From contig MHCJ01000003.1 in assembly GCA_001816585.1 (NCBI GenBank), positions 426,971 to 490,970 on the forward strand: a DNA stretch of 64,000 nt. The letters are read 5' to 3'. The notes beneath the pieces were generated by a model. The model was not told the origin of the DNA. It saw nothing but the letters and a program-made list of their open reading frames with translations, and did no database searches. Below, piece after piece: positions 1-64,000 of the stretch. The translations under genes were made by a program, and so were the position numbers. Position 1 is the stretch's first letter, and the number at the start of each line of letters is the position of its first letter. Source of the stretch: Candidatus Chisholmbacteria bacterium RIFCSPHIGHO2_01_FULL_52_32. Its GTDB lineage: Bacteria > Patescibacteriota > Microgenomatia > UBA1400 > Chisholmbacteraceae.

Positions 1-512
1 TAAGGTTAAACACCCTAGCGGATGATCGTGTTGAGACAGTGCTCCCCTATTTACAGGGAAAAGTGCTTGATGTTGGCTGTGGAGAAAATTTCTTAATCAA
101 AGCCTGGGGAAATGGGATCGGTGTTGATATTTATCCTTGGAAAGGAGTTAATCTGATCTGCGATTCAACAACACTTCCATTTCATAGAGAAGTATTTGAC
201 ACAGTTACTTTCCTAGCATGTCTTAACCATATTCCTAACAGAAAAGCGGCATTGAAAGAGGCTTATAGAGTATTAAAACCCGGAGGAAAATTGATAATTA
301 CCATGTTATCGAAAAAAATCGGTTTCATTTGTCATAAAATGATATTTCATTGCGATCCGGATTTACGTAACAGGCATAAGGAAAAAGGAGAAGAATGGGG
401 TCTCAATGATTCTGAGATCTTTGACCTGTTTGAGCAGACAAAATTCAATAATTTCCAAACCTATAGTTTCGGTTTTGCCAATTTAAATAACTTATATCTG
501 GCTTGCAAATAA
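1..512 (+). CDS. Class I SAM-dependent methyltransferase (Methyltransf_11-like), 5'-truncated by window edge
   Basis: The reading frame stays open back to nt 1. Motif VLDVGCGENFL (SAM-binding GxGxG) and KPGGKLIIT (post-motif II). The ORF track starts at a GTG at 39, but the frame continues upstream. Confidence 0.75.
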   Translation, partial: RLNTLADDRVETVLPYLQGKVLDVGCGENFLIKAWGNGIGVDIYPWKGVNLICDSTTLPFHREVFDTVTFLACLNHIPNRKAALKEAYRVLKPGGKLIITMLSKKIGFICHKMIFHCDPDLRNRHKEKGEEWGLNDSEIFDLFEQTKFNNFQTYSFGFANLNNLYLACK

Positions 513-1631
513 TATTCTTTTAATAAACTCCAGATGAGAAATATTTGAGAAAGTCAAATAAATACGCAAGGTGTTTAACAGGTATAAACCGATTAAAATC
601 GCAACCAGCAAACCGCGGCGAAATTTTTTTCCCAGTGTTACACGATCAGACAAATTCAGCATCCCTGATGCGGCAAGCGGGAGCAGAATTACGAATAGAG
701 TAAAAGCAAATCTTGACATAGCGTAGGGCCATATAAAAATCGGCACCAGTAACCCAGTTGCAATGAGTATCATGAGTGAATTGTATTTTTTATTAAAAGA
801 ATATTTAAAAGCAGCAAAAATGATAAAAGGAATTATGTATAAAAAGGCTGAGACAAAAGAAAACAGGTGTTCCCTGACTGATGTTGCATGGTCTTGAATC
901 TCAGAACTTAAAAGAAACCAAGGGAAAAGATCAAGATTCACTTTAATCCAGGAATAGAAGATGAATAAAGGTAAAGAGGCACTGAGAATAAACAGGAAGA
1001 GCAGAGTTATTCGCTTGGCTCTTTTTATTTTTAACATGTAAGCAAATATTATCGGAAACAGAAATACCAAATTCATTTTAATAAGAGGAGCTAAACCGAA
1101 AATGATTCCATATAGGAAAAAAGCCGTGTTGTTCAGATGGTTCTTGCTGATGAGTAAGATCATCAAGAAAATCAACAATAATTCGAAAAACCATGTCAGG
1201 GAGTCCGGCATCACGGAAAAAGCGTAGTATTGGCTGTGGAAATCGATGAGGAAAAGGAGGGCTGCAATCGCAGCCACCTTGCGGTTGGTGAGCTTAAGAG
1301 CAATCCGATAGAGCAAAATCCCGCTGCCTACGAGGGCGGCGAGATTGAGCGGCAGATAAGCACCGGCAACCGGGATTCCGGTCGCCCATGAGAGAAGCGC
1401 AGCCGCTCCCGGAATCAGAGGATTTTGTAAGCAGTGGGGGTTGATACGCGATATTTCTTCCTGTCCGAGGAAGTATTCTCCGACAGCGATCCAGCAGGGA
1501 CTGTCTTCGGTTTCGCGAAAAGAGAAGAGGCTCAGATGGATGATTGAGACAAGGAGGGCAATTCCGACGAACGTAAACAGGGCTCTACTCTGTCTATTTT
1601 TTCCACCTTTTTTCCCGGCGAGGTTTTCCAT
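492..1631 (-). CDS. Polytopic membrane protein, putative GT-C-type glycosyltransferase (family uncertain)
   Basis: Many hydrophobic helices. The track ORF 492..1715 begins with TTG. I chose the internal ATG (MENLAGKKGGKNRQ..., a basic N-terminus followed by a TM helix) at 1631, which avoids overlap with the divergent gene at 1663. Confidence 0.5.
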   Translation of the reverse strand: MENLAGKKGGKNRQSRALFTFVGIALLVSIIHLSLFSFRETEDSPCWIAVGEYFLGQEEISRINPHCLQNPLIPGAAALLSWATGIPVAGAYLPLNLAALVGSGILLYRIALKLTNRKVAAIAALLFLIDFHSQYYAFSVMPDSLTWFFELLLIFLMILLISKNHLNNTAFFLYGIIFGLAPLIKMNLVFLFPIIFAYMLKIKRAKRITLLFLFILSASLPLFIFYSWIKVNLDLFPWFLLSSEIQDHATSVREHLFSFVSAFLYIIPFIIFAAFKYSFNKKYNSLMILIATGLLVPIFIWPYAMSRFAFTLFVILLPLAASGMLNLSDRVTLGKKFRRGLLVAILIGLYLLNTLRIYLTFSNISHLEFIKRILFASQI

Positions 1632-1662
1632 TTTCTCTTTTGTATCCTGATACAATACTACC

Positions 1663-2379
1663 ATGGCGCTTGCGCGACTCTTGGCGGTGTTCACATACAT
1701 CCTGAAGAAGCTCAACTTTCTTGATCTCCGCGTGTATTCTCTGGCTGGATTTTCCTCAGAGAAAAAATTCGATTATCAGCGGAGATATATCAAATTCCGT
1801 CTTACGAAAGACGCCCGAGTTCTTGACGTCGGAAGCGGAGGCGAACCGTTTCCGTATGCAACCTATCTTGTTGATCTCTACCCAGGTAAAACTCAACACC
1901 GATATAATGAACTTAAAACCAATAGAAAACCTTTAATCCAAGCATCTGTTGAACATTTACCATTTAAGCGCAAATCCATTGATTTTGCCTATTGTGCTCA
2001 TGTTCTTGAACATGTGGATGATCCTGCTCGTGCGTGTGAAGAGCTCATGCGTGTCGGCAAACGCGGATACATCGAAGTTCCTACCCGTCTATCCGACATT
2101 ATATTCAACTTCACCAAAATCCCGAACTTCCATCGATGGTATGTGAACAGGGCGGGCAACTCATTAATCTTTGTCGAATACTCGGACTATGAGCGCAGAG
2201 ATACCAGATGTAATGAGTTCTACCAATTCGCCCATTCACGATACGATAATCCTCTTCGGAGGATGTTCCGCAGGAATAAGGATCTGATTACCAATATGTT
2301 CATGTGGGACCAGCGGTTTTCCTATTATGTCTTCAGTAAAGACGGTGAGTTACTCTCCCGTTCAACGAATGGTATTTAA
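1663..2379 (+). CDS. Class I SAM-dependent methyltransferase
   Basis: VLDVGSGGEPFPYATYLVDLYPG and HLPFKRKSIDFAYCAHVLEHVDDP motifs typical of Methyltransf_11. ATG start. Confidence 0.8.
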   Translation: MALARLLAVFTYILKKLNFLDLRVYSLAGFSSEKKFDYQRRYIKFRLTKDARVLDVGSGGEPFPYATYLVDLYPGKTQHRYNELKTNRKPLIQASVEHLPFKRKSIDFAYCAHVLEHVDDPARACEELMRVGKRGYIEVPTRLSDIIFNFTKIPNFHRWYVNRAGNSLIFVEYSDYERRDTRCNEFYQFAHSRYDNPLRRMFRRNKDLITNMFMWDQRFSYYVFSKDGELLSRSTNGI

Positions 2380-3010
2380 CCACTTACTCTTTAATAGAAT
2401 CAGCAGTCTCTTCCGCAGGACGCGACATTCACCGGAAACTTCCGGAAAACCGGTCACAAAACTCAATCTCGGCTCAGGATCGAGGAAACTGAACGGTTAC
2501 TGCAATATCGATGTTTCGTCCCATGCCGATCTCCAACTTGACCTTGAGAGAGAGTCTCTACCGTTCCCTGACGAATCCATTGATACCGTTGTCTGTATCT
2601 CGGCGATCAATTACTTTACCCGCGATCGGGCGCTAGAAATCATCTATGACGTTTTCAGGGTTCTCAAGCCGGGAGGAGTTGCCAGGTTCGCGGTTCAGGA
2701 TCTTCGGAAAATCGCAAAAAAGTACGTTGAGCGTGATCGGGACTTTTTCTTCCAGAAGTTGGCTGACGGAAGAGAGCGTTTTGAAGGGGATACGATGGCA
2801 GACAAATTCAATGCGTGGTTTTACGGGTATCGAACTTCCCAGGGGAAGCATTGCAAATATTTCTATGATTTTGAATCGCTGGCGCTGCTTTTCCGAAAAG
2901 CTGGTTTTGTAAAGATCGAGGAAAAAAAGTACCGTGAGAGCCGAATTCCTAACATCAAAGATATTGATAACAGACCGGAACAGATGTTTTTTTTAGAAGC
3001 CGTAAAGTGA
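2369..3010 (+). CDS. Class I SAM-dependent methyltransferase
   Basis: KLNLGSGSRKLNGYCNIDV and VLKPGGVARF motifs. The ATG at 2369 (MVFNHLL) overlaps the upstream stop by 11 nt. An alternative ATG at 2327 would overlap 53 nt. Confidence 0.75.
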   Translation: MVFNHLLFNRISSLFRRTRHSPETSGKPVTKLNLGSGSRKLNGYCNIDVSSHADLQLDLERESLPFPDESIDTVVCISAINYFTRDRALEIIYDVFRVLKPGGVARFAVQDLRKIAKKYVERDRDFFFQKLADGRERFEGDTMADKFNAWFYGYRTSQGKHCKYFYDFESLALLFRKAGFVKIEEKKYRESRIPNIKDIDNRPEQMFFLEAVK

Positions 3011-4186
3011 ATGGACAACACTTTCACTTCCCTATTCCTAAAGACAAAGGAAACGCTCGTCAAGCACAAGCTTTCTTGGGCGTTTCGTTCCAGAGCCGGA
3101 CAAGCGGGTGCGGATTCTCTTCACCTTTCATCCGCGATGGAGTGGCTTAAAACTTCGCAAGACGGAAGTAAGGATTCCGGTATCTCTGCATATTTTGATC
3201 TTCTGAAGCATTCCTGGGCGTATTCATATCCGGAGACGACGGGGTATATTATTCCTACCTTTCTTGCCTACGCGGATACATCGCAAAAGTATGAGTTTGA
3301 GGAACGGGCGATCCGGATGGGAGATTGGGAAATTGCCGTCCAGCTCCCTTCCGGCGCTTGCCGGGCCGGTGACGTGCGCAACCGGTTTCCGCGCGTTTTT
3401 AATACCGGCCAAGTTATTTTAGGTTGGTGCTCTTTGTTTCGCCGAACCTCGGATCCGAAGTACCTGCGTGCGGCCGTGGATGCTTCCTCCTGGTTGGTTC
3501 GCGTTCAAGATGATGATGGGAAGTGGACACGTCATACATACCAAGGTCCCCGAACCTACCATGCACGGGTATCCTGGGCCTTGCTCGAGACGTATGCCCT
3601 GTCTGAAAGAAAAGTTTTCCTCAAGGCTGCCCAAAAGAATCTCTCTTGGGTCCTCTCACAACAAACGGACAATGGCTGGTTTCGAAACACCAGTCTTTCT
3701 GATCCGAACTCGCCTTGGACACACCTCATCGCCTACACCGTTCAGGGTCTTTTAGAATCTCACCGATTGCTTTCCAACTCAGCACTGTCTACAAACGTCT
3801 ATGCGGGTGCCAAGCGCGCCGCTTCCAAGCTTCGTACCGTATATGCGGCTTCGTCCTTTCTGTTACCTTCTTCGCTTGATGCCCGTTGGAAATCTTCTGA
3901 TTTGTATTCCTGCCTTACCGGAGATGCCCAGATTGCAGTCGTCTGGCTGAAACTCCATGCTACAAGCGGAGATTCAACGTATCGGAAAGCAGCTCTCCGA
4001 ATGATCGGGGAACTCAAGACGATTCAACGCGCCGATCATCGTGATCCAGCCTTACGAGGAGGTATCCCCGGATCTTATCCTGTTGATGGGGCGTACGCGC
4101 GCTACAAGCTATTAAGCTGGGCAACGAAGTTCTTTGCGGATGCATTACTGCTGAAGGCTAATTCTCGATTGGTGCTTGGAGGTTAG
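3011..4186 (+). CDS. (alpha/alpha)6-barrel protein with QW-like motifs (terpenoid-cyclase / prenyltransferase-like or AGE N-acylglucosamine-2-epimerase-like)
   Basis: The motif Q..D(D/N)GW occurs twice (VRVQDDDGKW and LSQQTDNGWF), and aromatic-rich helical repeats recur. The ATG follows directly after the upstream TGA. The family assignment is tentative. Confidence 0.4.
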   Translation: MDNTFTSLFLKTKETLVKHKLSWAFRSRAGQAGADSLHLSSAMEWLKTSQDGSKDSGISAYFDLLKHSWAYSYPETTGYIIPTFLAYADTSQKYEFEERAIRMGDWEIAVQLPSGACRAGDVRNRFPRVFNTGQVILGWCSLFRRTSDPKYLRAAVDASSWLVRVQDDDGKWTRHTYQGPRTYHARVSWALLETYALSERKVFLKAAQKNLSWVLSQQTDNGWFRNTSLSDPNSPWTHLIAYTVQGLLESHRLLSNSALSTNVYAGAKRAASKLRTVYAASSFLLPSSLDARWKSSDLYSCLTGDAQIAVVWLKLHATSGDSTYRKAALRMIGELKTIQRADHRDPALRGGIPGSYPVDGAYARYKLLSWATKFFADALLLKANSRLVLGG

Positions 4187-5431
4187 ATGACCAAAGCTGA
4201 ACGTTCACGTAAAAAATCCATCAAGGTACTGTTTCTTTTCCAGGGGACCACACACTATTACAATTTGGTACTCAGTAAGCTAAACAGTCACCCTGAGATT
4301 GATGTTTCGGATGTGGTGCCTACTGCGCCACAGAATTTGGGCGAAGGGGTCTACCAGACGCGCGAAGGCATTCAATTTACACTCTTTGAGCTTCCCGAGT
4401 ACAAGATCTTTCAACGCTACTATTTCTTCAAGGGATTTTTAACAATTCTCTTAAAGGAGCGGCCGCATATTGTCGTCACCACAAAAGTGTACCTGCGGGG
4501 TTTCTTTTACCATCTCCCGACCTTTCTTATCATGCGGCTGTTCGGCACCAAGCTCATCCTTAAGGACCACCCCTTCCGTTTCCTTCCGTACCCAGAAAGA
4601 CGGCAACGGATTCTCTTGAAGTTCCATGCCTTATCCTTCCGGACACCGGTCCTGGCTGCGAGAAGCGTATTGTCTTTGGCGCTTCAGCTCCTTTCCCTTG
4701 AAGAAGAACGACTGTTGTATCGTATGGTTGACGCTTTCGTGTGTTACATCGAAGATGCTTATGCCCTTTTCGGAAGTTACGGAGTTCCGAGGCAGCGCAT
4801 CTTTATTACTTATAACTCTCCCGATACCGACCATCTCTTCACCATTCGGAGGAAACTCGAAAGTCGGGTACCGAATATCACCCGGCACCCATACCGTGTC
4901 ATCCATGTGGGACGACTCATCCCGTGGAAAAACGTCGACCTCCTCATCCGAGCCTTCGGGCAAGTCAAGCGGCGGTTTCCGAAAGCGGAACTTGCGATTG
5001 TGGGCTACGGACCACAAAAGGAGGAGTTGCTGCGGCTGACCCGATCCCTCGGACTTGAACGGTCGGTGAAGTTTCTCGGTGGCATTTACGATTACACCGA
5101 TCTCGGGAAAACGCTTCTCGGTTGTTCAGTCTATGTGTTAGCAGGGATGGGCGGAATTTCGATTAATGATGCGATGGCGTTTGGGCTTCCGATCATCTGT
5201 TCAGTCGGCGATGGGACGGAGAAGAAACTTGTCCGTCACAGACATAATGGGCTGTTCTTCTCTGAAGGTAATGAAGATGATCTTGCTGAGAAGATCAACT
5301 ATCTTCTCGCACACCCACAACTCCGAGATAAGATGGGAAAACGGTCCACAGAGATCATTCGGAGTAAAATCAACATCAATACGGTCATTCGCGGATATCT
5401 CAACGCCTTTTTATATGCCACCCGCAAGTAA
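4187..5431 (+). CDS. Glycosyltransferase family 4 (GT-B, retaining)
   Basis: C-terminal GT1/GT4 signature HVGRLIPWKNVDLLIRAF...ELAIVGYGPQKEEL...GISINDAMAFGLPIICSVGDG...NGLFF. Confidence 0.8.
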   Translation: MTKAERSRKKSIKVLFLFQGTTHYYNLVLSKLNSHPEIDVSDVVPTAPQNLGEGVYQTREGIQFTLFELPEYKIFQRYYFFKGFLTILLKERPHIVVTTKVYLRGFFYHLPTFLIMRLFGTKLILKDHPFRFLPYPERRQRILLKFHALSFRTPVLAARSVLSLALQLLSLEEERLLYRMVDAFVCYIEDAYALFGSYGVPRQRIFITYNSPDTDHLFTIRRKLESRVPNITRHPYRVIHVGRLIPWKNVDLLIRAFGQVKRRFPKAELAIVGYGPQKEELLRLTRSLGLERSVKFLGGIYDYTDLGKTLLGCSVYVLAGMGGISINDAMAFGLPIICSVGDGTEKKLVRHRHNGLFFSEGNEDDLAEKINYLLAHPQLRDKMGKRSTEIIRSKININTVIRGYLNAFLYATRK

Positions 5432-6539
5432 AGAGCAGTACCGAATCCTGTCTGTGGTCGGAACCCGGCCGAACTTCATCAAGATTTCCCCGCTCCTTCG
5501 GGAGATGCATAGGTTCCCCGGGATTCAGCCTCTGCTCGTCCATACCGGTCAACATTACGACCGTGAACTGAGCCAGCAATACTTTTCCGACATGCACCTG
5601 CCTCCGCCCGACTTCGAGCTTGCGGTTCGTGAGAAGACCAATTCGCTTCAAGTGGCCAAGATCATCCAGCGCCTCGAACCTGTCTGTCATAAAGTGAAAC
5701 CTCACCTGCTGCTCGTCGTCGGGGATGTCAATTCGACGCTGGCCGGAAGCCTTGTCGGAACCTACCTTGGAGTCCCAATCGCTCATGTTGAGGCAGGGCT
5801 TCGTTCTTTTGACCGGACGATGCCCGAGGAAACGAACAGGGTTGTCACCGACCGCCTTTCCACCTTCCTGTTTACGACTGAAAAGAGCGCAAGTGTTAAC
5901 CTCCTTGGTGAAGGTGTGCCCCGCGAACGGATCTTTTTCGTCGGCAATGTGATGATCGATACCCTGTGTTCTCATCTGCCGCAAATTCTTCAATCTACTG
6001 TTCTCCGGCGCCTCGGTCTCAAGAAGAAACGGTACGCAGTCCTTACCCTGCACCGTCCTTCGAATGTCGACGACCGAAGACAGCTTGAGTTACTCATGAG
6101 AACGTTCGATCAGCTCTCAAAGAAGTTGCCTTTGGTCTTTCCTATCCATCCGCGAACCCGGGATAATCTTGTGAAATTCCGGCTTTCGGAACTTCTCGCA
6201 AATATTCGGGTGGTTGACTCACTTGCCTATTCCGATTTTCTGTTTCTGATTCAGAATGCCAAACTCGTCCTCACCGATTCAGGAGGGATTCAGGAAGAAA
6301 CGACGTACCTGAAGGTCCCCTGCCTCACCATTCGGGAAAATACCGAGCGTCCGGTAACTGTTCAGCTGGGGACAAACCGGATTGTCGGGACCACGCCAAC
6401 ATCCATTTCCAGGGTTTTCTCCGCGGTTCTCCGCGGCCCCGTTAAGCGGGGAAAAATCCCGCCTCTGTGGGATGGCAAAACCGCGTCCCGGATTGTGAAG
6501 ATCCTCCTTCACCATTACAATAGAGCCATTCGTCCATAA
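5415..6539 (+). CDS. wecB: UDP-N-acetylglucosamine 2-epimerase (non-hydrolysing)
   Basis: Motifs ILSVVGTRPNFIKISPL, HTGQHYD, LLLVVGDVNSTLAG and TDSGGIQEE. The track ORF start at 5166 is an out-of-frame overlap with the GT4 gene; the real start is the ATG at 5415 (MPPASKEQYRIL). Confidence 0.85.
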   Translation: MPPASKEQYRILSVVGTRPNFIKISPLLREMHRFPGIQPLLVHTGQHYDRELSQQYFSDMHLPPPDFELAVREKTNSLQVAKIIQRLEPVCHKVKPHLLLVVGDVNSTLAGSLVGTYLGVPIAHVEAGLRSFDRTMPEETNRVVTDRLSTFLFTTEKSASVNLLGEGVPRERIFFVGNVMIDTLCSHLPQILQSTVLRRLGLKKKRYAVLTLHRPSNVDDRRQLELLMRTFDQLSKKLPLVFPIHPRTRDNLVKFRLSELLANIRVVDSLAYSDFLFLIQNAKLVLTDSGGIQEETTYLKVPCLTIRENTERPVTVQLGTNRIVGTTPTSISRVFSAVLRGPVKRGKIPPLWDGKTASRIVKILLHHYNRAIRP

Positions 6540-6555
6540 GTACAGGACTCTTTCT

Positions 6556-7239
6556 ATGTTCTTAAAATTGCGTAAATCTCCGAAGCCTACCCGAGAATTA
6601 CCTTCCAGCGACTCTTCCGTCATAAAAAAGGTCCAAGCTTTTACCATGCTGTCTCCCGACAGATTGGGGAATCTGTTCCGCCTGGCGAGCGAACTGGTTT
6701 CCCGCTCCGTCGGCGGGGATTTTGTAGAGTGCGGGGCCTGCCGGGGAGGGAGCGGGGCTATTATGGCTTATATTGCCAAGGGTGAAGGTTGGAAGCGGAA
6801 GGTATGGCTCGTTGACTCGTTCATGGGGCACCCCGAACCTTCGAAAATTTCAGGCATCGACAGGGAAATCATGAAGGAGTGGGCGGGTACAATGATCGCA
6901 TCGCAAGCCGATGTCCGAAAAGCCCTGAAAACCGTTGGTGCGTACTCTGAGAAGCATATCCGCATCGTCCCGGGATGGTTTCAGGATTCTCTCCTTTCGA
7001 TAAAGATCCGAAAGATTGCCCTTCTCCACATTGATGCCGATTGGTACGACGCGACGCTGTTGTGCCTTGAGAAGCTCTATCCTTCTGTCGTTTCCGGCGG
7101 CTATGTGGTTGTCGATGATTACGATAATCCCTCCTTTCCCGGTGTCAAACAGGCGGTCAGGGAATTCTTTGCCGACAAAGCACATGAAATTTCATTCTCT
7201 TTTGAAGTCAGTCCGGCCCTGACAGTGAAGAAAGGTTGA
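6556..7239 (+). CDS. TylF/MycF-family SAM-dependent sugar O-methyltransferase
   Basis: GDFVECGACRGGS, LLHIDADWYDAT and GGYVVVDDY are hallmark macrocin-O-methyltransferase motifs. Confidence 0.75.
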   Translation: MFLKLRKSPKPTRELPSSDSSVIKKVQAFTMLSPDRLGNLFRLASELVSRSVGGDFVECGACRGGSGAIMAYIAKGEGWKRKVWLVDSFMGHPEPSKISGIDREIMKEWAGTMIASQADVRKALKTVGAYSEKHIRIVPGWFQDSLLSIKIRKIALLHIDADWYDATLLCLEKLYPSVVSGGYVVVDDYDNPSFPGVKQAVREFFADKAHEISFSFEVSPALTVKKG

Positions 7240-7244
7240 GGCCG

Positions 7245-8570
7245 ATGATATCTTCTCCTTTATCCGTGGTTCATTTCTCAACCTCCGATTCGCATGGCGC
7301 CCATCGCGCGACCTACCTTCTTCATCGTGCACTCCTGTCCAGTGGTGTTCAATCCGAGATGCTGGTCAAATTCAAAACGAATACTGATCCCAGCGTTTCC
7401 ATCGTGGGAAAGCCTACTTTTCCCGAACGGCTTCGAAGCTCCCTCGACCCCAAGAGTGCACTCGGTTCTTTCTACCTTGAAACCCGGCGCTCCCTGAGAA
7501 TACGTTTGGGGAAACCGATGCACTCGTTCAATGAGAACACCAACACCCTCATACTCCGGGATGCTCTTCCACACCTCAGCAAGGTTGATATCATCCTTCT
7601 CTCCTGGATTGACGGATTCCTTTCGACCGGGATGATTCGCCGTCTCTACGAACAGACGCGCGCGCCGATCATCTGGACGCTTATGGATGCGGAACCGGTC
7701 ACGGGTGGGTGTCATTACCCCGGCACCTGCCGGGGATACACGCGGCGCTGCGGGCTGTGCCCCCAACTTCCCTTGCGCAAGGAACAGGACCTGTCAAGGA
7801 AGAATTGGCTCGCCAAGTATGCCGATCTTTCGGATTTACCGATCACGTTTGTCGCTCCTTCGCGCTGGTTACGTAAGAAGGTGAAAAGCAGTTCTCTGTT
7901 CCGTGCACGCCGGGTTGAACACATCTTACTTTCCGTCGATACTCGCCTTTTCCGCACTGCCTCGAAAGAGGTGGCCCGACGTTCCCTTCAATTGCCTTCT
8001 GACAAACACGTCGTCTTCTTCGGCGCCCGTTCGATGGCGGAAGAACGTAAAGGCATGCGGTATTTTGTTGAAGCGCTGCAAATCCTGAAGGAGCGGCTGC
8101 GAAAAACGCGCTCCTTCCGACCGCAATCCGTCCTTTTGCTGTCAGCGGGAGAGCGGTTGCCGGATGTTGACTTCGGATTTCCTCTCAAACACTTCGGATT
8201 CGTGTATGATATGCGAACACTGGCGCGTTTATACCAGGCTTCAGATGTTTTCGCCTGTTCCTCGATCGAAGACGGAGGACCGATGATGATCAATGAGGCA
8301 ATCATGTGCGCAACTCCTACCGTTGCCTTTGACACCGGAGTCGCCCCCGATCTTATAACCTCCGGCGAACGCGGGTATGTCGCCAAGATTCGTGATGCGA
8401 AGGATTTTGCCCAAGGCTTGTATCGGTCTCTCACCCTTACGTCCCGAGGCAGTCCAAGCTTCACTGAAAAACGCTGCTTTCCCTTTTATCAGGCAAGGTC
8501 GTACCGAAAGCTCTTTTCCGAGGTAATCATCTCCCACTCCAAAGGACACCCAAATGAGAAGCACGCGTAG
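7245..8570 (+). CDS. Glycosyltransferase (GT-B, GT4-like) with Cys-rich insertion
   Basis: C-terminal domain SSIEDGGPMMINEAIMCATPTVAFDTGVAPDLI, with a CHYPGTCRGYTRRCGLCP Cys cluster. I chose the ATG at 7245 (MISSPL); the track start at 7236 is TTG. Confidence 0.65.
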   Translation: MISSPLSVVHFSTSDSHGAHRATYLLHRALLSSGVQSEMLVKFKTNTDPSVSIVGKPTFPERLRSSLDPKSALGSFYLETRRSLRIRLGKPMHSFNENTNTLILRDALPHLSKVDIILLSWIDGFLSTGMIRRLYEQTRAPIIWTLMDAEPVTGGCHYPGTCRGYTRRCGLCPQLPLRKEQDLSRKNWLAKYADLSDLPITFVAPSRWLRKKVKSSSLFRARRVEHILLSVDTRLFRTASKEVARRSLQLPSDKHVVFFGARSMAEERKGMRYFVEALQILKERLRKTRSFRPQSVLLLSAGERLPDVDFGFPLKHFGFVYDMRTLARLYQASDVFACSSIEDGGPMMINEAIMCATPTVAFDTGVAPDLITSGERGYVAKIRDAKDFAQGLYRSLTLTSRGSPSFTEKRCFPFYQARSYRKLFSEVIISHSKGHPNEKHA

Positions 8571-9306
8571 ATCATCACTGGATATCACCCACCTCCCTTG
8601 GGACTCGGAACTCTTCGGTATCAAGGTTTATCAAGTTTCGGAAAATGTCACCCTCACTCCCGCACGCCTGCCACGACTGATAAAGGAGCTTTTAGATAAT
8701 CAGGTTGATCTCCTCTACTATTTGCACGATGCCAAGCGCTCGCGGGACGTTTATACGCTTACCGCATCCGGGTTCCGATTCATCGATACCCGCATCGTCC
8801 TGAACATCGAGCTGAAGTCTGCAAAGATCACGGATACGGTGCCCTGGTTCCAACTGGTGAAGCGGAATGCAGGCCAAGTCAATCTCAAACCACTGATTGC
8901 CATGTCCAAAGATTTAGCCGCAACGAGCCGCTTCTCTGCCGACCGTCTCCTCAAAAAAACGCTGATCCTTAAGATGTATAAGACATGGATCCTCAAATCC
9001 CTGGAGTTTGAGATGGCGGATTACTGGTTCGGATTAGGAACCCCGTCCGATCCGTTTACCTTTGTTACGTTTAAGACCATTCGACCTGGCGAAGTTTCCC
9101 TTTCCCTCATTGCAACGCGGCGGGACTTACGAAGAAAAGGATACGGAAGCGCTCTTCTCCGCCATGCGTTCCAAGCCCTGCTTGCAAAAAAAGTGAATCG
9201 CGTCCGTGTCGGTATGCAGCTCACAAACACCAAGGCATTGGCATTCTATGAGAAAATGGGATTCCGCAGCGTTGGCAGCTGGTATATATTTCACTGGCAC
9301 CGCTAG
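8554..9306 (+). CDS. wecD: dTDP-fucosamine (4-amino-4,6-dideoxygalactose) N-acetyltransferase-like GNAT
   Basis: The N-terminus HLPWDSELFGIKVYQV resembles the E. coli WecD/RffC N-terminus. The C-terminal GNAT motif is GYGSALLRHAF...VRVGMQLTNTKALAFYEKMGF. It sits directly upstream of wecE. Confidence 0.65.
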   Translation: MRSTRRSSLDITHLPWDSELFGIKVYQVSENVTLTPARLPRLIKELLDNQVDLLYYLHDAKRSRDVYTLTASGFRFIDTRIVLNIELKSAKITDTVPWFQLVKRNAGQVNLKPLIAMSKDLAATSRFSADRLLKKTLILKMYKTWILKSLEFEMADYWFGLGTPSDPFTFVTFKTIRPGEVSLSLIATRRDLRRKGYGSALLRHAFQALLAKKVNRVRVGMQLTNTKALAFYEKMGFRSVGSWYIFHWHR

Positions 9307-9309
9307 TCT

Positions 9310-10455
9310 ATGGCGATTGTTTTTACCAAACCGACCATCACCGGCAATGAACAAAAGTACTTCCGGCAAGCCTTACAGGCTCCTTTGACAAACCGCCACT
9401 GGGCCGGAGACGGACCGTTTACCCGAAGGTGCAGTTCTCTCATCGAAAAACGGTTCAAGGCCAGCAAAGTTCTCCTTACACCTTCCGGTACACACGCTCT
9501 CGAGCTGGCAGCTCTGCTCCTTAACCTTGGCGCAGGAGACGAAGTAATTGTCCCTTCGTTTACTTTCTCTTCGTCGATCAACTGTTTCATGCTTGCAGGA
9601 GCAAGGCCGGTGTTTGTCGACGTTCGAGAGGACACGCTCAATATCGATGAACATCTCATCGAAAAGAACATCAGCAAGCGAACGCGGGCCATTTTTCCCG
9701 TCCATTATGCGGGTGTATCCTGCAATATGAAAAAAATCAATGCGATTGCAAAAGCCCACGGGCTGGCTGTGGTCGAGGACGCGGCTCAGGCCGTGAACGC
9801 CCGCTATAACGGCAGGTATCTGGGAACCATCGGAGACTTGGGTGTCTATAGTTTCCATGAATCGAAAAATTATTCCTGCGGTGAAGGCGGTGCGCTTGTC
9901 ATCAACGATGCCGGCCTCATCGAGCTGGCGGAAATATTGCGGGAGAAGGGTACCAACAGAAGCAAATTTTTCCGGGGGGAGGTGGATAAGTATACCTGGG
10001 TTGATGTCGGATCCTCTTACCTTCTCTCGGATCTTCTGGCGGCGATCCTCTATGCCCAGCTTGAAAACCTTAACACAATTCAGCGAAGAAGGCGGCACTT
10101 GTACCGGCAATATGAACGTAAACTTCACCCACTAGCCCAGGAAGGGAAACTTCGGCTTCCCGTTATTCCAAAAGATTGCCAGACGAACTATCATATTTTT
10201 TACATCCTGTTGCCGACGGAGAGTGTGAGGAATTCCCTCATGGACTATCTTAAGAAGAAAGGTATTCTGGCGGTGTTTCATTACATTCCCCTCCATACAT
10301 CGCCGATGGGGAAACGGTTGGGATATAAAAGAGGGGATTTTCCCCTGACAGAGGAGCTGAGCGGCCGGCTGCTTCGATTACCACTCTATCCTGATCTTTC
10401 CCAAACAGAACAGCATACCGTGATACGTGCCATTCAAGAATTCTTTACCGATTGA
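9310..10455 (+). CDS. wecE: dTDP-4-amino-4,6-dideoxygalactose transaminase (DegT/DnrJ/EryC1 family)
   Basis: Near-collinear similarity to E. coli WecE as I recall it: KVLLTPSGT, GDEVIVPSFTF, HYAGV, VVEDAAQ, SFHESKNYSCGEGGALVIND, REKGTNRSKFFRGEVDKYTW, AVFHYIPLH and LLRLPLY. Confidence 0.85.
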   Translation: MAIVFTKPTITGNEQKYFRQALQAPLTNRHWAGDGPFTRRCSSLIEKRFKASKVLLTPSGTHALELAALLLNLGAGDEVIVPSFTFSSSINCFMLAGARPVFVDVREDTLNIDEHLIEKNISKRTRAIFPVHYAGVSCNMKKINAIAKAHGLAVVEDAAQAVNARYNGRYLGTIGDLGVYSFHESKNYSCGEGGALVINDAGLIELAEILREKGTNRSKFFRGEVDKYTWVDVGSSYLLSDLLAAILYAQLENLNTIQRRRRHLYRQYERKLHPLAQEGKLRLPVIPKDCQTNYHIFYILLPTESVRNSLMDYLKKKGILAVFHYIPLHTSPMGKRLGYKRGDFPLTEELSGRLLRLPLYPDLSQTEQHTVIRAIQEFFTD

Positions 10456-10489
10456 TCACAGAGAAACACTTCTTTCCTCTTTATCTTTT

Positions 10490-11665
10490 TCAGTGATGAT
10501 AGTCACGACCGCGATGTTTTGTTTGTGAATCTTTCATGAGTGTTGAGCGAATGATACGCTCAAATTCCTCCATCCTTCTTTCGTACGTGTGATCTTTCAG
10601 CGTACGTATCTGTCCGGCTTTTGCGATCTTTTTTCTTTCCCCTTCATGAGAGAGAAAATAGTTGATTTTCCGGACAGCATCGTCTGCATCTTTGTAGGTT
10701 ACGGCCTCCCTGCCTACACGGAAAAATTCTTTGAGATTGTCTTTTGCATCGGTTAGGAGCATGGCTCCTGCCCCTGTCGCTTCAAAGAGGCGGTGGTTGT
10801 TTGCGTATATTTTTTTTACCGGAGCGACATCACCGTGGCGGTTAAACACGATTTTCGCGTTGTGATAAATATTGAACATCCTGAGGCCCCAAGCTTCTCC
10901 CTGATAATATTTCATAAGGGGAGAAGTACTTGGGAGCAGTTTCTTGACTCCGTAGCCCCAAATTTTCATCGGAACTTTCCTGACAATTTCCTCCATCACC
11001 CGTATCTCATCGAGGTGAGCCGTGGTAAACCCGCCGACAAAAACTACAGCGTGCTGTTTTTTTTGCTTCTTCACTTTCTTGAGAATACGTTTGTAAAACG
11101 CGTGTGCCATATATCTCGCTCGAATTCCCCTTTTTTCCATGTAACGAACCAGGTTCGGAAGCGAGCTTATAACAAGGTCATATTCCCGGAGCCAGGCGAA
11201 TTTATCGAAACTATACGCGATCTGACCGACAACTCCGATTCTGGTTGCCTGTTTAATCTTTCTGATCCATTCCGGCGGAAAGAGCTTGACGTTTCTTACT
11301 AAAACGATGTCGGGTTTCTGCAATCGAACCTCCTCTGCGACCATCGGTAGCCCGTATTTCAACCAGTTGGTTCTCGTTATTACCTTTCGATAAAGGAAAT
11401 TCGGCAATCTGTCAGCGATCTTCAGTAGATCGCTCTCCCAGTTCCTCCTCAACCAAAGTCGGATCAGTACGGTATCGTTCATAATGAGATCGATCGCATC
11501 GTGCCCCATTCTTCTCAGATTATAGGAATATGCATCTCCTATTCCGAATTGTCTCTTTAGGAGTGCATTCCTTGTTTTCCCGTAATCAAGCCGCCTGTCA
11601 TCGCGGCGGCCATAGAAGCTGTCTAAAAATGGTTTGTAGTAGGTGTGAACGGTGATGATTTTCAT
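10490..11665 (-). CDS. Glycosyltransferase, CgeB/YkvP-like (Glyco_trans_1_2 / DUF3880 type)
   Basis: VVFVGGFTTAHLDEIRVMEEI...RLFEATGAGAMLLTD...TYERRMEEF resembles the CgeB spore-maturation-type GT-B C-terminal domain. Confidence 0.55.
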   Translation of the reverse strand: MKIITVHTYYKPFLDSFYGRRDDRRLDYGKTRNALLKRQFGIGDAYSYNLRRMGHDAIDLIMNDTVLIRLWLRRNWESDLLKIADRLPNFLYRKVITRTNWLKYGLPMVAEEVRLQKPDIVLVRNVKLFPPEWIRKIKQATRIGVVGQIAYSFDKFAWLREYDLVISSLPNLVRYMEKRGIRARYMAHAFYKRILKKVKKQKKQHAVVFVGGFTTAHLDEIRVMEEIVRKVPMKIWGYGVKKLLPSTSPLMKYYQGEAWGLRMFNIYHNAKIVFNRHGDVAPVKKIYANNHRLFEATGAGAMLLTDAKDNLKEFFRVGREAVTYKDADDAVRKINYFLSHEGERKKIAKAGQIRTLKDHTYERRMEEFERIIRSTLMKDSQTKHRGRDYHH

Positions 11666-11683
11666 GCTTTCGGAGAGGCTTAA

Positions 11684-12682
11684 CTAACAAGGAAGCCCTT
11701 TTATTTTTCGTCTCAGACACCAAAGGAGACCCCGTAGCATCATAAACAATCTGTGCAGAAAGTATCTCATATCATAGAGGCTCAGCTCAACGCGCTTCCC
11801 GGTAAAGGGGGAGGTCAGTACAAGCGACGGGAAGAGACAGGCTGTGATATCCAGGAATCTGAAGAGCACCCGCTTGTAATTTCGCATTTTATACCGAGAC
11901 GGGCAGCTGAGGCGAATGAGATGATAGGAAGTGATGATATTCGACTTTGAGCGTTTCGAAAAAAGCAATTGCCGCCATTCTTTCAAACTAATCGTCCGTC
12001 GTTTGAACGATGTCCCTCCTGGTGAGGCGCTGTTTTGGACCCTCGTCTCAAATGAGAACACCATCGGAATGCCGTACCGTTTGGCCCTGAGGAAAAACTC
12101 GTAGTCAGCTCCGTAATGTACCAGCCGTTTGCTGAAGTTTCCGATGTGATGAAATACTTCAATGGGCACCAGAGTCCCGCGACCATTGAAGGTATTGATG
12201 TCCGTTGTCCATTTCTTTCTGGTCAGATCGCTGGGGACTTCTAAGGGAATTGCGCCCCCTTGTTCCCAGTCCATGAACACCGGAGCTCCCGTGAGTTTCC
12301 GCTTATTCAATTCGTCATAGCATGGAGACCCAACAATGGCGCGTTTATGATCAAGGCTCACTGAGACGATTTTTTTTACATAATGCCCGTCAAACGTCGT
12401 GTCATCGTTCATCAACAGTACGAAATCACCCTTTCCCGATCTCATTAGGATATGTTCTACTCCCATCCGCATCGCACCTCCCCACCAGAGATTTCCATTG
12501 CCTTTCAATGCAGTCACGTGCGGATATTCTCTGCTTAACATCTCGGTCGTGCCGTCTGTGGTGCCATCGTCTATAACCACTGTTTCCACATTCTTATAGC
12601 TCTGCATGCGGACACAGCGCAGGCACTTCCGGAGCAATTCCTTTCGATTGTGGGTCGGGATGAGGATGAAGACTTTATGCAT
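11684..12682 (-). CDS. Glycosyltransferase family 2
   Basis: N-terminal GT-A motif ILIPTHNRKELLRKCLRCV...ETVVIDDGTTDGT, and a DxD-like NDDT. Confidence 0.8.
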   Translation of the reverse strand: MHKVFILIPTHNRKELLRKCLRCVRMQSYKNVETVVIDDGTTDGTTEMLSREYPHVTALKGNGNLWWGGAMRMGVEHILMRSGKGDFVLLMNDDTTFDGHYVKKIVSVSLDHKRAIVGSPCYDELNKRKLTGAPVFMDWEQGGAIPLEVPSDLTRKKWTTDINTFNGRGTLVPIEVFHHIGNFSKRLVHYGADYEFFLRAKRYGIPMVFSFETRVQNSASPGGTSFKRRTISLKEWRQLLFSKRSKSNIITSYHLIRLSCPSRYKMRNYKRVLFRFLDITACLFPSLVLTSPFTGKRVELSLYDMRYFLHRLFMMLRGLLWCLRRKIKGLPC

Positions 12683-13859
12683 GCGTTATCGACTTTCCGA
12701 TAAACATTTTGATTCGCCTTGCCCGGTTGTCCCAACTAAGGCCTTCTGCCAGAAAATACGCAAGTTTCGCGCGGCTGTTTGCCTTGATAGAGTCCTTCAG
12801 CACTCTGAGAATTCCTTCGGCAAGTGCCTGCGGGTCATTCGGACGGACAAACACGGCAGACTCGTCGCCGAGAATCTCCCGCAGCGCCGGAAGGTCGGAG
12901 GCGACGATAGGGCGTTTGGCTGCCATATAATCGAGCATCTTCATGGGTGTAGTAAAAAATTCGGATTCTTCATCGGTGACAATATTGGGCAGGACACAGA
13001 CATCAGCTGCCGAGAGATATGTTGGGATCCTCCTTCTCTCTTGGAATCCGATGAGCGTGACCTGGGTAAGGCTATTTTTTACTATTACGCTTTTAAGCGG
13101 CTCGATATTTCTGTCTGCCTCACTCCCTCCCACTAAAACAACCTTCACATTCTTCGAGAGGTTATTGGCTGCTTCCAAGAGGACATAGACTCCTTTTGAA
13201 ACATAGAAATTTCCGAGATACAAGACAATGTGTTGGTTTCGTGGTAAACCAAGCTGTTGCCTCGCCGTGAGTTTTGGAATCATCTTTTCCGAAAGAGAGA
13301 GGTCCGCACCATTTGGAGCAACAAGGATTTTTTCTTCGGCTACACCTTCTGATTCGACCTTTTTTAAAAGAAATCGATTCGTGACCACGATTCCGTTGGC
13401 TCTTTTTAGGATCTGTCTTAAAACCGCTTTCCCCGCCGTCGTCTTCGGAAACGTGTGAAGCTCGAGGAAAAGGTTTTTCCTTACAAAACTTAAGAGAACG
13501 AAAAGATAGGGATCACGAGTAAAGAGTGTCGCTGGTAAATGAATGAGTCCAAAAATCGTCACCGAGAAGAGGAACGTAATTGTCTCTAATGCGTATAAAA
13601 ACCTACCGAGTCGGGGAAATGGCTTGTAAAGGAAAAACCAGTCAATGCATGGAAGATAGATCGGTTTAATCTCGCAGGAAAGATCGTAAAACTCCCCGGG
13701 AGAAAGCTTCTCAAAGACCCGCCTTTTCGGGATAACCAGATTCACATTGATATGTTTCCGTGTGAGCGCCTCAATTGTCTTGGCGATTTGGAGACCATGC
13801 GCTTTCTCCGTTGGAAAGCGGGCATTGGCGATATAGGTTAAACTCATTTTACTGTTCAT
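12675..13859 (-). CDS. Glycosyltransferase family 4
   Basis: LTYIANARFPTEKAHGLQI N-terminus (EX7E-type) and a C-terminal GT-B domain VLYLGNFYVSKG...AADVCVLPN. Confidence 0.8.
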   Translation of the reverse strand: MNSKMSLTYIANARFPTEKAHGLQIAKTIEALTRKHINVNLVIPKRRVFEKLSPGEFYDLSCEIKPIYLPCIDWFFLYKPFPRLGRFLYALETITFLFSVTIFGLIHLPATLFTRDPYLFVLLSFVRKNLFLELHTFPKTTAGKAVLRQILKRANGIVVTNRFLLKKVESEGVAEEKILVAPNGADLSLSEKMIPKLTARQQLGLPRNQHIVLYLGNFYVSKGVYVLLEAANNLSKNVKVVLVGGSEADRNIEPLKSVIVKNSLTQVTLIGFQERRRIPTYLSAADVCVLPNIVTDEESEFFTTPMKMLDYMAAKRPIVASDLPALREILGDESAVFVRPNDPQALAEGILRVLKDSIKANSRAKLAYFLAEGLSWDNRARRIKMFIGKSITHA

Positions 13860-13980
13860 CCGGTCACATGAGCCGCAACAGCCAGCCTTTCTCTAACGCT
13901 CTACCTTGGTGAATATCATCTATCGACTATATTATAATTTGTGATTGGACAGTTACTACTTGGATTATATAGGATATATC
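13860..13980. promoter_or_regulatory. Divergent intergenic region (121 nt) with a TATAAT hexamer at 13933..13938; putative promoters for the GT4 operon (-) and the oxidoreductase/GT2 operon (+)
   Basis: It is the only sizeable AT-rich non-coding gap in this part of the window. TATAAT sits 42 nt upstream of the ATG at 13981. The -35 element is unclear. Confidence 0.3.
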
Positions 13981-14907
13981 ATGATGAAACGACTGCGTAT
14001 TGGCCTTGTCGGTTGCGGGAACTGGGGAAAAAATATTCTCCGAGATCTTATCAGCTTGGGTTGTGAGATTCACGTCGTAGCCCGATCAAAAGAATCAAAA
14101 CAAAGAGCCAAGCAATACGGTGCAACCAAGATCGTTTCTTCAGTCGGTGAGCTTTCCATGCCTCATGGCTTCATCGTTGCGACTCCAAGCGCAACTCATG
14201 CAGATGTTATCGATCAGCTCATCGGAGAATATCCTGGTATCCCAATATATACGGAAAAACCCTTAGCAATAGATTTGGCCGGTGCGAAACGGTTAGCAAG
14301 AAAAGCTGCAGGAACGCTGTTTGTCATGGATAAATGGCGCTATCATGCCGGGATTCATGCCCTTCGAGACATAGCACGAAAAAAAGAGTTCGGTCGGGTT
14401 TTGGGTTTGAAATGTACGAGAGTCCAGTGGGGCAAACCGCACGACGATGCTGACTGTATCTGGCATATGACACCGCATGATTTGGCTATCACTCTGGAGA
14501 TCCTGGAATTGATTCCTGAGCCCGTGTTTGCAAGAGGTGAAATTGTTGGCGAAGAAGCAACCGGGATACTAGGTGTTCTTGGATCGAACCCCTGGGTAGT
14601 CATCACTGTATCATGCCGTTATCCGGACCGGAAAAGAGAGATACGTTTATTTTGCGAGGAAGCGGTCGCGGTACTCGATGATGCATACGGTGATCATATC
14701 AGCATTGCGTTGTCATCCAGCCTGAATAAAAAAGATTCACCAGCTATCATTTCTCGCTTAATTTCAACAAAGATGCCGCTAAAAAAGGAGCTTGAAGCTT
14801 TTGTTGCTTTTCTCCGCGGTGGACCTCCTCCCAAGAGCAGCAGTGCAGAGGGAGCGCTGATCGTCAAGCGTATCTCCCAGTTACGGAAACTGGCCAACCT
14901 GGATTAA
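13981..14907 (+). CDS. Gfo/Idh/MocA-family NAD(P)-dependent oxidoreductase (sugar-nucleotide dehydrogenase-like)
   Basis: Rossmann N-terminus RIGLVGCGNWGKNILRDL, then EKPLA. I chose the ATG at 13981; the track start at 13945 is TTG. Confidence 0.7.
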   Translation: MMKRLRIGLVGCGNWGKNILRDLISLGCEIHVVARSKESKQRAKQYGATKIVSSVGELSMPHGFIVATPSATHADVIDQLIGEYPGIPIYTEKPLAIDLAGAKRLARKAAGTLFVMDKWRYHAGIHALRDIARKKEFGRVLGLKCTRVQWGKPHDDADCIWHMTPHDLAITLEILELIPEPVFARGEIVGEEATGILGVLGSNPWVVITVSCRYPDRKREIRLFCEEAVAVLDDAYGDHISIALSSSLNKKDSPAIISRLISTKMPLKKELEAFVAFLRGGPPPKSSSAEGALIVKRISQLRKLANLD

Positions 14908-14911
14908 TTTC

Positions 14912-15814
14912 ATGAGCGTCCAAGCCACGGTCTTAGTTCCCACGTACAATCATGGCCCGACGTTGCGCCCCTCGGTGCAAAGTGCCCTGGATCAGACGGT
15001 ACAGGATATCGAAGTTTTTATCGTGGGTGATGGATTACCTGCAGCGACCCGTTCGATAGTCGAAGAGCTCAGAGCGAAGGACTCTCGAATCACGTTTTTC
15101 TCCCATCCCAAGGGTCCCAGACATGGAGAGATCTTCCGGCATGAGGCGTTGAATCAGGCTCGGGGAAAGATCGTTTGCTATCTGTCTGACGATGATTTAT
15201 GGCTTCCGGATCATATCGCCTACAGCCTTGAACTTTTAAAAGATGGCAATTTTGCCCATTCGCTCCCGCTACGGATCAGCACATCGGGTTTGTTTGAGAC
15301 TTGGCCGGGTAACTTATCGCTCTCGTTTTGGCGGGAATACATTATGAATGGGCACAACTTCATTCCGCTAAGCACTGCTACGCACACTCTCCGACTCTAC
15401 AAGTCTCTGCCATTCGGATGGAGAACGACTCCAAAAGGAGTTCACACAGACCTCTATATGTGGCAACAAATCCTTGCTCATCCGGCATGCCGTCCGGTGA
15501 GCGGCACGAGACCCACCGTGCTGCACTTTCACACTAAAGGAAGAGACGGTTGGACCCCACGGAAAAGGGCGGATGAGCTAAGACTGTGGAGTCAAAAAAT
15601 GAAAAACCCTCGCTTCTTCGGAGTATTACTCATCGACGTTGTACACCATCTTGCAACAGAACGTGCCCGCTTCCATGCCGAGAAGGACGATCTTAAAAAA
15701 TACATTCAGAAGATAGGATGGCGGTCGATCTGGGGTGTGTATAACTGGCTCTTAGATCAGCCCCTGACCGGTTCTATGTTGAAGAAGCGTGCCAAGCCGG
15801 CATCTGACTCATGA
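14912..15814 (+). CDS. Glycosyltransferase family 2
   Basis: VLVPTYNHGPTLRPSVQSALDQT...FIVGDG, then YLSDDD as the DxD. Confidence 0.75.
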   Translation: MSVQATVLVPTYNHGPTLRPSVQSALDQTVQDIEVFIVGDGLPAATRSIVEELRAKDSRITFFSHPKGPRHGEIFRHEALNQARGKIVCYLSDDDLWLPDHIAYSLELLKDGNFAHSLPLRISTSGLFETWPGNLSLSFWREYIMNGHNFIPLSTATHTLRLYKSLPFGWRTTPKGVHTDLYMWQQILAHPACRPVSGTRPTVLHFHTKGRDGWTPRKRADELRLWSQKMKNPRFFGVLLIDVVHHLATERARFHAEKDDLKKYIQKIGWRSIWGVYNWLLDQPLTGSMLKKRAKPASDS

Positions 15815-16310
15815 TGCTCTTCAGGGGCGGAAGTTTTACGTCCCGCTCCGTAAGAATCGGATCGGATGCGGGCCATGTGATTCCTGCGTCAGGATCTGCA
15901 AAATAGAATCCCAGCTCGTCTTCTTTGTCGTAGTATTCGGTGACTCCATAGACGTAGATTGAGGGTTTGAAAAAGTAAAATCCGTGCGCCACTCCGGGTG
16001 GGATGATCACAGACTGAGGATGTTTGCCCTCAATGTGGACCATCGATACCAGACCTTCTGTCGGAGATCCCTTTCGCAAATCTTTCAGTGCGTAGACGGC
16101 TTTTCCTTCAAAGATGATGACGTAATCGAAGTGCTTGATATGCACCCGCATTCCCCTGAGCGCATTTTTTTTGGACTTGACAACATTCCATTGGATGAGG
16201 GGTAATTCCTCAATCCACTTCTGTTTAAACACTTCCATAAAATACCCACGGGGGTCAACGTGTTTGGTTAAATCGCTGATCTTGACACCATCTGGGAGGT
16301 TTTGTGGCAT
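15774..16310 (-). CDS. rmlC: dTDP-4-dehydrorhamnose 3,5-epimerase-like cupin (RmlC family)
   Basis: DPRGYFMEVFK, ALRGMRVH, PPGVAHGFYF and EYYDKEDE match RmlC catalytic-region patterns. Its 3' end overlaps the convergent upstream gene by 41 nt. Confidence 0.7.
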   Translation of the reverse strand: MPQNLPDGVKISDLTKHVDPRGYFMEVFKQKWIEELPLIQWNVVKSKKNALRGMRVHIKHFDYVIIFEGKAVYALKDLRKGSPTEGLVSMVHIEGKHPQSVIIPPGVAHGFYFFKPSIYVYGVTEYYDKEDELGFYFADPDAGITWPASDPILTERDVKLPPLKSIMSQMPAWHASST

Positions 16311-16388
16311 ACACGAACAATCAGCCTTCAGTATAACATTTTGAAAAAATATCGGGCAGGATTGAGAAAAAGAACCGCTTGTCTGTTT

Positions 16389-17453
16389 TTATGCGTTTAT
16401 CAGTTCTTCGAGAATCTGCTTCACCTGTTTTCCAGCGATCCTAGGGGTGATGGTTTTCATGAGCGTTCGATATCCATGTTCAGCTTTCTGTTGCGCCTCG
16501 CGCGGATGAGATTTTGCCCAGAGGATCTTTTCAGCCAGCTTATTCGGACTCTGACGCGGACAAAAGATGCAGTCCTCGTCGCTGAAGATTTCTCGAGTGG
16601 CTTTGGTGTCTGCAACAATCGTCGGCAGTTTCATGCTCAGCGCTTCATATACTTTATTAGGAATAACTCGGGCAGCCTTGCCGCTTTTACCGAACGGTCC
16701 GGCGAGAAACACGCCGGCGTTGGCTGCCCGTTCCGGCAGCTGTTCATACTTCACCCTTGGAAATATCCTTAGCTTTTTCAACGGCTCCTCTTCCAACATC
16801 CGGCGTACCTTTTCAAAATCGTGCCCATCGCCGAGAAGATGAAATTCGATATCGCTCTCTTTTAGGATCCTCGCGGCTTGTACTATAACCGGTACCCCTT
16901 GGAGGGGGATGAACTTGCCGTGATAATAGGCGATCCACTTGTCTGTCTTTCTTTTTCGGGGTCTAAAAATACTGGTGTGGGTACCGACCAACACGCGATG
17001 GCACTTGTCTTTGTTGATGCCGAAGGTTTTCCGAAAGTATCGTATGTGCTGCTCGGTATCAAAAAGCAGTGCATCGGGCAGTATGCAAGAAATCTTATCG
17101 AGGAAGTAAAACCACCTGGCTATGAATGAATTTTCCTTTACCAATTCCCTGTCGAAGACATTGGTATCATACAATGAAATAAACACATCGAAGACGAGGG
17201 GGGTACCTGTCAAGAGGGAGGCGAGTTTGGCGATTATGACATCTCCGTGACCCGGTACACCGACGATCATGGCATCGAAGGGTCCGTATCTCATAAACTT
17301 GAAAAGCAGGGATATCCATCTGAAGCGAAAAGGAGCGGAACTCCTGCATTCAATCACCTTCACACCATTCTGCCTCAGACCCATCATGAGAATGTCGTTT
17401 CTGGGAAAGTGATCCCGGCTCTGGTAGTTGCCGAAATAGGCGACCTTCATCAT
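16389..17453 (-). CDS. Glycosyltransferase (GT-B, GT4-like)
   Basis: C-terminal PNKVYEALSMKLPTIVADTKATREIF. I chose the ATG pair MMKVAYFGNY at 17453; the track start at 17528 is TTG. Confidence 0.7.
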   Translation of the reverse strand: MMKVAYFGNYQSRDHFPRNDILMMGLRQNGVKVIECRSSAPFRFRWISLLFKFMRYGPFDAMIVGVPGHGDVIIAKLASLLTGTPLVFDVFISLYDTNVFDRELVKENSFIARWFYFLDKISCILPDALLFDTEQHIRYFRKTFGINKDKCHRVLVGTHTSIFRPRKRKTDKWIAYYHGKFIPLQGVPVIVQAARILKESDIEFHLLGDGHDFEKVRRMLEEEPLKKLRIFPRVKYEQLPERAANAGVFLAGPFGKSGKAARVIPNKVYEALSMKLPTIVADTKATREIFSDEDCIFCPRQSPNKLAEKILWAKSHPREAQQKAEHGYRTLMKTITPRIAGKQVKQILEELINA

Positions 17454-17690
17454 CGATTCCTTGAAATAATCTGTATCACATCGACATTCTGCAAGTCTAT
17501 ACTGCCATGTACAGGGACAGTCAGTCAAAATTATTTGTCATTGAGCGTGCGATTGCGATTTAAAAGGTCCTCCACAGTCATGAGAAATTATAGCAGCTCA
17601 TATGGTATCCTAACGGTAATTCCCGCGCGTCTGTAGTTTCGAGTGAGGAAGGATTCATCCGAATTAGATTATCGTTTTCCGAGAGCAGCT
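17454..17690. promoter_or_regulatory. Divergent intergenic region between GT4 (-) and the DegT aminotransferase (+); putative promoters
   Basis: About 237 nt non-coding if the GT4 gene starts at 17453. Contains TTGTCA and TTTAAA-like hexamers. Confidence 0.25.
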
Positions 17691-18827
17691 ATGAAAATCC
17701 CAAAGCACATTTCGCATTTCGAGCCGATTGTCGGCAAGGCGGAAAAGATCGAACTCATGAGGACTATCGACTCAACCTGGATCTCTGAAGGCAAACGGAC
17801 GCGCGAATTTGAGAAGAGGATTGCAAAGCTGTCCGGTGCTTCTTACGCGATCGCGGTGAATAACGGCACTGTCGGTTTGCTCGTCTCCCTTATCGCGCTT
17901 GGTATCAAACCCAACCAAGAGGTCCTTGTACCAGACCTTACGTATCTTGCGACTGTGAGTGCAATCGCTTTCTTAGGTGCTAAACCGGTGCCGGTTGATA
18001 TCGACCCAACCACGCTCCAGCTTGATGTGAATGGTTTAAAACGGCATCTCACAAAACAGACAGTTGGCGTTCTTCCGGTCCACCTCTACGGGATGTGTGT
18101 TGATATGGATCCTTTGCTTGAGTTTGCACGGGAACATCATCTCTGGGTGCTTGAAGATGCGGCAGAGGCGATCGGTGTTGGCTATAAAGGACGGCAGGTT
18201 GGTGCACTCGGTGATCTCGGTGTGTTTAGCTTCTATGCCAACAAGCTCATCACGACCGGGGAAGGTGGCTGTGTTGTGACCAACAGCAAGAGGCTTTCTG
18301 AGTTCGTCTTCCGCTTCATTCACGGAGGGAGGGAGCGCGGAAGCTATTGGGGAACATCACTGGGACTCAATTTCTGTTTTACCGATCTTCAGGCAGCTCT
18401 CGGGCTTTCGCAGCTAAAGCGACTGCGATCCCAAATCCGACGGAGACAGCATACTGACCGCCTTTATCGATCCTTGCTTTCCGATATCCGAGCCGTACAC
18501 TTCCTTGAAGCGCCAAGCTTCTGTACACCAACCTACTGGTTTACCAATATCTTTGTTCCCGATCCGCAAAAGCTGTCCATGCATCTGCGAAAGCACGGTA
18601 TTGAGACGAGGAGGATTTTCCCGCCTCTTCATCGTCAGCCGTTCCTCAAAAAGGCACTCGGGAAAACGAACAAGACGTATCCGCATTCAAACTGGGCGTA
18701 TTTCCATGGCCTTTCTCTCCCGTCCGGTCCCGGGCTAGCCGACGCGGATGTGCGATACATTTGCGGGGTGCTGCGTACCTTCTACCGCAAGTTCAGTCCT
18801 TCGGGACGAGGAAATTCACCTCGATAA
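17691..18827 (+). CDS. DegT/DnrJ/EryC1-family PLP-dependent sugar aminotransferase
   Basis: VNNGTVGL, LEDAAEAIG and FSFYANKLITTGEGGCVVTN (PLP-lysine region). ATG at 17691; the track start at 17643 is GTG. Confidence 0.8.
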   Translation: MKIPKHISHFEPIVGKAEKIELMRTIDSTWISEGKRTREFEKRIAKLSGASYAIAVNNGTVGLLVSLIALGIKPNQEVLVPDLTYLATVSAIAFLGAKPVPVDIDPTTLQLDVNGLKRHLTKQTVGVLPVHLYGMCVDMDPLLEFAREHHLWVLEDAAEAIGVGYKGRQVGALGDLGVFSFYANKLITTGEGGCVVTNSKRLSEFVFRFIHGGRERGSYWGTSLGLNFCFTDLQAALGLSQLKRLRSQIRRRQHTDRLYRSLLSDIRAVHFLEAPSFCTPTYWFTNIFVPDPQKLSMHLRKHGIETRRIFPPLHRQPFLKKALGKTNKTYPHSNWAYFHGLSLPSGPGLADADVRYICGVLRTFYRKFSPSGRGNSPR

Positions 18828-19521
18828 GGGTTTTGAGAAGGGCGAATGCATAGCGGAGGGGATCCATCTTGGTTTTCCCGTAGGTTCTGGCCGGGTAGTA
18901 GACGGGAATCTCGATTACCAGGCATTTTTTTTTCTGAAGAACCACATGGAGCCGGAGTGCCCATTCGCCAAAACCACGAAAGATCCAGGAAAGCGGCATA
19001 TCGCGTAAGCGTTTGCTTTTGATGAGGATAAAACCGCTCAAATAATCGGTAATCGGCATTCCTAAGACGAGCTTCATCGCGTCGTTTAAAAATTGACTGC
19101 CAAGGAATCGCTCTTTTTCGTCCATTCCCCCACCGCTCATATAGCGGGAACCGCTCACCACGAGATTGGGATCCTCTTCTATGCGCTTGAACATCTCCGG
19201 AATATATTTTGGATGATGATTGAAGTCCGAATCCATGAGCAGGATGTACCTGGTGGTGGCCCTTCTGATCCCATAGAGAAGTGCAGATGCTAACCCTCTC
19301 TCCTTTTTCCGGATGGTCACTTTGACCGCAAGATTAGGTTTCGAGGCCTTTTTTGCGATCAATCCGGTTCCGTCCGGGCTGTCATCATCCACGACGTGGA
19401 TCGTTACCCTCCAGCCGGAGGGGCTCATCGCCTCTCCAATTGCACGAATCAATCGGGAAATATTCCCTGCCTCATTGTAGGTCGGGAGGATGACGGTGAC
19501 TGTTCTTTCGGATTTTCGCAT
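18793..19521 (-). CDS. Polyprenyl-phosphate sugar synthase, GT2 (DPM1/GtrB/CsbB-like)
   Basis: About 240 aa. VILPTYNEAGNI...HVVDDDSPDGT...LLMDSDFNHHP. It contains an A9 tract (QKKKC) near the C-terminus. Confidence 0.75.
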   Translation of the reverse strand: MRKSERTVTVILPTYNEAGNISRLIRAIGEAMSPSGWRVTIHVVDDDSPDGTGLIAKKASKPNLAVKVTIRKKERGLASALLYGIRRATTRYILLMDSDFNHHPKYIPEMFKRIEEDPNLVVSGSRYMSGGGMDEKERFLGSQFLNDAMKLVLGMPITDYLSGFILIKSKRLRDMPLSWIFRGFGEWALRLHVVLQKKKCLVIEIPVYYPARTYGKTKMDPLRYAFALLKTLIEVNFLVPKD

Positions 19522-19540
19522 TCGACGAACTTCTTTCTTT

Positions 19541-20179
19541 TTATCTCTTTACGGCTTTGATGCAGGTGTAGGTCCCAAGGCGTGTGAGGGGCCAGAAACT
19601 CCAATCAGGATCTTTGAACAACTTTGGAATGTACGGCACTGAGAGGTTTGTCGTCGTAATTACTGCGGGCTTGAGGTTCAGTTTTGTCAGAGCGCGCAGG
19701 AGAGACAGCGGTTCAATAAAATGCATATGATCCGAGGCTCCGAAATAGCTTTTCAGATTTTTCGCGTTTTGGGGGTTCGGAGCAAGTAACCAGTAACGCA
19801 GAAACCGAAAGACCCCGAACGGATTGGGTGTCGTCACGATGAGTGCCCCATTCTTTCTGAGAACCCGTACGGATTCTTCGAGTAAGTCGTTCCAATTGCT
19901 CACATGCTCAAGAATTTCTCCGAGGACTACCGTATCAACTGCATTTGGTTTTATTGGGAGTAAAAATCCACTGCCGACGATGCTCCCGGGAATTTCGTAG
20001 TGTAAAACCTTTTTTCTGACAATATCGATTCCCACTACTGTACTTCCGGGATTCTCCTGGCGGACCGCGAGATGGGCAGAAGGGGTTTCGTACGCACCTA
20101 CGAAGCCTATGTCAAGGATAATTTTCCCCCTCACGTTTTTCCTGAGCCAACTTAACCTCGGTGAGACGTAAGAAAACAT
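19541..20179 (-). CDS. Class I SAM-dependent methyltransferase
   Basis: ILDIGFVGAY, VLGEILEHV and RVLRKNGALIVTTPN. Confidence 0.75.
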   Translation of the reverse strand: MFSYVSPRLSWLRKNVRGKIILDIGFVGAYETPSAHLAVRQENPGSTVVGIDIVRKKVLHYEIPGSIVGSGFLLPIKPNAVDTVVLGEILEHVSNWNDLLEESVRVLRKNGALIVTTPNPFGVFRFLRYWLLAPNPQNAKNLKSYFGASDHMHFIEPLSLLRALTKLNLKPAVITTTNLSVPYIPKLFKDPDWSFWPLTRLGTYTCIKAVKR

Positions 20180-20227
20180 ATCTTGTATTATACAATTACG
20201 TAAAGCGTCATCTTTTCACTCGGCTAT
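20180..20227. promoter_or_regulatory. Divergent 48-nt intergenic region; a TGTATAAT (extended -10-like) sits 7 nt upstream of the minus-strand ATG at 20179
   Basis: The minus strand reads ...TTGTATAATACAAGAT-ATG. This suggests a leaderless or very short-leader transcript. Confidence 0.3.
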
Positions 20228-22084
20228 ATGATCGTGTTTATTCTCATCGTATTAATATATTGGTTGGGTCGGCAGATTATTGACCGCTGGTTTTGGCAGC
20301 TCCCTTTGCTCTACCGCGCGCCTGCTGCCTGGGGTCTCGGGTTTCTCCTCCTCTACCCATTAGGGGTCCTCAATATTTTTCTGTTTGAAGGTCAAACGCA
20401 TATCTACCAGAATCATATCGGAACCGGACTTGGTCTTTTGATTGCGGCGAACGTGGCACTCACGTTCCTTCGATACTTATCGCCTCTTCCCAAAAGAAGG
20501 GTACAGTCAAATGAAGGCCATCATCTCCCATTTGGCTTCTTCCTTCTTCTTCCTGCTGCTGCGTTTCTTCTGTTCCTCAATCTTGGGAAAGCCGATATCG
20601 CTTCCGATGAGCGGGAAATAGGCTATCGAGCGTATGACCTCGTCGATGGAATTAAGGCCGGCCGAACTGCCTACGCCATTTCGTTTAACGATCATGCGCC
20701 TCTCGGTAATTACATCCAGCATTTTGTCCTCAATGCACTCGAACCCAACGGATTTGAAAATCTTTCCGACGGGGAACTACGGTTTGCCGGAGCGTTTCTT
20801 GCTCTTCTTTCCCTTTGGGTTTTTGGGATAATCGCTGCGGACTGGTTCTCGCGGGAAACTGCGTTTCTTTCAAGTCTTCTGCTTGCCACTATGACCCCGT
20901 TCCTTTTTTCCGGCAGACTTGCCATTCCCCAGGACCTGTCATTTTGGAACTTTTACTTTTTGCTTTCTCTGTTGAGCTTTTCCTGGTGGTTTTCCACCCG
21001 GAAACGGCAGGCTCTTGTCCTTTCCGCAATCCTGACGGGAGCGTTTGCTCTGATTAAATTCACGGGCCTTGTCGTTCTTCCCCTCTATTTTATCTGGTGG
21101 CTTGCGTCCACTCGAATCTTCAGGCCTTCCTTGCGCTTTTTCGTTATCGTCCTTATCACCATCTCCCCTGTCATCTTTTTCAATATCGGCGCGTATATCA
21201 CCACAGGTTTCGTTGACGTTCCCACAGCTTTGGTTCTGCGTACATTCGGAATCCCTGTCAGGACATCGATGGCGTTTGAGAATATTTACGCCGGCAGAGG
21301 AAACAACCCCCTCTCCCTTCTTCCTCCGCTGGTTCTCACGCTATCGGATTTGTTCTACCCTGTTTTATTATTCTCTCTGCTCTTTCTGGGGATAGTTGGC
21401 TTTTTCAGATTCCGTAACTTACCCCGTTCTTTTTGGATATTTTTCTCCGCCTTTTGTGCCTTTTTGTTTTTCTTTCTTTTTACCGGATTTCGCACATACT
21501 ACCTGACGTTCACTGCGTTTGGCTTGGTTGCTATGGCTGCCTCCGGTATTGCCCTCTTCCGTCTGCCTATTCGACGGTTGGTTGTCGCGATCCTGGCTAT
21601 CGCCTCACTTGGCTACGGCCTCTCGTCTCTGCACTTCCTTAAGGGTCCGCAGATCCTTACGGGAGGAGAGTACGGACGGTCGTCAGAAGCTATTCCACCG
21701 TTTACGGTTTCGAGAACGTATTCTCTTTCAATCCGACAGTGGCTCAATGCCGTTGGCTGGAAAGAGGTCAAGAAGAAGGCTTCAACGATTGTCGGCAACC
21801 GCGTGCTCGTGGTTGACCAGCGTCTCAATTCCGAACGAGCGTTTTGGTACCTCCAGTTTAACCCCGTACGCGCTCATTTCGACCCGACCTATCAACCCCC
21901 CATCCGTATGCTCTTTTCCTCCGATTTTCACTGTAATGAAGCGTTCATCGTGCTCGCATTACCTTCGAGCTCTTCACTCTGCAATACGACTCTCTATCCT
22001 TTGGAAATTATCACTTCGATTTACGGAGAACCCGGTCTTACCTTCTTCGGAGTCCGTGAGGATGTGTTCGTTCTCAAGAAATAA
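20228..22084 (+). CDS. GT-C glycosyltransferase, ArnT/PMT-like (GT39/GT83-type)
   Basis: 618 aa with about 12 or more TM helices. First-loop motif IASDEREIGYRAYDL (the DE..YA motif of ArnT/PMT enzymes). Confidence 0.6.
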   Translation: MIVFILIVLIYWLGRQIIDRWFWQLPLLYRAPAAWGLGFLLLYPLGVLNIFLFEGQTHIYQNHIGTGLGLLIAANVALTFLRYLSPLPKRRVQSNEGHHLPFGFFLLLPAAAFLLFLNLGKADIASDEREIGYRAYDLVDGIKAGRTAYAISFNDHAPLGNYIQHFVLNALEPNGFENLSDGELRFAGAFLALLSLWVFGIIAADWFSRETAFLSSLLLATMTPFLFSGRLAIPQDLSFWNFYFLLSLLSFSWWFSTRKRQALVLSAILTGAFALIKFTGLVVLPLYFIWWLASTRIFRPSLRFFVIVLITISPVIFFNIGAYITTGFVDVPTALVLRTFGIPVRTSMAFENIYAGRGNNPLSLLPPLVLTLSDLFYPVLLFSLLFLGIVGFFRFRNLPRSFWIFFSAFCAFLFFFLFTGFRTYYLTFTAFGLVAMAASGIALFRLPIRRLVVAILAIASLGYGLSSLHFLKGPQILTGGEYGRSSEAIPPFTVSRTYSLSIRQWLNAVGWKEVKKKASTIVGNRVLVVDQRLNSERAFWYLQFNPVRAHFDPTYQPPIRMLFSSDFHCNEAFIVLALPSSSSLCNTTLYPLEIITSIYGEPGLTFFGVREDVFVLKK

Positions 22085-23219
22085 CGAGCTGGGCAAACCT
22101 TGAAACGACTTTTCTCATCTCAAATTCCTTAACCCTCGTTTTCCCCTCTTTGATCAGTTCTTCGCGGAGTACCGGGTTTTTGAGGATAGTCGCGACAGCG
22201 CTCCCAAGCTTTTCAACGACCGCATTTTCTTTATGTTGCGGGATGAGCAAACGCTGCTGTTTTTTCGTGAGCACTGCTCTTGCACCAATCGTGTCGGTTG
22301 CTACGATCGGAACCTCCATGGCCATTGCTTCGAGAAAAACCCGTCCGAATTCTTCCGTGCGCGAGGGCATGATGAGGACGTCTGCAACTGCAAGGTATTG
22401 CGGGATTTTTTGATTCGGAACCGGACCGACCACCGTTCCTGTATCCCCAAGCGTTCCTTTCCGAAATTCGACTTTCAATGACTCCAAGAGAGGACCGCCG
22501 CCAACGATAAGAAGCTGTGCATTTCCCAATTTGGTCTTTAATAATCTTGCGAAGTCGGGTAACCGATCTGCTCCTTTCCTTTCAGACAGGTGGTGAAGGA
22601 AGAGCACTACCTTTTTACCGTTGAGGTTGAAGCGCTTCCGAAGTTCATCGGTTGAAACGTTTTCTTTCTTAAACCTTGAGAGGTTAATCCAGTTCGGGAT
22701 GACGAGAATCTTTCTTCGGTCGACACCGCAGCTTTTCTCAAAGTATATCTTCATCGCTTCGGAGCAGGTCACTAGGCGGTCAATTGCCTTCAGAGCAATT
22801 CTCCAGGGCCAGTCTTTCGTGAGCTTCACTTGAAGGTTTTTAATATTGAGTGGTTGTTCGTATAAGTGAAGTTTCACGCACAGCCAAAGGTAGGTCTTCC
22901 CACCAAAAAGGGTTGTCACGCATTTCGCGATCAGGCTGCTTACGACGGCATAATGACAGTAAAACGTCTTGTATCCAGCCAAGCGGAGTGTCAGGAACAC
23001 CAAGAACCGTTCGAGCAACCGCAGGGGTAAGACATGCATCCGCTGTCTATAGCATCCTACGTTACTGCTGATGTCCCCACTCCCTGCCCAAGTTTCGGCA
23101 AAAAGAAACACCTCATATCTTTTCCCGATTTCCTCAATCCCCTCGTAGATATGCGGGTAGTGAGAGCTTTCCCTCAAGTCGAAACGGGGAATGACGAAGC
23201 AGATTTTTTGTTTCTTCAT
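22074..23219 (-). CDS. Glycosyltransferase family 4
   Basis: KICFVIPRFD..., C-terminal VADVLIMPSRTEEFGRVFLEAMAMEVPIVATD. Confidence 0.8.
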   Translation of the reverse strand: MKKQKICFVIPRFDLRESSHYPHIYEGIEEIGKRYEVFLFAETWAGSGDISSNVGCYRQRMHVLPLRLLERFLVFLTLRLAGYKTFYCHYAVVSSLIAKCVTTLFGGKTYLWLCVKLHLYEQPLNIKNLQVKLTKDWPWRIALKAIDRLVTCSEAMKIYFEKSCGVDRRKILVIPNWINLSRFKKENVSTDELRKRFNLNGKKVVLFLHHLSERKGADRLPDFARLLKTKLGNAQLLIVGGGPLLESLKVEFRKGTLGDTGTVVGPVPNQKIPQYLAVADVLIMPSRTEEFGRVFLEAMAMEVPIVATDTIGARAVLTKKQQRLLIPQHKENAVVEKLGSAVATILKNPVLREELIKEGKTRVKEFEMRKVVSRFAQLVIS

Positions 23220-25102
23220 CGTTTCTGGGCTGCAATCATCATTAACGAGCCAAACTCTTTATAACCGGGAATCCAACCTGTCTTCTCATCAACTGCCGTT
23301 AACAGGCGATAGACGGGAAGAGGAATGTCTTTGATGAAGGTTTGTACGAGAGTTACCAACTGACGCTTTAGAGAGATGTGTTTGAGGATAAAGCCGCTTT
23401 CGATAAGCTGTCGAGTGACCATACGGTGGTTGATCAGACATTCACGGGGGTCGTCGGGTGCCGGAATCGCCTTCGTTCTGTCCCGGTAAAAGAGGAAACG
23501 GAAGGAATTGTGCTCGATCAAAAGGAGCATGCCTCTAGGTTTTAAGATCCTGCAGCTTTCTCGGATTGCTTTGTCGGTGTTTAAGGTGTGGTGGAGCGAA
23601 GCGATGAAAACGACCGCATCGGCTGAATCGGCCCGAATCGGAAGCTTATCCATGTCTCCGACAAGATTGGTGTTGAGCGAAAGCGATCTGCGGAGTTTTA
23701 CCATCAGGGTTGAGATATCCAAGCCCACAACTGACAGCCCCCCGAGCTCCTGTTTTACGATCGCCATCACCACGCCTGCGCCGCCACCGATATCGACCAC
23801 TTTTTGGTCTTTTTTGATATACCCCCGGAGCCATTGGACAAGTTTCGGATAGTAAACGATTTTGGATGCATCCGTCTTCGATTTCTCAATCTCCAATTGC
23901 GAGGAATCGTAATGCGCGATATTTGCCCGTTTCATCGCGGCAGGGCCATCGCGCTTTTTCGTTTCAATGAGAACGTCGATCCATTGTTTTTCCGGTCTCT
24001 GATGAAGCATTGCCAGAGCCTTTTTTTTCACTTCCCTTCCGAAGCTCTCCCGTAAAGGCGCATCTTCCAAAAGGGCCCTCATTTTTCTTGCCAGGGCTGC
24101 TTCATCGCCCGGCTCGACCAAGAATCCGTTCCTGCCTGGCTCTACAAGATCCTGTGCCCCGCTCACCCTTGTTGCAATGACGGGTAGACCCATCAGCATC
24201 GCCTCGAGGAGAGCGATGCTTGACCCTTCGTATTTCGATGATGAAACATAGACCTTTGAGCGTGCGAGCGCATCAATCACTCCTTTTTGTGCGCACTCGC
24301 CAGCAAACCGGATGTTCGCTGTAAGATCCAATCTTTCGGTTTGCCGTTTAAGTATTTCAAGCCTCGGACCGGCTCCAATGATCTGAACGTTGAGGTTCGG
24401 GATATTCCCCTTCAGTTTTGCCAGTGCTTCGATGAGAGTCGGGAAGTCTTTCTGTTCGGTCAGGTTCCCTGTGCTTATTATGTGAATATCCTTCTTTGGG
24501 CTGGCTTTTTTGAGGAAATTTGTTGAGGGCGGGACGATGACCGTATGGATCGGAATTCCGGGAGGAACGAATGTTCGAACAGATTGTTCAATACTTCTTG
24601 TCACTGTCCTGATGCTGTCCGCTTTCCTTAATAACCATTTTCCCAGATGAAAAAATGCTCTGTTCTCAAATGATTCCGTCCTCCATGCCAGGCTACTGAA
24701 GTAATCGTTGTGAACCTGGATATTTACCGGAACCCTCCATTTGGCCTTCAAAAGAAGGGCTATTGCGGCACAGATAAATGGATCTTGGGCACTTACGACA
24801 TCGACTTTCTTCTGACTGAAGAGTTTCGCCGCAATGCGAAGTGCATCGGTTGTATACCACCACCGTGAACCGGAGTTTGTCGGTACAATTGTGAGGTTTC
24901 CCTTACGTACCTCATGGGTTATTCCGTCTCTTTTTTTGGTCAACACGATGATGTCAAGATGCCCAAGCTGTGAGGCGTACCGACGATGGCGATTTATGGA
25001 GTCTCCCGATTTAGGCAGAAGAAGATTCTTCTCTAAGGAGATGAACAAGACGTTCAATGTTGGTTCTCCAACCGAATCTTTGTTGTGCGTTTCTTTTTGC
25101 AT
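23216..25102 (-). CDS. Bifunctional glycosyltransferase family 4 / class I SAM methyltransferase fusion
   Basis: N-terminal GT4, about 370 aa (SSSKYEGSSIALLEAMLMGLPVIATRVSGAQDLV). C-terminal MTase, about 250 aa (VVDIGGGAGVV...VVFIASLHH...LKPRGMLLL). Its 5' end overlaps the upstream gene by 92 nt, so the start is uncertain. Confidence 0.75.
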   Translation of the reverse strand: MQKETHNKDSVGEPTLNVLFISLEKNLLLPKSGDSINRHRRYASQLGHLDIIVLTKKRDGITHEVRKGNLTIVPTNSGSRWWYTTDALRIAAKLFSQKKVDVVSAQDPFICAAIALLLKAKWRVPVNIQVHNDYFSSLAWRTESFENRAFFHLGKWLLRKADSIRTVTRSIEQSVRTFVPPGIPIHTVIVPPSTNFLKKASPKKDIHIISTGNLTEQKDFPTLIEALAKLKGNIPNLNVQIIGAGPRLEILKRQTERLDLTANIRFAGECAQKGVIDALARSKVYVSSSKYEGSSIALLEAMLMGLPVIATRVSGAQDLVEPGRNGFLVEPGDEAALARKMRALLEDAPLRESFGREVKKKALAMLHQRPEKQWIDVLIETKKRDGPAAMKRANIAHYDSSQLEIEKSKTDASKIVYYPKLVQWLRGYIKKDQKVVDIGGGAGVVMAIVKQELGGLSVVGLDISTLMVKLRRSLSLNTNLVGDMDKLPIRADSADAVVFIASLHHTLNTDKAIRESCRILKPRGMLLLIEHNSFRFLFYRDRTKAIPAPDDPRECLINHRMVTRQLIESGFILKHISLKRQLVTLVQTFIKDIPLPVYRLLTAVDEKTGWIPGYKEFGSLMMIAAQKR

Positions 25103-26174
25103 TCAGTTTTATTTGTTTGGTCAATTCCTCATCAGTTAACATCCTTTTTATCGCGTCTGAAAGGTCTTCCGTCGCTGTCTTTGTCAGGAGTCCTGTCTTT
25201 TCATGCTCGATCACTTCTCTGTTCCCAGGAATATCTGAGGCAACCACCGGAACTTCGGAGAGCATTGCCTCGATTATAGCATGGGATAATCCCTCGTAAC
25301 TTGAGACGAGAACGAAGATTTTTACCATTCTCAACCGTTGCAAATAGGTCTCTCTTTCAAGCCGTCCGACCAGTTTCACCTTCTTTGAAAGATTCAACGT
25401 GTTGATCATCTCCAGTAATTCCTTTGTGGCGTTTCCGTCACCAATGATTTGGAGCTCGAGTGTCTTGGCAAGATCTTTCGGTACTCGTTTGAGAAGGTCG
25501 TTAAATGCCGAGATGAGAAGCCCAAACCGTTTATGCGGAACAAGTCTTCCGGAGCTCAGGATTATGGTTCTTTTGCTCTGGGTAATTCTTTTTGGTCTTT
25601 GGATTTCTACCGCATTATTAATAACCTCGATTTTTGATTCCTCAATCCCGTAAAACTTCGTTACGATGTTTTTTAAATACACCGATGGAACAACGATCTT
25701 TTTGGCAGTCTTTAAACTCTGTTTTTGCAACCATTGCGCAACTAGAAAAAACAGTGGTTTCCTTGATGCTCCCAGAAATTCCTCCAGCTTGAGATTTGTC
25801 ATTCCTTTGCGGTGGGCCTCCTCCCAAACCTCGTCACCGACAAACTTGAGTATCAGTGGTTTTCCGGTGAGTTTTGCGATGAGCGCTGATGCAAACCCGA
25901 CCACAACAGCTCCTTGGGTATAGATCACATCGTTTCTCCTTGCTTCTTTACCTATTGCTGAAGCCAGCGCTGTTTGCCTTCGGATTGTTCCAAAAAATTC
26001 ATTATGAAGCGGAACCGCCATAATCTTTACCGCCTCAACTTTCTTCGGCTTCACTCCGAAGGTAACGATTGTCAGTTCGTGCTTTCCGGCAAGTCTTTTG
26101 GCAAGGTCGAAAGTATAGGTTGCCGGTCCGCCGATCTGGGGAGGGAAGATGGGAGTCACGATCAATATCTTCAT
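25011..26174 (-). CDS. Glycosyltransferase family 4
   Basis: KILIVTPIFPPQIGGPATY; C-terminal EGLSHAIIEAMLSEVPVVASDIPGNREVI. Confidence 0.8.
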   Translation of the reverse strand: MKILIVTPIFPPQIGGPATYTFDLAKRLAGKHELTIVTFGVKPKKVEAVKIMAVPLHNEFFGTIRRQTALASAIGKEARRNDVIYTQGAVVVGFASALIAKLTGKPLILKFVGDEVWEEAHRKGMTNLKLEEFLGASRKPLFFLVAQWLQKQSLKTAKKIVVPSVYLKNIVTKFYGIEESKIEVINNAVEIQRPKRITQSKRTIILSSGRLVPHKRFGLLISAFNDLLKRVPKDLAKTLELQIIGDGNATKELLEMINTLNLSKKVKLVGRLERETYLQRLRMVKIFVLVSSYEGLSHAIIEAMLSEVPVVASDIPGNREVIEHEKTGLLTKTATEDLSDAIKRMLTDEELTKQIKLNAKRNAQQRFGWRTNIERLVHLLREESSSA

Positions 26175-26194
26175 GGTTAAGTTGAAAAAAAAGC

Positions 26195-27385
26195 TTAGGA
26201 TACCCTCCCATCGGATATTGATGTAAGCATGTTTTCCACCTGATCGGTAATATGATCCCAGGTGTATCGCTTTTGAACCAGTATTCGTCCGTTGGTTCGA
26301 TGCTTTTGGTACAGCGCGGCATCCGTAAGAATGCGCTCCATTGCTTTGGCCGCCTCCTTTGGGCGGTCCGGTTCAACGAGGAGTCCGGTTTCCCCGTCAT
26401 TGATAAAATCCGTGATGCCGCCAATCGGAGTTGCGATGACCGGAAGCCCAATTGCCATTGCCTCCAAGAACGATACGCCAAAACCTTCCTTCCGTGAAAG
26501 CCTGATAAACAGATCGGCACCTGCAAGGAGTTGCGGAATTTTCCGATTTTCTACTCTCCCAAGAAGCTTGACCTTTTGCTCCAATTTGTACTTTGAGATT
26601 TGTAATTTGAGATTGTTATAGAGTGGTCCGTCCCCCGCGATGACGAGTTCCCAGTTGAGCGAGGATGGAAGCAAATAAACCGCATCAATCAGCGTGTCTA
26701 GGCCATTTCTCGGTATCAAAGCGGATGTGGTTATAATCCTTACCCTTCTCTTAACTTTTAACTTTTCACTTTTCACTTCCTCGACCTGAGCTCGGTACGA
26801 AGGTTTGAACTTTGTCGTGTCCACTCCGTTGGGAATGATAACCGACCGTCTTGCACCGAGTTTGTCCGCCTGTTCCTTCGCATACCGACTAACACAGGCA
26901 ACGACATCGGCCCGCTTGAGCGCAAAAGACACTAAAGGAGTGAGCAGGTTCGGGAGTAGATTCTTAAACGGAATCAGGCCTTTCATCACCAACTCTTCCT
27001 TGTAGTCGAGGGGATTCTGGGCCGTCATATAGAGCGGCCTTTTCAAGTGCCCGGCAAGGATGGCCGCCACGACCCCTTGAGGGAATACCTGCTTTGCCCA
27101 GACGAGATCAATGCTCTTGCCCCGGAGTACTCTCTTGATTTGGATGGGAGCAAACATGATATAGGAAAGTCCATAGAGATTGGGGATTTCCGGAAATTTG
27201 ATGGGGTGGATCGTTACGTTATGCGGAAACGTTTTTGCAATTTCGGTGGAATGACCAACAAAGACATCGAATGTGTGATCTCTCTCCGCTAACCGTTTGA
27301 TCAGCTCAACTACATGAACCTCAGCTCCACCAAGCCGTTCAGGGAGAAGATCAGCAGCAACCACAGCAATATGCATACTTTGCAT
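26195..27385 (-). CDS. Glycosyltransferase family 4
   Basis: HIAVVAADLLPERLGGAEVHV; C-terminal EGFGVSFLEAMAIGLPVIATPIGGITDFI. Confidence 0.8.
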   Translation of the reverse strand: MQSMHIAVVAADLLPERLGGAEVHVVELIKRLAERDHTFDVFVGHSTEIAKTFPHNVTIHPIKFPEIPNLYGLSYIMFAPIQIKRVLRGKSIDLVWAKQVFPQGVVAAILAGHLKRPLYMTAQNPLDYKEELVMKGLIPFKNLLPNLLTPLVSFALKRADVVACVSRYAKEQADKLGARRSVIIPNGVDTTKFKPSYRAQVEEVKSEKLKVKRRVRIITTSALIPRNGLDTLIDAVYLLPSSLNWELVIAGDGPLYNNLKLQISKYKLEQKVKLLGRVENRKIPQLLAGADLFIRLSRKEGFGVSFLEAMAIGLPVIATPIGGITDFINDGETGLLVEPDRPKEAAKAMERILTDAALYQKHRTNGRILVQKRYTWDHITDQVENMLTSISDGRVS

Positions 27386-27416
27386 TGTACCACTCGATAA
27401 GATGAGGGGCTTTTGT

Positions 27417-27590
27417 CTATTCTTCCTTGAAGTCTTTGGGGAGCATGATGGGGATGCCGTCTTTCACTTCAAAAACGCGTTTGCACTTTACGCACTTGAG
27501 ACTTTCTTTCTTCCCCTTTTTCGTGTACTTGATATCTCCGTGATCATCGGGACAAGCAAGAATCTCCAAAAGCGTTTTATCGAGCGGCAT
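27417..27590 (-). CDS. Trm112/YcaR-like (DUF343) small zinc-ribbon protein, 57 aa, absent from the ORF track
   Basis: My own translation of the minus strand gives MPLDKTLLEILACPDDHGDIKYTKKGKKESLKCVKCKRVFEVKDGIPIMLPKDFKEE. This is the classic LLeiLaCP....C..C...ypi.dGIPvmL Trm112 pattern. ATG at 27590 and TAG at 27417. It overlaps the upstream GT4 stop by 14 nt. Confidence 0.6.
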   Translation of the reverse strand: MPLDKTLLEILACPDDHGDIKYTKKGKKESLKCVKCKRVFEVKDGIPIMLPKDFKEE

Positions 27591-28590
27591 TGATGACCTC
27601 CTTATACACTTTCAAGGTTGCCTCGGCAGCTTTCTGCCAAGTATAGTTCTTCTTTACCAGATTGTATCCTGCCTCCCCCATCTTCGCAAGGTTGGGATTG
27701 GTATAGGCCTTGACGATCGCCTGGCTCAAGGCTTGGATATCGCCTGGCGGGACAAGGTATCCGTTCAAGCCATCCTTCACCATCTTCGCGTTATCCCCGA
27801 CATCGGTTACGATGACAGGAAGTCTTGCTGCCCAGGCTTCGAGCAGGGTTAACGGCATTCCCTCAGAAAGGGATGGGAGAACATAGACCGATGAAGAGAG
27901 ATACTCTCGGATGATTTTCTTCCTGTCGAGTTCTTGCGTAATCTTTACGAGTTCGATATCCGGACACTTTTGACGCACGCTCTCCATTGCCGCGTCTAAT
28001 ATGTCATGGCCCTTCAGCGGTTCATTTCTGCCGACAAACAAGAGTGTAAACTGAGGTTTCTTTGCAATCTGACTATCATGAAACGTTCGGGTATCGACTC
28101 CGTTGGGAATGTATGCGATGTGCCGATTAACATTTTCGTACGTTCGGAAATGCTGAGATACGGATATTTCGCGATCGTAGCGGATTCCGGTGAGTAACCA
28201 TTTTTCAAGTCTGTACTTCCACCAGGGTATTCTTCCGCCGAGTTTCCTCTGTTGGGCTTCGAGGATTTGCATATCGAGCATGTTACTGCCGTGCACCGTA
28301 TACACGACGGGGATGCGAAGTATCATTGAGAGTACTTTCCCAGGGAAGCCGGCAGCATACGCATGGGCATGGATGAGATCAATTTTTTCCTTTCTGTGAT
28401 CCACAATCACCTGTGGTATCACCAATAATGACCAAATCGCACGAGCAGGTAATGATGGTTGAGGGGCATGATAAATCGTAAACGTGCAGTCCTTCGAAAG
28501 ACTGTTGGTGATTCTCAGGACGTGCTCCTGCCCTCCTCCATGGAAGGGGAACCATGCATCAATGAGAATCGCGATCCTAAATTTCTTCAT
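27577..28590 (-). CDS. Glycosyltransferase family 4
   Basis: RIAILIDAWFPFHGGGQEHV; C-terminal SEGMPLTLLEAWAARLPVIVTDVGDN. Confidence 0.8.
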   Translation of the reverse strand: MKKFRIAILIDAWFPFHGGGQEHVLRITNSLSKDCTFTIYHAPQPSLPARAIWSLLVIPQVIVDHRKEKIDLIHAHAYAAGFPGKVLSMILRIPVVYTVHGSNMLDMQILEAQQRKLGGRIPWWKYRLEKWLLTGIRYDREISVSQHFRTYENVNRHIAYIPNGVDTRTFHDSQIAKKPQFTLLFVGRNEPLKGHDILDAAMESVRQKCPDIELVKITQELDRKKIIREYLSSSVYVLPSLSEGMPLTLLEAWAARLPVIVTDVGDNAKMVKDGLNGYLVPPGDIQALSQAIVKAYTNPNLAKMGEAGYNLVKKNYTWQKAAEATLKVYKEVINAAR

Positions 28591-29270
28591 GAATGTTTTT
28601 TGCGCACCCGCACGGTCGAAAAGGCACCGATGCTAGGAAATACTTTCCCGAGTATTCGGCCTATCTTTGGAGAGAACGGATAGAGGCTCACCGTGCTTGA
28701 CTGCTGGATGGTGAAACCATGAAACTCGAGAAATTCCAGGAACGCAGTATGCGTGAAGACGCTTTTGTGTCCATGGACCGGATTCTTCTCACCCTTTAAG
28801 AAATTGCCAAACTGGACATTTGCAGGATGGAGACAAATAGGCAGCTGGCCGAACAGGAGCTGTATTCGGTAATGAAGAGCAGCGAGGTTTGTCGTTGAAA
28901 TCACAAGCTGGCCGTTTCGTTTGAGTACTCGTTTGGCTTCTTCGATGAATGTATCTGTATCAACGAGATGTTCGATGATTTGGTTTGCGCTGATCGTATC
29001 GAAGAACTCATCTCCGAAAGGTATTTTATTATTCAGGTTACCAACATTGACTCTCACTCCCTGTCTCTTCGCAGCGAGGGCCTTTGTCTCGCTGAGTTCA
29101 ATACCGTACATCACCTCCGCATTGGCCTTTTCCGCAACCTTCGCGGTGAACTCACCGTTTCCGCATCCCAAATCAAGGAGAGATCCCTTAAGCGGTAGCG
29201 TATATTCAAGAAATACTCGTTTGTTTTCTCTATCTCCTTGTCCGCAAAAATGATCGACAAGCTGCTGCAT
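28587..29270 (-). CDS. Class I SAM-dependent methyltransferase
   Basis: LLDLGCGNGEF, ANQIIEHL and LKRNGQLVISTTN. Confidence 0.8.
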   Translation of the reverse strand: MQQLVDHFCGQGDRENKRVFLEYTLPLKGSLLDLGCGNGEFTAKVAEKANAEVMYGIELSETKALAAKRQGVRVNVGNLNNKIPFGDEFFDTISANQIIEHLVDTDTFIEEAKRVLKRNGQLVISTTNLAALHYRIQLLFGQLPICLHPANVQFGNFLKGEKNPVHGHKSVFTHTAFLEFLEFHGFTIQQSSTVSLYPFSPKIGRILGKVFPSIGAFSTVRVRKKHS

Positions 29271-29311
29271 GAGAGTGATGTGAATGTTTTTTGGTGAACT
29301 GTCCTATTCGT

Positions 29312-30337
29312 CTATATCATGGAGCTCTGTGCGTGCGATGTTGTCATCCATTGATGCAGGTTATTTAGGCCCCGACCGATTGGTGTTGTAGGTTTCCAAC
29401 CGAAGTCCTGCCCAGCCATTGAGTAATCCGTGATGTAGACCCGTTGATCTCCCGGTCGCCACTGTGAAAATCTGATCTTTGCCACAGCCTTGCATTCCCG
29501 CTCAAGCAGAGGGAGGAGCTCGATCAAACTCACGGAGTATCGGCGGCCGCCGCCGATGTTGTACACGCGGCCGGACGTTTTTGAGATCTTGGCAATCGCC
29601 CGGACATAGCAATCAACCAGGTCACGGACATAGAGAAGATCACGGACCTGTTTCCCGTCACCGTAAATCGTGATGGTTTTTCCTCTGAGGAGCTTACGCA
29701 TGAAATGAGCTACCCAGCCCTGGTCTGCGTTGCCGAACTGGAAGTCGCCATAGATGCAGCTTTGCCGGAACACGAGCGTTCTGAGGCCATAGATACGGGC
29801 ATAATCGTGTACGTACTGGTCCCCGGCTCCTTTGCTGCAGCCGTAGGGTGAATGAAAGTCGAGCTGAAAGTCTTCCTTAATCCCCCGTCGCAAACGCCGA
29901 TCTGCAAAATCGTATCTTGTCTTTTTCTTAATAATATAAGCGTTTTCCATGCCTCCGTACACCTTATTCGTCGACGCGTATACCATAATCGGAGGATTTT
30001 TTTGCGCTCTTGCCGCTTCCAAAACATTGAGCGTTCCGAGAGCGTTTATTTCAAAATCCGTACGGGGATCCGCGACCGAGCTCGTGACGGCAACTTGAGA
30101 AGCCATATGAAATAGGAGATCGGTTCCTTCTATCTTTCTCTTTAGCGTCTCGAAGTCCCTGATATCCGCTTTGTGGAAGACTACCTTCGGATGTGTTTTT
30201 TTCAGCCATGCGAGATTCTTCTCAACACCAGGACGGGAGAGGTTATCGTACACATCCGTCTCAATGCCCTGCTTGAGATAGTAATCGGCAATGTTTGTGC
30301 CGATGAACCCAGCACCACCAGTTATCAATATCTTCAT
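29312..30337 (-). CDS. NAD-dependent SDR epimerase, CDP-paratose 2-epimerase (tyvelose epimerase)-like
   Basis: MKILITGGAGFIG; YDNLSRPGVEKNLAWL; ASTNKVYGG; LDFHSPYGCSKGAGDQY. As I recall, these are near-identical to RfbE/tyvelose-epimerase blocks. Confidence 0.7.
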   Translation of the reverse strand: MKILITGGAGFIGTNIADYYLKQGIETDVYDNLSRPGVEKNLAWLKKTHPKVVFHKADIRDFETLKRKIEGTDLLFHMASQVAVTSSVADPRTDFEINALGTLNVLEAARAQKNPPIMVYASTNKVYGGMENAYIIKKKTRYDFADRRLRRGIKEDFQLDFHSPYGCSKGAGDQYVHDYARIYGLRTLVFRQSCIYGDFQFGNADQGWVAHFMRKLLRGKTITIYGDGKQVRDLLYVRDLVDCYVRAIAKISKTSGRVYNIGGGRRYSVSLIELLPLLERECKAVAKIRFSQWRPGDQRVYITDYSMAGQDFGWKPTTPIGRGLNNLHQWMTTSHAQSSMI

Positions 30338-30375
30338 ATAGTAAATTGCCGACCTGGTAACTTTAATGATACTTC

Positions 30376-30444
30376 TTAATTAAACACTACAAACGGTTGT
30401 TGGTGCTGGGCGAAACCAGCGCCGCCGGTGATAAGAACTTTCAT
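30376..30444 (-). pseudogene. 5' remnant of a second NAD-dependent epimerase gene (22-codon ORF MKVLITGGAGFAQHQQPFVVFN*)
   Basis: A GC-rich Rossmann N-terminus MKVLITGGAGF is followed by a premature stop. It sits 38 nt upstream of, and out of frame with, the intact epimerase start. Its codon usage differs from the intact gene. Confidence 0.5.
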
Positions 30445-30484
30445 GAATTACGAATTATGAATAATGAATTATGAATTAAGAATA
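30443..30484. repeat. Heptanucleotide tandem array (ATGAATT-like) x6, immediately upstream of the epimerase-fragment ATG
   Basis: atgaatt acgaatt atgaata atgaatt atgaatt aagaata. Confidence 0.8.
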
Positions 30485-30500
30485 AGATCGATATAAGTGC

Positions 30501-31595
30501 TCAAGATTTAAAATTGCGGATTGCTTCAGTGTACACTTGTTCCGTTTCCCTGGCTATTATAGCCCAATCGAACCGCTTTGCGAGCAGTTGACCTTCTTTT
30601 TTCTTTTGATTGTAGAGCGTTTGGTTTGTGAACAGGATATTTAGCTTTTCTGCAAGATCCCGTATCTCCTGGGGCAAAAACAATAGTCCACCTTTTCCGT
30701 TCCCGGTGATTTCTTCTGTTGCCGGGATACGTGCATTGACATACGGTACGCCTGTTGCCAAGGCTTCAACCGTGGCTATCCCGAATCCTTCAACGAGGGA
30801 TGGCAGGCAGAACAAGTGAGACCTGTGCAGCGTTTTTGTGACATCCGGGTACGGTAAATTACCAAGAAGTTTTACATCCTTTGCTAGTTTGCGATTGGTA
30901 ATTTGTGATTTGAGATTTTTTCCTTCCGGACCTTCTCCGATAATGAGGCACTGAATACCGGGGATCTTTCTTTTTAGGATTGCAATCGCCTCAATAAGAT
31001 CTGCGATCCTTTTATACGGAAGGAGCCTTGCGATCGTACAAACGGTTGGCCTTAGGAACTTCTTGACGTTCAACGCTTTGAGCTTCCCGTATTCCACCCC
31101 TCCGTAGATGACGGTGATTCTTTCCGGAGGGATCCCCAGGGCAATCAGCTTTTTTTGTGTAACCTGGCTCATCGCAATCCAATGGTTCCAGGGTAACTTC
31201 AGCCCGGTAACTTCCATTACCCTACCGGCAATGGCGACAGGGAGCGGAAAATAATCCGTCCAATATTTTCCTAAGACGTCGGGGACCCAAGCGACCGCCG
31301 GCAAACCGAGGCGCTTTGCCAAAAGGAATGCCGGGAAATAGGTTGTGACATTTGAGGCTTCGATCAGATCCGGCCTTTTTTTTGGCTTTATTAAGATAAT
31401 GCGGATCAAAGAGGCAAGACGGGGGAACATGGATAGTGTGGTTGCCGCGATCGAGCCCCTGTTCAGGCTGACCACTTCCACATTGTGTTTTTCCGATAAG
31501 TACTTCGCGACAAAATAATTTCGGGCTTGTACACCACCAACAATCGTTGGCTGGGCTCCGTCGGGATAGAATTCATTAACAAGGAGAATATTCAA
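30501..31595 (-). CDS. Glycosyltransferase family 4
   Basis: C-terminal VEGFGIATVEALATGVPYVNARIPATEEI. TTG start (MNILLVNEFYPDG). Confidence 0.75.
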   Translation of the reverse strand: MNILLVNEFYPDGAQPTIVGGVQARNYFVAKYLSEKHNVEVVSLNRGSIAATTLSMFPRLASLIRIILIKPKKRPDLIEASNVTTYFPAFLLAKRLGLPAVAWVPDVLGKYWTDYFPLPVAIAGRVMEVTGLKLPWNHWIAMSQVTQKKLIALGIPPERITVIYGGVEYGKLKALNVKKFLRPTVCTIARLLPYKRIADLIEAIAILKRKIPGIQCLIIGEGPEGKNLKSQITNRKLAKDVKLLGNLPYPDVTKTLHRSHLFCLPSLVEGFGIATVEALATGVPYVNARIPATEEITGNGKGGLLFLPQEIRDLAEKLNILFTNQTLYNQKKKEGQLLAKRFDWAIIARETEQVYTEAIRNFKS

Positions 31596-31604
31596 AATAG
31601 CAGA

Positions 31605-31639
31605 ATGTTCAATGTTAAATGTGCGATGTTTAATGTTTG
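31605..31639. repeat. Heptanucleotide tandem array (ATGTTNN) x5 in the 5' region of the GT4 gene 30501..31595
   Basis: atgttca atgttaa atgtgcg atgttta atgtttg. Confidence 0.75.
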
Positions 31640-31656
31640 AGCGTAATCGTTCAGAT

Positions 31657-32013
31657 TTATTTCTTTTTTTTTGATCGTTTTTCTCCTTCGAGCGCGATTT
31701 TTCTCACCAACTCCGTGATCTGGTGCCGCACATTCTCCAAAATTACGTTGGTACGGTACACAAGGTAAAACAACAACACGAGCGAAGCATAGATGACGAC
31801 ATCTGCTCCTCTGCCTATTCCGAGAACGCGTGCGATACTGGTCGTGAACTGTGGATTTAAGCTTCCAAGTGCTGCCAATCCCCAAATCAATGACCAAAAG
31901 AGAAACGTCCCGATATTGATTGTTCTCTCACGAAAACGCAGCCAGACTCTCGAGAAAGCAAAGAGAATAAAGATGAGCAAAAATACCTGGACTGGAATCA
32001 GTAATATTTGCAT
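31657..32013 (-). CDS. DUF2304-like small 4-TM membrane protein (GT2-associated)
   Basis: 118 aa with four hydrophobic helices and a Lys-rich tail, directly downstream of a GtrB-like GT2. This is the typical DUF2304 context. Confidence 0.45.
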   Translation of the reverse strand: MQILLIPVQVFLLIFILFAFSRVWLRFRERTINIGTFLFWSLIWGLAALGSLNPQFTTSIARVLGIGRGADVVIYASLVLLFYLVYRTNVILENVRHQITELVRKIALEGEKRSKKKK

Positions 32014-32026
32014 ACTTTATGACTCA

Positions 32027-32710
32027 CTAGCGGGCAAGCTTCAGGAGTAGTCTACCTAAAATACCGAAGGCGTTCAAATTGGACTGCCCCTTCTTCCGTG
32101 AATAAGAAGTGTAGATGACATGGATCGGAACCTCCGTAAGCTGCAAACTAAGGCGATTTATCTCCGAGAAAAATTCCGATGAGGCTTCCATTTCCTGTGT
32201 CTTGAGAGAAATTTGACGAATCGCTGGTTTTGAGAATGCCCGAAATCCTGACTGCGAATCCGATGTACTAACCGAAAAGAGGAGCTTTGTTATGACGTTA
32301 CCAAACCAAAGGATTATCCGGCGGTCGAACGGGATTTGTTGCATTCCTTTTAACGTCCGGGAGCCGATCACCACGTCCGCATCTCCCTTTCGAATCGGCT
32401 CGATCACCCGTCTGATGTCTCCCGGGTCATGCTGACCGTCCGCGTCAAAGGTCACCGCGATGTCTGCATTTACCAGTTTTGCGTAGGTAAGTCCTGTCCC
32501 CAATGCTCCGCCCAACCCACGATTAATGGGGTGGGAGAGAATCTTTGCGCCAGCAGTCATTGCCTCCTTCGCTGTGGCGTCTACCGAGCCGTCATCGACC
32601 ACAACGATTTCGACCTCGCCTAATGATGCAATCTCTTTCTTCAATGCAACAAGTACCTTTCGAATGACCGGCGCCTCGTTGAATGCGGGGACGATAATCA
32701 CTAGCTTCAT
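32027..32710 (-). CDS. Polyprenyl-phosphate sugar synthase, GT2 (GtrB/DPM1-like)
   Basis: 227 aa. IIVPAFNEAPVI...VVVDDGSVDAT...VTFDADGQHDP...VVIGSR. Confidence 0.75.
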   Translation of the reverse strand: MKLVIIVPAFNEAPVIRKVLVALKKEIASLGEVEIVVVDDGSVDATAKEAMTAGAKILSHPINRGLGGALGTGLTYAKLVNADIAVTFDADGQHDPGDIRRVIEPIRKGDADVVIGSRTLKGMQQIPFDRRIILWFGNVITKLLFSVSTSDSQSGFRAFSKPAIRQISLKTQEMEASSEFFSEINRLSLQLTEVPIHVIYTSYSRKKGQSNLNAFGILGRLLLKLAR

Positions 32711-33630
32711 CGTCCTCTCTTAAAAAATTCCGCTGTTTTTTCTAACCCATTTCGGAGTTCTGTTCTTGGTTGCCAGCCGAACTCCTTCAGCGCCTTTTTG
32801 CTATCCAGGCTGCTTCGTCGTTGTTCCCCCTTTTTTACCGGCCCGTAGAGGGGCTTTACGGTTGGGGCGAGTTGTTTTCGCAGTTCGTCGAAAATGGTGG
32901 TAACATCCGTTTCTTTTCCGGTGCCGATGTTGTTGATCCCTTTTGCCTTTTGGGAGAGTGCCTTTGCATTCGCTTCTACGACATCTTCCACAAAGACAAA
33001 GTCCCGTGTTTGTTTGCCGTCACCACTTATTACCGGCTGTTCCCCGCTGAGGAGCCTCCCGGAAAAGATGGCAATCACCCCCGCCTCCCCCTTCGGATTT
33101 TGCCGCGGTCCATAGACATTTCCGTAGCGAAGGCTGACAAACGGTATGCCATGGACCTCTTGATAGTAGTGGAGATAGTGCTCGCAGGTTAACTTCGCAA
33201 CGCCGTAGGGTGAGATCGGCCATGCCGGATAATTTTCCGGAGTCGGAATTATGCTTGCATCTCCGTAGATCGCACCACCGGTTGAAGCGAAGATCACTTT
33301 TTTGACCGATTTTACCTGTCGGGCTCCCTCCATCAGGTTCAACAATCCAAGAATATTGATTTCAGCGTCCCAAAGAGGTTCTTCAACCGATCTGCGAAGA
33401 TCGATTTGTGCGGCGTGGTGGTTGATGATCTCGGGTTTTTCCGCAACGACGAGGTTGAAGGCATCTTTGGACCGAATATCGAGTTTGAGAAATTTTACTT
33501 TACGGTTTAGATTTGCTTCCGATCCGGTCGAGAGGTCATCGATGACAAGAACTTGATGGCCATCAGTAATGTAGCGATCAACGATGTGCGAACCGATGAA
33601 TCCGGCACCGCCGGTAACTAAAATTTTCAT
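32707..33630 (-). CDS. NAD-dependent SDR nucleotide-sugar epimerase (GalE/WbpP-like)
   Basis: MKILVTGGAGFIGSH (ATG at 33630), catalytic YGVAKLTCE, and NVYGPRQNPKGEAGVIAIF. Confidence 0.75.
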   Translation of the reverse strand: MKILVTGGAGFIGSHIVDRYITDGHQVLVIDDLSTGSEANLNRKVKFLKLDIRSKDAFNLVVAEKPEIINHHAAQIDLRRSVEEPLWDAEINILGLLNLMEGARQVKSVKKVIFASTGGAIYGDASIIPTPENYPAWPISPYGVAKLTCEHYLHYYQEVHGIPFVSLRYGNVYGPRQNPKGEAGVIAIFSGRLLSGEQPVISGDGKQTRDFVFVEDVVEANAKALSQKAKGINNIGTGKETDVTTIFDELRKQLAPTVKPLYGPVKKGEQRRSSLDSKKALKEFGWQPRTELRNGLEKTAEFFKRGR

Positions 33631-33682
33631 GAATGATGAACTAAAAAATTTAAGAACCAACTATTTTTTCGTCTGTAGCTGA

Positions 33683-34567
33683 TCATCTAGCTCCCTTTAT
33701 CACACCGACCCCGCTTCCGATGATGAACATACCTCCAATTAAAGTATACAGAGTTACTGGTTCCTTAAAAAAGATAGCAGCAAGGATGATTGCTCCGATT
33801 GGTTCTCCATAACTTAAGATTGATGCGCTTGTCGCCGGGATCTGTCTTATACCTTGGAAGAAAAGAAGGAACGAAATACCAAGCACTAGTATTCCCCATA
33901 TAGACAACCAGAACCAGTTTGTCGGAGAAATACCTGCTTGAATTGAATTCATAGCAAATGGCAGAAATAAAACCAAAGGAACAGCATTTTTATAGACGAC
34001 TGCGCTTAACGGATCAGCTTTCGTTTGTGTAACTCTTTTTTCTAGAACCGTGTGAAACGCAAAGAAAATTGCTGAGAGGGATCCGTAGATAAGAGCACGA
34101 TCAATTGATCTGCCGATATCGGGTAAAATTAAAACGAGAAGACCGACGAAACCAAGAATAGCTAAGACGAAATTCTTGATGGTAATCTTTTCTTTCAGAA
34201 TGAGTGGCCCAAAAATGAGTACAACGAATATTGGGGCTAAATAATGGGTAAGAACGGCGTTCGCCACTGTTCCGCTTTTGATTGCAGTAAAGAATAGGCC
34301 GTTATTTACCGCGATTCCCAAACCTACACCCAGCATTAACCTTAAGGTTTTTGTTGAATATCTCAAGAGATCAGATAGTTTGTTTTTCAAAGCAAGGCTT
34401 GAGAGGAGAAAAACAATACCCCAAAATGCTCCGATTGCGTAAAGTGCAAATGCTGGTATAGAAATTAACTTTACTAGAATTCCTGTGCTGACGCCCCAGA
34501 TTGAAACAGCCCCAAGCACGAATAGATATCCTGAGTGTATAAATTTACTACCTTTTTCTTTAGCCAT
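33683..34567 (-). CDS. EamA/DMT-superfamily transporter
   Basis: 294 aa with 10 predicted TM helices in two repeated halves. Confidence 0.6.
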   Translation of the reverse strand: MAKEKGSKFIHSGYLFVLGAVSIWGVSTGILVKLISIPAFALYAIGAFWGIVFLLSSLALKNKLSDLLRYSTKTLRLMLGVGLGIAVNNGLFFTAIKSGTVANAVLTHYLAPIFVVLIFGPLILKEKITIKNFVLAILGFVGLLVLILPDIGRSIDRALIYGSLSAIFFAFHTVLEKRVTQTKADPLSAVVYKNAVPLVLFLPFAMNSIQAGISPTNWFWLSIWGILVLGISFLLFFQGIRQIPATSASILSYGEPIGAIILAAIFFKEPVTLYTLIGGMFIIGSGVGVIKGAR

Positions 34568-34573
34568 TTGTTC

Positions 34574-35722
34574 CTACGCTACCCAATATCCGCGGACAAA
34601 GAGTGCGGTGTTTACCGCCAGCAGTATAGCACTTGCAACCCACCAAACTCGCTGAAATATCGGACTCTTAATCTTTCCTAAAACAATGAAGCAAGGGAAG
34701 AGCACAAGGACGTACCGGGGCATACTTGAGAAGGTGCCCGTCAAGGTCGGGAGAAGATAGGAGAGAATGCCAAAGATCGCATAGGAAAGGCGGGTTCTTC
34801 TAAAGGCAATTATGGAAAGAACCAGGAAAAGGATTCCGCTTGCCGCCTCGAGGAATACCGTATAGTAAACAAGCGTCTTTGGGTCAACCGTTGCAATCAT
34901 TTTGACGTACCGCCAAAATACCTGATACAGAAGGATGAGTTTATCGGCGCTCCTCCCTGCACCAAAGACTGGTTGGGCGTGGAGAAAGAGAAGCGGGTCC
35001 TGAAAGGACTTGTTCAGGTAATACATGTATCCCACAAGACCCGATATAGAGAGGAAAATGGGTAATACGGCAAGAAACAACTCCGAAAACGTGAAGACGG
35101 TCTTCTTGCCTCTTTGAACATACCATTCTATGAGAAGGGCTGGTAAGAGAAAGACACCAAAGATTCGTGTCGCCGATGCCAGACCCCCCAGAATCCCGGC
35201 AATCCACCAGCTTTTCTTCCTGGCGGCAAAGAGGGAGCCAAAGACCATCATCAGGAAGAGGCTTTCGGTATAGACGGAAACAAAAGAGTATGCGGTCGGG
35301 AAGAGAAGAAGAAAGATTAGAGTCCTTTTTGCCGTTGTTTGCCCCCAATCTAGACGGATGAGTTTGTAGAACAAAATGAGTGTAATCACAAGTGCAGCAT
35401 GGGAAACTAGGAGTCCTGAAGCAAGGTAATTCCCGACGAAGGTCTGTGTATATCGGATCGCCAGCGGATAGAGAGGGAAGAAGGCTTGGGTGAATTGGGC
35501 GCTGTACCCATGCATGGCTATGGTCAGGTAATGGACTCCATCGAAGTTCCCCCAACTCCAAAACAGCGGATGGCCGTTGGGTTCAAGGAGCGTTTCCCAA
35601 TACGGGAAGCTTGGCTTAAAGGGGAGCGATGAAATCGCATATGCTGCTATAGCCAAGAGCGCAACCCGCCAGAGAACGAGTACACCGAGAATCCACTTAA
35701 GTTTGCCTGGTTCTTTTCTCAT
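34574..35722 (-). CDS. GT-C membrane glycosyltransferase, PIG-V / Mannosyl_trans2-like
   Basis: WSWGNFDGVHYLTIAMHGY loop motif (the W..wDg.hYl.IA..GY of PIG-V-type mannosyltransferases) and multiple TM helices. Confidence 0.55.
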   Translation of the reverse strand: MRKEPGKLKWILGVLVLWRVALLAIAAYAISSLPFKPSFPYWETLLEPNGHPLFWSWGNFDGVHYLTIAMHGYSAQFTQAFFPLYPLAIRYTQTFVGNYLASGLLVSHAALVITLILFYKLIRLDWGQTTAKRTLIFLLLFPTAYSFVSVYTESLFLMMVFGSLFAARKKSWWIAGILGGLASATRIFGVFLLPALLIEWYVQRGKKTVFTFSELFLAVLPIFLSISGLVGYMYYLNKSFQDPLLFLHAQPVFGAGRSADKLILLYQVFWRYVKMIATVDPKTLVYYTVFLEAASGILFLVLSIIAFRRTRLSYAIFGILSYLLPTLTGTFSSMPRYVLVLFPCFIVLGKIKSPIFQRVWWVASAILLAVNTALFVRGYWVA

Positions 35723-35731
35723 TTCTTTCCT

Positions 35732-36790
35732 CTACCCGGCCAAAACTTGGGTATACACATTGATTGTTTCCCGCGCCGTTTTTTCCCAAGAGAACTTGTG
35801 ATTTTGTCGGTTCCCTTTTTCTATGAGGTGTCCTCTCTCCTTCTCTCCCAGCTTCATGGCTTTGATTATTCCACTTGCAATACTTTCGGTACTCAGTGGA
35901 TCCACGAATATCGCTGCTTCCCCGGCTACTTCCGGTATACTTGCCACTTTGCCAGCCACGACCGGGGTTTTGCACGCGAACGCTTCAAGTATCGGAAGCC
36001 CAAATCCTTCATAGAGGGAAGGTTGGATGTAGGCTTTGGCTTGGCTGTAAATCGCAGCGAGAGTTTCCGGACGGTCTAAGGGAACACTCGAACGGATGTG
36101 CACTCTGCCGCTCAACTTACTTTTTTCAATCGCCGATAGGATTTGTTTTACTTGCGGAAGAGCTTTATCGGCGAACACCCGCCCTACCAAAACCAGATGA
36201 ATATCTGGCATTTCCCGGCGTACCTTTTGCATCGCCGCAATGAGCTTCGTAAGATTTTTATTCGGGTTTACGTCACCGACGTAGAGGAGAAATTTTTTCG
36301 GGAGTGCGTATTTCTTTTTTATCCGTGCGATTTTTTCTTTTGATTGCGGCATAAACGCACCGTCTGCCGCTAAGTGGATGACGTGAATCTTTTCAGGCTC
36401 GATCCCCAAATATTTTGTGATATCTTTTTTGGAATTATAGGAATCCGCAATAATTGCCTCTACACTTCGAATAGCTAAGCGTTGAAGAAAGAACCTTGCC
36501 TTTCCACGCACCCCCGCAGGAAAATCCTTGGGAAAAATCAGGGGAATCACATCGTGGATGGTGACGACCGTTTTTGTCTTCCTTTTCAGAGGAAGTGTAT
36601 GGAAAAAGAGATCGAAGTAGGGGTAGTGGGTAAGATCGGCATTGCGTACAAGGTTTGCTTTTGTTGTCACGATGTACTGATTTTTCTTGTCTATCTTATG
36701 GAGCGCTTCGATAAGCCTTCGGGTATACATCCCAATCCCGCGCGTTTTATGGCCGGTCTTTAACGGAGAGATATCGATCACGACTTTCAT
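35732..36790 (-). CDS. Glycosyltransferase family 4
   Basis: MKVVIDISPLKTGHKTRGIG; C-terminal YEGFGLPILEAFACKTPVVAGKVASIPEV. Confidence 0.8.
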   Translation of the reverse strand: MKVVIDISPLKTGHKTRGIGMYTRRLIEALHKIDKKNQYIVTTKANLVRNADLTHYPYFDLFFHTLPLKRKTKTVVTIHDVIPLIFPKDFPAGVRGKARFFLQRLAIRSVEAIIADSYNSKKDITKYLGIEPEKIHVIHLAADGAFMPQSKEKIARIKKKYALPKKFLLYVGDVNPNKNLTKLIAAMQKVRREMPDIHLVLVGRVFADKALPQVKQILSAIEKSKLSGRVHIRSSVPLDRPETLAAIYSQAKAYIQPSLYEGFGLPILEAFACKTPVVAGKVASIPEVAGEAAIFVDPLSTESIASGIIKAMKLGEKERGHLIEKGNRQNHKFSWEKTARETINVYTQVLAG

Positions 36791-36796
36791 AAGAGA

Positions 36797-36826
36797 ATGA
36801 TTAATGATTAATGGTTAATGATTAAT
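36797..36826. repeat. Heptanucleotide tandem array (ATGATTA) x4, spanning the stop of GT2 36815..37615 and the 5' UTR of GT4 35732..36790
   Basis: atgatta atgatta atggtta atgatta. On the coding strand it reads (TAATCAT)n, giving TAA in all three frames, followed by TCTCTT-ATG. Confidence 0.8.
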
Positions 36827-37615
36827 TTGTCTTGCGTTTTCTTGCGGATGATTGGTCGTATACTTTGCCTCCCAATACTTCATGTAGGCGATCTGCCAAT
36901 GTAAACCGGAGAACAGTGCAAAAATAAATCCGGGAAATCCATCCAGGAAACCTTTGTGCCGAATGTAAATCCGTACAAATGTCACAAGAGGTCTTATGAA
37001 GAAATACTCAAGGAAGTTCCCGCTATTGAGCGCGAGCTTTTTCCTATTCAGCTCCTCGGCTGTGAGCGAGGTATAACGATTGGCGTTGGTCAGGTACCGG
37101 CTGAAGGTTGGGGCTGTGAAGTGTCTCAGATGTCCATTCAATTGCTCCACCCTGCCTTTAACCTCCATCTGCTCATGGACGCTTCTTTGCGGGAGGTAGG
37201 CCTTTCCTTTTCTGAACAACCGGATAACCGGATCGGGGTACTGACCACCTTTATGAAGCCAGGTTCCCAAAAAAAAGTTCTTTCTTTTTATAGCAAAAGC
37301 GGAAAATGGACTCCCTTTTTTGATAACTGAAACAATTTCTTTCGCAAGTTCTTCATCGACTTGTTCGTCCGCATCGAGCTGGAGAATCCAGTCGGATGAG
37401 GCGGCATCGATTGCCATCTGCTTGTTCGTGTGAAACATCGGACGGTTCACCGTTTTTATCACACGTGCTCCGTACCGGCGGGCGATTTGGCGGGTTTTAT
37501 CTTCCGATGAACCATCGACGACAACGATTTCATCGGCAAATGATTTGACGCTTTCAAGACACCTTGGGAGGTTCCCTTCCTCGTTATAGGTCGCGAGGGC
37601 AACGGATAGTTTCAT
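36815..37615 (-). CDS. Glycosyltransferase family 2
   Basis: LSVALATYNEEGNLPRCLESV...IVVVDGSSEDKT...LQLDADE. Confidence 0.8.
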   Translation of the reverse strand: MKLSVALATYNEEGNLPRCLESVKSFADEIVVVDGSSEDKTRQIARRYGARVIKTVNRPMFHTNKQMAIDAASSDWILQLDADEQVDEELAKEIVSVIKKGSPFSAFAIKRKNFFLGTWLHKGGQYPDPVIRLFRKGKAYLPQRSVHEQMEVKGRVEQLNGHLRHFTAPTFSRYLTNANRYTSLTAEELNRKKLALNSGNFLEYFFIRPLVTFVRIYIRHKGFLDGFPGFIFALFSGLHWQIAYMKYWEAKYTTNHPQENARQINH

Positions 37616-39366
37616 GGTTTTGTGGTCTTTCTTCCGACCGGCTTCGTTGTTTTACTTGCCGTAACGAGGCTCCTCTTGGGCAAGATATATGCGAGTGCAT
37701 ATCCCATTCCGATGAGGGAAAGGATAAATCCGACTTTCCGCACCGGTGTTTCGGTGAATCGTGCCTCGATAAAGTGTTTCCCCGGAGGAACATTCACGCT
37801 CAAGAGACCACTGTGATCAGTAAAGGGAGATTCTTTCGTCTCGGTCTGAACGTCCTGCGTAATTTCAAGGCCTTTACCAATCTCGAGTGGCTTGCCGTCG
37901 AGAAAAACCGTCCACCCCGGAAAATACAACCGGTGGATATCAAGTATTCCCTGATCCGTTGCTTCAACGAGGAAGCTCAGGGAGGTCGTTTTCCCGTCTA
38001 TGAGTTTCACCTTCAGTTCTCCCCTTCTTATTCTGAAATCCTTTTCCAGGTGTTGCCATCTGTTCGTCTGACGCCATTTCGAGAGGAACTCATTTCTCCA
38101 GGTTGCCGTGTCCTGGTAACTTAGGAAGAAGGCATCATTTCTCACCATCGTTTGGTTGATACGTACGTGGTTACGGTTGGCGTAGAAAACGAAGAACAGG
38201 AGTACCGCGCTGAGTATCACTTTTCTTCCTGCTGAGGCAACGAGATATGCGGCGAGAAGACTTGTTCCGAATACCGTAACTCCAAGGAGGCGCCAGGGAA
38301 AGTCAATGATATCGAGGAACGGTAAATGTTTCCATAACCAATGCACTGCGGGGAGTTCGAGGATGAAGCCGACTGAAAGGGCTGTGATCGCCAAACTCAA
38401 TGATCCCATAGCAAACAGGGGGAATCTCACGGCAGCCTTTTTTGTCCTGAAGAGGAACAGTCCCAGCGAGATGGTGGCTAAAGCGGCCACCAACAGGTGG
38501 GTCAATCCGACTTGGAATGACATGTCATCGTTTGTACCCGGCATGGAGAAGCCATAACTCCATGGTGAATGGATGAGTTGTCCGACAGTCACAAAGTGAT
38601 CGTTGTAATAGTCGATAAGTTCATCAAACCTTAGGTATTTCAGTTCGAAAAGCGAGGGGGCGTAGATAAACGCACCTATCATCACCCCAAGAAGAGCCAT
38701 ACCTGTAGCCTTAAGAACTGCAGTTCTTTTGTGTTCCGCTTTGACCAACCAGAGCAGAAAAAAGCCCAAAAAAATCGGAAGGAAAATGAACGCCACAACC
38801 TGATGCGACAACAGGAGTCCTGCAAGGGAGAGGCTGCCGATCCCCACCCAACGGTGGTTTTGGGTGGCTGCGATGTTGTAGAGCGATAAAAGCACCAACG
38901 GTACGAAGATGTAGGCAAAACTTTCGGCTATCGCTCCCCGGACATAGATTTGGGAAAAGCGGTATGGGGCCCAAGTGTAAAACAGGGCTGCGATAAATCC
39001 CGGAAATTCCCCGAAGACTTTCCTTGCAAAAAGGAACATCGTTATTGCGGAGAGGAGGAAGCTTGACCCGATCACGATCTCAAAAGCGTCCGTAAACGAA
39101 AACCCCAGCGAGTGGAACATCGCTCCCAGAAGGTACGGAAGCGGATAAATGAACAGAAAAATGGGAAAGCCTAAGTTTCCGAACAGGGTTGGGGCAAGGC
39201 GCGGAGGGATCTGACCTTCTTTGAGTGCGAGATAGTAGTTGGCGATACGCGCGGTGTGGGTTTCCCCATCATGGCTGGTGTAGAACTCGGGAATCATGAG
39301 GGCGCGAAGGGCGGGGTATGAGGCGACAAAAAGAAGAACAATAAAGACCAACATCCGCTTCTTCAT
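37612..39366 (-). CDS. Large polytopic membrane protein with C-terminal extracytoplasmic domain; putative GT-C (YfhO-like?)
   Basis: 584 aa. First-loop motif YTSHDGETHTARIANYYLALKEGQIPP, about 12 N-terminal TM helices, a C-terminal beta-rich domain and a final TM helix. Confidence 0.4.
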   Translation of the reverse strand: MKKRMLVFIVLLFVASYPALRALMIPEFYTSHDGETHTARIANYYLALKEGQIPPRLAPTLFGNLGFPIFLFIYPLPYLLGAMFHSLGFSFTDAFEIVIGSSFLLSAITMFLFARKVFGEFPGFIAALFYTWAPYRFSQIYVRGAIAESFAYIFVPLVLLSLYNIAATQNHRWVGIGSLSLAGLLLSHQVVAFIFLPIFLGFFLLWLVKAEHKRTAVLKATGMALLGVMIGAFIYAPSLFELKYLRFDELIDYYNDHFVTVGQLIHSPWSYGFSMPGTNDDMSFQVGLTHLLVAALATISLGLFLFRTKKAAVRFPLFAMGSLSLAITALSVGFILELPAVHWLWKHLPFLDIIDFPWRLLGVTVFGTSLLAAYLVASAGRKVILSAVLLFFVFYANRNHVRINQTMVRNDAFFLSYQDTATWRNEFLSKWRQTNRWQHLEKDFRIRRGELKVKLIDGKTTSLSFLVEATDQGILDIHRLYFPGWTVFLDGKPLEIGKGLEITQDVQTETKESPFTDHSGLLSVNVPPGKHFIEARFTETPVRKVGFILSLIGMGYALAYILPKRSLVTASKTTKPVGRKTTKP

Positions 39367-39395
39367 AACAGTACGGGATACGGTCTCCCTTCTCG

Positions 39396-40148
39396 TTAGA
39401 CGGGTTTAAATAGCCTACTTTTCGTGATCCCGTATTTATGGAGGAGATATTGCCCGAGGACCATGAAGCTTTCCGAGAGAAATTTCGCTCCTGCAAGAAG
39501 CCCGATCGATGAGGATTCCTCATAATAACGGACCGGAATCGGCGCTTCTCCGATGTTCAATCCGTATGAGATTGCAGAAACCGTGAATTGCTGGTCGAAG
39601 ATGAAATCGTTTGAGAATCGCTGGAATGGCACTGTCTTGAGGGTTTTTCGGCTATACGCCCGCATTCCGCTCATGTGCTCTGAGAAATTAACACCGAGGA
39701 TAATATTCGCGATAAGTGAATAGAGGCGGTTAAAAACGTACTTCAATTGCGGCATCCCGCCGGCCAAGGCCTCCGTTCTCGTCCGTATACGAGAGCCGAA
39801 CATGTAATCGTAGCGCTTCTGAATGATCGGTCGGACCAGTTCCGGAATGAGACTGGCGTCGTACTGGTAATCGGGATGGATCATGACTACGATATCCGGG
39901 TTTCTCTTGAGCGCCTCCCAGTAGCAGGTTTTTTGATTGCCGCCGTATCCGAGATTATTCGGATGGACAAATGTTGTGATTCCCAATTTTTTTGAAAGCT
40001 CGACGGTTTTATCTCTTGAGACATCGTCGACCAAGATGATCTCACTGACCCAATCTTTCGGGATGTCGTCGTAGGTCTTCTTTAACGTCTTTTCGGCGTT
40101 ATACGCCGGCATGACGACGATGATGGTTGGCTTGGAAACTTTGTTCAT
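39396..40148 (-). CDS. Polyprenyl-phosphate sugar synthase, GT2 (DPM1-like)
   Basis: IIVVMPAYNAEKTL...ILVDDVSRDKT...MIHPDYQYD. Confidence 0.7.
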   Translation of the reverse strand: MNKVSKPTIIVVMPAYNAEKTLKKTYDDIPKDWVSEIILVDDVSRDKTVELSKKLGITTFVHPNNLGYGGNQKTCYWEALKRNPDIVVMIHPDYQYDASLIPELVRPIIQKRYDYMFGSRIRTRTEALAGGMPQLKYVFNRLYSLIANIILGVNFSEHMSGMRAYSRKTLKTVPFQRFSNDFIFDQQFTVSAISYGLNIGEAPIPVRYYEESSSIGLLAGAKFLSESFMVLGQYLLHKYGITKSRLFKPV

Positions 40149-41776
40149 GTTCTTGTCAGCACAAAGGCGGTCTGGCCGTTCCGAAACTTTACCGTGTCAA
40201 GTACCGTGGCATCAGATGGGATTTCGTCCGGTGCTCCGATGATGAGCGTTCTCGGCAGTTGGCTATCCTTGGCATATTCTACCTTACGGAAGCGGTATTT
40301 TCCAAATCCCGCGGCTCCGCTTTCTGCAACCGATTGATAGTAGCTCGGATCGGTCTTGTCATAGAAAAGAAAAAAGATATAGGGTTGATCGTACCTCTGG
40401 GTCACAATTACCGTCTCCGCGTCGTCCCCAAGGCTGGTGACTATCTCGACCATCTCTTTGTACCCATACTGCCAGTCATGCGAGCGTTCGATGGGGGTGT
40501 GAATGTAATAGAGGTTCAGGTAGTAGACAAAATTAATACATACCAATAAACCAATAAATACCGATACATACCGATTTTTCTTGAGAATTCTCAATGCATG
40601 AATTATTCCGTAGGCGGTGATGATTTGAAGCACCGGGAGCATAAGCAGAGCCCGAACTGCGTGGGGAGCTTGGGTCGTAAGCGCAGAAGCAAGCGGAGCC
40701 ACCGCAAGCCAGGGAAAAATGAGTTTCATACCCGACCACTTATCTTTAATCATCGTATACAGCCCATACAGTAAAAATGGGAATTCCCATAGATACAAAA
40801 GCCCCATTCCCACCGCGCTATGCCTGCCGATCCCGTCACCACGCAAAAATAGGAAATCGAAGTTGAAATGCTTAAGGTATCCTTCGACGATGATCGTGGT
40901 AAAGACCAACGAACGCTGATGGAAAGGAGCAAAGATTGAGCCTCGGTCGCTGTCCTCTGTCCGATACTCTGCTTGGCGCTCGAGACGTTCCTGTTCCTGC
41001 GTATAGATTCCGGGGTTGGTGAAGACGCTTACAACGCTAAATCGTGCTTGGGCTGAGCCACGGATGAAGGTGAGGGCTATCGGTACCATCAGAAAAAGAC
41101 CCACGATAAACCCAAGGCCAATCTCCTTCCATCTTTGAACCAGCAGTTTTCTGAAAATCAGTGCCATAAGAAGAATGAATGCCGGAACGACCGCTCTCGC
41201 TGAGTGATAGGTGTACATCGTCGAGGCAAATGCAATGCTTGAACCAAACAGGAAGACGGCCTTGGCTGAACGGAGCCATTTGAGAAAGAGATACATCGCG
41301 AGGGTGAAAAAGAAGAGCGCGAGATTGGCTTCAAACGCCACGCGAGAAAATTGGAGGTGCCAGGGCGAAATCGCAAGGAGCAGCGCCGCCAGGGCGGCGA
41401 TTGCTATATTGTTAAATTGTTTTATTGTTTTATTGATCGTGAATAATTCTTTGACGAGGAAGTAGGTCACTAAAACTGTGAGGATGCCGGCAAGAGCGGA
41501 AGGAAAGCGAACGGCAAATTCTGTCAGGCCGAAGACCGCAATCGAAGAGACAGCAGCGTACGTATAGAGCGGCGGCTTGTAGTCGTTGAAGGAACGGATC
41601 GCAATGGGAAAGCTATTTCCGTATTCGTCTTTTCCGGTTTTCAAAATGGAGTAGGCGTTATAGCCTATCGACGCCTCATCCCAATCGAGGCTGGGGGGGT
41701 TTTGTCCGAGCTGGTATAACCGTAAAGCAGCCGCGACAAGAAGGATCGTCAGGAGCACTGCCGTTTTTCTCTTCAT
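40145..41776 (-). CDS. GT-C glycosyltransferase, ArnT/PMT-like (GT39-type), paralog A
   Basis: LDWDEASIGYNAYSIL DE-loop, FAVRFPSALAG, LLLAISPWHLQFSR. A C7 tract encodes the NPP near the 5' end. Confidence 0.65.
   Translation of the reverse strand: MKRKTAVLLTILLVAAALRLYQLGQNPPSLDWDEASIGYNAYSILKTGKDEYGNSFPIAIRSFNDYKPPLYTYAAVSSIAVFGLTEFAVRFPSALAGILTVLVTYFLVKELFTINKTIKQFNNIAIAALAALLLAISPWHLQFSRVAFEANLALFFFTLAMYLFLKWLRSAKAVFLFGSSIAFASTMYTYHSARAVVPAFILLMALIFRKLLVQRWKEIGLGFIVGLFLMVPIALTFIRGSAQARFSVVSVFTNPGIYTQEQERLERQAEYRTEDSDRGSIFAPFHQRSLVFTTIIVEGYLKHFNFDFLFLRGDGIGRHSAVGMGLLYLWEFPFLLYGLYTMIKDKWSGMKLIFPWLAVAPLASALTTQAPHAVRALLMLPVLQIITAYGIIHALRILKKNRYVSVFIGLLVCINFVYYLNLYYIHTPIERSHDWQYGYKEMVEIVTSLGDDAETVIVTQRYDQPYIFFLFYDKTDPSYYQSVAESGAAGFGKYRFRKVEYAKDSQLPRTLIIGAPDEIPSDATVLDTVKFRNGQTAFVLTRT
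41364..41470. repeat. 107-nt segment about 98% identical to 47373..47479 (inter-paralog gene-conversion tract), copy 1
   Basis: My manual alignment shows 2 mismatches in 107 nt. The flanks drop to about 80-85% identity. Confidence 0.8.
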
Positions 41777-43323
41777 CGTGGGTTGGAAAGCGGGTACACC
41801 CGAAACAAATACATGAAGCGGTTGCTCTTCCCTTTCTGATATTTCTTTATTAATTCGATATTCTCTTGGGGAGGAATTTGCTCGGGATACGATTCGTAAT
41901 ACACGAAGTAGGCGGGCTTTTTGGCAGCCATCGCACTCACCTCCTGAGGCACTTCCGTTACCGGCCAGAAGCCATGAATTTCAATATTGGGATTGTCCCA
42001 AAGGTAGAGTTCGAAGCTATAGGGCATGAGGCCAAATGTCCCCTGGGTTCCAAGAAAAATCTGCTTGTCTTTGGCTTCTTGTTTCAAGAATGCGATCACA
42101 TCGTCGATCCCCCACCCGGCGGGGAAACCATCAACGTATTGATCGCGGTCGGCCTGAATAATCGGCGCGTTCACCGGATCCGTGAGAACTTTTATGTCCA
42201 GAACCACCGCTGCTATCGTAAGAAAGAGGGCAAAGATCAGTTTTGGCTCGTTCCGTTTGACCGCAGAGAGGATTCGGTCCGTCGCAAGCGATGCTGCTAT
42301 GAGGAGGGGCGGGGTGATAAAGAGCAGATACCGCGCAAAAATCACCTTTCCGAAGGCTGCGGCAACAAGAAAAGGAAGCATTGCATGGATCAAAAGGAAG
42401 ACTAACCCTCTGGCATATTTGCGCAAGGAAAACGGATAGGTTTCGGGCAAGAGGACAAGACAAAAGCCCACGATTGCCGTTGTCATGACCGGCCAGGTCA
42501 ACCAGCCGACCCACCAGCGCCAAAGGCTCGGGAGGTTCCCCCAAAACCATCTCGTAGGATGTCCGAAAAATTCTCCGATGGTCGTGACGAACTCCAGGTT
42601 TTTTCGTCCGATCATGTGCATCCAGGGAGAGAGACGCATGATGTTTCGCATCGCTTCGGCTATGGCAAATGTTGGAACTGTAAGGAGGGCCCAGCGGACG
42701 ATATTTCTTTTTTCTCTTCCGGCAAAGAGGAGATTCAGCGGATAGAGATACTGAAAAAAAGCAGCCGGTGACTTTGTGAGAAGGCCTGCTCCCATGGCGA
42801 AACCGGTAAGCATTGCGTTGTCGAGCTTAAGGCTCTTTGCCGTTTTTACACCAAAATACAGCGTCCAGATTCCCCACATGGAGAGCATGGAATCGACCAA
42901 CGCAATCCGATCGTAAAATAGGGTGAATGGCGTGAGGAGGTAGAGGGCACTCGCCGTGAAGGCTGCGTTCTTGTTTTGAAAAAGCTCTTTTGTCAGAAAC
43001 CAGATCCCGACCGCTGCACCAAGACCGGACAGCGCGGAAACGGCCCTTCCGGCGATAAGCGGATCAGAAATAATCTTCATCGCAGCTATGGTAAACCAGT
43101 GCCAGAGCGGTTGTTTTCCGTCGGTCAACGGGATAAATCGGAGGGAGGCATCATGCAGGGCAATTTGACTCCAACGCGTATAGATGGCTTCGTCCGTGAA
43201 GATCGGCCATAACCGAAGATTCGTCAGCCTGGTTGTTAAATAAACTATCATCAGACCAGCCAGAATCCTGATTTCTCTGAGTGATACCAGGAACGGTCTT
43301 TTGATTTTTTGCGGTGTTTTCAT
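41773..43323 (-). CDS. GT-C glycosyltransferase, ArnT/PMT-like, divergent paralog
   Basis: IFTDEAIYTRW DE-loop; multi-TM. Confidence 0.55.
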   Translation of the reverse strand: MKTPQKIKRPFLVSLREIRILAGLMIVYLTTRLTNLRLWPIFTDEAIYTRWSQIALHDASLRFIPLTDGKQPLWHWFTIAAMKIISDPLIAGRAVSALSGLGAAVGIWFLTKELFQNKNAAFTASALYLLTPFTLFYDRIALVDSMLSMWGIWTLYFGVKTAKSLKLDNAMLTGFAMGAGLLTKSPAAFFQYLYPLNLLFAGREKRNIVRWALLTVPTFAIAEAMRNIMRLSPWMHMIGRKNLEFVTTIGEFFGHPTRWFWGNLPSLWRWWVGWLTWPVMTTAIVGFCLVLLPETYPFSLRKYARGLVFLLIHAMLPFLVAAAFGKVIFARYLLFITPPLLIAASLATDRILSAVKRNEPKLIFALFLTIAAVVLDIKVLTDPVNAPIIQADRDQYVDGFPAGWGIDDVIAFLKQEAKDKQIFLGTQGTFGLMPYSFELYLWDNPNIEIHGFWPVTEVPQEVSAMAAKKPAYFVYYESYPEQIPPQENIELIKKYQKGKSNRFMYLFRVYPLSNPR

Positions 43324-43363
43324 GGTTTAGGTTTCTGTTCCTCTATGAGGGCAAAATAACTTT

Positions 43364-44806
43364 TTACTGCCTTTCAGTATACCATCTCTGAGGGATCACC
43401 CCGAGAATAAGCGGCGGGAGAGCGATCGTTGCGAGCATCGCGATTTGCCAAAAGAAGTTCAGGGGGTAGAGATAGAAGGAGGCGAAGAGAACCGCATAAT
43501 AGAGAAGGCTCGTATAGGAAGACAAGAGAACAACCGCCTGGAGACGACCTCTCGGAAGAATGGCAGCAAACGGCAGTATCCAGGCAAGATACCATGGTTG
43601 AAGCATCGGGGAAACCAGTACGAGATAGAGAAGTATGATGACAACCATTCCTGCGATGACCCCCGTCCTTCGGATACGGCTTAGGGCGCCGGTCAACAGC
43701 AGAAGGAATGGGGGAATGGTCACCAACTTCTCTGCCCATACCGCTTGTCCCTTCTCAAATCCCATTTTAAGAAACATAAATCGTACAGCGGTGGGGAACG
43801 AGCGGAGGTAGAGTTCGAGTTGAACGCCGAGATTTCCGATGAAACCCCTCAGACCCTCCCCCAGGCTTAAGAACCCCCCGAGTGTCATAAGCGAAAACCA
43901 GGAGAGGAATCTTACAGCATCTCTTCGCTTCCCTTGCAGGAAAAGCCACCACCCAAAAATCGGCACAAAAAGGATCGCGACAACCTTGGCAAGAACCGCA
44001 AGGGCAAGGGCAGCCGCAGCGATCATCAGCCGTCCTTCGAAAAACCAATAGAATCCCAACAGCGAGAAAAACGCCATCACCATATCGTTATGGGCATTTC
44101 CGACAATCTCTATATGGATAAGTGGATTCCAGGCAAAGAGGGCAAGACCGTAGAGGAAGTTGTCCGGACTGTATTTTTGAAACCACTTTTTTAAAAGCAC
44201 GATTGTGGCCAATGTAAAAATCCCTCCCATGAACTTGAAACCAATTACATTCATGAGGAGGTCATCTTTTGCGAACACGTGGATCAATGAAGATGTGAGA
44301 AACTGCACCGGCCCGTACACCGAGGCACGAAACTTCCAGGATCCTAAATAGATAAACGGATCTTGGGGGAAGTTTTGCGGGGGCTCGATCCAGGGGTTTG
44401 CGTGGTGGACAAAAAGAACCCTGTTTGAAGCGATGTAATCAAAGACATCGGTTGAGAGCGCCGGAAACGAAAGAAATGTTGTTATTAGGAATGCGGCCGC
44501 ATATCGAAGAACAATCTTTGATGACGTCGATTGTCCTGATGATTGGTTCCGCAATAACCGCAGCGCTTTGGCGTACACCACGAACATCGCCGTAACCGTG
44601 AGGAAATATAGCAAGGTTGGGATGCTGTTGACGTGAAGCAATTTTGCCAGTTCTCTCCCCTTCTCCAGGAAACCGGGGGAGTCGGTCAGGAACGCGATGC
44701 GCTCGAGCAAAAAATCATCGCGCAGGAAGATGAGGTAGCTTACAACAGCGTATACCGCATAGAGAACTGCCAGAGTGATTCCGTATCGCTTAAGTTCTTT
44801 TCCCAT
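43364..44806 (-). CDS. Polytopic membrane protein, DUF2029/PimE(GT87)-like putative GT-C mannosyltransferase
   Basis: LSTDVFDYIASNRVLFVHHANPW loop; paralogous to the downstream gene. I chose the internal ATG (MGKELKRYGITLAV) at 44806 because the track start at 44890 would overlap its neighbour by 101 nt. Confidence 0.45.
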   Translation of the reverse strand: MGKELKRYGITLAVLYAVYAVVSYLIFLRDDFLLERIAFLTDSPGFLEKGRELAKLLHVNSIPTLLYFLTVTAMFVVYAKALRLLRNQSSGQSTSSKIVLRYAAAFLITTFLSFPALSTDVFDYIASNRVLFVHHANPWIEPPQNFPQDPFIYLGSWKFRASVYGPVQFLTSSLIHVFAKDDLLMNVIGFKFMGGIFTLATIVLLKKWFQKYSPDNFLYGLALFAWNPLIHIEIVGNAHNDMVMAFFSLLGFYWFFEGRLMIAAAALALAVLAKVVAILFVPIFGWWLFLQGKRRDAVRFLSWFSLMTLGGFLSLGEGLRGFIGNLGVQLELYLRSFPTAVRFMFLKMGFEKGQAVWAEKLVTIPPFLLLLTGALSRIRRTGVIAGMVVIILLYLVLVSPMLQPWYLAWILPFAAILPRGRLQAVVLLSSYTSLLYYAVLFASFYLYPLNFFWQIAMLATIALPPLILGVIPQRWYTERQ

Positions 44807-46160
44807 CGTTTGTGAACAGATACACCCCAATCGGAGGCACAACGAGAAATGCGTAGATTGCAAGTGTCCAGAGCGGATTTGTATAGTCAAAGCGATGGGA
44901 AGTAAAGAGGATGGCGTACTGGAGGCTTGAGGTCGCCGAGAAGGTAAGCGCGGCCTTCGTGAGCTTTGTTATCGGAAGCAAACTTAGGAAAGGGAGATAC
45001 CATATCGGATACCATGCCCAATAGAGCGTGACGACGAACATAAGGTATACCAGGGTCAACTTCACGTAGGCTGCCACAAGTTCCTTTTCGCTACCGATGG
45101 TTCGGACCGTGAACAAGGCAAAGAGCACAAACGGCAACGTAAAGATCCAATCCGGAATCATATTCAGAAGATTTGGTAAAGAATTCAACTTCAGTGTTGC
45201 TACCCACCCGAAGAGTTGCAGTTGATTGATGATGGATTCTTTTCCCATGAACCAACCGCCTGCAACCATCACTACCATAAACCCTAAAAGAAGCGATGCA
45301 GTCTTTCCAAGATCGGTTGTTTTTTTCAAGTTCAAAAAGATGTAGAACGGGAGGAGGACAACGGCGTAGAGTTTCACCAATGTCCCTAAAGCGATAAACA
45401 TCCCGGAGAGCAAGAAACGCTGTTTCCTTAGGGCAAGGAGACTTACAAGCATAAACGTCACCATGATGATATCGTTATGGGCGTTTCCCGCCGTTTCGAT
45501 GAGAAGCAAGGGGTTCAGTGCGAATAGCGCAAGCGCTCTGGTTTTGTTTCTTTCTCCAAGAAGTCTCATGACCGTGTAACACCCAAGAACCGTAAAGGCA
45601 ATCATCAGCAATTTAAATCCGAGGAGCGAAGCCGCAAGATTGTTCAATCCGAGGATGGCCGGAATTATCGTGAGCAGATGATGTACCGGACCATAGACGC
45701 TGGTTATTCTTGGCCAGCTCGCGAGGTTAATGAACGGATCGCCCGGAAAGTCAATTGCAGGCACGGTCCATGGGTTCTTGCCATAAACAAAGGGAATTCT
45801 CGTGTTGAGAATGTAGTCGAACACGTCCGATGAGAGTACCGGATAGGAAAAGAGTACGATCCCTTGAAAGGCAAGCGACCAGAGAAGGATGTTTCTCGGC
45901 CTCTGGATTGTTACCCATTGACCTCTTAGGATCTTTACGTAGCAAAAGAATGCCGAGAGTAAAATAGCGAATAAGAGTACCGTTGGAATCGTATTCAGAT
46001 GAAAAGGCAACGCTTGCTCACGGAATTGAACCAGGGTTTGCCCGACCGAAGGGTAAAACTGAGCGATTGCATCGAGGGCCCAGTCGTTTCGAAGGAGCAG
46101 AATATAGCTTAGGAAGGTATAAGCAAGGAAGCTTAGTCCTAAAAGCACAAGGTACTTCAT
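44790..46160 (-). CDS. Polytopic membrane protein, DUF2029/PimE(GT87)-like putative GT-C mannosyltransferase (paralog)
   Basis: LSSDVFDYILNTRIPFVYGKNPW; collinear with the 43364..44806 protein. Confidence 0.45.
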   Translation of the reverse strand: MKYLVLLGLSFLAYTFLSYILLLRNDWALDAIAQFYPSVGQTLVQFREQALPFHLNTIPTVLLFAILLSAFFCYVKILRGQWVTIQRPRNILLWSLAFQGIVLFSYPVLSSDVFDYILNTRIPFVYGKNPWTVPAIDFPGDPFINLASWPRITSVYGPVHHLLTIIPAILGLNNLAASLLGFKLLMIAFTVLGCYTVMRLLGERNKTRALALFALNPLLLIETAGNAHNDIIMVTFMLVSLLALRKQRFLLSGMFIALGTLVKLYAVVLLPFYIFLNLKKTTDLGKTASLLLGFMVVMVAGGWFMGKESIINQLQLFGWVATLKLNSLPNLLNMIPDWIFTLPFVLFALFTVRTIGSEKELVAAYVKLTLVYLMFVVTLYWAWYPIWYLPFLSLLPITKLTKAALTFSATSSLQYAILFTSHRFDYTNPLWTLAIYAFLVVPPIGVYLFTNDGKRT

Positions 46161-47791
46161 CGGAGCTCCCCAATCTCAAATGCCACTTCTCCATCGGGGA
46201 AGTAAACAAGTTCAAGGCGTTTTGCCTCTTTGGGCAATTCCGTCGGGGCTGCAACTATAAGCCATTTTTGGTTCTGGCTTGAACTTTTGTCCGGAATGCC
46301 TCCGAATCTATACCTGTCAAAACTTTCAACCGTCCAAAACCCATACCAATCTCGCTGGGCAACCCTGGTAGTCCAAAAGAGCCGAGGATCGAAACCTTGG
46401 TAGAAAAGCAGGTAGATATATGGCCGGCCATACTTGTTCGTGATAAAGACCTGATCGTAATCCCCCTGCATTTGGGAAACGCGGTTAATCATCTGTTTGT
46501 AGCCGTACTGCCAGGATCCCGCCCATTTGTCCGGATAGTGAACGAAATAGGTATGGAGATAGCTTGTGGCAAATAGAACATAGCTTATGGATAAAACGAT
46601 CAGATACAAACGCTTTTTTTTAACTATTTGGTAGAGTGCAATCGCCCCAACGGATGCAATAATTTGCGGTACCGGAAGGACATTGAGGGTGCGCAATGCG
46701 TGAGGTGTTTCGCGTGCTGTCGCCGCTGGGATAACGCCAACGAGCCACCAAAAAAATAAAATTATGGCAGCCGGATGTTTTTTTCTGATCAAGAAGTAGA
46801 TGCCGGCAAGAATAAGCGGCAGTTCAGTTGGATAAAATATCCCTTGGTCACGTGTCCCCAGTCTCGGATTGCCGTCTCCCGAAACGAACAGAAAATCCGC
46901 ACGAAAATGGTCTGCGTAATGCTTGGCAAACTCCAGGGAAAACTGAACCCTTCGATTATGCAGGATCCTTGACCACCATGCGTTGTTGTCCCTGGCTATC
47001 CGTTCATTTGCGGTCACCACCGGGTCAAGATTCTTAAAGATTGTTACCTCTTCAAAACGAAGCCTGCCTTCGCGGGAGAGGAGGAACGGTATCTGAGGAA
47101 CAACAAGTGCTATCCCCAGCACTATCGCCACTACTGTCCATCTCTTTTGTGCAAACAGCTGGCTTCGATAAATCGCTGCCAATCCGAGTACGAGGAGAGG
47201 CACGAATATCCGATGAGTATTGAAGGTGTACATGGAGAAAGCGAAAAGGATAAAACTCAAAACTAAAAACTTTCCATTTTTCATGCCTTTCATAAACAAA
47301 TACACCCCAGCGATGCTGAGGAATGTGGCGAGGTTTGCTTCAAATGCTGCTCTGGAAAATTGGATATGCCATGGCGAAATCGCAAGGAGCAGCGCCGCCA
47401 GGGCGGCGATTGCTATATTGTTAAATTGTTTTATTGTCTTATTGATCGTGAATAACTCTTTGACGAGGAAGTAGGTCACGAGGACCGTGAGGGTGCCGGC
47501 AAGGGCGGACGGAAAACGGACGGCAAATTCGTTTAGACCAAAGAGAGCAATCGAGGGAACCGTTGCGTAAATGTATCCGGGTGGTTTGTAGTCACCAAAA
47601 GCGATAAAACGAGCAATCGGAAGAAATTCTCCATGTTCATCACGACCGGTTGTAAGAATACTGTACGCGTTATATCCCAGGGACGCCTCGTCCCAGTACA
47701 ATGACGGGGGAGTTGTCCCGAGTCTGTAGAATCGAAGCACGACCGCGAGGATAATGATGGCGAGTAGTGTAATTATTTCTTTCTTCTTCAT
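46157..47791 (-). CDS. GT-C glycosyltransferase, ArnT/PMT-like (GT39-type), paralog F
   Basis: LYWDEASLGYNAYSIL. It shares a 107-nt near-identical segment with paralog A. Confidence 0.65.
   Translation of the reverse strand: MKKKEIITLLAIIILAVVLRFYRLGTTPPSLYWDEASLGYNAYSILTTGRDEHGEFLPIARFIAFGDYKPPGYIYATVPSIALFGLNEFAVRFPSALAGTLTVLVTYFLVKELFTINKTIKQFNNIAIAALAALLLAISPWHIQFSRAAFEANLATFLSIAGVYLFMKGMKNGKFLVLSFILFAFSMYTFNTHRIFVPLLVLGLAAIYRSQLFAQKRWTVVAIVLGIALVVPQIPFLLSREGRLRFEEVTIFKNLDPVVTANERIARDNNAWWSRILHNRRVQFSLEFAKHYADHFRADFLFVSGDGNPRLGTRDQGIFYPTELPLILAGIYFLIRKKHPAAIILFFWWLVGVIPAATARETPHALRTLNVLPVPQIIASVGAIALYQIVKKKRLYLIVLSISYVLFATSYLHTYFVHYPDKWAGSWQYGYKQMINRVSQMQGDYDQVFITNKYGRPYIYLLFYQGFDPRLFWTTRVAQRDWYGFWTVESFDRYRFGGIPDKSSSQNQKWLIVAAPTELPKEAKRLELVYFPDGEVAFEIGELR
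47373..47479. repeat. 107-nt segment about 98% identical to 41364..41470, copy 2
   Basis: Same alignment as copy 1. Confidence 0.8.
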
Positions 47792-47808
47792 GGTTGTCTA
47801 TTAATCTC

Positions 47809-48165
47809 CTACTTCAGCATCTTTTGGAGTTCGAACAGAAAGACCAGCGGGTAGAGCGCGATGATTAAGTAAAGTACGTTCCATGCTTTTCCTCCCCTTT
47901 TGGCGATGAAGTAGAGGACTGCAAGGAAAGCGATCGCGCCCAGAGGACTTAATACCTCACCTAAGAACTTCGGCGAAAGGTAGTGGAAGTAGCAGCGGGC
48001 GTAATTGAGGAAGAAAAACACCGGTTTGTTGTGCAAAACCCGTGTGAGCCATAAGGGAGTACCGCTTGGTCCATCCGTCGTAATTGCTTCCCAGATTTGG
48101 AGAGGGACATCGGTGGTAATTGCCACATGCGTGCAGAACAATCCTTCCATAGTTATATCTCCCAA
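47809..48165 (-). CDS. Small hypothetical membrane protein
   Basis: 118 aa with two or three hydrophobic helices, embedded in the paralog array. No recognisable motif. Confidence 0.3.
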   Translation of the reverse strand: MGDITMEGLFCTHVAITTDVPLQIWEAITTDGPSGTPLWLTRVLHNKPVFFFLNYARCYFHYLSPKFLGEVLSPLGAIAFLAVLYFIAKRGGKAWNVLYLIIALYPLVFLFELQKMLK

Positions 48166-49688
48166 ATGTTAAATACCGTATCGCCATTTACCATTTTTAT
48201 CTGTTCGTAACCGGTCTTTTCGTCCGGCTTCTGCCAGAATGGCGCGATAATTAGGGCTCGTTTCCCAGTTTTGGCAATCTCCCAAGCGTATTGGAAGTAC
48301 TTCACTTTCCCCATCTCTTTTGCGGGGTTCGAGAGTTTGTGATAATCCGAAGGCTCAACGGGAAGGTAAAACGCAACGTAAAGTGGTGGTAGTGCATCGC
48401 TCACAAATATTTCGTCGTATGCGTCCCATCGCTTTGCAATTATCTCCACCGTTTCTTTTATTCCGTCTTGCCAATCGAGGGCTGTCTCCCGCGGATAATG
48501 GATGTAGTACTGATGGATGTACAACAGGATGTTGTAACCAACTGCCAGAGCGAGTACACCCAGTACCAAAATTCTGGTTGCCTCCCGTTTTTGACGGTTG
48601 ATTACCTTCAGTACCCCTACGGCTCCGATTGCCGTTATGATCTCCCACGCCGGAAGCATGTTCAAAGTACGGATCGCATGGGGATTGATGTTTGAGAGGG
48701 AAACCGATACGGGAGCAAGGAGAAGCCAGGCAAATACCATGTTTCTTCCGTTCCCTTTTCCTTTGATCAGGGTCCGGAGGCCGAGAAGAACCAGCGGCAG
48801 TTCAAATACATAGAGCATTCCAAGCTTTCTTACACTGTGCCTTCCATTTTGATCACCTCTGAAAAAGAGAAATGTGGTATCGAAATTTGCGAGATAATTT
48901 TCAAACACTTTGGGGAAGAGCTTTTCTTTTCCGATGATGCTTTCGGAATACGCACGGATGACCGCTTCTCCCGAAATGATCGACGGGACAAAGGGAAGAC
49001 TTAAGATCACACCCGTTACGACAGCGGTGGCAAGATCCCTTTTTGCTTTCATTACATTCTTCCTGCAAATCCAGACCAAAGCCAGGAGTATAAGGGGTGC
49101 AAACAAGCGTGTGCTGATATACGTAGCTGCGGAGAGTAAGAACAAGATGACAGAAACGGTTAACCACATCCCATGTTTACGAAGTGATACAAGAAATGCG
49201 TACCACCCTGCAACAAGGAAGAACAAGGCGAGGTTCGCCTCAAAGCCTCCCCGAGAAAATTGGAGATGCCATGGCGAAATCGCAAGAAGCAGTGCAGCTA
49301 CTGCCGCAATGGCTGATGGCTGATGGCTGATGGCTGATGGCTTTTTTTCAAACAGTTCAACGACGAGGAAGTACATCAGAAGAACCGTGAGGGTGCCGGC
49401 AAGGGCGGAGGGGAAACGGACGGCAAAATCCGATCTGCCAAGGAGCTTTACACTGATGGCTGCTATGTAAATATAGCCCGGATATTTGTAGTCTCCAAAA
49501 GCCCGAAAACTTACCGGTAAACTTTTTCCATATTGGTCCTTTCCCGTTTGCGCAATGGAGTATGCGTTATACCCGATCGAAATCTCATCCCAGTAGAGCC
49601 CGGGTGGCATTACGGCAAGATTGTAAAACCTTAAGACTCCGGCCAGGATCGTGATTAAGCTTAAGAGGAGGATCGTTTTCGCTTTCAT
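48153..49688 (-). CDS. GT-C glycosyltransferase, ArnT/PMT-like (GT39-type), paralog G
   Basis: LYWDEISIGYNAYSIA. The loop insert KKPSAISHQPSAISHQPSAI is encoded by (GCTGATG)4. Confidence 0.65.
   Translation of the reverse strand: MKAKTILLLSLITILAGVLRFYNLAVMPPGLYWDEISIGYNAYSIAQTGKDQYGKSLPVSFRAFGDYKYPGYIYIAAISVKLLGRSDFAVRFPSALAGTLTVLLMYFLVVELFEKKPSAISHQPSAIAAVAALLLAISPWHLQFSRGGFEANLALFFLVAGWYAFLVSLRKHGMWLTVSVILFLLSAATYISTRLFAPLILLALVWICRKNVMKAKRDLATAVVTGVILSLPFVPSIISGEAVIRAYSESIIGKEKLFPKVFENYLANFDTTFLFFRGDQNGRHSVRKLGMLYVFELPLVLLGLRTLIKGKGNGRNMVFAWLLLAPVSVSLSNINPHAIRTLNMLPAWEIITAIGAVGVLKVINRQKREATRILVLGVLALAVGYNILLYIHQYYIHYPRETALDWQDGIKETVEIIAKRWDAYDEIFVSDALPPLYVAFYLPVEPSDYHKLSNPAKEMGKVKYFQYAWEIAKTGKRALIIAPFWQKPDEKTGYEQIKMVNGDTVFNIWEI
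49307..49343 (-). repeat. Intragenic heptanucleotide tandem repeat (GCTGATG)4 plus a degenerate flank, next to a T7/A7 tract
   Basis: Read directly: gcaatg gctgatg gctgatg gctgatg gctgatg gct ttttttt. It encodes SAISHQP repeats in paralog G. Confidence 0.85.
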
Positions 49689-51352
49689 CTTTTCATGATT
49701 GAAACTGTCGGTTCACCGTTTGGAAGTCTAATGACCTTCAGCGCTTCATCCCTTTGTGATTTGGGCGTCTGTGCATAGAGATCAACAAGCAGCACCGGAG
49801 TTTCCGATGGACCTTCGCTGTAATTGATAGGTTGAAATAGAAACTTCCCGAATTTATTTTTGGTTTCCAGAAATCCTCCGGAAACCGTACCTCCGTCGAT
49901 ATTTATGTACGTCCACGGATCGTATTTTGTGTAGAACGCGAAGAAGTTCTGCGGTTGTCGGAGGTTGGTGGAAACGATCACTTTCGAGTTTTCGTCTTTA
50001 TGAAGATCAGCGTACTCCGCCGCCTCTTTATATCCATACTGCCAACTTTCCGCAAACTCAAGCGGCCCATGGACATAGTACTGATGGAGATAGTGATATA
50101 CGCTTCCGGCAACGAGTACGGCCGAAAGCATGAAGGTGACTATGCGCAAACCCTTCCTCATTTTCTTAACTGCGGCAAGAGCGGTAAGGACGCCGACTGC
50201 CGAGAAAATTTGCAGTGTCGGCAACGCTACGGTCATCCTTACTGAGCTTGGGATATCCCACGTCAGTGCCGAGGCAACCGGCGACAAAAGAAACCAACCG
50301 AGGAGAATTCCGAATGGCCGGCGGTCCTTGAGATGTGCCATTTTGCAGAGTCCGAGAAGAATAAGCGGCAATTCACCAAGGTAGAGGAGACCGACGTTCG
50401 GCGCATGATTGTACGGCATCCCTTTCGTTCCTAAGAATAAAAGGTCTGGTTGAAAGTGCTTTAGATAGCCGTCGCTAACCGTCAGAAATCCGGCGAAGTA
50501 TCGGTTGTGCAGGAACTTCACCCCCAGCCAGTCTTGTCTTTGAGCATCAACTACTCTCCTTCCTGTTTCTTTCTCAACAAGTCCCGGGTGCTCGAAGACG
50601 CTGGTTCCCTTAAATCGCATGAGCCCTGCTTGGGAAAATAGAATTGGGGAAAGCGGAAGGCTGAGGATTAAGAAAGCGAATGCCGCAATGCAGGCATCTC
50701 GCCTTTTTAGCCAAATGGTTTTCCCGTAAATTCCGGCAAGGGCGACCAAAAAGAGCGGAATAAAAAGCCTCGAAGTTTGATAGGTGTACAAAGAGAGGCT
50801 GAAGCTTGCCGCCGTGCCTATCCACCAACGGCCGTTTCCTCGAATACCTTTGAGAAATGTCCAGACGCCTAAAACGGTTAGGAATACCGCGATGTTGGTT
50901 TCAAATGCAACACGGGAGACCTGAAGGTGCCATGGCGAAATTGCGAGGAGAAGTGCGGCGATTTCGCCAACTGAAAACTGAAAACTGAAAACTGACAACT
51001 TTAGCCTCGGGAAAAGTTCCCTCACAAGAAAATAGGTCAAGAGGACCGTGAGAGTGCCGGCAAGGGCGGAGGGAAAGCGGACGGCAAATGGATTGAGGCC
51101 GGAGGCTGCAATTGAGGGAACCGAGAGGTAAATATACAGGGGCGGTTTGTAATCGTCGTGGGAGCGAAAGACGAGCGGCAAGCGCTTCCCATACTCATCC
51201 ATTCCCGTTTTGAGAATTGAGTAGGCGTTATAGCCGATCGCGACTTCATCGAGGTTCAGGCTTGGAGGATTTTTTCCGAGTTGATAGAATCGCAGCACCG
51301 CGGCGAGCGTGACTATAGCTGCTAGGGTAAATCCTGTTCGCATTTCCCTCAC
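49685..51352 (-). CDS. GT-C glycosyltransferase, ArnT/PMT-like (GT39-type), paralog H
   Basis: LNLDEVAIGYNAYSIL. The loop insert LKLSVFSFQFSV is encoded by (AACTGAA)3-4. Confidence 0.65.
   Translation of the reverse strand: MREMRTGFTLAAIVTLAAVLRFYQLGKNPPSLNLDEVAIGYNAYSILKTGMDEYGKRLPLVFRSHDDYKPPLYIYLSVPSIAASGLNPFAVRFPSALAGTLTVLLTYFLVRELFPRLKLSVFSFQFSVGEIAALLLAISPWHLQVSRVAFETNIAVFLTVLGVWTFLKGIRGNGRWWIGTAASFSLSLYTYQTSRLFIPLFLVALAGIYGKTIWLKRRDACIAAFAFLILSLPLSPILFSQAGLMRFKGTSVFEHPGLVEKETGRRVVDAQRQDWLGVKFLHNRYFAGFLTVSDGYLKHFQPDLLFLGTKGMPYNHAPNVGLLYLGELPLILLGLCKMAHLKDRRPFGILLGWFLLSPVASALTWDIPSSVRMTVALPTLQIFSAVGVLTALAAVKKMRKGLRIVTFMLSAVLVAGSVYHYLHQYYVHGPLEFAESWQYGYKEAAEYADLHKDENSKVIVSTNLRQPQNFFAFYTKYDPWTYINIDGGTVSGGFLETKNKFGKFLFQPINYSEGPSETPVLLVDLYAQTPKSQRDEALKVIRLPNGEPTVSIMKR
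50969..50996 (-). repeat. Intragenic heptanucleotide tandem repeat (AACTGAA)3 plus a degenerate unit
   Basis: aactgaa aactgaa aactgaa aactgac. It encodes SVFSFQFSV in paralog H. Confidence 0.8.
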
Positions 51353-52977
51353 TCCTTTGTCAAGAACTGCATAGCGATCGTCTGATCGGGCCTTCTTACG
51401 ACGTTCACTACTTTTGCTCCTTTAACTTCACCGCACTCTCCTACGTTTCCGTAGAGTGTTTTTCCCTCCGCCACTGTACGTTCATTCAATGGACAAGGGT
51501 CTCTGACGAAACGAACTTTCTCTCCAAAATCCCAATCTCCTTGAACGTTTCTTTTGTCATTTACAAGCTTCTGCGCAAGAGAAGGATCAGTTTTTGTAAA
51601 GAACAGGAAGTACAAATATGGCTCTGTCCCTGATTTACTGATGAGAATTTTGTCATACTTGCTTTGGACCTGGTTTACGTAGGCTACGATCTCCGGGAAC
51701 TGGATATTTCTGTTCCATGGCTGATGCAAGGGCTGATGGATAGTGTACTGATGGCTGAATCGTCCAATCTCCCAGACGACCCCAACAACGAATAAAACTG
51801 TTACCAGCGTACGCAGTAGCTTGGCTCTTTTTTGCACTTTTCTGTAAACAAACACGAACCCCATCGCCGTAATGATCTGAAAACCGGGGAGCATGAAGAC
51901 CGATCGTTGAATGTTGGGCGCATCTTCGGTTGTTAACGCTGCCGGAAGACCTCCTGCGAGAAACCAAAATAGTGCGTAGGCACTTGAAAGCTTGAATCGT
52001 TTTACTGCGGCGAAGAGCCCGAGGAGGAAAAAAGGCGCTTCAAACCAATACTGCAAAGTTTGTTCCGGAACCACATAGCGAGTCGGGTAACCGCCTTGGA
52101 CGAACAGGAAATTGAGACTTACGTATTTGAAATACTCCCGAAAGAACTCGCGAGCGCTGTTCTCGACTTTATTGTGAAAGAGGCGCGTCACCACAATGGG
52201 GAGCCCCACGCCCCCATCTTCCAGGAATGATGTTTGGAGGCGTGCCACGGCTGACTGGGGTGTAATATTGCCAATCTGTCGGTAGCGAGCAAGTCCGGCT
52301 CCGCTTTGTATCGTCACCCATACCGGCAGGACGGTAAAGAGCGCCAGCATGAGCGACAACACCAACGCTTGGGATTTTCGGTGCTTTACTAAAAGGAAAA
52401 TGATCCAAAAGAGCGCGTGGATATAGATGAACGGTCGTACTCCAATGTAGGAAAAGTACGTTACGACCCAGGAAAGATAGGTTAGCAGCAGTAATGCTGT
52501 ACCCTTGGATTTTACCCAAGACACCAGCAAAAGCATTGATCCCAAAAAGAAAACGAGGCCGAGAGCTCCGTCTGTCGTCGACCGCGAGAGGATGATGTGC
52601 CACGGGGAAACGGCAAACAGAGCACTTGAGAGTAATGCCAGTTGTTCGTCGTCAAAAAGCTTTTTGACAAGAACATATGTGAGGAAGACGGCAAATACCC
52701 CAAGAAGCGCAACCGAAAACCGTACGGCAAACACATTGACACCGAAGAGCGCTATCCAAGGGGACGTAAGGTACATCGAAAGCATTGGGCGGGCTTCGTT
52801 GTAAAAACTGGTATGGAGTGGTAAGAAGTTCCCGTTTTCGTCGCGGAGAGTTTTTAAGATCGAGTAGGCGTTATAGCCCACCTGAACTTCATCCATATCG
52901 AAGCCTGCCGGGAAACGGTCAAGCCATAGAAGCCGCAAGATCGCTGCCAGAATTAAAATCAGATACAGTTTCTTCAT
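51349..52977 (-). CDS. GT-C glycosyltransferase, ArnT/PMT-like (GT39-type), paralog I
   Basis: FDMDEVQVGYNAYSIL; FAVSPWHIILSR. Confidence 0.6.
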   Translation of the reverse strand: MKKLYLILILAAILRLLWLDRFPAGFDMDEVQVGYNAYSILKTLRDENGNFLPLHTSFYNEARPMLSMYLTSPWIALFGVNVFAVRFSVALLGVFAVFLTYVLVKKLFDDEQLALLSSALFAVSPWHIILSRSTTDGALGLVFFLGSMLLLVSWVKSKGTALLLLTYLSWVVTYFSYIGVRPFIYIHALFWIIFLLVKHRKSQALVLSLMLALFTVLPVWVTIQSGAGLARYRQIGNITPQSAVARLQTSFLEDGGVGLPIVVTRLFHNKVENSAREFFREYFKYVSLNFLFVQGGYPTRYVVPEQTLQYWFEAPFFLLGLFAAVKRFKLSSAYALFWFLAGGLPAALTTEDAPNIQRSVFMLPGFQIITAMGFVFVYRKVQKRAKLLRTLVTVLFVVGVVWEIGRFSHQYTIHQPLHQPWNRNIQFPEIVAYVNQVQSKYDKILISKSGTEPYLYFLFFTKTDPSLAQKLVNDKRNVQGDWDFGEKVRFVRDPCPLNERTVAEGKTLYGNVGECGEVKGAKVVNVVRRPDQTIAMQFLTKE

Positions 52978-53020
52978 GTTTTTAATTCCATCCCGTACAA
53001 TCTTGGTTCTGCCTTCCCTT

Positions 53021-53917
53021 TTAACCGAATTTTCCCAGTACTTCCCGATCGGACACGATACATAGTCGTTTTTCTTTCCATCTTTTCCTTATAGCTTGGG
53101 GGAACTTTAGAAAGGCTTTAAGCGTCCCCGCCACGAATGCCTTGTCGCTTGTGCAAACTGCCCTGAGGAATAACCAGGGAAGCCACACGATGTGACTGAC
53201 GATCATGGCCGGATCATGGATATTCTTCCAGACAAAGAGAATCTGATTTTTCGCAGCTATCCTCCGAATCCGCTCCCTCCCAAACGCGCTGACGTTGGTG
53301 CTTTCCGGTTCATGATGAACAATAGATTGCGGTTCGAAATGAACTTCCCATCCCCTTTTCCAAGCGCGATACGAGAGGTCGATGTCCTCCCAGTAGGCAG
53401 GGTGAAATAGCGTGTCCATACCCCGAAGCTTGAGCCACATTTCTCGGCGAAACGCCGCGCTTCCGCCGAATGCCCAGAGGGTTGGTCCGGGCGTTCGGTT
53501 TTTGGCTTCGGCGTGGACGAGGAGGCCCTTTTCAAATCTTCCGATCGCTTTTCCCCGTGTTTTCTCTCCAACCATCTCTTGGCATCCGACCGCAAAGACC
53601 CCTGGATCGTTAAAGTGCGGTTCAAGCGCTGTGAGAAAATTCGGCTCGGGATAAACGTCCGTGTTCAGAAGAATTACAATCTCTCCTTTCGCGTGCTGAA
53701 CACCTCTGTTACAGGCTTTCGCAAACCGGAGATTTTTGGAGTTTACCAAAAGGCGAACCTCGGGATATTTTGCTTTCAGGAGTTCTACGCTCTCGTCTGT
53801 TGAGGCATCGTCGACCACAATGACTTCATTTTTCCCAGCCGCCTTTAAAACCTCAGGGAGGTTCTTCTTAAGAAGATGAGCCCCATTATAATTCGGAATA
53901 ACGATAGAGAATTTCAT
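53021..53917 (-). CDS. Glycosyltransferase family 2
   Basis: FSIVIPNYNGAHLL...VIVVDDASTDES...LNTDV. I chose the internal ATG (MKFSIVIPNY) at 53917; the track ORF extends to 54079 inside the upstream gene. Confidence 0.7.
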   Translation of the reverse strand: MKFSIVIPNYNGAHLLKKNLPEVLKAAGKNEVIVVDDASTDESVELLKAKYPEVRLLVNSKNLRFAKACNRGVQHAKGEIVILLNTDVYPEPNFLTALEPHFNDPGVFAVGCQEMVGEKTRGKAIGRFEKGLLVHAEAKNRTPGPTLWAFGGSAAFRREMWLKLRGMDTLFHPAYWEDIDLSYRAWKRGWEVHFEPQSIVHHEPESTNVSAFGRERIRRIAAKNQILFVWKNIHDPAMIVSHIVWLPWLFLRAVCTSDKAFVAGTLKAFLKFPQAIRKRWKEKRLCIVSDREVLGKFG

Positions 53918-56147
53918 GCCGCCCAGATGGAACCATTGTACCACGCAAGCTGTAGAGGACCTGATGTATTTCAATCCCGGTCCCGTCGAGGGTCGCGGTC
54001 CACCCGGGATAGTAGGTGTCTGAGAGAACGAGCATCCCACCGGTTTGGCTGTCCACAAGGATCCCAACCTCATTTTCACGGTATTCCATGATCGAGGCGG
54101 ATTGGTTCACGTCCTCCTTTTTCATTGAAAATGCCTGTTCAAGGGACTGTCTTTCGGAGTTCGGCACAACATAGTTTGGGATCAGGAATGCGCGCGGGAA
54201 CGCTTGGTTATTTTTGTAGACCCTGGTTTCTCCTTCCTGAAATACCTTCTCAAGCTTGGGGTGCAAAAGATCCGTCAGACTGACGACATACTTTACGTTC
54301 AGAAGATCAACGATCGGCGATGCATAGTTGTCCGGCCGGATAATGCGATGGAAAGGGGTCGGTTCAAGGGTGGGCTCTCCTTTCTGCGAAGACGCTATTA
54401 ACTGGCCGAAGCGCCGGATATAGATCGGATCGTAACCCTCGAGCGTTTGGAATCGGTAGGGTATTGAAAAGTTCGGCGGGAAGATCCTGGCGTCCGTGGT
54501 GATGTAACGCCAGGGACTTTTGTCCTGAGCAAGAAAACGGACTGTTTCTGTTTGCGGGTAGAGGTAATCCTTATCCGAGAAAGGTGTGAATTTCCAAGAA
54601 AAGCGGAGAAGATCGGCAGAAGTGAGAATGAAAAGAACAATGAATAATGAATTATGAATTATGGTTTTGTTCTTTACCCTGAGCTTCACTAGATGCAAGG
54701 CGGCCATCAGGGTTATGCCGGCTGCGACAATAAGCATAGTCGGCAGAATGAGATTGCGCTGGGCCACTTTGAGGTTTTCGGCTGCCATATCTATTCCTGT
54801 CTTTCCGAACGTAAATACCCACAAGCCTCCGATTGTAGCTGCCGTTATCGACAATGCGATGAGCAGATGACGATTCAATCCCTTTCCTGCTCTTAAGTCT
54901 TTGAAGAATCTGTCGAGCCCAAAGGCGGCAAGGAGCGCCAAGCACAAATCAACAATCATCATCAACCGCGAAGGCTGTGCCGTTGAGATCAACGGAAGGT
55001 TCAATTGAAAAGGAATCCTTGAAAGCGGGTTTGATAGAGCAAAGATCAATGACAGAACCAATGCACAGATAAAGAATTTTTCTTGAAATGATTTCTTTCC
55101 TGAGGATGTGAATAATGCGGTCAGCGCGAATGCCAAAGGTATCATCCCAACATACCCGATGAACTCCGTGTAATTAAAAGCGCCCCAATAATTGAGTGTT
55201 GCAGGATTACCAAAAAAATCGGGGGCAACAAACTGCACTAGATTCTGCCATGGTAAAAACCAGTCCTGTCTCATCAACACGTCCCCCTGATCGATTTCCC
55301 GCGCAGAGTATCGCAGAAGTTTTGCGGTCGGAACCCACTGAACCGCAGTCAATGCCCCCACCGCGATCACGACCAGAGAAAGTTTGAGGATGGTTGTCTT
55401 TCTTCCGGACAGCCACAGCCTAACTCCTGCGTAGGCAAGAATCACGACAATAGCGTAAAAGGAAGTCTGCAAGAATCCGGCAAAAAGGATGCTTACCAGT
55501 GCAAAAGCAAGCGTTAGGTACCAAATCAGCCTTTCTTGCTTTACGATCCGTTCAATCCCAAGGAGTGCAAGCGGTACCCAGACGAGCGTATGAAGCGTCG
55601 TGTTCCACTCGAGCCAAGCGACTGAAAAGCCGCTCAATGCGAGCGAAAGGGAGGCAATGGAAGCGGCTTTCTTGGAAACACCAATGTCGGTTAGGAAGGC
55701 AAACAGAAAAAGAGCAAGCAGAAGAGGTTGCAGGATGACTTCGATGCTCCAAGCGGTTGGAAATGGCAAGAGAAAAAAGAGGATATTGAGCGGATAAAAA
55801 AGGGCGGTTTGGATGTTTGCCGCAAGCGGCGTGCCGGCATGGGTATAGGGATTCCACCCCGGGTATTGTCCGCTTTTGAGGAGGTCTATCGCGAGCTCAC
55901 GCCAGGGATACTGCTGTCTAATGGCATCGGTGATGAGGAAATTCTTGAAGGGAACTCCTGCCGTGAGCCCTTTCCACACCACGTCTCGAAAGGGATGATA
56001 CATTCCAACGATGGTATCCGCAGGAATGGGAAGCTTTCCTTTCATCCAGGCTGGTGAAAAAAATATGAATATCGGAAGTAGTAACAGAAAAAGGTAGATC
56101 CCTTTGTTTCGTGTGCGCCTTGCCACTGCTCTCCTGATTTTACTCAA
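53886..56147 (-). CDS. YfhO-family-like polytopic membrane glycosyltransferase (GT-C) with C-terminal extracytoplasmic domain
   Basis: 753 aa. ITDAIRQQYPWRE...GQYPGWNPYTHAGTPLAANIQTALFYPLN resembles the YfhO D..QQY-P...P.WNP..G.P N-terminal loop signature as I recall it. About 13 TM helices. Confidence 0.5.
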   Translation of the reverse strand: MSKIRRAVARRTRNKGIYLFLLLLPIFIFFSPAWMKGKLPIPADTIVGMYHPFRDVVWKGLTAGVPFKNFLITDAIRQQYPWRELAIDLLKSGQYPGWNPYTHAGTPLAANIQTALFYPLNILFFLLPFPTAWSIEVILQPLLLALFLFAFLTDIGVSKKAASIASLSLALSGFSVAWLEWNTTLHTLVWVPLALLGIERIVKQERLIWYLTLAFALVSILFAGFLQTSFYAIVVILAYAGVRLWLSGRKTTILKLSLVVIAVGALTAVQWVPTAKLLRYSAREIDQGDVLMRQDWFLPWQNLVQFVAPDFFGNPATLNYWGAFNYTEFIGYVGMIPLAFALTALFTSSGKKSFQEKFFICALVLSLIFALSNPLSRIPFQLNLPLISTAQPSRLMMIVDLCLALLAAFGLDRFFKDLRAGKGLNRHLLIALSITAATIGGLWVFTFGKTGIDMAAENLKVAQRNLILPTMLIVAAGITLMAALHLVKLRVKNKTIIHNSLFIVLFILTSADLLRFSWKFTPFSDKDYLYPQTETVRFLAQDKSPWRYITTDARIFPPNFSIPYRFQTLEGYDPIYIRRFGQLIASSQKGEPTLEPTPFHRIIRPDNYASPIVDLLNVKYVVSLTDLLHPKLEKVFQEGETRVYKNNQAFPRAFLIPNYVVPNSERQSLEQAFSMKKEDVNQSASIMEYRENEVGILVDSQTGGMLVLSDTYYPGWTATLDGTGIEIHQVLYSLRGTMVPSGRHEILYRYSEL
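54640..54667. repeat. Heptanucleotide array (ATGAATA/ATGAATT) x3-4 inside the YfhO-like CDS
   Basis: atgaata atgaatt atgaatt atggttt. It shares a 21-23 nt identity with the 30457..30477 array. Confidence 0.7.
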
Positions 56148-56746
56148 CCTATTGTTACCGAAAAAGATTGAAGGCGTTCCTTTAACTGGGCCAAGTCTTT
56201 GTAAAGAATCGCTTTCATTCCGGCAGATTTGGCGACTTCTACAAATTTTTCAACATCATCAATAAAAAGACACTCATGGGGTTTGACTCTGAGTTTCTTT
56301 GCCGCCAGGAGAAAAATCTCTTTCTCGTCTTTTGTCATTTTCACTTCATTGGAGAGAATGGTAACGTCAAATTCTTCCAATATTCCAAGCCTTCGGAGTA
56401 TGGGGACATGCTCATTGGTGGTATTTGTAATCACTCCTAATTTGTACCGTTTTAGGGAAGCGACCAAACCCATCATCTCAAGGTCAACGCTTACCAACTT
56501 TTCGTAATCATTAATCCATGCCTTTAACAGGTCGTTTACGGACATTTCTTTTTTATACTTTTTGGCTAATATTTGCATAACCTGTCGAGCGGTCATCGCC
56601 CCCTTACTCCAAGGTATGAGTTCTCTATTCAGATCCAGCCAAAATTGTTTTTTGTCAGAAGGTTTGAGAATTGCAAGAGTCCTATTGAGAAGCGGTTTCC
56701 AATCTATTATCACCCCTCCGAGGTCGAAGATAATTGCTTTGATCAT
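56144..56746 (-). CDS. HAD-superfamily hydrolase (subfamily IA; putative sugar-phosphatase)
   Basis: MIKAIIFDLGGVII (motif I DxG), LGVITNT and FIDD. Confidence 0.7.
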   Translation of the reverse strand: MIKAIIFDLGGVIIDWKPLLNRTLAILKPSDKKQFWLDLNRELIPWSKGAMTARQVMQILAKKYKKEMSVNDLLKAWINDYEKLVSVDLEMMGLVASLKRYKLGVITNTTNEHVPILRRLGILEEFDVTILSNEVKMTKDEKEIFLLAAKKLRVKPHECLFIDDVEKFVEVAKSAGMKAILYKDLAQLKERLQSFSVTIG

Positions 56747-57831
56747 GGCTGCCCGTAGCTTCTATCGTCTAACAAAGCGACGAACTTTTCGCAGAATGTC
56801 TGTTTTGAAAATTTCCCACTCGTCTCAATGGCATTCCGGGAAAGATTGTCCGTAAGCGTTTGGTCCTTCATCAATCGAAATGTCTTTTGTTTGAGTTCAT
56901 CGACTGTTTCCCAAAGCAAACCGTTCTCCCCGTCCGTCACGATTTCCGGTTGACCGCCTTTGTTGATAACGACCGGAATGCACCCGGCACTCATTGCCTC
57001 GGCGGTTGCGATACCGAAGTGCTCAACCCGTTCCGGGTGTTTTTGTTGATCCACCCCAAACCCAGCGGCGTGCCAGAAGAGTTTTGCCTTGCCATACGCT
57101 CCTTCGAGCGCCTCGTGAGAGACGTCCGGGGTGATTGTTATCGGATAACCACTGGCATCTTGAAGTAATTTTTCGAGAAGCGTTTTTCCCTCTTTGCTGC
57201 TTCCGACGAGGTGAAGTTCCCAACCGCTTAGGCCGGTGTCAACCATTTCCTTAAATGCGGCGACCAGGACATCCTGCCTCTTGTGATGGAGCGTTTCGGT
57301 AAACCTCCCGACGGAGAGAATGATGTTTTGTTTCTTTGTTTTCTTAGGCGAGATGTTGAGCGGTGGGTAGAGGATTTCGGAACGGACGTCATATTCCTTA
57401 TCGATTACCCTTTTTGTGAAGAGCGAATTGCAGATGATGTGGTGGATGTAGCTTAATTTGATGTGGTTTAAGATCGAGGTTCCATGAACATTGGTGAAGG
57501 GAATTTGGAAATGGAGGATGTTGTTTTTGGAGAATAATGGGGGAATGCTTCCGTCGCTTAAAAAAAAGACCACATCGTATCGGTGGGTTAATTGTCTTTT
57601 TTGAAGCCATTGTCCTCTTTTCGAAAAGAGCTCGTACCCCTTTGTATCTATGACGATTGGGTCGATGTTGATCCCCAGGAATTTCTTGATTGTTTTTTTG
57701 ATGGTCTCATCTTTCCAAAAGAGGTTCACCTGAAAGCCCTGTTTCAGTAAGCATTCAATCACGGAAGATGTATAGACTTCTCCCCCGCCGATTGTATCGA
57801 GATATGGATCGAAAACAGCTGCTTTCTTCAC
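56743..57831 (-). CDS. Glycosyltransferase family 1/4
   Basis: AAVFDPYLDTIGGGEVY; C-terminal EHFGIATAEAMSAGCIPVVINKGGQPEIV. Confidence 0.75.
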   Translation of the reverse strand: MKKAAVFDPYLDTIGGGEVYTSSVIECLLKQGFQVNLFWKDETIKKTIKKFLGINIDPIVIDTKGYELFSKRGQWLQKRQLTHRYDVVFFLSDGSIPPLFSKNNILHFQIPFTNVHGTSILNHIKLSYIHHIICNSLFTKRVIDKEYDVRSEILYPPLNISPKKTKKQNIILSVGRFTETLHHKRQDVLVAAFKEMVDTGLSGWELHLVGSSKEGKTLLEKLLQDASGYPITITPDVSHEALEGAYGKAKLFWHAAGFGVDQQKHPERVEHFGIATAEAMSAGCIPVVINKGGQPEIVTDGENGLLWETVDELKQKTFRLMKDQTLTDNLSRNAIETSGKFSKQTFCEKFVALLDDRSYGQP

Positions 57832-58667
57832 GGCTTTCTTGCTACTGCAACGATGAGGGCAGCATAGGTATAGGGAGAAATACTGTTTAACAACCTTTTT
57901 GCCATTCTTCCGAACCCATTGAGTTCAAAAATCTTTCCGCTATGGCTTATAAGTTTTGGAAAGTCCAGCCAAAGCGCGATGCTTCTCTCTTTTGAAAGAT
58001 CGTCTTTCGGATAAATCCTGATATTAATAAAACCGGCATCCTTCATAAACGCGAGGAGCTCGTTTTTCGTGTAGCGATATTCGTAAAATCGCATTTTTGG
58101 TTGCTGCCTGTTGTTCCGCAATCCGAGGGCCTCAACCATCAATCGCGCAGGAGTTTTTATAATGGTTTTTACTTGGTTTAAGGTACGAACACATCTACGG
58201 AGGAAAGAATCAAACGGCACTTCTATAATCGCCGTTCCGCCACGGCGCAGGACACGATACGCTTCTCCAAGCGCCTTTTGCGGTCCTTCCTCAAAATGTT
58301 CAACCACCCCCAAGGAAAGGTAGGAATCGAACGACCCATCGGGATAGGGAAGGGCTTTAATATCCGCCTTCTCCACTTTTGCCTGTTTGAAAAAGGCCTT
58401 CAGCTTTTTTATGGCGTAATCGTTTGCGTCAGCCCCTTCGATGTTATAACCCTGTTTGGCAAGGGTTATTACCCACTTTCCCATCCCACAGCCGGCTTCA
58501 AGGATCTTTCCTCTTTTTGACAAGTACTTTTCAAAAATGGGCTTGAGCCCATCGGTGTCTACGAGTTCCAGTTCCTGATCTAAAGAAGTCTTTTTCCAGT
58601 AGGCGTCCCACTCCTTGCCGATATCCGGAATATACTGCTTAAAGCTCATCGGAAATCTCCCTGTCAA
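57828..58667 (-). CDS. Class I SAM-dependent methyltransferase
   Basis: ILEAGCGMGKW; SLGVVEHF; LRRGGTAIIEVP. Confidence 0.8.
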   Translation of the reverse strand: MTGRFPMSFKQYIPDIGKEWDAYWKKTSLDQELELVDTDGLKPIFEKYLSKRGKILEAGCGMGKWVITLAKQGYNIEGADANDYAIKKLKAFFKQAKVEKADIKALPYPDGSFDSYLSLGVVEHFEEGPQKALGEAYRVLRRGGTAIIEVPFDSFLRRCVRTLNQVKTIIKTPARLMVEALGLRNNRQQPKMRFYEYRYTKNELLAFMKDAGFINIRIYPKDDLSKERSIALWLDFPKLISHSGKIFELNGFGRMAKRLLNSISPYTYAALIVAVARKP

Positions 58668-59445
58668 GGTCCTGGTACGTTTTTTTCATGGTCTTTTCCT
58701 GTTGCATTTCCCACAACCATACCATGATGAGGAATTGATTGAAGGCCTGATACAGTATTTCGATCCATCCTCTGATCCCGTCGCGCCAGCCACTTTCCTT
58801 GACTCCCCGAAACCAGAGCTCGCGAAAGGGAGCAGTAAGAAGATGTCGAATCTTTACCATTGGATGCTCTTCCTTCAGACGAAGCTCAGCCTCAAGTTGC
58901 GTATAACGGATCGTCTTCTCAAGCATCCAGAGAATGCCTCTGTGGGTGAAGTGGAGAAGTTCGCCTTTGAGCGTCCCCACCGATCCTTCAACATTTGGGT
59001 GTTCGTGGAGTTCTCCGGCCCAACCCTTGAATGCCTGTTTTTCTATGAGTCGATGTTGATCATCCGGATACCACCCGCCATAGCGAAGCCACCTCCCCAA
59101 GATCATGTTTTTGTGGGGAATGCGGTAAGACCGATACAAAGACTCTTTCTGTTTTAACAGGGCTTGGATCTCTTCCCGCAATTCTTTTGAGACGCGTTCA
59201 TCCGCATCAACATAGAAGATCCACTCACCCTTTGCTTCTTTCGCACCTACATCCCGTTGTTTGGGAAATCCCTGCCAAGGCGTACGTATAATCTTTGCCC
59301 CTTTCGTCTTTGCGATCTCAAGTGTCCTGTCCGTTGACCCTGCGTCCACAACAACGATCTCATCCGTCCATGAAAGCGACTGCAGGCATCCAGGAAGAAA
59401 TCCTTCCTCGTTGAGGGTGAGAACGATTGCAGAAATAGCTTTCAT
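58639..59445 (-). CDS. Glycosyltransferase family 2
   Basis: ISAIVLTLNEEGFLPGCLQSL...IVVVDAGSTDRT...FYVDADE. Confidence 0.8.
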   Translation of the reverse strand: MKAISAIVLTLNEEGFLPGCLQSLSWTDEIVVVDAGSTDRTLEIAKTKGAKIIRTPWQGFPKQRDVGAKEAKGEWIFYVDADERVSKELREEIQALLKQKESLYRSYRIPHKNMILGRWLRYGGWYPDDQHRLIEKQAFKGWAGELHEHPNVEGSVGTLKGELLHFTHRGILWMLEKTIRYTQLEAELRLKEEHPMVKIRHLLTAPFRELWFRGVKESGWRDGIRGWIEILYQAFNQFLIMVWLWEMQQEKTMKKTYQDLDREISDEL

Positions 59446-61151
59446 CTGACTACGAAAATTGTACTCATTGCATTGCTAAATATTTTGCTTATAGGAAAGC
59501 CATCTTTCTCCAGTTCCTCGAGCATCGCCGTATCACCTTTGGAATCGCTGTAGATATGAGTAATTTTAGCATCTTTCAGTATTCTTTCTCTCCTGTCGAC
59601 AGGAGTCTCTGGGGAAAAAAATTCTTCCACCGCTTCCAGGCGATATTGATATGGGGTGTCGGTTAAAACTGCGAACGTTTCTCCGGAAAAATAGGTCCTT
59701 CGTCCTCCGAGTCCCGGAATCTTCATGAGGTAGCGATGCTGACTGGAAATCGGGGTTAATACGACACTTTCCTCAGGCAGTGTGTTGACAAATTGCATCG
59801 CCTCTACTTCTTTAATCGGGACTGTGACTGATTCTTCCTGATTTGCCAAAATAAATGTCTTGATTGTAGTCGGGATGGAGAGGATAAACAGCAGGATAAG
59901 AAGCGCAGTATGGGGTTTCTTTTCCGTTATTTCGACAACGAGCAGAATGCTGAGTAACATGAGCGCGTAGGGGCTGAACTGGATGGTGTTGTACACCGAG
60001 ACCGGCTGGACGAATAGGAGAGGAATTCCCAGAGAAAAGACAACAGCACCGATAAGGAAGAAATCCATCGTTGATGCCCTTGAGAATCTTAAAATTTTCT
60101 TGCCAATCCAGATAAACGCAAGAATCCTTACCCCCAAATTTCCGACTAGATAAAGGCCGAATTCTTCAAGATTGATCTGAATAAATCGCGGTATGTTCCC
60201 CGCTGCCGTGTAATGTTGGTAGAGTTGGGTAAGGTGCTCGTTGTAAAAACGACCGCTGTCTTCCACCATCCTTCTTAAGATCCATCCGGGAAGGAAAAGA
60301 AGCGGCGGTTTTGTTGTTGAAGAAGTCCAGAGGGTAAAGCCAAGAAATAGCCCGGTTGCAATCAGCGTCGGCAAGAGCATCTTCCGACTTCGCCGTAGTA
60401 CCAGTTCCGGAACAAGCGCCGTCCAAAGTGCTCCGACCGCCACAATTCCGGCATATGCCTTTACTGCTGTTGAGAGTCCGAGGAGCAGACCGGAAAATAT
60501 GGCGTCGTTCTTTCGCCCATCCTGCACGAAGCGGTGGAGAATGCTCACGCCAAACAGGAAGATTGAGAATCCCAGTACCGTATGCACATTGGTCAGCTGG
60601 TCAAACGGCTGATCGAGCATGAATGAGTTCGCAAACCATGGCGTGTTTTTTCCGAGGAGAAGCGGTATCGTGTAGGCTGCACTGCCGCCGAACACCGTAA
60701 ACGCCGCTCCCGTAAGTCCCTTCCATGTTGATTTTGTCAGGCGTTTTGCCAACATGAACGCGGAGAGCGCAAAGAGGAAGGCAACTACGGGTGGAGCAAG
60801 ATACATGTAGACCGTCTCGACCGATAGGCCACTGCCCTGATGCACCAGCATCAAGATGAAGTCCGAAAGAAAGTGGTAGTTCAAAAGCGGTACACCAGCC
60901 ATTCCCGGGTTTTGCGGTGGGAACGACCTTGCCAGTTCATGGATCACGGCGAAGTGCCAGAGCGTATCGTGAAGCATCGGGATGTGTATTCCGTCTCCTT
61001 TAAACCAAGCGCCGGAGAGGAAATGCCAACTCTGGGAGAGGCTTGCTACAAGCAAAAACACACCAACAGAAAGGTGTTCGATCCATCTTTGTCTTTGGTT
61101 CCCTTTTTGATTACTCGTTGATTTTGGAGATGATGATCGATTCATTTTCAA
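59442..61151 (-). CDS. Large polytopic membrane protein, uncharacterised family (putative GT-C-like), paralog 1
   Basis: 569 aa. Loop motif MLHDTLWHFAVIHELARSFPPQNPGMAGVPLLNYHFLSDF. Multi-TM N-terminus plus a C-terminal soluble domain. Confidence 0.4.
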   Translation of the reverse strand: MKMNRSSSPKSTSNQKGNQRQRWIEHLSVGVFLLVASLSQSWHFLSGAWFKGDGIHIPMLHDTLWHFAVIHELARSFPPQNPGMAGVPLLNYHFLSDFILMLVHQGSGLSVETVYMYLAPPVVAFLFALSAFMLAKRLTKSTWKGLTGAAFTVFGGSAAYTIPLLLGKNTPWFANSFMLDQPFDQLTNVHTVLGFSIFLFGVSILHRFVQDGRKNDAIFSGLLLGLSTAVKAYAGIVAVGALWTALVPELVLRRSRKMLLPTLIATGLFLGFTLWTSSTTKPPLLFLPGWILRRMVEDSGRFYNEHLTQLYQHYTAAGNIPRFIQINLEEFGLYLVGNLGVRILAFIWIGKKILRFSRASTMDFFLIGAVVFSLGIPLLFVQPVSVYNTIQFSPYALMLLSILLVVEITEKKPHTALLILLFILSIPTTIKTFILANQEESVTVPIKEVEAMQFVNTLPEESVVLTPISSQHRYLMKIPGLGGRRTYFSGETFAVLTDTPYQYRLEAVEEFFSPETPVDRRERILKDAKITHIYSDSKGDTAMLEELEKDGFPISKIFSNAMSTIFVVR

Positions 61152-63057
61152 AGACTTTTGTGAGGGTTAATCCATTAGGATTGAAGGCTCGATTTTCTTC
61201 TTGTGTGAGCAGAAGATAATCGATTGAGTTGGTATCGACGATTCTGTTTCGTAACCCAGGATCGGAGTTACGGAAAAAGGATCGGAGCTCTGCTTCTCTT
61301 CCCTCGTAATCCTCTCCGGTGATCCGAGAGAAGGTGTTGGCGGAGAAATAGGTCGGTCGCTCTGATAACGCCGCAACCAGGGCCGAGGAGAGATTGATCT
61401 TTGACGGATAGAGAAGGATTATGCTTTCAGGAGGGGTCTCCTTCTTTAGGTAATCGAACGCTTCGAGGGTTAAACGGGGGACGAGAAACGGTTGATCGTT
61501 GAAGCGATCCACAATGCTGGTTGCATTCGAGGGAACTGACAAAACAAGAAGGATAATCGAAAGAGCAATCGCAAGCTTGCCGTTGGTTGCTTGAAGAATC
61601 TGTTTCAGGATGAGTACGGTGAATATGGAAAGCATCACTAACGAGTAGGGTCCGAACTGGATAATGTCATATGACATCCTTCCTTGATTGAAAAGCAACG
61701 GCAATGACAGTGAAGCTGTGGTTACCGTGAGCATGAATATTCCCGCGAGAGAGGGTCTTTTTACAATCACAATCACGTATACGAGGCCGAGTGTTTTCAC
61801 CCAAAGGTTACCAAAGAGAAATATCAGCATTTGCTTGAAGTTTACAATCGCCAATCGTAAGACGTTATGGGTTGCCTGGTAGTGCTGTTCTAATAAGAAA
61901 TACCTGGGGACATTGTAGCGGTCCGGATCCTCGACCATCCGCTTCAATAGCCAACCGGGTACCCAGACGAGTCCGGCGGCAGTTTTTGCATCATAAACGG
62001 GAATGAAAATAACCGCAGAAACGAACCCGGCGAGAAACCAAACTCCCCACAAATCATGGCGTTTGTTTTTCAGTGACATCCACAGCGCTGCGATAGGCAA
62101 GGCAAGTAGCATGATGATCCCTCCCCAAGCCTTAAAGCCGATTATGACGCCGAAGGTAATCGCCGTGAGCATCAAGATTACCATGTTTCTTTTCTTTTCC
62201 AAAATCATCAGTCCCAAAAGACCAGCAAGCATCAATGGAAAAACGACAACCGCATGGGGATTCTGCATGAGATCGACAATGGGATCCAACATGAACGTAT
62301 TCGCTGAAGGATGGAATTCCGGGCCCCGGAAAAATTGCAGAGCCCATGAGGCATTCCCCGCAAAAAGAGTCAGGATGACTGCGGCATTGGCGAGCCATTC
62401 TGAGCGGCTGAGGCGCCGTGCAACCACAAATACGCTGAGGCTTAAGAATGCTGAGACAGCAGCAGGGGTAAGCCGATAGTACAGCTCGAATGTCGATAAC
62501 GGAAGGTAACGTGCCATCGATGCCAGGGTGAGGTCAAGCAGGAAGTGATAATTCTTTACGAGTACGGGTGCAAATCCAGGATGTCGCGGGGGGAAATTTT
62601 GTTTTAATTCATCGATGAGGAAGATATGCCATGTCGAGTCATGGAGGCTCAACTGTCCAAATTGGAGTCCTTGGGCCGTCCAAACCCCGCTTCGGAAAAG
62701 GACTTGTCCCTGGATTACGATCCCCACAATGGCAAGGATAAGGAAAGCAACTTGTGCTTTCGCTAGTGATCTTGTCCTCGGCTTCCACTCCTTAAGCCAT
62801 CGCCCTCCTTCAACAAAACCAAGCATGAAGAACGGTAACTCGGCAACCCAGAATGGTAGTCCAAGGAAGCGGATGAGAAAGATCAACAGCACATAGCAAA
62901 CAAATCCGAATGTAGTTCCAAGGAATATCCGCTCTGTTACCCGCAGGTTGATGGTCTTTGGGAGAAGCCGCATACCAGGCAAGAGCCAGATCATTACGGC
63001 GAACAGACCCGCCAGAAGAGCGTTGGTTAGCGTAAGGATTAGGTTTTCTCCGAGCAT
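61111..63057 (-). CDS. Large polytopic membrane protein, uncharacterised family (putative GT-C-like), paralog 2
   Basis: Loop motif LSLHDSTWHIFLIDELKQNFPPRHPGFAPVLVKNYHFLLDL. I chose the ATG at 63057 (MLGENLIL) to avoid a 117-nt divergent overlap with the + gene at 63118; the track start is 63234. Confidence 0.4.
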   Translation of the reverse strand: MLGENLILTLTNALLAGLFAVMIWLLPGMRLLPKTINLRVTERIFLGTTFGFVCYVLLIFLIRFLGLPFWVAELPFFMLGFVEGGRWLKEWKPRTRSLAKAQVAFLILAIVGIVIQGQVLFRSGVWTAQGLQFGQLSLHDSTWHIFLIDELKQNFPPRHPGFAPVLVKNYHFLLDLTLASMARYLPLSTFELYYRLTPAAVSAFLSLSVFVVARRLSRSEWLANAAVILTLFAGNASWALQFFRGPEFHPSANTFMLDPIVDLMQNPHAVVVFPLMLAGLLGLMILEKKRNMVILMLTAITFGVIIGFKAWGGIIMLLALPIAALWMSLKNKRHDLWGVWFLAGFVSAVIFIPVYDAKTAAGLVWVPGWLLKRMVEDPDRYNVPRYFLLEQHYQATHNVLRLAIVNFKQMLIFLFGNLWVKTLGLVYVIVIVKRPSLAGIFMLTVTTASLSLPLLFNQGRMSYDIIQFGPYSLVMLSIFTVLILKQILQATNGKLAIALSIILLVLSVPSNATSIVDRFNDQPFLVPRLTLEAFDYLKKETPPESIILLYPSKINLSSALVAALSERPTYFSANTFSRITGEDYEGREAELRSFFRNSDPGLRNRIVDTNSIDYLLLTQEENRAFNPNGLTLTKVFENESIIISKINE

Positions 63058-63117
63058 TTCTCCTGCTATTATAAACAACTGTTGGCCGATTGAGTGAGAG
63101 GTTTTTGAAGCAAAGTT
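63058..63117. promoter_or_regulatory. Divergent intergenic region at the head of the 41-kb minus-strand gene block; TATTATAAA element
   Basis: 60 nt between the divergent ATGs at 63057 (-) and 63118 (+). Confidence 0.25.
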
Positions 63118-63861
63118 ATGGCTATGCGAGCGGATCTTTTCCCTGAGATGTATCGGCTTGAGGAAACCTATTGGTGGCACGTTGCGAAACGGCGGCTTGT
63201 CCTTACGCTCCTTACCCCTTTTCTTCGCAACCATGCTCCTGGCGCTTTTCTTGATGTCGGTTGCGGAACGGGGATGATGCTTAAGGATCTCTCAGCTCTC
63301 GGGCGGGTGGTTGGGATTGACGGAACCATGGACGCTCTGCGGTATTCCCGTCAACGGGGAGCGTCCTGTGTCATCCTTGCTGATTGTTCGCGCCCCTTCC
63401 CCATTCGTTCGTCAGCTATCCATGTGGTGACGATGCTCGATGTTTTGGAGCATCTCGATGATGACGATCTGCCCATTTCCGAAATTCATCGCCTCTTGCG
63501 TCCGTCCGGAATGTTTGTACTTACCGTTCCGGCCTATCCTTTTCTTTGGACGTACTGGGATGAAATTCTCGGACACAAACGGCGTTATCGAAGAAGTGCT
63601 CTGGTCAAAAAACTTGAGCGCAATGGATTCTCCGTTCTCCGACATTCCTACTTCTATTCATATCTTCTGCCTGTGGCTATTCTCTTTCGCGTCACCAAAT
63701 CACTTCTTGGGGTCAACGTGAAGATGCGCTCCGACTTCATTGCTCTCCCACGATGGCTGAACCGCTTCCTGCTTTCTATGTCTTATCTTGAGCAGTACGC
63801 TACGCGTTTTGTGCGAATTCCTGCGGGACTTTCGGTCATCTGCGTCTGCAAGAAGATTTAG
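63118..63861 (+). CDS. Class I SAM-dependent methyltransferase
   Basis: FLDVGCGTGMM; VTMLDVLEHLDDDD; LRPSGMFVLTVP. Confidence 0.8.
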   Translation: MAMRADLFPEMYRLEETYWWHVAKRRLVLTLLTPFLRNHAPGAFLDVGCGTGMMLKDLSALGRVVGIDGTMDALRYSRQRGASCVILADCSRPFPIRSSAIHVVTMLDVLEHLDDDDLPISEIHRLLRPSGMFVLTVPAYPFLWTYWDEILGHKRRYRRSALVKKLERNGFSVLRHSYFYSYLLPVAILFRVTKSLLGVNVKMRSDFIALPRWLNRFLLSMSYLEQYATRFVRIPAGLSVICVCKKI

Positions 63862-64000
63862 GGCAAGTGGTACTTTCCTAAAAGGTCATTGAAGCGAATC
63901 CGGACAAGCCCAATGAATGACGTCAGTGTGTCCTTGAGAAGGGAGACTTTCGTATTGGGGTTGTCCTGCCAGACGACCGGGACTTCCCGAATTCTTGCCC
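63859..64000 (-). CDS. 3' end of an unidentified CDS continuing beyond the window
   Basis: An open minus-strand frame ending in TAA near 63859, translating ...VPVVWQDNPNTKVSLLKDTLTSFIGLVRIRFNDLLGKYHLP*. No motif recognised. Confidence 0.25.

Follow-up and report, generated by a model that had tools for sequence, protein, structure and literature searches.

The analyzed window, a stretch of 64,000 nucleotides, contained a block of 35 genes running from position 63057 to 22074. All of them were located on the minus strand according to the ORF chain and independent gene calls, as the first-pass annotation had stated; no plus-strand genes were found inside the block in NCBI, ENA, JGI, and Logan calls on matching contigs. 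The coding share of the 41-kb span was 99%. Proteins of the block were identical to entries A2900_03160, A2900_03225, and A2900_03250 of a MAG of Candidatus Chisholmbacteria, a groundwater bacterium with a very small genome, and the contig was 1,158,385 bp (~1.16 Mb) in length. Two starts had been proposed for the first gene: 63057 (648 aa), which was used by all callers and is preceded by TATAAT plus AGGAG, was retained, while 63234, which would give a 117-nt overlap with the divergent methyltransferase gene, was rejected. The gene count, previously given as about 38, was 35, including a 57-aa Trm112-like gene (27590-27417), located in what had looked like a 191-nt gap, and the conserved ORF of 113 aa at 48150-47809. 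Families were assigned with Pfam and NCBIfam profiles. The first two thirds of the block and its divergent neighbor were as follows:

63118..63861, plus: class I SAM methyltransferase (Pfam), divergent
61111..63057, minus: TM648, first block gene, 13-TM, predicted GT-C fold
59442..61145, minus: TM567, paralog of TM648 (31% identity), overlapping the upstream gene by 35 nt; weak PMT_2 match
58639..59445, minus: GT2, GmaR/SunS/TarS-like soluble GT-A; ATGA overlap
57828..58649, minus: SAM methyltransferase
56743..57831, minus: GT4 glycosyltransferase; GTGA overlap
56144..56746, minus: HAD phosphatase; ATGA overlap
53886..56126, minus: YfhO-family GT-C (Pfam, 94 bits)
53021..53917, minus: GT2 of Glyco_tranf_2_3 type
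51349..52977, minus: PMT_2 GT-C, paralog a
49685..51343, minus: PMT_2 GT-C, paralog b
48153..49688, minus: PMT_2 GT-C, paralog c; ATGA overlap
47809..48150, minus: orf113, conserved small membrane ORF (113 aa), similar to the central part of PMT_2 paralogs
46157..47791, minus: PMT_2 GT-C, paralog d
44790..46160, minus: GT87 / MptA_B-family GT-C; ATGA overlap
43364..44806, minus: MptA_B-family GT-C, paralog of the GT87 gene (33% identity); precomputed MptA_B_family match
41773..43323, minus: PMT_2 GT-C, paralog e, the most divergent
40145..41776, minus: PMT_2 GT-C, paralog f; ATGA overlap
39396..40148, minus: GT2 like polyprenyl/dolichyl-phosphate hexose synthases (AglJ, DPhHxTase, PpgS); ATGA overlap
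37612..39366, minus: 10-TM putative GT-C, weak PTPS_related match; one member of its cluster is annotated as PTPS-related
36815..37615, minus: GT2, paralog of 58639-59445; ATGA overlap

The downstream third of the block and its 3' boundary contained the following:

35732..36790, minus: GT4 glycosyltransferase
34574..35722, minus: PIG-V / PMT_2-like 8-TM GT-C
33683..34567, minus: EamA (DMT) transporter, candidate flippase or sugar transporter
32707..33630, minus: GalE-like SDR epimerase
32027..32710, minus: GT2, best match PpgS (polyprenyl-phospho-GalNAc synthase); ATGA overlap with the epimerase
31657..32013, minus: DUF2304 small membrane protein (Pfam, 83 bits)
30501..31595, minus: GT4 glycosyltransferase, TTG start at 31595
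30338..30500, minus: largest spacer, 163 nt
29312..30337, minus: SDR epimerase/dehydratase (NCBI: CDP-paratose 2-epimerase)
28587..29270, minus: SAM methyltransferase
27577..28590, minus: GT4; ATGA overlap
27417..27590, minus: 57-aa Trm112p-like protein; strong AAGGAGG site
26195..27376, minus: GT4
25011..26174, minus: GT4
23216..25048, minus: GT4-methyltransferase fusion
22074..23219, minus: GT4, last block gene; ATGA overlap; stop overlapping the convergent gene by 11 nt
20228..22084, plus: convergent 618-aa membrane protein, no family; 3' boundary of the block

The 35 genes encoded 26 glycosyltransferases (13 GT-C, 5 GT2, and 8 GT4), 2 SDR epimerases, 2 methyltransferases, and HAD, EamA, DUF2304, Trm112, and orf113 proteins; 14 products were polytopic membrane proteins. 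Four-nucleotide overlaps were found at 11 of the 34 junctions (32%): ten ATGA (59445, 56746, 49688, 46160, 41776, 40148, 37615, 32710, 28590, and 23219) and one GTGA (57831). Longer overlaps of 11–38 nt occurred at six junctions, gaps of 2–29 nt at ten, gaps of 40–61 nt at six, and the 163-nt gap at one. The earlier description of most junctions as overlapping or separated by less than 30 nt holds for 27 of the 34 and fails for the seven gaps of 40–163 nt; ATGA overlaps, called pervasive, are present at 29% of junctions, for which the word is generous. Since the strand changes about eight times in the 22 kb that flank the block within the window, the 35-gene same-strand run is not random, and the co-directional, tightly packed glycosylation cluster is genuine.

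We failed to find a Pfam or NCBIfam family for TM648. Its AF2 model (pLDDT 90.6) was matched by Foldseek to STT3, DPY19, AglB, AftA, and PglB at E values from 1e-9 to 5e-6; judged by this predicted model, TM648 has a GT-C fold. It and TM567 are members of an unnamed GT-C family. The WWDYG motif was absent from TM648, and the family had 997 representatives at E ≤ 1e-30. All six PMT_2 paralogs, with mutual identities of 23–45%, retained the invariant D34-E35 (DE motif) in the first loop. The PpgS-like GT2 (32027..32710) was matched over its full length with 168 bits in NCBIfam, below the equivalog cut-off of 370 bits. Its gene adjoins those of the GalE-like epimerase and of DUF2304, the usual partner of PpgS-type GT2s.

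The block is part of a larger glycosylation island, which spans at least 79 kb (~7% of the contig). Upstream, at least eight more glycosylation genes of the same direction follow beyond the divergent methyltransferase, which is the sole inverted gene in between and keeps its position in four relatives (L017, L109, L110, and L111); downstream, there are about 20 more genes of mixed orientation. At least 581 relatives were found, and the best 80 were nearly all Microgenomates. The recurring core order was GT2-MT-GT4-(HAD)-YfhO-GT2-PMTxN-GT2-PTPSrel-GT2-GT4-PIGV, with a median of 7 GT-C genes per 21 kb of Microgenomates loci, and 16 of 50 loci had all genes on one strand throughout the 21 kb fetched. 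Relative L112 retained the GT4 module of the downstream part as well as the convergent boundary at the 3' end, where the boundary proteins (~610–626 aa, no family) occupy the same place. Four-nucleotide overlaps made up 31% of 851 same-strand junctions in the related loci (~80 Microgenomates loci), while overlapping pairs account for roughly 15% in typical prokaryotes (PMC6728339). By this comparison, the overlap rate (32% in the block, 31% in relatives) is a property of the lineage, high against the prokaryotic norm. As gene order, strand, and overlap rate recur in ~80 Microgenomates loci, the layout, which had been regarded as extreme, is normal for the lineage and not an outlier.

Candidate promoters and tandem heptanucleotide arrays were located as follows:

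63068..63073, minus: perfect TATAAT (-10 box), then AGGAG, 10 nt before ATG; candidate block promoter
27384..27392, minus: extended -10 box TGGTACAAT, 7 nt upstream of the gene starting with ATG at 27376; internal promoter candidate
54627-54663: heptamer array in the YfhO GT-C gene
50969-51000: (TTCAGTT)x4.6 array in PMT_2 paralog b, in the loop after KELF
49309-49342: perfect (CAGCCAT)x4.9 array in PMT_2 paralog c, in the same loop as the array of paralog b
36796..36826, minus: (ATTAATC)x4.4 array, ending 5 nt before ATG at 36790
31604..31637, minus: array of ~GAACATT x4.9, its end 8 nt upstream of the start codon (TTG, 31595)
30443-30483, minus: (TAATTCA)x5.9 array, running straight into a 22-codon relic ORF
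26751-26778: heptamer array in the GT4 gene 26195..27376

Seven-nucleotide tandem repeats were strongly enriched in these loci, an unexpected observation. The block contained 7 period-7 arrays against 0.01 expected, and 1.49 Mb of related loci contained 95, with at most 10 for any other period. The unit sequence differed from array to array, the median copy number was 4.7, and most arrays were situated in frame inside coding loops.

The promoter that had been placed in the region 63058-63117 very probably does sit there, judging from its motifs: besides the hexamer at 63073-63068, TATAAT was found 6–10 nt before the orthologous TM648 start in L109, L110, and L111 at 36–56% protein identity. 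Within the window, -10-like hexamers preceded 5 of 10 run-initial genes vs. 5 of 34 internal genes, the latter count being not significantly higher than the ~2.4 expected from background; in the 80 loci, the shares were 55% and 24%, respectively (Fisher p = 2e-10). The spacers of the downstream third measured 52, 61, 163, 41, and 40 nt. Heptanucleotide arrays abutted start codons in three of them, at two positions conserved in relatives: L029 had an array at the place orthologous to 36796..36826, and L112 had a (TAATCAT)x4.6 array 3 nt before the orthologous epimerase. The 163-nt spacer also carried the relic ORF (30444-30376, MKVLITGGAGF...), a remnant of an epimerase N-terminus, and TATCAT was found 28 nt upstream of the start codon (ATG, 30337).

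A single 41-kb, 35-gene mRNA started at the divergent promoter and translationally coupled throughout, as first proposed, would agree with the dense packing, the conserved TATAAT at the block start, the rarity of strong -10-like hexamers inside the block, and the lack of Rfam elements. Terminator-like hairpins likewise showed chance frequencies (25 vs. 23.7; 24 vs. 24.0). The terminator prediction called for earlier thus gave no excess over chance and proved uninformative in this genome: the block's own 3' end and the other transcription-unit ends scanned also had no terminator-like hairpin, so missing terminators are not evidence for one transcript. Very long operons usually have an antitermination feature; the window yielded no NusG paralog and no ops/JUMPstart-like or EAR-like element. 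The seven wide spacers are concentrated in the last third, where the arrays abutting three internal starts, the relic ORF, and TGGTACAAT are located, and in relatives the gene array is interrupted by opposite-strand genes or long spacers. A single mRNA is therefore unlikely, and the motifs and spacing indicate that the block probably comprises several operons. Nor is there support for the suggested co-regulation of the whole glycosylation program from that promoter, the block being only a part of the island, which has many other transcription units. At the other extreme, the run could have no functional meaning and reflect the packing and strand bias of a streamlined genome with independently expressed genes. 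All junctions of the window are tight, even convergent overlapping ones, and in related loci the two genes of a neighboring pair point the same way in 80% of cases; however, the order is conserved across genera at 36–66% protein identity, the adjoining 22 kb switch strand as described, and -10-like elements are depleted at internal genes, which makes this reading very improbable.

An ordinary but long locus for a single polymer (O-antigen, capsule, or teichoic-acid type with Wzx/Wzy or ABC export) is quite unlikely, in spite of the many GT4s and GT2s, the epimerases, the aminotransferases and RmlC encoded in the block flanks, a Polysacc_synt (Wzx-like) gene ~6 kb upstream, and an ABC-2/ABC_tran pair just left of the window. 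These exporters belong to other transcription units outside the block, the classical Wzx/Wzy or ABC pathway has no place for thirteen GT-C enzymes, and neither an initiating phosphoglycosyltransferase nor a Wzy polymerase, ligase, or chain-length regulator was found among the window ORFs. The period-7 arrays could instead point to phase-variable surface glycans, with heptanucleotide slippage switching individual enzymes on and off: their excess is marked, and 7 is not a multiple of three. In the same PMT_2 loop of two species, perfect arrays differ by one base in every copy, which implies ongoing array turnover. Precedents are known from Haemophilus, with its 7-bp hmw promoter repeats, and from glycosyltransferase genes that are SSR contingency loci (PMC2651432, PMC8262952). 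Yet contigs from several samples showed no difference in copy number, each of the ~81 coding arrays (80 genomes) leaves its gene uninterrupted, and the arrays are short. Their positions fall in the same loops of the proteins, and the peptides they encode recur, a sign that the constraint acts on the protein; switching of this kind has little likelihood here.

We consider it rather probable that the block is the core of an envelope glycosylation supercluster typical of Microgenomates (CPR), with a polyprenyl-phosphate-sugar mechanism and several transcription units. The steps of this mechanism are suggested by family membership. Nucleotide sugars would be made by cytoplasmic enzymes, namely the two SDR epimerases together with the aminotransferases and RmlC of the flanks. 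Small GT2s (39396-40148 and the PpgS-like 32027-32710 with its DUF2304 partner) may load polyprenyl phosphate with sugars, and a transporter or flippase, for which EamA is the candidate, would move the lipid-linked sugar outward. The 13 GT-C-fold membrane transferases would then transfer these sugars, on the outer side of the membrane, to proteins and/or glycopolymers of the envelope. The eight cytoplasmic GT4s and the methyltransferases may assemble and modify a glycan that is either lipid-linked or cytoplasmic. As the motifs suggest, transcription would start at the conserved TATAAT just upstream of 63057; the first two thirds (63057 to ~36815, 20 genes) probably form one or few units, and the downstream third (36790-22074) probably has extra starts at 36790, 31595, 30444/30337, and 27376. 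Within units, the eleven 4-nt overlaps would permit termination–reinitiation coupling, which has experimental support at ATGA overlaps (Huber et al. 2019, PMC6728339) and suits this genome, since only ~13 of the 35 genes have a Shine-Dalgarno-like motif.

Among known systems, the block resembles long, co-directional, packed surface-structure clusters. The fla/che operon of B. subtilis spans ~27 kb with just over 30 genes, and other very long operons or loci include the eps operon, Bacteroides capsule loci with UpxY, and enterobacterial rfb/cps loci with RfaH-ops. Those have mapped transcripts and usually dedicated antitermination, a device of which the window showed no sign. Cyanobacterial STRR heptamers are a heptanucleotide repeat family. 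Like them and the Haemophilus hmw 7-bp repeats (PMC8262952), the block has tandem 7-nt units, some directly upstream of surface-structure genes; its units, however, vary between arrays, most of the arrays are in frame in coding loops, and they are short and without observed length polymorphism.

With PMT/GT39 and bacterial Pmt, the block shares PMT and PMT_2 Pfam matches above cut-off and the invariant Asp-Glu of the first loop in 6/6 paralogs. It differs in having six diverged tandem paralogs without a MIR domain, and the PMT_2 profile matched no solved structure by sequence, including PMT and ArnT. In the mycobacterial/corynebacterial set (MptA/MptB GT87, PimE, AftA-D, Emb, Pmt, Ppm1), polyprenyl-phosphate sugars are likewise used by many GT-Cs working one after another. 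The block has GT87/MptA_B members in common with this set, though its matches to the set are below equivalog cut-offs; AftA is matched by TM648 in predicted fold, and the PpgS-Rv3632-Rv3779 galactosamine module resembles the block in the PpgS-like GT2 adjoining a DUF2304 protein. CPR bacteria, however, have no arabinogalactan or mycolate envelope, and the GT-C genes scattered in Actinobacteria are together in the block. The GtrA/GtrB/GtrC, CsbB-YfhO (teichoic acids), and ArnC/ArnE-F/ArnT systems have in common with the block a small GT2 resembling polyprenyl-phosphate sugar synthases, a DMT-type membrane transporter, and GT-Cs, the block encoding a bona fide YfhO and PMT_2 (ArnT/PMT-like) proteins. 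Unlike in GtrA/B/C, no GtrA-family flippase was detected in the window, and these systems have one GT-C per module, while the block has 13 co-directional GT-Cs.

On the minus strand, the gene chain of the block ran from 63057 to 22074 without a break, as seen from the ORF list and start-codon inspection; gene calls of NCBI, ENA, JGI and Logan on matching contigs placed no plus-strand gene within it. The block was 40,984 bp in length, 99% coding, and consisted of 35 genes; this number follows from two small genes added by independent gene calls (a 57-aa Trm112-like protein, 27590–27417, and a 113-aa ORF, 48150–47809) and from the starts that the same calls settled (63057 for the first gene, of 648 aa; 61145 for the second; 53917 for a GT2 gene). 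The start of YfhO was at 56126 or 56045 in these calls. A first-gene start at 63234 was rejected, since independent calls place it at 63057, and an apparent 191-nt gap (27386–27576) was no true gap, being occupied by the Trm112-like gene.

The 34 junctions comprised eleven 4-nt overlaps (10 ATGA, 1 GTGA), six longer overlaps of 11–38 nt, ten short gaps of 2–29 nt, six gaps of 40–61 nt and one of 163 nt. The first 20 genes (63057 to 36815) formed the tightest part, with no gap wider than 43 nt; spacers of 24, 52, 61, 163, 41 and 40 nt occurred among the last 15. A Shine–Dalgarno-like motif preceded only about 13 of the 35 starts and only two of the eleven 4-nt overlaps. The tight co-directional organization described in the first-pass annotation was thus borne out, with 27 of 34 junctions overlapping or at most 30 nt apart; its count of about 38 genes was too high, and its description of the 4-nt overlaps as pervasive slightly overstated a real observation.

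Features of the block and its right boundary named in the text
63118–63861, plus strand: divergent methyltransferase
61111–63057, minus strand: TM648, first gene of the block
59442–61145, minus strand: TM567, second gene of the block
53 to 40 kb, minus strand: six PMT_2 paralogs, a to f, GT-C genes
48153–49688, minus strand: PMTc, one of these paralogs
47809–48150, minus strand: orf113, the 113-aa ORF
46157–47791, minus strand: PMT_2 d
40145–41776, minus strand: PMT_2 f
39396–40148, minus strand: GT2_40
36815–37615, minus strand: GT2_37
35732–36790, minus strand: GT4_36
33683–34567, minus strand: EamA/DMT protein
32027–32710, minus strand: GT2_32
30376–30444, minus strand: relic ORF of 22 codons

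According to Pfam, NCBIfam and fold evidence, glycosyltransferases accounted for 26 of the 35 block genes: 13 of GT-C type, 5 of GT2 and 8 of GT4, one of the last being fused to a methyltransferase.

Gene content of the block
GT-C membrane enzymes (13): YfhO; six PMT_2/PMT paralogs; GT87; an MptA_B paralog; a PIG-V/PMT_2-like protein; a weakly PTPS-related protein; the TM648/TM567 pair
Other nine genes: two SDR epimerases, two methyltransferases, a HAD phosphatase, an EamA transporter, a DUF2304 protein, the Trm112-like protein and orf113

The GT-C fold of a polyprenyl-phosphate-sugar/GT-C module was recognized in YfhO (Pfam, 94 bits; cut-off 28.5), in the six PMT_2 genes (33.6–54.3 bits; cut-off 26.1) and in GT87 (37.7 bits; cut-off 25) by score, and in TM648 by fold. 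Asp-Glu of the first extracytoplasmic loop (D34, E35), the motif of PMT/GT39-type enzymes, was invariant in all six PMT_2 paralogs. Paralogs a, b, c, d and f had 27–45% identity to one another, e standing further apart (about 23% identity to d in the alignment); the TM648/TM567 and GT87/MptA_B pairs had 31% and 33% identity, respectively. Judged from their sequences, the block paralogs are old. Neither the PMT_2 profile nor GT2_40 had a match in sequence searches of the PDB. PMT_2 d and f, 45% identical overall, shared about 65 nearly identical residues (FAVRFPSALAG...KELFTINKTIKQFNNIAIAALAALLLAISPWH, loop included), which suggests gene conversion between the paralogs or strong constraint. Between PMT_2 genes lay orf113, a 112–115-aa ORF kept in three related stretches (L030, L109, L111); it resembled the PMT_2 middle segment (LHN[RK]..F..Y..HF..FL plus a TM helix) and may be a stand-alone PMT_2 fragment retained as a subunit.

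TM648 belonged to no Pfam or NCBIfam family. Its AlphaFold model reached a pLDDT of 90.6 with a 21-sequence alignment (35 with a two-sequence alignment), and in Foldseek it matched STT3, DPY19, AglB, AftA and PglB at E values of 1e-9 to 5e-6, with TM-scores of 0.41–0.50 for the top matches STT3, AglB and PglB. With its 13 hydrophobic segments TM648 shares the 13-TM GT-C fold with soluble C-terminal domain of STT3/AglB/PglB; however, the WWDYG motif that those enzymes have in this domain is missing, neither WWD nor W[WYF]D[YWF]G being present in TM648 or TM567. An assignment as oligosaccharyltransferase was therefore rejected despite the fold, and TM648 was placed in an unnamed family of proteins with GT-C fold. 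The family profile recovered 997 cluster representatives at E ≤ 1e-30 among 1.84 billion. A relationship of TM648/TM567 to the PMT_2 paralogs was rejected as well (hhalign probability 7%).

Three block proteins were identical to A2900_03160, A2900_03225 and A2900_03250 of a Candidatus Chisholmbacteria MAG (CPR, Microgenomates) from the Rifle aquifer, on a contig of 1,158,385 bp. Window position w corresponds to position 637,477 − w of MHCM01000003.1, so that the block lies there at 574,420–615,403. Glycosylation genes made up the whole 64-kb window and carried on past both of its ends. On the right (L017 1–9934, window ~63,124–73,057), at least eight more genes followed in the direction of the block, including two PTPS-related membrane proteins, a Wzx-like Polysacc_synt protein, three GT2 and a YfhO split into 388 and 375 aa. 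The left flank of about 5.5 kb (L025 1463–6990, window about −5,527 to 0) contained a DegT aminotransferase, two epimerases and an ABC-2/ABC exporter pair, with unrelated genes further left. The island thus measures 78.6 kb or more, about 6.8% of the contig; this size is a lower bound, its right end beyond window ~73,057 not having been reached. At least 41 glycosyltransferase genes, at least 17 of which family match or fold assigns to the GT-C type, belonged to the glycosylation set of the organism.

The divergent methyltransferase was the sole inverted gene between the block and the right-flank run, and it overlapped the upstream GT2 gene convergently by 4 nt (L017). Its place between two long same-direction runs, beside TM648, was kept in relatives (L109, L110, L111) at 36–56% protein identity; the gene may separate the two runs transcriptionally. 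The cumulative skews of GC and AT switched sign mid-block (window ~33,000), following the change there from membrane-protein to soluble-protein genes; the GC-skew flip at ~33 kb was rejected as a replication landmark, the skew at four-fold degenerate sites being alike in both halves (−0.055 vs. −0.038).

Relatives were collected by scanning 185,579 species-representative genomes with a sequence pattern. The pattern was derived from four aligned PMT_2 paralogs; a six-sequence alignment was too divergent for pattern design, and a scan with the 584-aa protein alone gave no relatives. At least 581 relatives were confirmed. The best 80 were almost all Microgenomates, including Chisholm-, Gottesman-, Levy-, Curtiss- and Roizmanbacteria, with several TPA MAGs among the relatives bearing obviously generic taxon labels. 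In the 50 loci with more than 18 kb of sequence, the median content per 21 kb was 7 GT-C genes and 4.5 PMT_2 paralogs; the longest same-strand run had a median of 11.5 of 16 genes, and 16 of the 50 loci were single-stranded throughout. The order GT2-MT-GT4-(HAD)-YfhO-GT2-PMTxN-GT2-PTPSrel-GT2-GT4-PIGV recurred, the array being broken in relatives by opposite-strand genes or a 745-nt spacer. One relative (L112) kept the GT4/epimerase module together with convergent 610–626-aa membrane proteins at the 3′ boundary.

A 4-nt overlap was possible at 31% of 851 same-strand junctions in the related loci vs. 32% in the block. Overlapping co-directional pairs amount to ~15% in most prokaryotic groups and ~30% at most (Huber et al., PMC6728339). 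The recurring order and the matching overlap rate thus mark both the architecture and the overlap habit as belonging to the lineage and not to this block in particular. The block had been considered extreme for a polysaccharide locus; as an outlier within its own lineage it is not, the same architecture occurring across Microgenomates.

Of the proposed control of the block from the divergent region to its right, the promoter site was well supported. The hexamer TATAAT at 63073–63068 before TM648 was kept in L109, L110 and L111, 6–10 nt ahead of the ATG, and this conservation supports well the location of the candidate promoter. The further proposal that the whole glycosylation programme is regulated from this region was wrong in scope, as the island extends well past the block on both sides. 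Strong −10-like hexamers near starts were present in the window at 5 of 10 run-initial genes (first genes of same-strand runs) vs. 5 of 34 internal block genes, with a background of 0.07 per gene; in the 80 related loci such hexamers stood 5–11 nt before the candidate start of 55% of run-initial vs. 24% of internal genes (Fisher p = 2e-10). TATAAT or TACAAT was seen 6–10 nt before the run-initial starts at window 1663, 13945, 20179 and 63057, L109 3589 and L111 10001. The closeness of these hexamers to the starts hints at leaderless or very short-leader mRNAs in the lineage. A consensus scan revealed no excess of two-hexamer promoters, and Rfam, searched at gathering cut-offs, gave nothing for the window, neither a riboswitch nor an EAR or JUMPstart-like family.

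The proposal of one transcript over the whole block is probably wrong. Internal promoter candidates were located at 27392–27384, within the 163-nt spacer and at two arrays of tandem heptamers (36796–36826 and 31604–31637); an extended −10 box, TGGTACAAT, stood 7 nt ahead of the ATG at 27376. This box, the wide spacers and the arrays at starts in the last 15 genes argue against a single operon, which, if true, would rank by its number of genes among the longest operons of bacteria. In favor of continuity, the first-pass annotation had seen no obvious intrinsic terminators by eye. When prediction was run, terminator-like hairpins occurred at chance level against shuffled controls, but such a scan cannot discriminate, having no power here because a hairpin was missing after the last block gene itself (and at the other unit ends scanned) and convergent genes in the window overlap or nearly touch. 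In our reading the block would be transcribed not as one unit but as a few long ones, some three to six; termination–reinitiation coupling would operate within each of them.

All convergent pairs in the window (492/512, 10455/10490, 15774/15814, 18793/18827 and 22074/22084) overlapped by 11–41 nt or were 34 nt apart, so there is no room for intrinsic terminators between them. Termination in the organism would have to work differently, or the transcripts would overlap as antisense. The 163-nt spacer (30338–30500) contained the relic ORF, MKVLITGGAGFAQHQQPFVVFN*, a remnant of an SDR epimerase N-terminus, directly preceded by (TAATTCA)x5.9 and separated by 38 nt from the ATG (30337) of the intact epimerase gene downstream of it; a duplicate that has decayed or an upstream leader ORF could explain its presence.

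Within the window, TRF detected seven arrays of period 7 with four or more copies, all inside the block, vs. 0.01 expected from Markov surrogates.

Heptamer arrays of the block (minus-strand genes; tandem 7-nt repeats, 4–6 copies)
26751–26778
30443–30483
31604–31637
36796–36826
49309–49342
50969–51000
54627–54663

Four of them were in coding sequence and three ended 0–8 nt before start codons; the repeat unit, as in SSR contingency loci, has a length not divisible by 3. The related loci, 1.49 Mb in all, had 95 period-7 arrays vs. at most 10 for any other period, and by our own classification 81 of 96 arrays were in coding sequence. Their density was ~1 per 10 kb in homologs of PMT_2, YfhO, PTPS-related proteins, GT2_37 and GT4_36 vs. 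0.13 per 10 kb in ORFs without a window homolog. Most arrays were in frame and in the same loops of PMT_2-type genes, clustering at relative positions of ~0.22 and ~0.72 with recurring peptides, e.g., KISNIKY.... A perfect (CAGCCAT)x4.9 in PMTc had its counterpart at the same loop of a relative's PMT_2 gene (L029), a (CAGTCAT)x5.0 that was likewise perfect; the differing units imply turnover within arrays. In L029 an array also occurred at the start of the GT4_36 ortholog, and in L112 at that of the epimerase ortholog; array-bearing spacers are therefore conserved features.

The observations speak against simple on/off phase variation by the heptamers: near-identical contigs assembled from several samples had no difference in array copy number, and in the 80 related loci neither frameshifted "off" alleles nor genes split at an array were found. 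More broadly, the island might be a Microgenomates-specific envelope-glycosylation machine of at least a dozen serial GT-C transferases, punctuated by undescribed 7-nt-periodic cis-elements; arrays at starts would then signal internal initiation, of transcription or of translation, in long polycistronic units that are SD-poor and perhaps leaderless, and loop arrays would slip, diversifying or switching the surface glycan coat of episymbiotic cells. We regard this combined reading as unlikely.

The genomes of CPR bacteria are minimal, and these bacteria are believed to live attached to other cells; about 7% of the 1.16-Mb contig is given over to glycosylation. The system stands out by its scale and composition: thirteen GT-C enzymes in series, an island of at least 79 kb and an arrangement conserved across Microgenomates, with the heptamer repeats as a further notable feature. 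Since the same architecture occurs throughout this group, elaborate extracytoplasmic glycosylation looks like a core rather than an accessory trait. For glycoproteomic or heterologous tests the locus provides a defined set of genes; it also provides an unnamed GT-C family of about 1,000 cluster representatives and a test case for the transcription and translation of very long, SD-poor gene arrays. As far as the searchable literature shows, neither the island, nor GT-C arrays in Microgenomates, nor heptamer repeats of this kind have been described; the nearest remarks concern multiple dolichyl-phosphate mannosyltransferase copies in Peribacteria and GT87 in Saccharibacteria.

Among known systems, GT2_32 was closest to PpgS, the mycobacterial polyprenyl-phospho-GalNAc synthase (full length, 168 bits; below the equivalog cut-off of 370). 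Its neighbors were a GalE-like epimerase with an ATGA overlap on one side and the DUF2304 protein on the other, a setting that we take to be the PpgS/Rv3632 arrangement. GT2_40, overlapping the last PMT_2 gene by ATGA, had AglJ and dolichyl-phosphate hexose transferase as best matches (55–61 bits, below the equivalog thresholds). Family searches of the window ORFs revealed no GtrA-type lipid-linked-sugar flippase, the EamA/DMT protein (111 bits) being a flippase candidate only, and no Pfam family of an initiating phosphoglycosyltransferase (WecA/MraY- or WbaP-type). The block also encoded no flippase or exporter with polymerase of the Wzx/Wzy or ABC type, and no Wzy was detected. In Wzx/Wzy or ABC polysaccharide clusters for O-antigen or capsule, an exporter is expected inside the cluster, whereas here Polysacc_synt is encoded upstream of the block (L017) and ABC2/ABC_tran to the left of the window (L025).

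Follow-up and report, generated by a model that had tools for sequence, protein, structure and literature searches.

Directly upstream of an intact sugar-nucleotide epimerase gene in a glycosylation cluster of Candidatus Chisholmbacteria lie the first 11 codons of an epimerase gene. We consider it probable, at roughly 70%, that this relic, itself without function, is a scar left where diverged alleles of one orthologous epimerase slot were joined by illegitimate recombination. The organism is an uncultured bacterium from groundwater and belongs to the Candidate Phyla Radiation (CPR). The window, by which we mean the whole 64-kb stretch of DNA that was analysed, lies on a 1.16-Mb Candidatus Chisholmbacteria contig that comes from a previously described data set of the Rifle aquifer (PMC5079060). 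The features at the junction are encoded on the minus strand. The upstream gene encodes a GT4 glycosyltransferase (30501..31595) and is the last gene of a left-hand phylogenetic block. It is followed by a native, AT-rich intergenic region of 56 nt (30445..30500), which extends from the GT4 stop codon to the relic ATG and is comparable in size to the gap found in three of the relatives. A heptamer tandem array, located by a tandem-repeat scan (30443..30483), runs into that ATG. The relic itself (30412..30444) encodes MKVLITGGAGF, with the TGxxGxxG Rossmann motif, and is separated by a 74-nt spacer (30338..30411), for which no match was found anywhere searched, from an intact gene (29312..30337) for an extended-SDR sugar-nucleotide epimerase of 341 aa that resembles CDP-tyvelose/paratose 2-epimerases. 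A class I methyltransferase gene (28587..29270) lies downstream of the epimerase as part of a right-hand block.

A short reading frame encodes the start of an epimerase

The relic was recognized within an open reading frame at 30376..30444 on the minus strand that reads MKVLITGGAGFAQHQQPFVVFN before its stop, and whose 22 codons comprise the relic and 11 unrelated codons, closed by TAA. The sequence-only reading had described this frame as the Rossmann N-terminus of an SDR epimerase, out of frame with the intact gene and preceded by a heptamer array, and all of these observations were borne out. The relic ATG at 30444 and the intact ATG at 30337 are 107 nt apart on the same strand and in different frames, the stop codon of the short frame falls 38 nt before the intact ATG, and the period-7 array overlaps the relic ATG. 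In a six-frame translation of the window the Rossmann-start pattern occurred three times, the other two occurrences being real gene starts, and it occurred in none of 200 randomisations; therefore, the motif in the relic is not a product of chance. Both copies carry the N-terminal TGxxGxxG of PF01370, the relic encoding ITGGAGF and the intact gene ITGGAGFIG. Since the relic amounts to 11 of approximately 340 codons, lacking the full domain of about 240 residues and the catalytic YxxxK, it could not encode an enzyme.

Comparison of the relic with the 5' end of the intact gene revealed 23 shared bases out of 33. Of the 10 differences, eight are synonymous and the remaining two fall within one Ile/Val codon. 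We simulated 10 random substitutions and found that the family consensus peptide was left intact in only 1 of 100,000 trials (P = 1e-5), indicating that the two starts diverged inside working genes. On this evidence the relic was severed from a gene that was still working, and is not a local duplicate that drifted. The latter origin would involve tandem duplication of the 5' end in situ, through slippage or unequal crossing-over, after which the upstream copy decayed neutrally, and it would account for two copies of an 11-codon motif 107 nt apart on the same strand. However, random drift would not be expected to confine every difference to synonymous or conservative positions, and a tandem duplicate should be followed by sequence like that upstream of the relic, which the spacer is not. 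Moreover, there is no decay within the 33 nt of the relic, after which all homology is abruptly lost. We therefore regard local duplication as decidedly improbable.

The 5' end nearest to the relic was that of the syntenic gene of a sister species, with 28 of 33 bases shared. Since genes from unrelated phyla reach 27 of 33 bases, a sequence of 33 nt is too short for phylogenetic placement, and the suggestion that the fragment came from a different kind of epimerase could not be upheld on so few bases. A paralogous epimerase gene within the window (32707..33660) was considered as the source and rejected, as it shares 25 of 33 bases with the relic and is no closer than unrelated genes.

The interval is identical in six contigs

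A duplicated start of this kind might also be produced by an assembly chimera formed at a conserved motif common to co-existing strains. The motif is indeed conserved, and related Chisholmbacteria populations are present in the same metagenome sample (JGI 3300002502). However, six contigs in the JGI, NCBI and ENA collections, one of them 1.16 Mb long, agree at every base of the intergenic region. Agreement among six contigs from three collections makes an assembly chimera very unlikely, and we give it next to no weight. An exact-protein look-up of the epimerase returned only near-identical contigs of the same population, which carry the same intergenic region and thus provide no comparative information.

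Homology to epimerase genes ends sharply after codon 11

The similarity of the relic to epimerase genes ends sharply after its codon 11. Local alignment of the spacer to seven epimerase genes, over their whole length and over their first 120 nt, gave p > 0.2 in all cases, and for this reason a 9/11 match noticed by eye between the spacer and the codons after the box was dismissed. Searches of the 74-nt spacer by BLASTN-short, BLASTX and TBLASTX against the window, the fetched loci and their proteins yielded nothing above chance; a match to the C-terminal part of an epimerase (E = 3) was discarded because of a stop codon within it. No exact match to 21-25-mers of the spacer turned up in viral_contigs or in the metagenome_contigs collection, from which the window's own population is apparently missing as well. 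The spacer is also unlike the array region upstream of the relic and is not heptamer-like. Presumably, it is upstream sequence that belongs with the intact gene. A retained start, an unrelated spacer and a second start together call for a join made without homology. The sequence-only reading had instead invoked recombination at the conserved N-terminal box; a homologous crossover there would be expected to yield a clean chimera, whereas a duplicated start and 74 nt devoid of epimerase homology are present.

The intact gene is the ordinary ortholog of its clade

The intact gene starts at 30337 with MKILITGGAGFIG and encodes a protein that matches PF01370 over profile positions 1-240 of 240 (E 5e-50), with YGCSK readable in its sequence. 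The nearest solved structures are the CDP-tyvelose 2-epimerases 9rl0 (E 1.3e-88) and 1orr (E 2.6e-85), aligned over residues 1-331, and the source annotations name the gene as a CDP-paratose 2-epimerase. An NCBIfam search gave no equivalog model at its cut-off, and a domain search of the window identified no CDP-sugar pathway genes near the epimerase. We therefore describe the product as CDP-tyvelose/paratose 2-epimerase-like, a predicted assignment.

In a search of 5.8 billion proteins, the closest match to the intact epimerase outside its own population was the syntenic protein of the sister species (77%); further proteins of this small clade were 61-79% identical. Against the syntenic genes of related lineages, which are introduced below, protein identity was 77% for L091, 70% for L094, 67% for L087, 66% for L089 and 53% for L088. 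With the exception of L088, these values equal or exceed those of the neighbouring genes in the same comparisons. Compared with the eleven closest homologues found, the first 90 residues show 70-77% identity; for the residues after 90, identity is 78-83% with the sister group and 61-67% with the remaining homologues. Judged by these identities, the intact gene is the clade's ordinary ortholog at its slot. Base composition gave a similar picture. GC and GC3 are 0.504 and 0.579 for the whole intact gene, slightly above the means of the 44 open reading frames in the window (0.483, sd 0.025, and 0.538, sd 0.044), so the gene is not AT-rich and bears no compositional mark of foreignness. The relic's 33 nt have a GC of 0.52 and a GC3 of 0.55, compared with 0.42 and 0.45 for the first 33 nt of the intact gene, a contrast that amounts to 3 bases.

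These results bear on the proposal of the sequence-only reading that a resident epimerase had been replaced by a horizontally acquired, AT-richer one through homologous crossover in the N-terminal box, with the array possibly at the junction. The position of the relic at the native start (see below) and the fact that the locus does recombine are in keeping with a replacement. Nevertheless, the compositional contrast on which the proposal was built shrinks to 3 of 33 bases, the gene is no outlier among its neighbours, and an allele 77% identical to the sister species' syntenic gene is the clade's own ortholog and not a foreign acquisition. In addition, a crossover in the box would leave neither a duplicate start nor a 74-nt unrelated spacer, and the array lies upstream of the relic, away from the break. 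The proposal further assumes that the relic is the resident copy, whereas the reverse polarity is equally possible. Taken as a whole, replacement by this route appears quite improbable. A search with the N-terminal 95 residues for a donor of the 5' end returned only short fragments of at most 59% identity. A scan of species-representative genomes returned only relatives of at most 56% identity, mostly Chloroflexota, with no useful synteny. Neither a donor nor a scar-free allele was found in the relatives, protein searches, or metagenome and viral collections searched.

The relic lies where relatives start their epimerase gene

In order to compare gene order, the upstream GT4 protein and the epimerase protein were used as queries, and contigs encoding homologues were fetched. 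This provided five syntenic lineages, consisting of L090-L093 with L096 and L097, which belong to Candidatus Chisholmbacteria RIFCSPLOWO2_01_FULL_49_14, the sister species; L094 with L095; L087; L088; and L089. In all five the orthologous epimerase is the next gene after GT4; the distance between the two is 41-57 nt in L087, L088 and L089, 91 nt in L094, 146 nt in L095 and 164 nt in L090. Since the relic ATG stands 56 nt after the GT4 stop codon and adjoins a repeat array, as the epimerase ATG does in most relatives, the relic marks the native epimerase start. Thus a full-length homologous gene, which the sequence-only reading had proposed to seek in related genomes, does exist at the position of the relic, although no donor was identified. 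In every relative examined (L087-L097), the relic, a second ATG and spacer-like sequence are absent. Downstream of the epimerase, the methyltransferase gene (28587..29270) is found only in the sister species among the five relatives with a complete gene after the epimerase, and it is 81% identical to the L091 gene, the highest value in the cluster. In L094 and L087 the epimerase is followed directly by a GT4 gene, without the methyltransferase; in L088 the gene that follows the epimerase is truncated after 126 residues by the end of the contig.

The short frame might alternatively be a functional upstream open reading frame or leader peptide, its 22 codons being translated to tune epimerase expression through, for instance, attenuation or reinitiation. 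Its ATG directly follows the native upstream region and its stop codon lies 38 nt before the real ATG, an arrangement suited to such a role. It is also probably transcribed, as no terminator is predicted between the GT4 and epimerase genes; a search of the minus strand for a terminator-like hairpin in this interval found none. However, the short frame is absent from every relative examined, so that the test of conservation fails for this alternative, which the sequence-only reading had itself raised. The leader RNA did not fold better than shuffled sequence (z 0.08), no attenuator-like terminator was present, and an Rfam search gave no family near threshold (best E-value 0.61). Moreover, the first half of the peptide is simply the enzyme's cofactor-binding motif. 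No sigma-70-like promoter was found in 29200..31800. Shine-Dalgarno motifs occur at 8 of 41 gene starts in the window and are absent at both the relic and the intact ATGs; given the rarity of the motif, this absence is uninformative. We consider a dedicated regulatory function unlikely, while an incidental effect of the relic frame on epimerase expression may occur.

The locus is a mosaic of diverged blocks

Relationships among three related populations were examined gene by gene. Between L091 and L094, protein identity on the left-hand side is 92% for DUF2304 and 83% for GT4; on the right-hand side it is 72% for the epimerase, 55% for GT4b and 60% for GT4c. Between the window and L091 the identities are 56-65% for five genes on the left, where the upstream GT4 (30501..31595) stands at 56%, and 77%, 81%, 68%, 79% and 71% on the right. 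Breakpoints were then placed by sliding windows over codon alignments. Nucleotide identity between L091 and L094 is 86-92% for start positions at epimerase codons 1-41 and drops to 78% for codon 61 and 69% for codon 81. From about codon 100, the window and L091 are 70-88% identical, with values of 78-88% up to about codon 300. Further switches were seen downstream. Over the last approximately 90 codons of GT4b (27577-28590), the window is 84-87% identical to L094 and 72-78% identical to L091, and over codons of about 260-300 of GT4c (26195-27385), L091 and L094 are 93-95% identical.

The intergenic region upstream of the epimerase shows comparable behaviour. L094 and L095 encode the same epimerase protein, and L094 (1881-1950) lacks 55 nt of the repeat-rich intergenic region of L095. 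L090 (5925-6059) and L095 (2225-2359) have in common about 90 identical bases of intergenic repeat DNA before the epimerase, while the genes that flank this stretch are only 83% and 72% identical in protein. It seems from these alignments that the epimerase-upstream intergenic region itself moves between populations. Taken together, the identity switches, the indel and the common intergenic DNA argue for frequent exchange of gene pieces, with this intergenic region as one tract end, and the locus can be demonstrated from sequence comparison to be a recombination mosaic with breakpoints at this junction. Discordant histories at the junction are clear for the locus, and an event in L091 alone could account for them; for the first 80 or so codons, import of L094-like sequence into L091 is by itself enough to explain the discordance between the window and L091.

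Direct repeats precede the epimerase gene in most relatives

The array next to the relic (30443..30483) has a period of 7, with 5.9 copies and 85% matches, and reads ATGAATT on the plus strand and AATTCAT on the gene strand. AT-rich direct repeats stand directly before the orthologous ATG in four of the five lineages, L088 being the exception. The gaps of L090, L094 and L095 hold heptamer arrays, as in L094, where the sequence is (AAGATTT)3(AAACATT)4 AGCAATT AGACATT AAAAATT TCT ATG, and those of L087 and L089 hold direct repeats of 14-15 nt. As relatives carry repeats before the same ATG, the array in the window belongs to the native upstream region. It stands on the far side of the relic, and its proposed placement at the recombination junction is not supported. 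Array copy number does not vary among the six contigs of the window's population, and L094 and L095 differ by the single 55-nt indel in their homologous intergenic region, which is not a multiple of 7.

Arrays of 3-7 copies are strikingly common in the Chisholmbacteria clade, and 11 of the 29 tandem-repeat rows of the window have a period of 7. Besides the one before the relic, those in the window include 26584-26614, 26751-26778, 31604-31637, 36796-36826, 47252-47271, 49309-49342, 50969-51000 and 54627-54663. Period-7 arrays were likewise seen in L090 (298-337, 2609-2642, 4691-4716 and 5905-5997) and L094 (630-752, 1881-1950 and 8335-8441), and relatives carry different heptamers at the same positions. 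Several arrays end a few bases from start codons, among them 31604-31637, at the TTG start of the GT4 gene, and 36796-36826, at an ATG at 36790. Others (49309-49342, 50969-51000, 54627-54663, 26584-26614 and 26751-26778) lie inside long open reading frames. A perfect (AGCCATC)x4.9 array is located about 127 codons into the frame 48153..49688, and the adjacent paralog, 49685..51352, has an (AGTTTTC)x4.6 array at the corresponding position. Eight tandem frames of 456-555 aa, apparently paralogs, occupy 40145-52977 on the minus strand. Intragenic heptamer arrays could act as on/off switches, as gain or loss of 7 nt shifts the frame, or the starts of these frames could have been mis-set. The array at 54627-54663 on the minus strand, CATAATTCATAATTCATTATTCATTGTTC, is nearly the same as the one before the relic, from which it is 24 kb distant, and the two have the 18-mer TCATAATTCATTATTCAT in common.

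A broader and more speculative idea is that the AT-rich heptamer arrays found immediately before many genes of this glycosylation cluster are promoter-proximal elements and also preferred break-and-join sites, shuffling glycan-gene alleles among co-existing CPR populations, so that the relic is a footprint of this process and its reading frame could dampen epimerase expression. We regard this idea as rather unlikely. A literature search found no paper on heptanucleotide repeats in the Candidate Phyla Radiation.

A model for the origin of the relic

In the reading that we favour, an illegitimate recombination scar, two diverged alleles of the same epimerase slot would have been joined. The left unit would consist of the GT4 glycosyltransferase gene, the AT-rich heptamer array and the first 11 epimerase codons, and the right unit of 74 nt of its own upstream sequence, the complete epimerase gene and the downstream genes. 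A join made directly after codon 11 would be illegitimate and would for that reason leave a duplicated start behind. Two polarities are equally possible. Either the right unit was incoming and the resident start was left behind, or the left unit was incoming with its 11 codons and landed 74 nt upstream of the resident gene. Expression of the intact gene would now depend on transcription entering from the GT4 gene or the array region, and the relic frame would lie in the leader, where it is likely transcribed. It may be translated into a 22-residue peptide without a role, and we infer that the relic has no function. The event is deduced from one lineage. That the fragment is a recombination scar, the central claim of the sequence-only reading, is the part that our analysis sustains: it lies at the epimerase start of relatives, none of which has such a relic, its differences from the intact gene are synonymous or conservative, and the locus is a mosaic.

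Comparison with known systems

In homology-facilitated illegitimate recombination, incoming DNA is homologous at one end and illegitimately joined at the other (PMC3240628). The junction described here resembles the products of that process, as a non-homologous join after codon 11 together with homologous resolution somewhere downstream would leave a duplicated start. The likeness is one of outcome only. With respect to the enzyme family, the relic has the N-terminal TGGAGF cofactor-binding motif of CDP-tyvelose (CDP-paratose) 2-epimerases such as 1orr and 9rl0, to which the intact gene aligns over its full length. Unlike those enzymes, the relic comprises just 11 of about 340 codons, and the likeness of the intact enzyme is one of sequence.

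Repeats of 7 bp are found upstream of the hmw adhesin genes of Haemophilus influenzae, and STRR heptamers are found in cyanobacteria. The arrays of the window and its relatives are similar in that 4-7 copies of a 7-nt unit lie directly upstream of gene starts in a surface-glycan locus. However, copy number is constant in the six contigs, the sole polymorphism, between L094 and L095, is the 55-nt indel, and no promoter was located here. Many heptamer arrays before and inside genes are the more unusual feature of this clade. Taken alone, the relic is a minor pseudogene remnant of which no function is expected; it is useful because it marks an illegitimate recombination junction in a cell-surface glycosylation cluster. 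Combined with the block-wise identity switches in three related populations, of which two come from the same aquifer, the relic shows that these bacteria, with their tiny genomes, exchange pieces of glycan genes, with breakpoints both inside genes and at repeat-rich intergenic regions. These observations bear on the origin of surface diversity in the Candidate Phyla Radiation and reveal no new kind of element.

Truncated gene remnants at cassette boundaries are familiar from the O-antigen rfb/wb clusters and the capsule cps loci. As in those systems, a short truncated piece of a sugar-pathway gene lies between blocks of different history, inside a cluster of glycosyltransferases and sugar-nucleotide enzymes, and is absent from related strains. 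In contrast to those systems, the alleles here are orthologs of one slot in one clade and not different serotype-specific genes, the host is a CPR bacterium, and neither a mobile element nor a known recombination hotspot sequence is involved. The relic is thus a new instance of a cassette-boundary remnant, situated in a CPR glycosylation cluster and between alleles of a single slot.

Follow-up and report, generated by a model that had tools for sequence, protein, structure and literature searches.

The 64-kb window (the whole 64,000-nt stretch of DNA analysed) comes from an uncultured groundwater bacterium of Candidatus Chisholmbacteria (CPR/Patescibacteria). It contains a minus-strand surface-glycan operon with many GT-C paralogues, and all of the heptamer arrays described here are found inside that single operon. 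Three imperfect period-7 arrays detected by TRF occur at gene junctions, and others occur within genes. The features are as follows.

26584..26614, minus strand, period-7/14 array (AAATCTC AAATTAC ...) in a paralogous GT4 gene (TRF)
26751-26778, AAGTGAA/AAGTTAA x4 array, close to the preceding one
29312..30337, minus strand, intact NAD-dependent epimerase, 341 aa (Pfam PF01370, E=5e-50)
30376..30444, minus strand, remnant of an epimerase 5' end, 22 codons, MKVLITGGAGFAQHQQPFVVFN* (sequence reading)
30443..30485, minus strand, array 1, about six imperfect heptamers
30501..31595, minus strand, GT4 glycosyltransferase, 364 aa, TTG start (Pfam PF00534, E=1e-35)
31592..31612, minus strand, mini-ORF TTG AAC ATT CTG CTA TTT TGA, MNILLF* (sequence reading)
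31604..31637, minus strand, array 2, about five degenerate heptamers (TRF period 7, 4.9 copies, 74% matches)
35732..36790, minus strand, second GT4 glycosyltransferase, 352 aa, downstream of array 3 (Pfam PF00534, E=2e-30)
36796..36826, minus strand, array 3, four heptamers (TRF period 7, 4.4 copies, 91% matches)
36815..37615, minus strand, GT2 glycosyltransferase, 266 aa (Pfam PF00535, E=2e-22)
49309..49342, minus strand, perfect AGCCATC x4.9 array (100% matches) in a GT-C paralogue, encoding KPSAISHQPSAI (TRF)
50969..51000, minus strand, AGTTTTC x4.6 array in the adjacent GT-C paralogue, at the corresponding loop position (TRF)
54627..54663, minus strand, heptamer array in a YfhO-like gene (TRF)

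The initial annotation had reported three 7-nt arrays at coordinates that agree with these within 1-2 nt, and the identities it gave to the neighbouring gene products (GT4, GT2, DUF2304, epimerase and GT-C/PMT_2) hold. It also placed each array directly before a gene start. Arrays 1, 2 and 3 do end 0, 8 and 5 nt before a minus-strand start codon, although the ATG next to array 1 opens a dead remnant. All three have the same orientation with respect to the mRNA strand, their TRF copy numbers span 4.4-5.9 and the longest perfect run in each is two units.

Array 1 begins 16 nt past the stop of the GT4 gene at 30501..31595, which is flanked by array 2 upstream and array 1 downstream. It reads TATTCTT AATTCAT AATTCAT TATTCAT AATTCGT AATTCAT, then G, on the coding strand. 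TRF describes it as period 7 over 30443-30483 (5.9 copies, 85% matches) and also as two copies of period 21 over 30443-30485. The A and T of the remnant's ATG (30444-30442) come from the last unit of the array. The remnant, which over its first 11 codons agrees with the N-termini of epimerases in relatives, lies between the array and the true epimerase start at 30337, which is 108 nt downstream of array 1. Epimerases occupy the corresponding position in loci L015, L020, L021 and L022, and the intact gene product is 66-80% identical to them; in relatives the array adjoins the true epimerase ATG. Array 1 was identical in all loci reaching it, in a sample biased to one GT4 haplotype. Array 1 looks like a decayed, seemingly fixed relic before a dead gene fragment.

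Array 2 sits in the 61-nt spacer between the DUF2304 and GT4 genes, 8 nt before the TTG start at 31595, and reads AAACATT AAACATC GCACATT TAACATT GAACATT on the coding strand. The mini-ORF at this junction is a 17-nt duplicate of the GT4 5' end, out of frame, and its TGA overlaps the true TTG start. GT4 genes in relatives start with TTG/GTG AAC ATT CTT CTC. AAACATT arrays are present at the same DUF2304-GT4 junction in L021 and L022, and in L021 the array continues into TTG AAC ATT. Array 2 was identical in 14 loci, a sample biased to one GT4 haplotype, and likewise looks decayed and seemingly fixed.

Array 3 is polymorphic. The window allele reads AATCATT AACCATT AATCATT AATCATT on the coding strand; its first two units hold the last codons of the GT2 gene and its TAA stop (36817-36815), and it ends 5 nt before the ATG at 36790. 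The GT2 C-terminal codons (Q I N H stop) fall in the beginning of the array in every allele. Four units are present in the window and in L001-L004 and L014, three in L142 (AATCATT AACCATT AAACATA) and two in L019 (AACCATT AAACATA), in strains that are at least 99.2% identical. The stop-to-start spacer is 24, 17 and 10 nt for four, three and two units, which bears out the earlier suggestion that a change in copy number shifts this spacing. The three alleles come from consensus assemblies of a single sample series, and substitutions in the flanks distinguish them as well.

Among the intragenic arrays, the perfect GT-C array at 49309..49342 also varies: another strain (P0020, SRR3989344) lacks exactly SHQPSAI, which corresponds to three units (21 nt, 7 aa). 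An exact match of 21 nt, AATTCATAATTCATTATTCAT, links the array at 54627..54663 to array 1; both copies are on the same strand. The array at 26584..26614 falls in the helix following the GDGP motif, and TRF detects arrays at the equivalent gene position in orthologues of the GT4 at 30501-31595.

Chance low-complexity sequence or an assembly artefact could be suspected, as the arrays are short and AT-rich and array 2 is just 74% matched. The window was compared with 100 local dinucleotide shuffles, an array being counted at an autocorrelation score of at least 12. Six period-7 arrays were found against a mean of 0.00 in the shuffles; array 2 is under this threshold and is called by TRF only. 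Other periods within 4-15 gave 0-1 arrays each, except for period 14, a multiple of 7. Furthermore, the identical array sequence was recovered in 12-14 independent assemblies (ENA, JGI and Logan). The shuffle counts and this recovery refute chance and artefact, to which we give practically no credence. About nine period-7 loci are present, three of them intergenic, though intergenic DNA accounts for only 3.7% of the window and, within the operon, 1.6%.

The initial annotation had also pointed to orthologous junctions in related genomes. Arrays are found there in close relatives (56-61% GT4 identity) and are absent from distant ones. Orthologues of the GT4 at 30501..31595 occur in syntenic loci at 46-61% identity. 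In the relatives at 56-61%, related period-7 arrays of about 2-7 units occupy the same junctions with other unit sequences and copy numbers. L015, L020, L021 and L022, together 12.7 kb, contain at least 12 period-7 TRF arrays, and L016 and L017 (23.7 kb) contain none. Sets of period-7 units before starts number three in 64 kb of the 1.16-Mb genome, plus seven in the fragments from relatives. The units AAACATT and AATCATT recur in relatives, including at non-orthologous, unlinked junctions. In more distant relatives the junctions are tight or overlapping, for example an ATGA overlap in L016 and a 1-nt overlap in L017. The spacers in the present operon therefore consist largely of the arrays themselves.

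Searches for known regulatory signals gave negative results. No Rfam family was matched. No sigma-70-like -35/-10 pair lies inside any array; region-wide there are 9 matches compared with 14.4 in shuffles. The predicted unpaired probability of the start site (-18..+12) is unaffected by removing the array or replacing it with random operon sequence. Shine-Dalgarno motifs are not enriched before starts (GGAG, 7 observed, 7.9 expected), whereas AACATT precedes four starts (5 matches, 0.34 expected).

These results bear on the suggestion that the arrays are DNA-level protein-binding sites (iterons or operators) or contain promoters. AT-rich direct repeats in intergenic DNA would suit such a role, and three heptamers make 21 bp, or two helical turns, which recalls the period-21 TRF reading of array 1. 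However, besides the missing promoter pairs, the units differ between arrays, a spacing of 7 bp is off the helical repeat and puts successive sites on different helix faces, the same kind of array is found inside coding regions, and copy number and unit sequence drift among relatives. Iterons would be expected as identical units of about 17-22 bp, or as helically phased units, by a replication or regulator gene, not as differing 7-nt units beside glycosyltransferases. The initial suggestion of iterons has no support, and we regard DNA-level sites of any of these kinds as very improbable.

An RNA-level role has more in its favour. If the organism initiates translation independently of Shine-Dalgarno pairing, G-poor AAWCAUU leader repeats could act as a landing or standby site, or as a platform for an S1- or Csp-like single-strand RNA-binding protein that promotes or tunes initiation. 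The position of the arrays 0-8 nt before starts in a single orientation, the lack of Shine-Dalgarno enrichment, the AACATT matches and the recurrence of related units at orthologous and non-orthologous junctions are consistent with this, as is the extreme G depletion of junction arrays on the mRNA strand (10 in 355 nt, 74 expected). In addition, (AAACATT)n adjoins ATG starts in many unrelated metagenomic contigs, 18 in this orientation and 7 in the opposite one, and a translational role has likewise been proposed for a close analogue, the TAACTGA repeats of Beggiatoaceae (PMC4679880). On the other hand, the array does not affect predicted accessibility of the start, most genes of the operon start without an array, the orthologous junctions of L016 and L017 work without one, array 1 has lost its place beside a functional start, about 70% of the AAACATT arrays in metagenomes lie away from a start, and the unit sequences are not the same between arrays. 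Both versions taken together, we consider a translation element unlikely.

Heptamer excess and heptamer repeats before starts are already described in other bacteria. According to Mrazek 2007, as relayed in PMC4679880, heptamers are the most abundant class of long simple-sequence repeats (SSRs) with units of 5-11 nt in prokaryotes and are attributed to polymerase slippage. As far as PMC4679880 and, for Xanthomonas GGGAATC and Nostoc GGGGAYT, PMC4692102 describe them, these repeats have tandem 7-nt units in a few to a few tens of copies, an over-representation of period 7 relative to other unit lengths, a strong intergenic bias, a proposed slippage origin, and occurrence between the same gene pairs in related organisms with variable length and sequence, the last being reported for Xanthomonas (PMC4692102). 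The arrays here are similar: head-to-tail 7-nt units exceed chance, unit length 7 is over-represented in the 64-kb window and the 12.7 kb of close relatives, and whole-unit steps separate strains or relatives at array 3, the GT-C array and orthologous junctions, not at arrays 1 and 2. They differ in that the Xanthomonas and Nostoc units are G-rich quadruplex formers (PMC4692102), whereas AATTCAT, AAACATT and AATCATT are AT-rich and G-poor, and in their CPR/Patescibacteria host and their operon-internal position 0-8 nt from starts. No report of such heptamer repeats in CPR/Patescibacteria was found in the literature searched. The STRR heptanucleotide repeats of the cyanobacteria Calothrix and Nostoc, as cited in PMC4692102, are also tandem, intergenic and abundant in particular lineages. 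Their unit sequences and phylum differ from those here. STRR arrays also tend to be longer, and a genome typically holds far more of them.

The TAACTGA repeats of marine Beggiatoaceae, some Cyanobacteria and Bacteroidetes (MacGregor 2015, PMC4679880) are heptamer direct repeats in 2-6 copies, mostly a few nt upstream of starts, in one orientation, in intergenic regions without Shine-Dalgarno sequences, and have a putative translational role. The placement here is of this type, with 2-6 copies lying 0, 8 and 5 nt before starts in forward orientation and no Shine-Dalgarno enrichment. That system uses one heptamer genome-wide (PMC4679880), whereas the 64 kb examined here contain at least three different, though related, units. 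None of the units AATTCAT, AAACATT and AATCATT is TAACTGA; the nearest sequence is AAACTGA, which the GT-C array at 50969-51000 carries on its non-coding strand.

The initial annotation had suggested that the arrays may act as expression rheostats. Slippage-prone arrays would then be selected as in contingency loci, the number of units setting the spacing of stop, ribosome-loading region and start and so diversifying glycosyltransferase levels and surface glycans within populations. The proven model for graded control is the promoter SSR (ATCTTTC)n of Haemophilus influenzae hmw1A/hmw2A, where 7-bp repeats upstream of a surface-structure gene vary in copy number among isolates and tune hmw1A expression (PMC8262952; PMC12721329). 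The length variation of array 3 in co-occurring strains supports this idea in part, as do an N gap inside array 3 in one scaffold of a consensus assembly, the three-unit change in the perfect GT-C array, and the confinement of all arrays to one surface-glycan operon rich in GT-C paralogues. However, the hmw repeats comprise 13-24 perfect units in the constructs tested (PMC8262952), are placed between two mapped promoters and vary in the course of infection (PMC8262952; PMC12721329), whereas those here are operon-internal and have 2-6 imperfect units over all alleles (4-6 in the window). Contingency loci are long, perfect, fast-mutating tracts; here perfect runs reach two units, and the degenerate arrays 1 and 2 are unchanged in 12-14 assemblies from several projects. 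Array 1 stands before a dead remnant rather than a gene, and predicted start accessibility does not respond to the array. The array 3 alleles also carry clustered substitutions, which suggests that they are old alleles or recombination imports, not fresh slippage. We consider a rheostat unlikely.

The arrays are probably heptanucleotide long SSRs that slippage has created and reshaped at AT-rich gene junctions. We favour this explanation because the excess is specific to period 7, because the array 3 alleles differ in clean 7-nt steps and the perfect GT-C array shows an in-frame 21-nt indel, and because period-7 arrays are a trait of the lineage, present in close relatives and absent from L016 and L017. 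It also agrees with the way in which arrays blend into native junction sequence (the GT2 end; TTG AAC ATT in L021), with the other small duplications at the same junctions (the 17-nt copy of the GT4 5' end and the epimerase remnant), and with the lack of an Rfam family, a sigma-70-like site or a gain in accessibility. A common slippage-type process favouring 7 nt, as first suggested, fits the sole enriched period and the variation seen at array 3, at the GT-C array and among relatives.

Several observations count against this explanation. Four or five lineages with a GT4 identity of only 56-61% have kept arrays at the same pair of junctions, and AAACATT and AATCATT recur even at unlinked ones; this persistence exceeds what simple neutral decay predicts and looks non-neutral. 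The (AAACATT)n arrays of other organisms favour one orientation next to ATG starts, 18 against 7. The G depletion of the junction arrays hints at a strand-specific constraint. As Shine-Dalgarno motifs are not enriched, some other initiation signal must exist.

Under the slippage explanation, strand slippage at AT-rich junctions, in a lineage biased to 7-nt units, would build and remodel the arrays, each growing from local junction sequence. Array 3 may have originated from the GT2 stop region (AAT CAT TAA) and array 2 from the GT4 start region ((T)TG AAC ATT). The units carry stops in all reading frames, so such arrays would not survive inside an ORF and persist between genes. Turnover would occur on strain-to-species timescales rather than as rapid switching, array 3 being the one polymorphic at present. 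At junctions that would otherwise be tight or overlapping, with coupled translation, the arrays would introduce G-poor spacers of 10-160 nt, and the gain or loss of units would then alter the distance from stop to start.

The window carries a glycan-biosynthesis island, whose genes lie in a single long minus-strand operon from about 22 kb to 63 kb. By exact sequence, its proteins belong to MAGs of Candidatus Chisholmbacteria (CPR/Patescibacteria; locus tags A2900_ and A2786_), the longest contig of which is 1.16 Mb. The operon encodes GT4 and GT2 transferases, two epimerases, a DUF2304 protein, an EamA transporter, a YfhO-like protein and eight or so GT-C/PMT_2 paralogues. The EamA transporter gene (33683-34567), between a GT-C-like gene and an epimerase gene, is absent in the syntenic loci of two relatives (L016 and L017), it is probably a lineage-specific insertion. 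The three heptamer arrays placed before gene starts by the initial annotation are all recovered, with positions off by 1-2 nt at most. They are imperfect, the perfect repeat run is at most two units in each, and the junction of units 1 and 2 of array 3 is spanned by the GT2 stop codon.

Heptamer arrays before gene starts of the glycan operon
30443-30485, minus strand: array 1, between GT4 (30501-31595) and epimerase; coding strand TATTCTT AATTCAT AATTCAT TATTCAT AATTCGT AATTCAT-G; 85% matches
31604-31637, minus strand: array 2, between DUF2304 and that GT4; AAACATT AAACATC GCACATT TAACATT GAACATT, then CTGCTATT, then the TTG start at 31595; 74% matches
36796-36826, minus strand: array 3, between GT2 and a second GT4 (35732-36790); AATCATT AACCATT AATCATT AATCATT, then CTCTT, then the ATG at 36790; 91% matches

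An autocorrelation score scan of the window at periods 4-15 (threshold at least 12) finds six arrays of period 7 and 0-1 at each other period, except 14, which is a multiple of 7. The initial annotation had asked for a count of such arrays against a shuffled expectation: the six period-7 arrays of the 64-kb window compare with a mean of 0.00 at every period in 100 local dinucleotide-preserving shuffles. The period-7 arrays exceed chance, and the excess is specific to period 7. TRF reports nine period-7 loci in the window, all nine within the operon; three of them are intergenic, and the share of intergenic DNA is 3.7% in the window and 1.6% in the operon. An excess of heptameric simple sequence repeats (SSRs) in prokaryotes is established, with polymerase slippage proposed as its cause (Mrazek 2007, as summarised in PMC4679880), and the present arrays fall within the definition of this class. 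[quoted passage not shown]

Beyond the species, the closest homologues of the GT4 between arrays 1 and 2 reach only 46-61% identity, but their loci are syntenic. In a scan of GTDB genomes with this protein the sole match is an uninformative 31%-identical Elusimicrobia protein. Arrays at orthologous junctions, for which the initial annotation proposed to search related genomes, are present: four relatives (L015, L020, L021, L022) carry arrays of period 7 or 14 at the same two junctions.

Junction arrays in relatives
L021, upstream of the GT4 start: ATT AAACATT AAACATT AAACATT AAATA-TTG AAC ATT
L021, before the epimerase ATG: TCATTAG TCATCAG TCATCAA ACATTAA ATATTAA ACATTAG
L015, upstream of GT4: AATTCTC AATCCTC AATTCTC AAACATC AATCATT AATCATT AGTCATT
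L015, before the epimerase ATG: TAATTCTTATATCT x2
L022, both junctions: AAACATT-type arrays
L020, before the epimerase: 14-mer x2
L020 1-42, directly before the DUF2304 start: AATCATY (AATCATC/AATCATT) x6

The junction upstream of DUF2304 in the window has no array, unlike that of L020, thus the junction that bears array-3-type units differs between lineages. In 12.7 kb of the four relatives TRF reports at least 12 period-7 arrays, and zero in 23.7 kb of the more distant L016 and L017, in which the corresponding junctions are short, or overlapping (ATGA or 1 nt). The heptamer habit is therefore a lineage trait. The junction spacers consist largely of the arrays, and the presence of an array outlasts its sequence.

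The arrays blend into the native sequence of the junctions. In every array-3 allele GT2 ends in CAA ATT AAY CAT TAA, so unit 1 of array 3 is the C-terminal codons of GT2 plus the stop. All GT4 orthologues start with TTG/GTG AAC ATT, which equals the unit GAACATT, and in L021 the AAACATT array continues straight into the TTG AAC ATT start. After array 2 a mini-ORF (31592-31612, TTG AAC ATT CTG CTA TTT TGA, encoding MNILLF and a stop) is a 17-nt out-of-frame copy of the GT4 5'-end, its TGA overlaps the real GT4 TTG start; it could be a coupling uORF or a plain duplication scar.

Between array 1 and the real epimerase start lies a 22-codon ORF (30376-30444), the first 11 codons of which match the epimerase N-terminus. 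This remnant is missing in the relatives, where the array adjoins the real epimerase ATG; the live start in the window is 108 nt beyond and has no array, and array 1 is therefore a relic. Gene replacement was considered and ruled out, the present epimerase being orthologous to that of the relatives (66-80% identity), so the remnant is a local scar and not a gene swap, either a duplicated 5'-end or a scar of recombination. A stretch of 21 nt, AATTCATAATTCATTATTCAT, is exactly shared by array 1 (30457-30477) and an array in the YfhO-like gene (54640-54660) on the same strand. It contains the same imperfect third unit at both sites, which suggests copying between sites and not independent slippage.

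Tandem arrays also occur within genes. Four GT-C paralogues carry short arrays with unrelated units at one protein position, about aa 111-125, between ELF.. and AA(V/L)AA, and this loop looks hypervariable by slippage. In GT4 genes a heptamer periodicity (AAATCTC AAATTAC ...) recurs at the helix after the G(D/E)GP motif.

Intragenic arrays
49309-49342: GT-C paralogue, AGCCATC x4.9; differs by 3 units (7 aa) in an SRR3989344 strain
50969-51000: GT-C paralogue, AGTTTTC x4.6
41400-41435 and 47409-47444: two GT-C paralogues, 8-nt unit CAATAAAA x4.5
26584-26614: GT4 periodicity in a window paralogue; also in three orthologues, L015 755-791, L021 770-800 and L022 770-798
30887-30921: GT4 periodicity in the window GT4 itself, degenerate, below the TRF threshold

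The units of the junction arrays have stop codons in all six frames and for this reason are intergenic, unlike the stop-free units AGCCATC, AGTTTTC and AAATCTC, which occur within genes. An 8-aa length difference in the GT-C variant P0087, considered as a change in an 8-nt array, is actually a C-terminal truncation. Elsewhere in the GT-C region (43364-46160) the ORFs 43364-44890 and 44790-46160 share ~100 nt and are of unusual length; a frameshift or rearrangement of a paralogue may account for them.

There are 21 contigs that encode the GT4 lying between arrays 1 and 2. When the exact protein was used to fetch loci, the ten obtained matched the window at 99.9-100% identity, with the arrays unchanged wherever reached, and the arrays are likewise unchanged in four more loci fetched via three near-identical GT4 variants. 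We do not take the constancy of arrays 1 and 2 as a strong argument against slippage; loci chosen by exact or near-exact GT4 follow essentially one haplotype, so unchanged arrays are only weak evidence for stability. Array-3 alleles were taken from loci fetched through variant neighbours of that array.

Alleles of array 3
Window: 4 units, AATCATT AACCATT AATCATT AATCATT; stop-to-start spacer 24 nt
L142, a strain from ERZ4903125: 3 units, AATCATT AACCATT AAACATA; spacer 17 nt
L019, a strain from ERZ27254791: 2 units, AACCATT AAACATA; spacer 10 nt

One clean unit separates the L142 and L019 alleles. The perfect array at 49309-49342 is exactly 21 nt shorter in the 98%-identical variant from SRR3989344, which is without the 7 residues SHQPSAI. 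Unit-step length change therefore happens in this species. Copy-number variation, as foreseen by the initial annotation, is observed in one of its three arrays, array 3, while arrays 1 and 2 are unchanged in the one-haplotype sampling. Its proposal of a common slippage-type process with a 7-nt step fits the excess at period 7 only, together with the unit-step alleles at array 3 and 49309-49342. Of the eight substitutions that separate L019 from the window over 2.6 kb, seven fall within 63 nt around array 3 (L019 1035-1097, window 36764-36840), and three residues of the GT2 tail are changed by them. The alleles are therefore old or imported by recombination, and the cluster is a tract of recombination or else a hot spot of mutation. 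In scaffold L143 (1562-1637) 10 Ns interrupt array 3, and the next ~65 nt fail to match the window at this place; strain heterogeneity or a scaffolding error at the repeat may be the cause.

The initial annotation proposed that the arrays may act as expression rheostats. The allelic series of array 3 is consistent with this, but the arrays are short and imperfect, arrays 1 and 2 are invariant and array 1 is orphaned, and we consider a rheostat unlikely. The (ATCTTTC)n tract of hmw1A, a proven heptamer rheostat, lies between mapped promoters and was tested with 13-24 perfect units (PMC8262952), a length and perfection missing from the present arrays.

Other functions were also sought. Rfam at the gathering threshold gives zero families in the whole window, and a tRNA/tmRNA search of the window finds none. 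A sigma-70 promoter and terminator scan of 26-38 kb places none in the arrays, and its matches are fewer than the shuffle expectation. Before the 55 ORF starts of the window, Shine-Dalgarno motifs show no enrichment (GGAG: 7 observed, 7.9 expected). AACATT has five matches before four of the 55 starts, against 0.34 expected; apart from the arrays, a single AACATT lies directly before three starts (upstream of 28590, 29270 and 48165). In Beggiatoaceae, TAACTGA repeats of 2-6 copies lie just upstream of starts that lack a Shine-Dalgarno motif (PMC4679880). These are the closest positional analogue, their positional features are shared by the present arrays, the TAACTGA unit is not.

A metagenome scan for (AAACATT)3 finds at least 119 contigs, with a GC content of 16-60% among the matches listed. 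The repeat is widespread in unrelated contigs (L023-L141) and often adjoins an ATG (for example L112 646-672, L080 and L138); the ORF downstream in L112 starts MARYTGP and is presumably ribosomal protein S4. Among listed matches with usable flanks, an ATG-led ORF of at least 100 aa begins within 10 nt downstream in 18 of 95 for the AAACATT orientation and 7 of 95 for the reverse, and most of the 95 arrays do not adjoin a start. In L091, L100 and L102 the repeat is mixed with AAACCCT telomere-type repeats, and a few (AAACATT)3 contigs look like eukaryotic telomere-type repeats.

The arrays might instead play a translational role at the RNA level. Their orientation, the lack of Shine-Dalgarno enrichment and the recurrence of the same units argue for this, as does G depletion on the mRNA strand (10 G in 355 nt of ten junction arrays, 74 expected). 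However, many starts have no array, and the predicted accessibility of -18..+12 is independent of the arrays, which led us to reject an unstructured landing pad: the ViennaRNA unpaired probability is 0.42-0.46 for the native sequence, 0.44-0.52 after removal of the array and 0.43-0.49 when random operon sequence replaces it. The array-1 unit UUCAUAA looks like the anticodon loop of the initiator tRNA, but as the other arrays do not fit this, we took it for a coincidence. A translational role is kept alive by these observations and not established, we regard it as rather improbable.

The best-supported explanation, which we hold to be reasonably probable, is that the arrays are heptanucleotide long SSRs. 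Slippage seeded by junction sequence would produce them, they would be tolerated between genes, and they would turn over at strain-to-species rates. A consequence would be a changed distance from stop to start at junctions whose counterparts in relatives are coupled.

A life attached to host cells is assumed for CPR/Patescibacteria, with surface glycans as the probable mediators of this contact. Our literature search found no report of such repeats in CPR/Patescibacteria. It is conceivable, although doubtful, that the heptamer repeats are evolvability devices of the surface-glycan operon in Chisholmbacteria-like CPR bacteria. Junction AAWCAUU arrays would then replace Shine-Dalgarno-based coupling, and gain or loss of units would retune glycosyltransferase stoichiometry. 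Perfect arrays in the tandem GT-C loop would give length or ON/OFF variation, and together these would serve an ultra-small episymbiont as a contingency system by which to attach to hosts or evade phages.

This Chisholmbacteria population carries unit-step 7-nt repeat alleles, one at a glycosyltransferase junction and one within a GT-C paralogue, and in related lineages such repeats are found at the same junctions. Should the repeats influence expression, the range of microsatellite-based surface variation would widen from pathogens to include uncultured groundwater symbionts, and Beggiatoaceae would be joined by a second natural case of heptamers in the expected place of a ribosome-binding site. 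Even without such an effect, the locus clearly exemplifies the 7-nt slippage bias of bacterial genomes, which is poorly understood.
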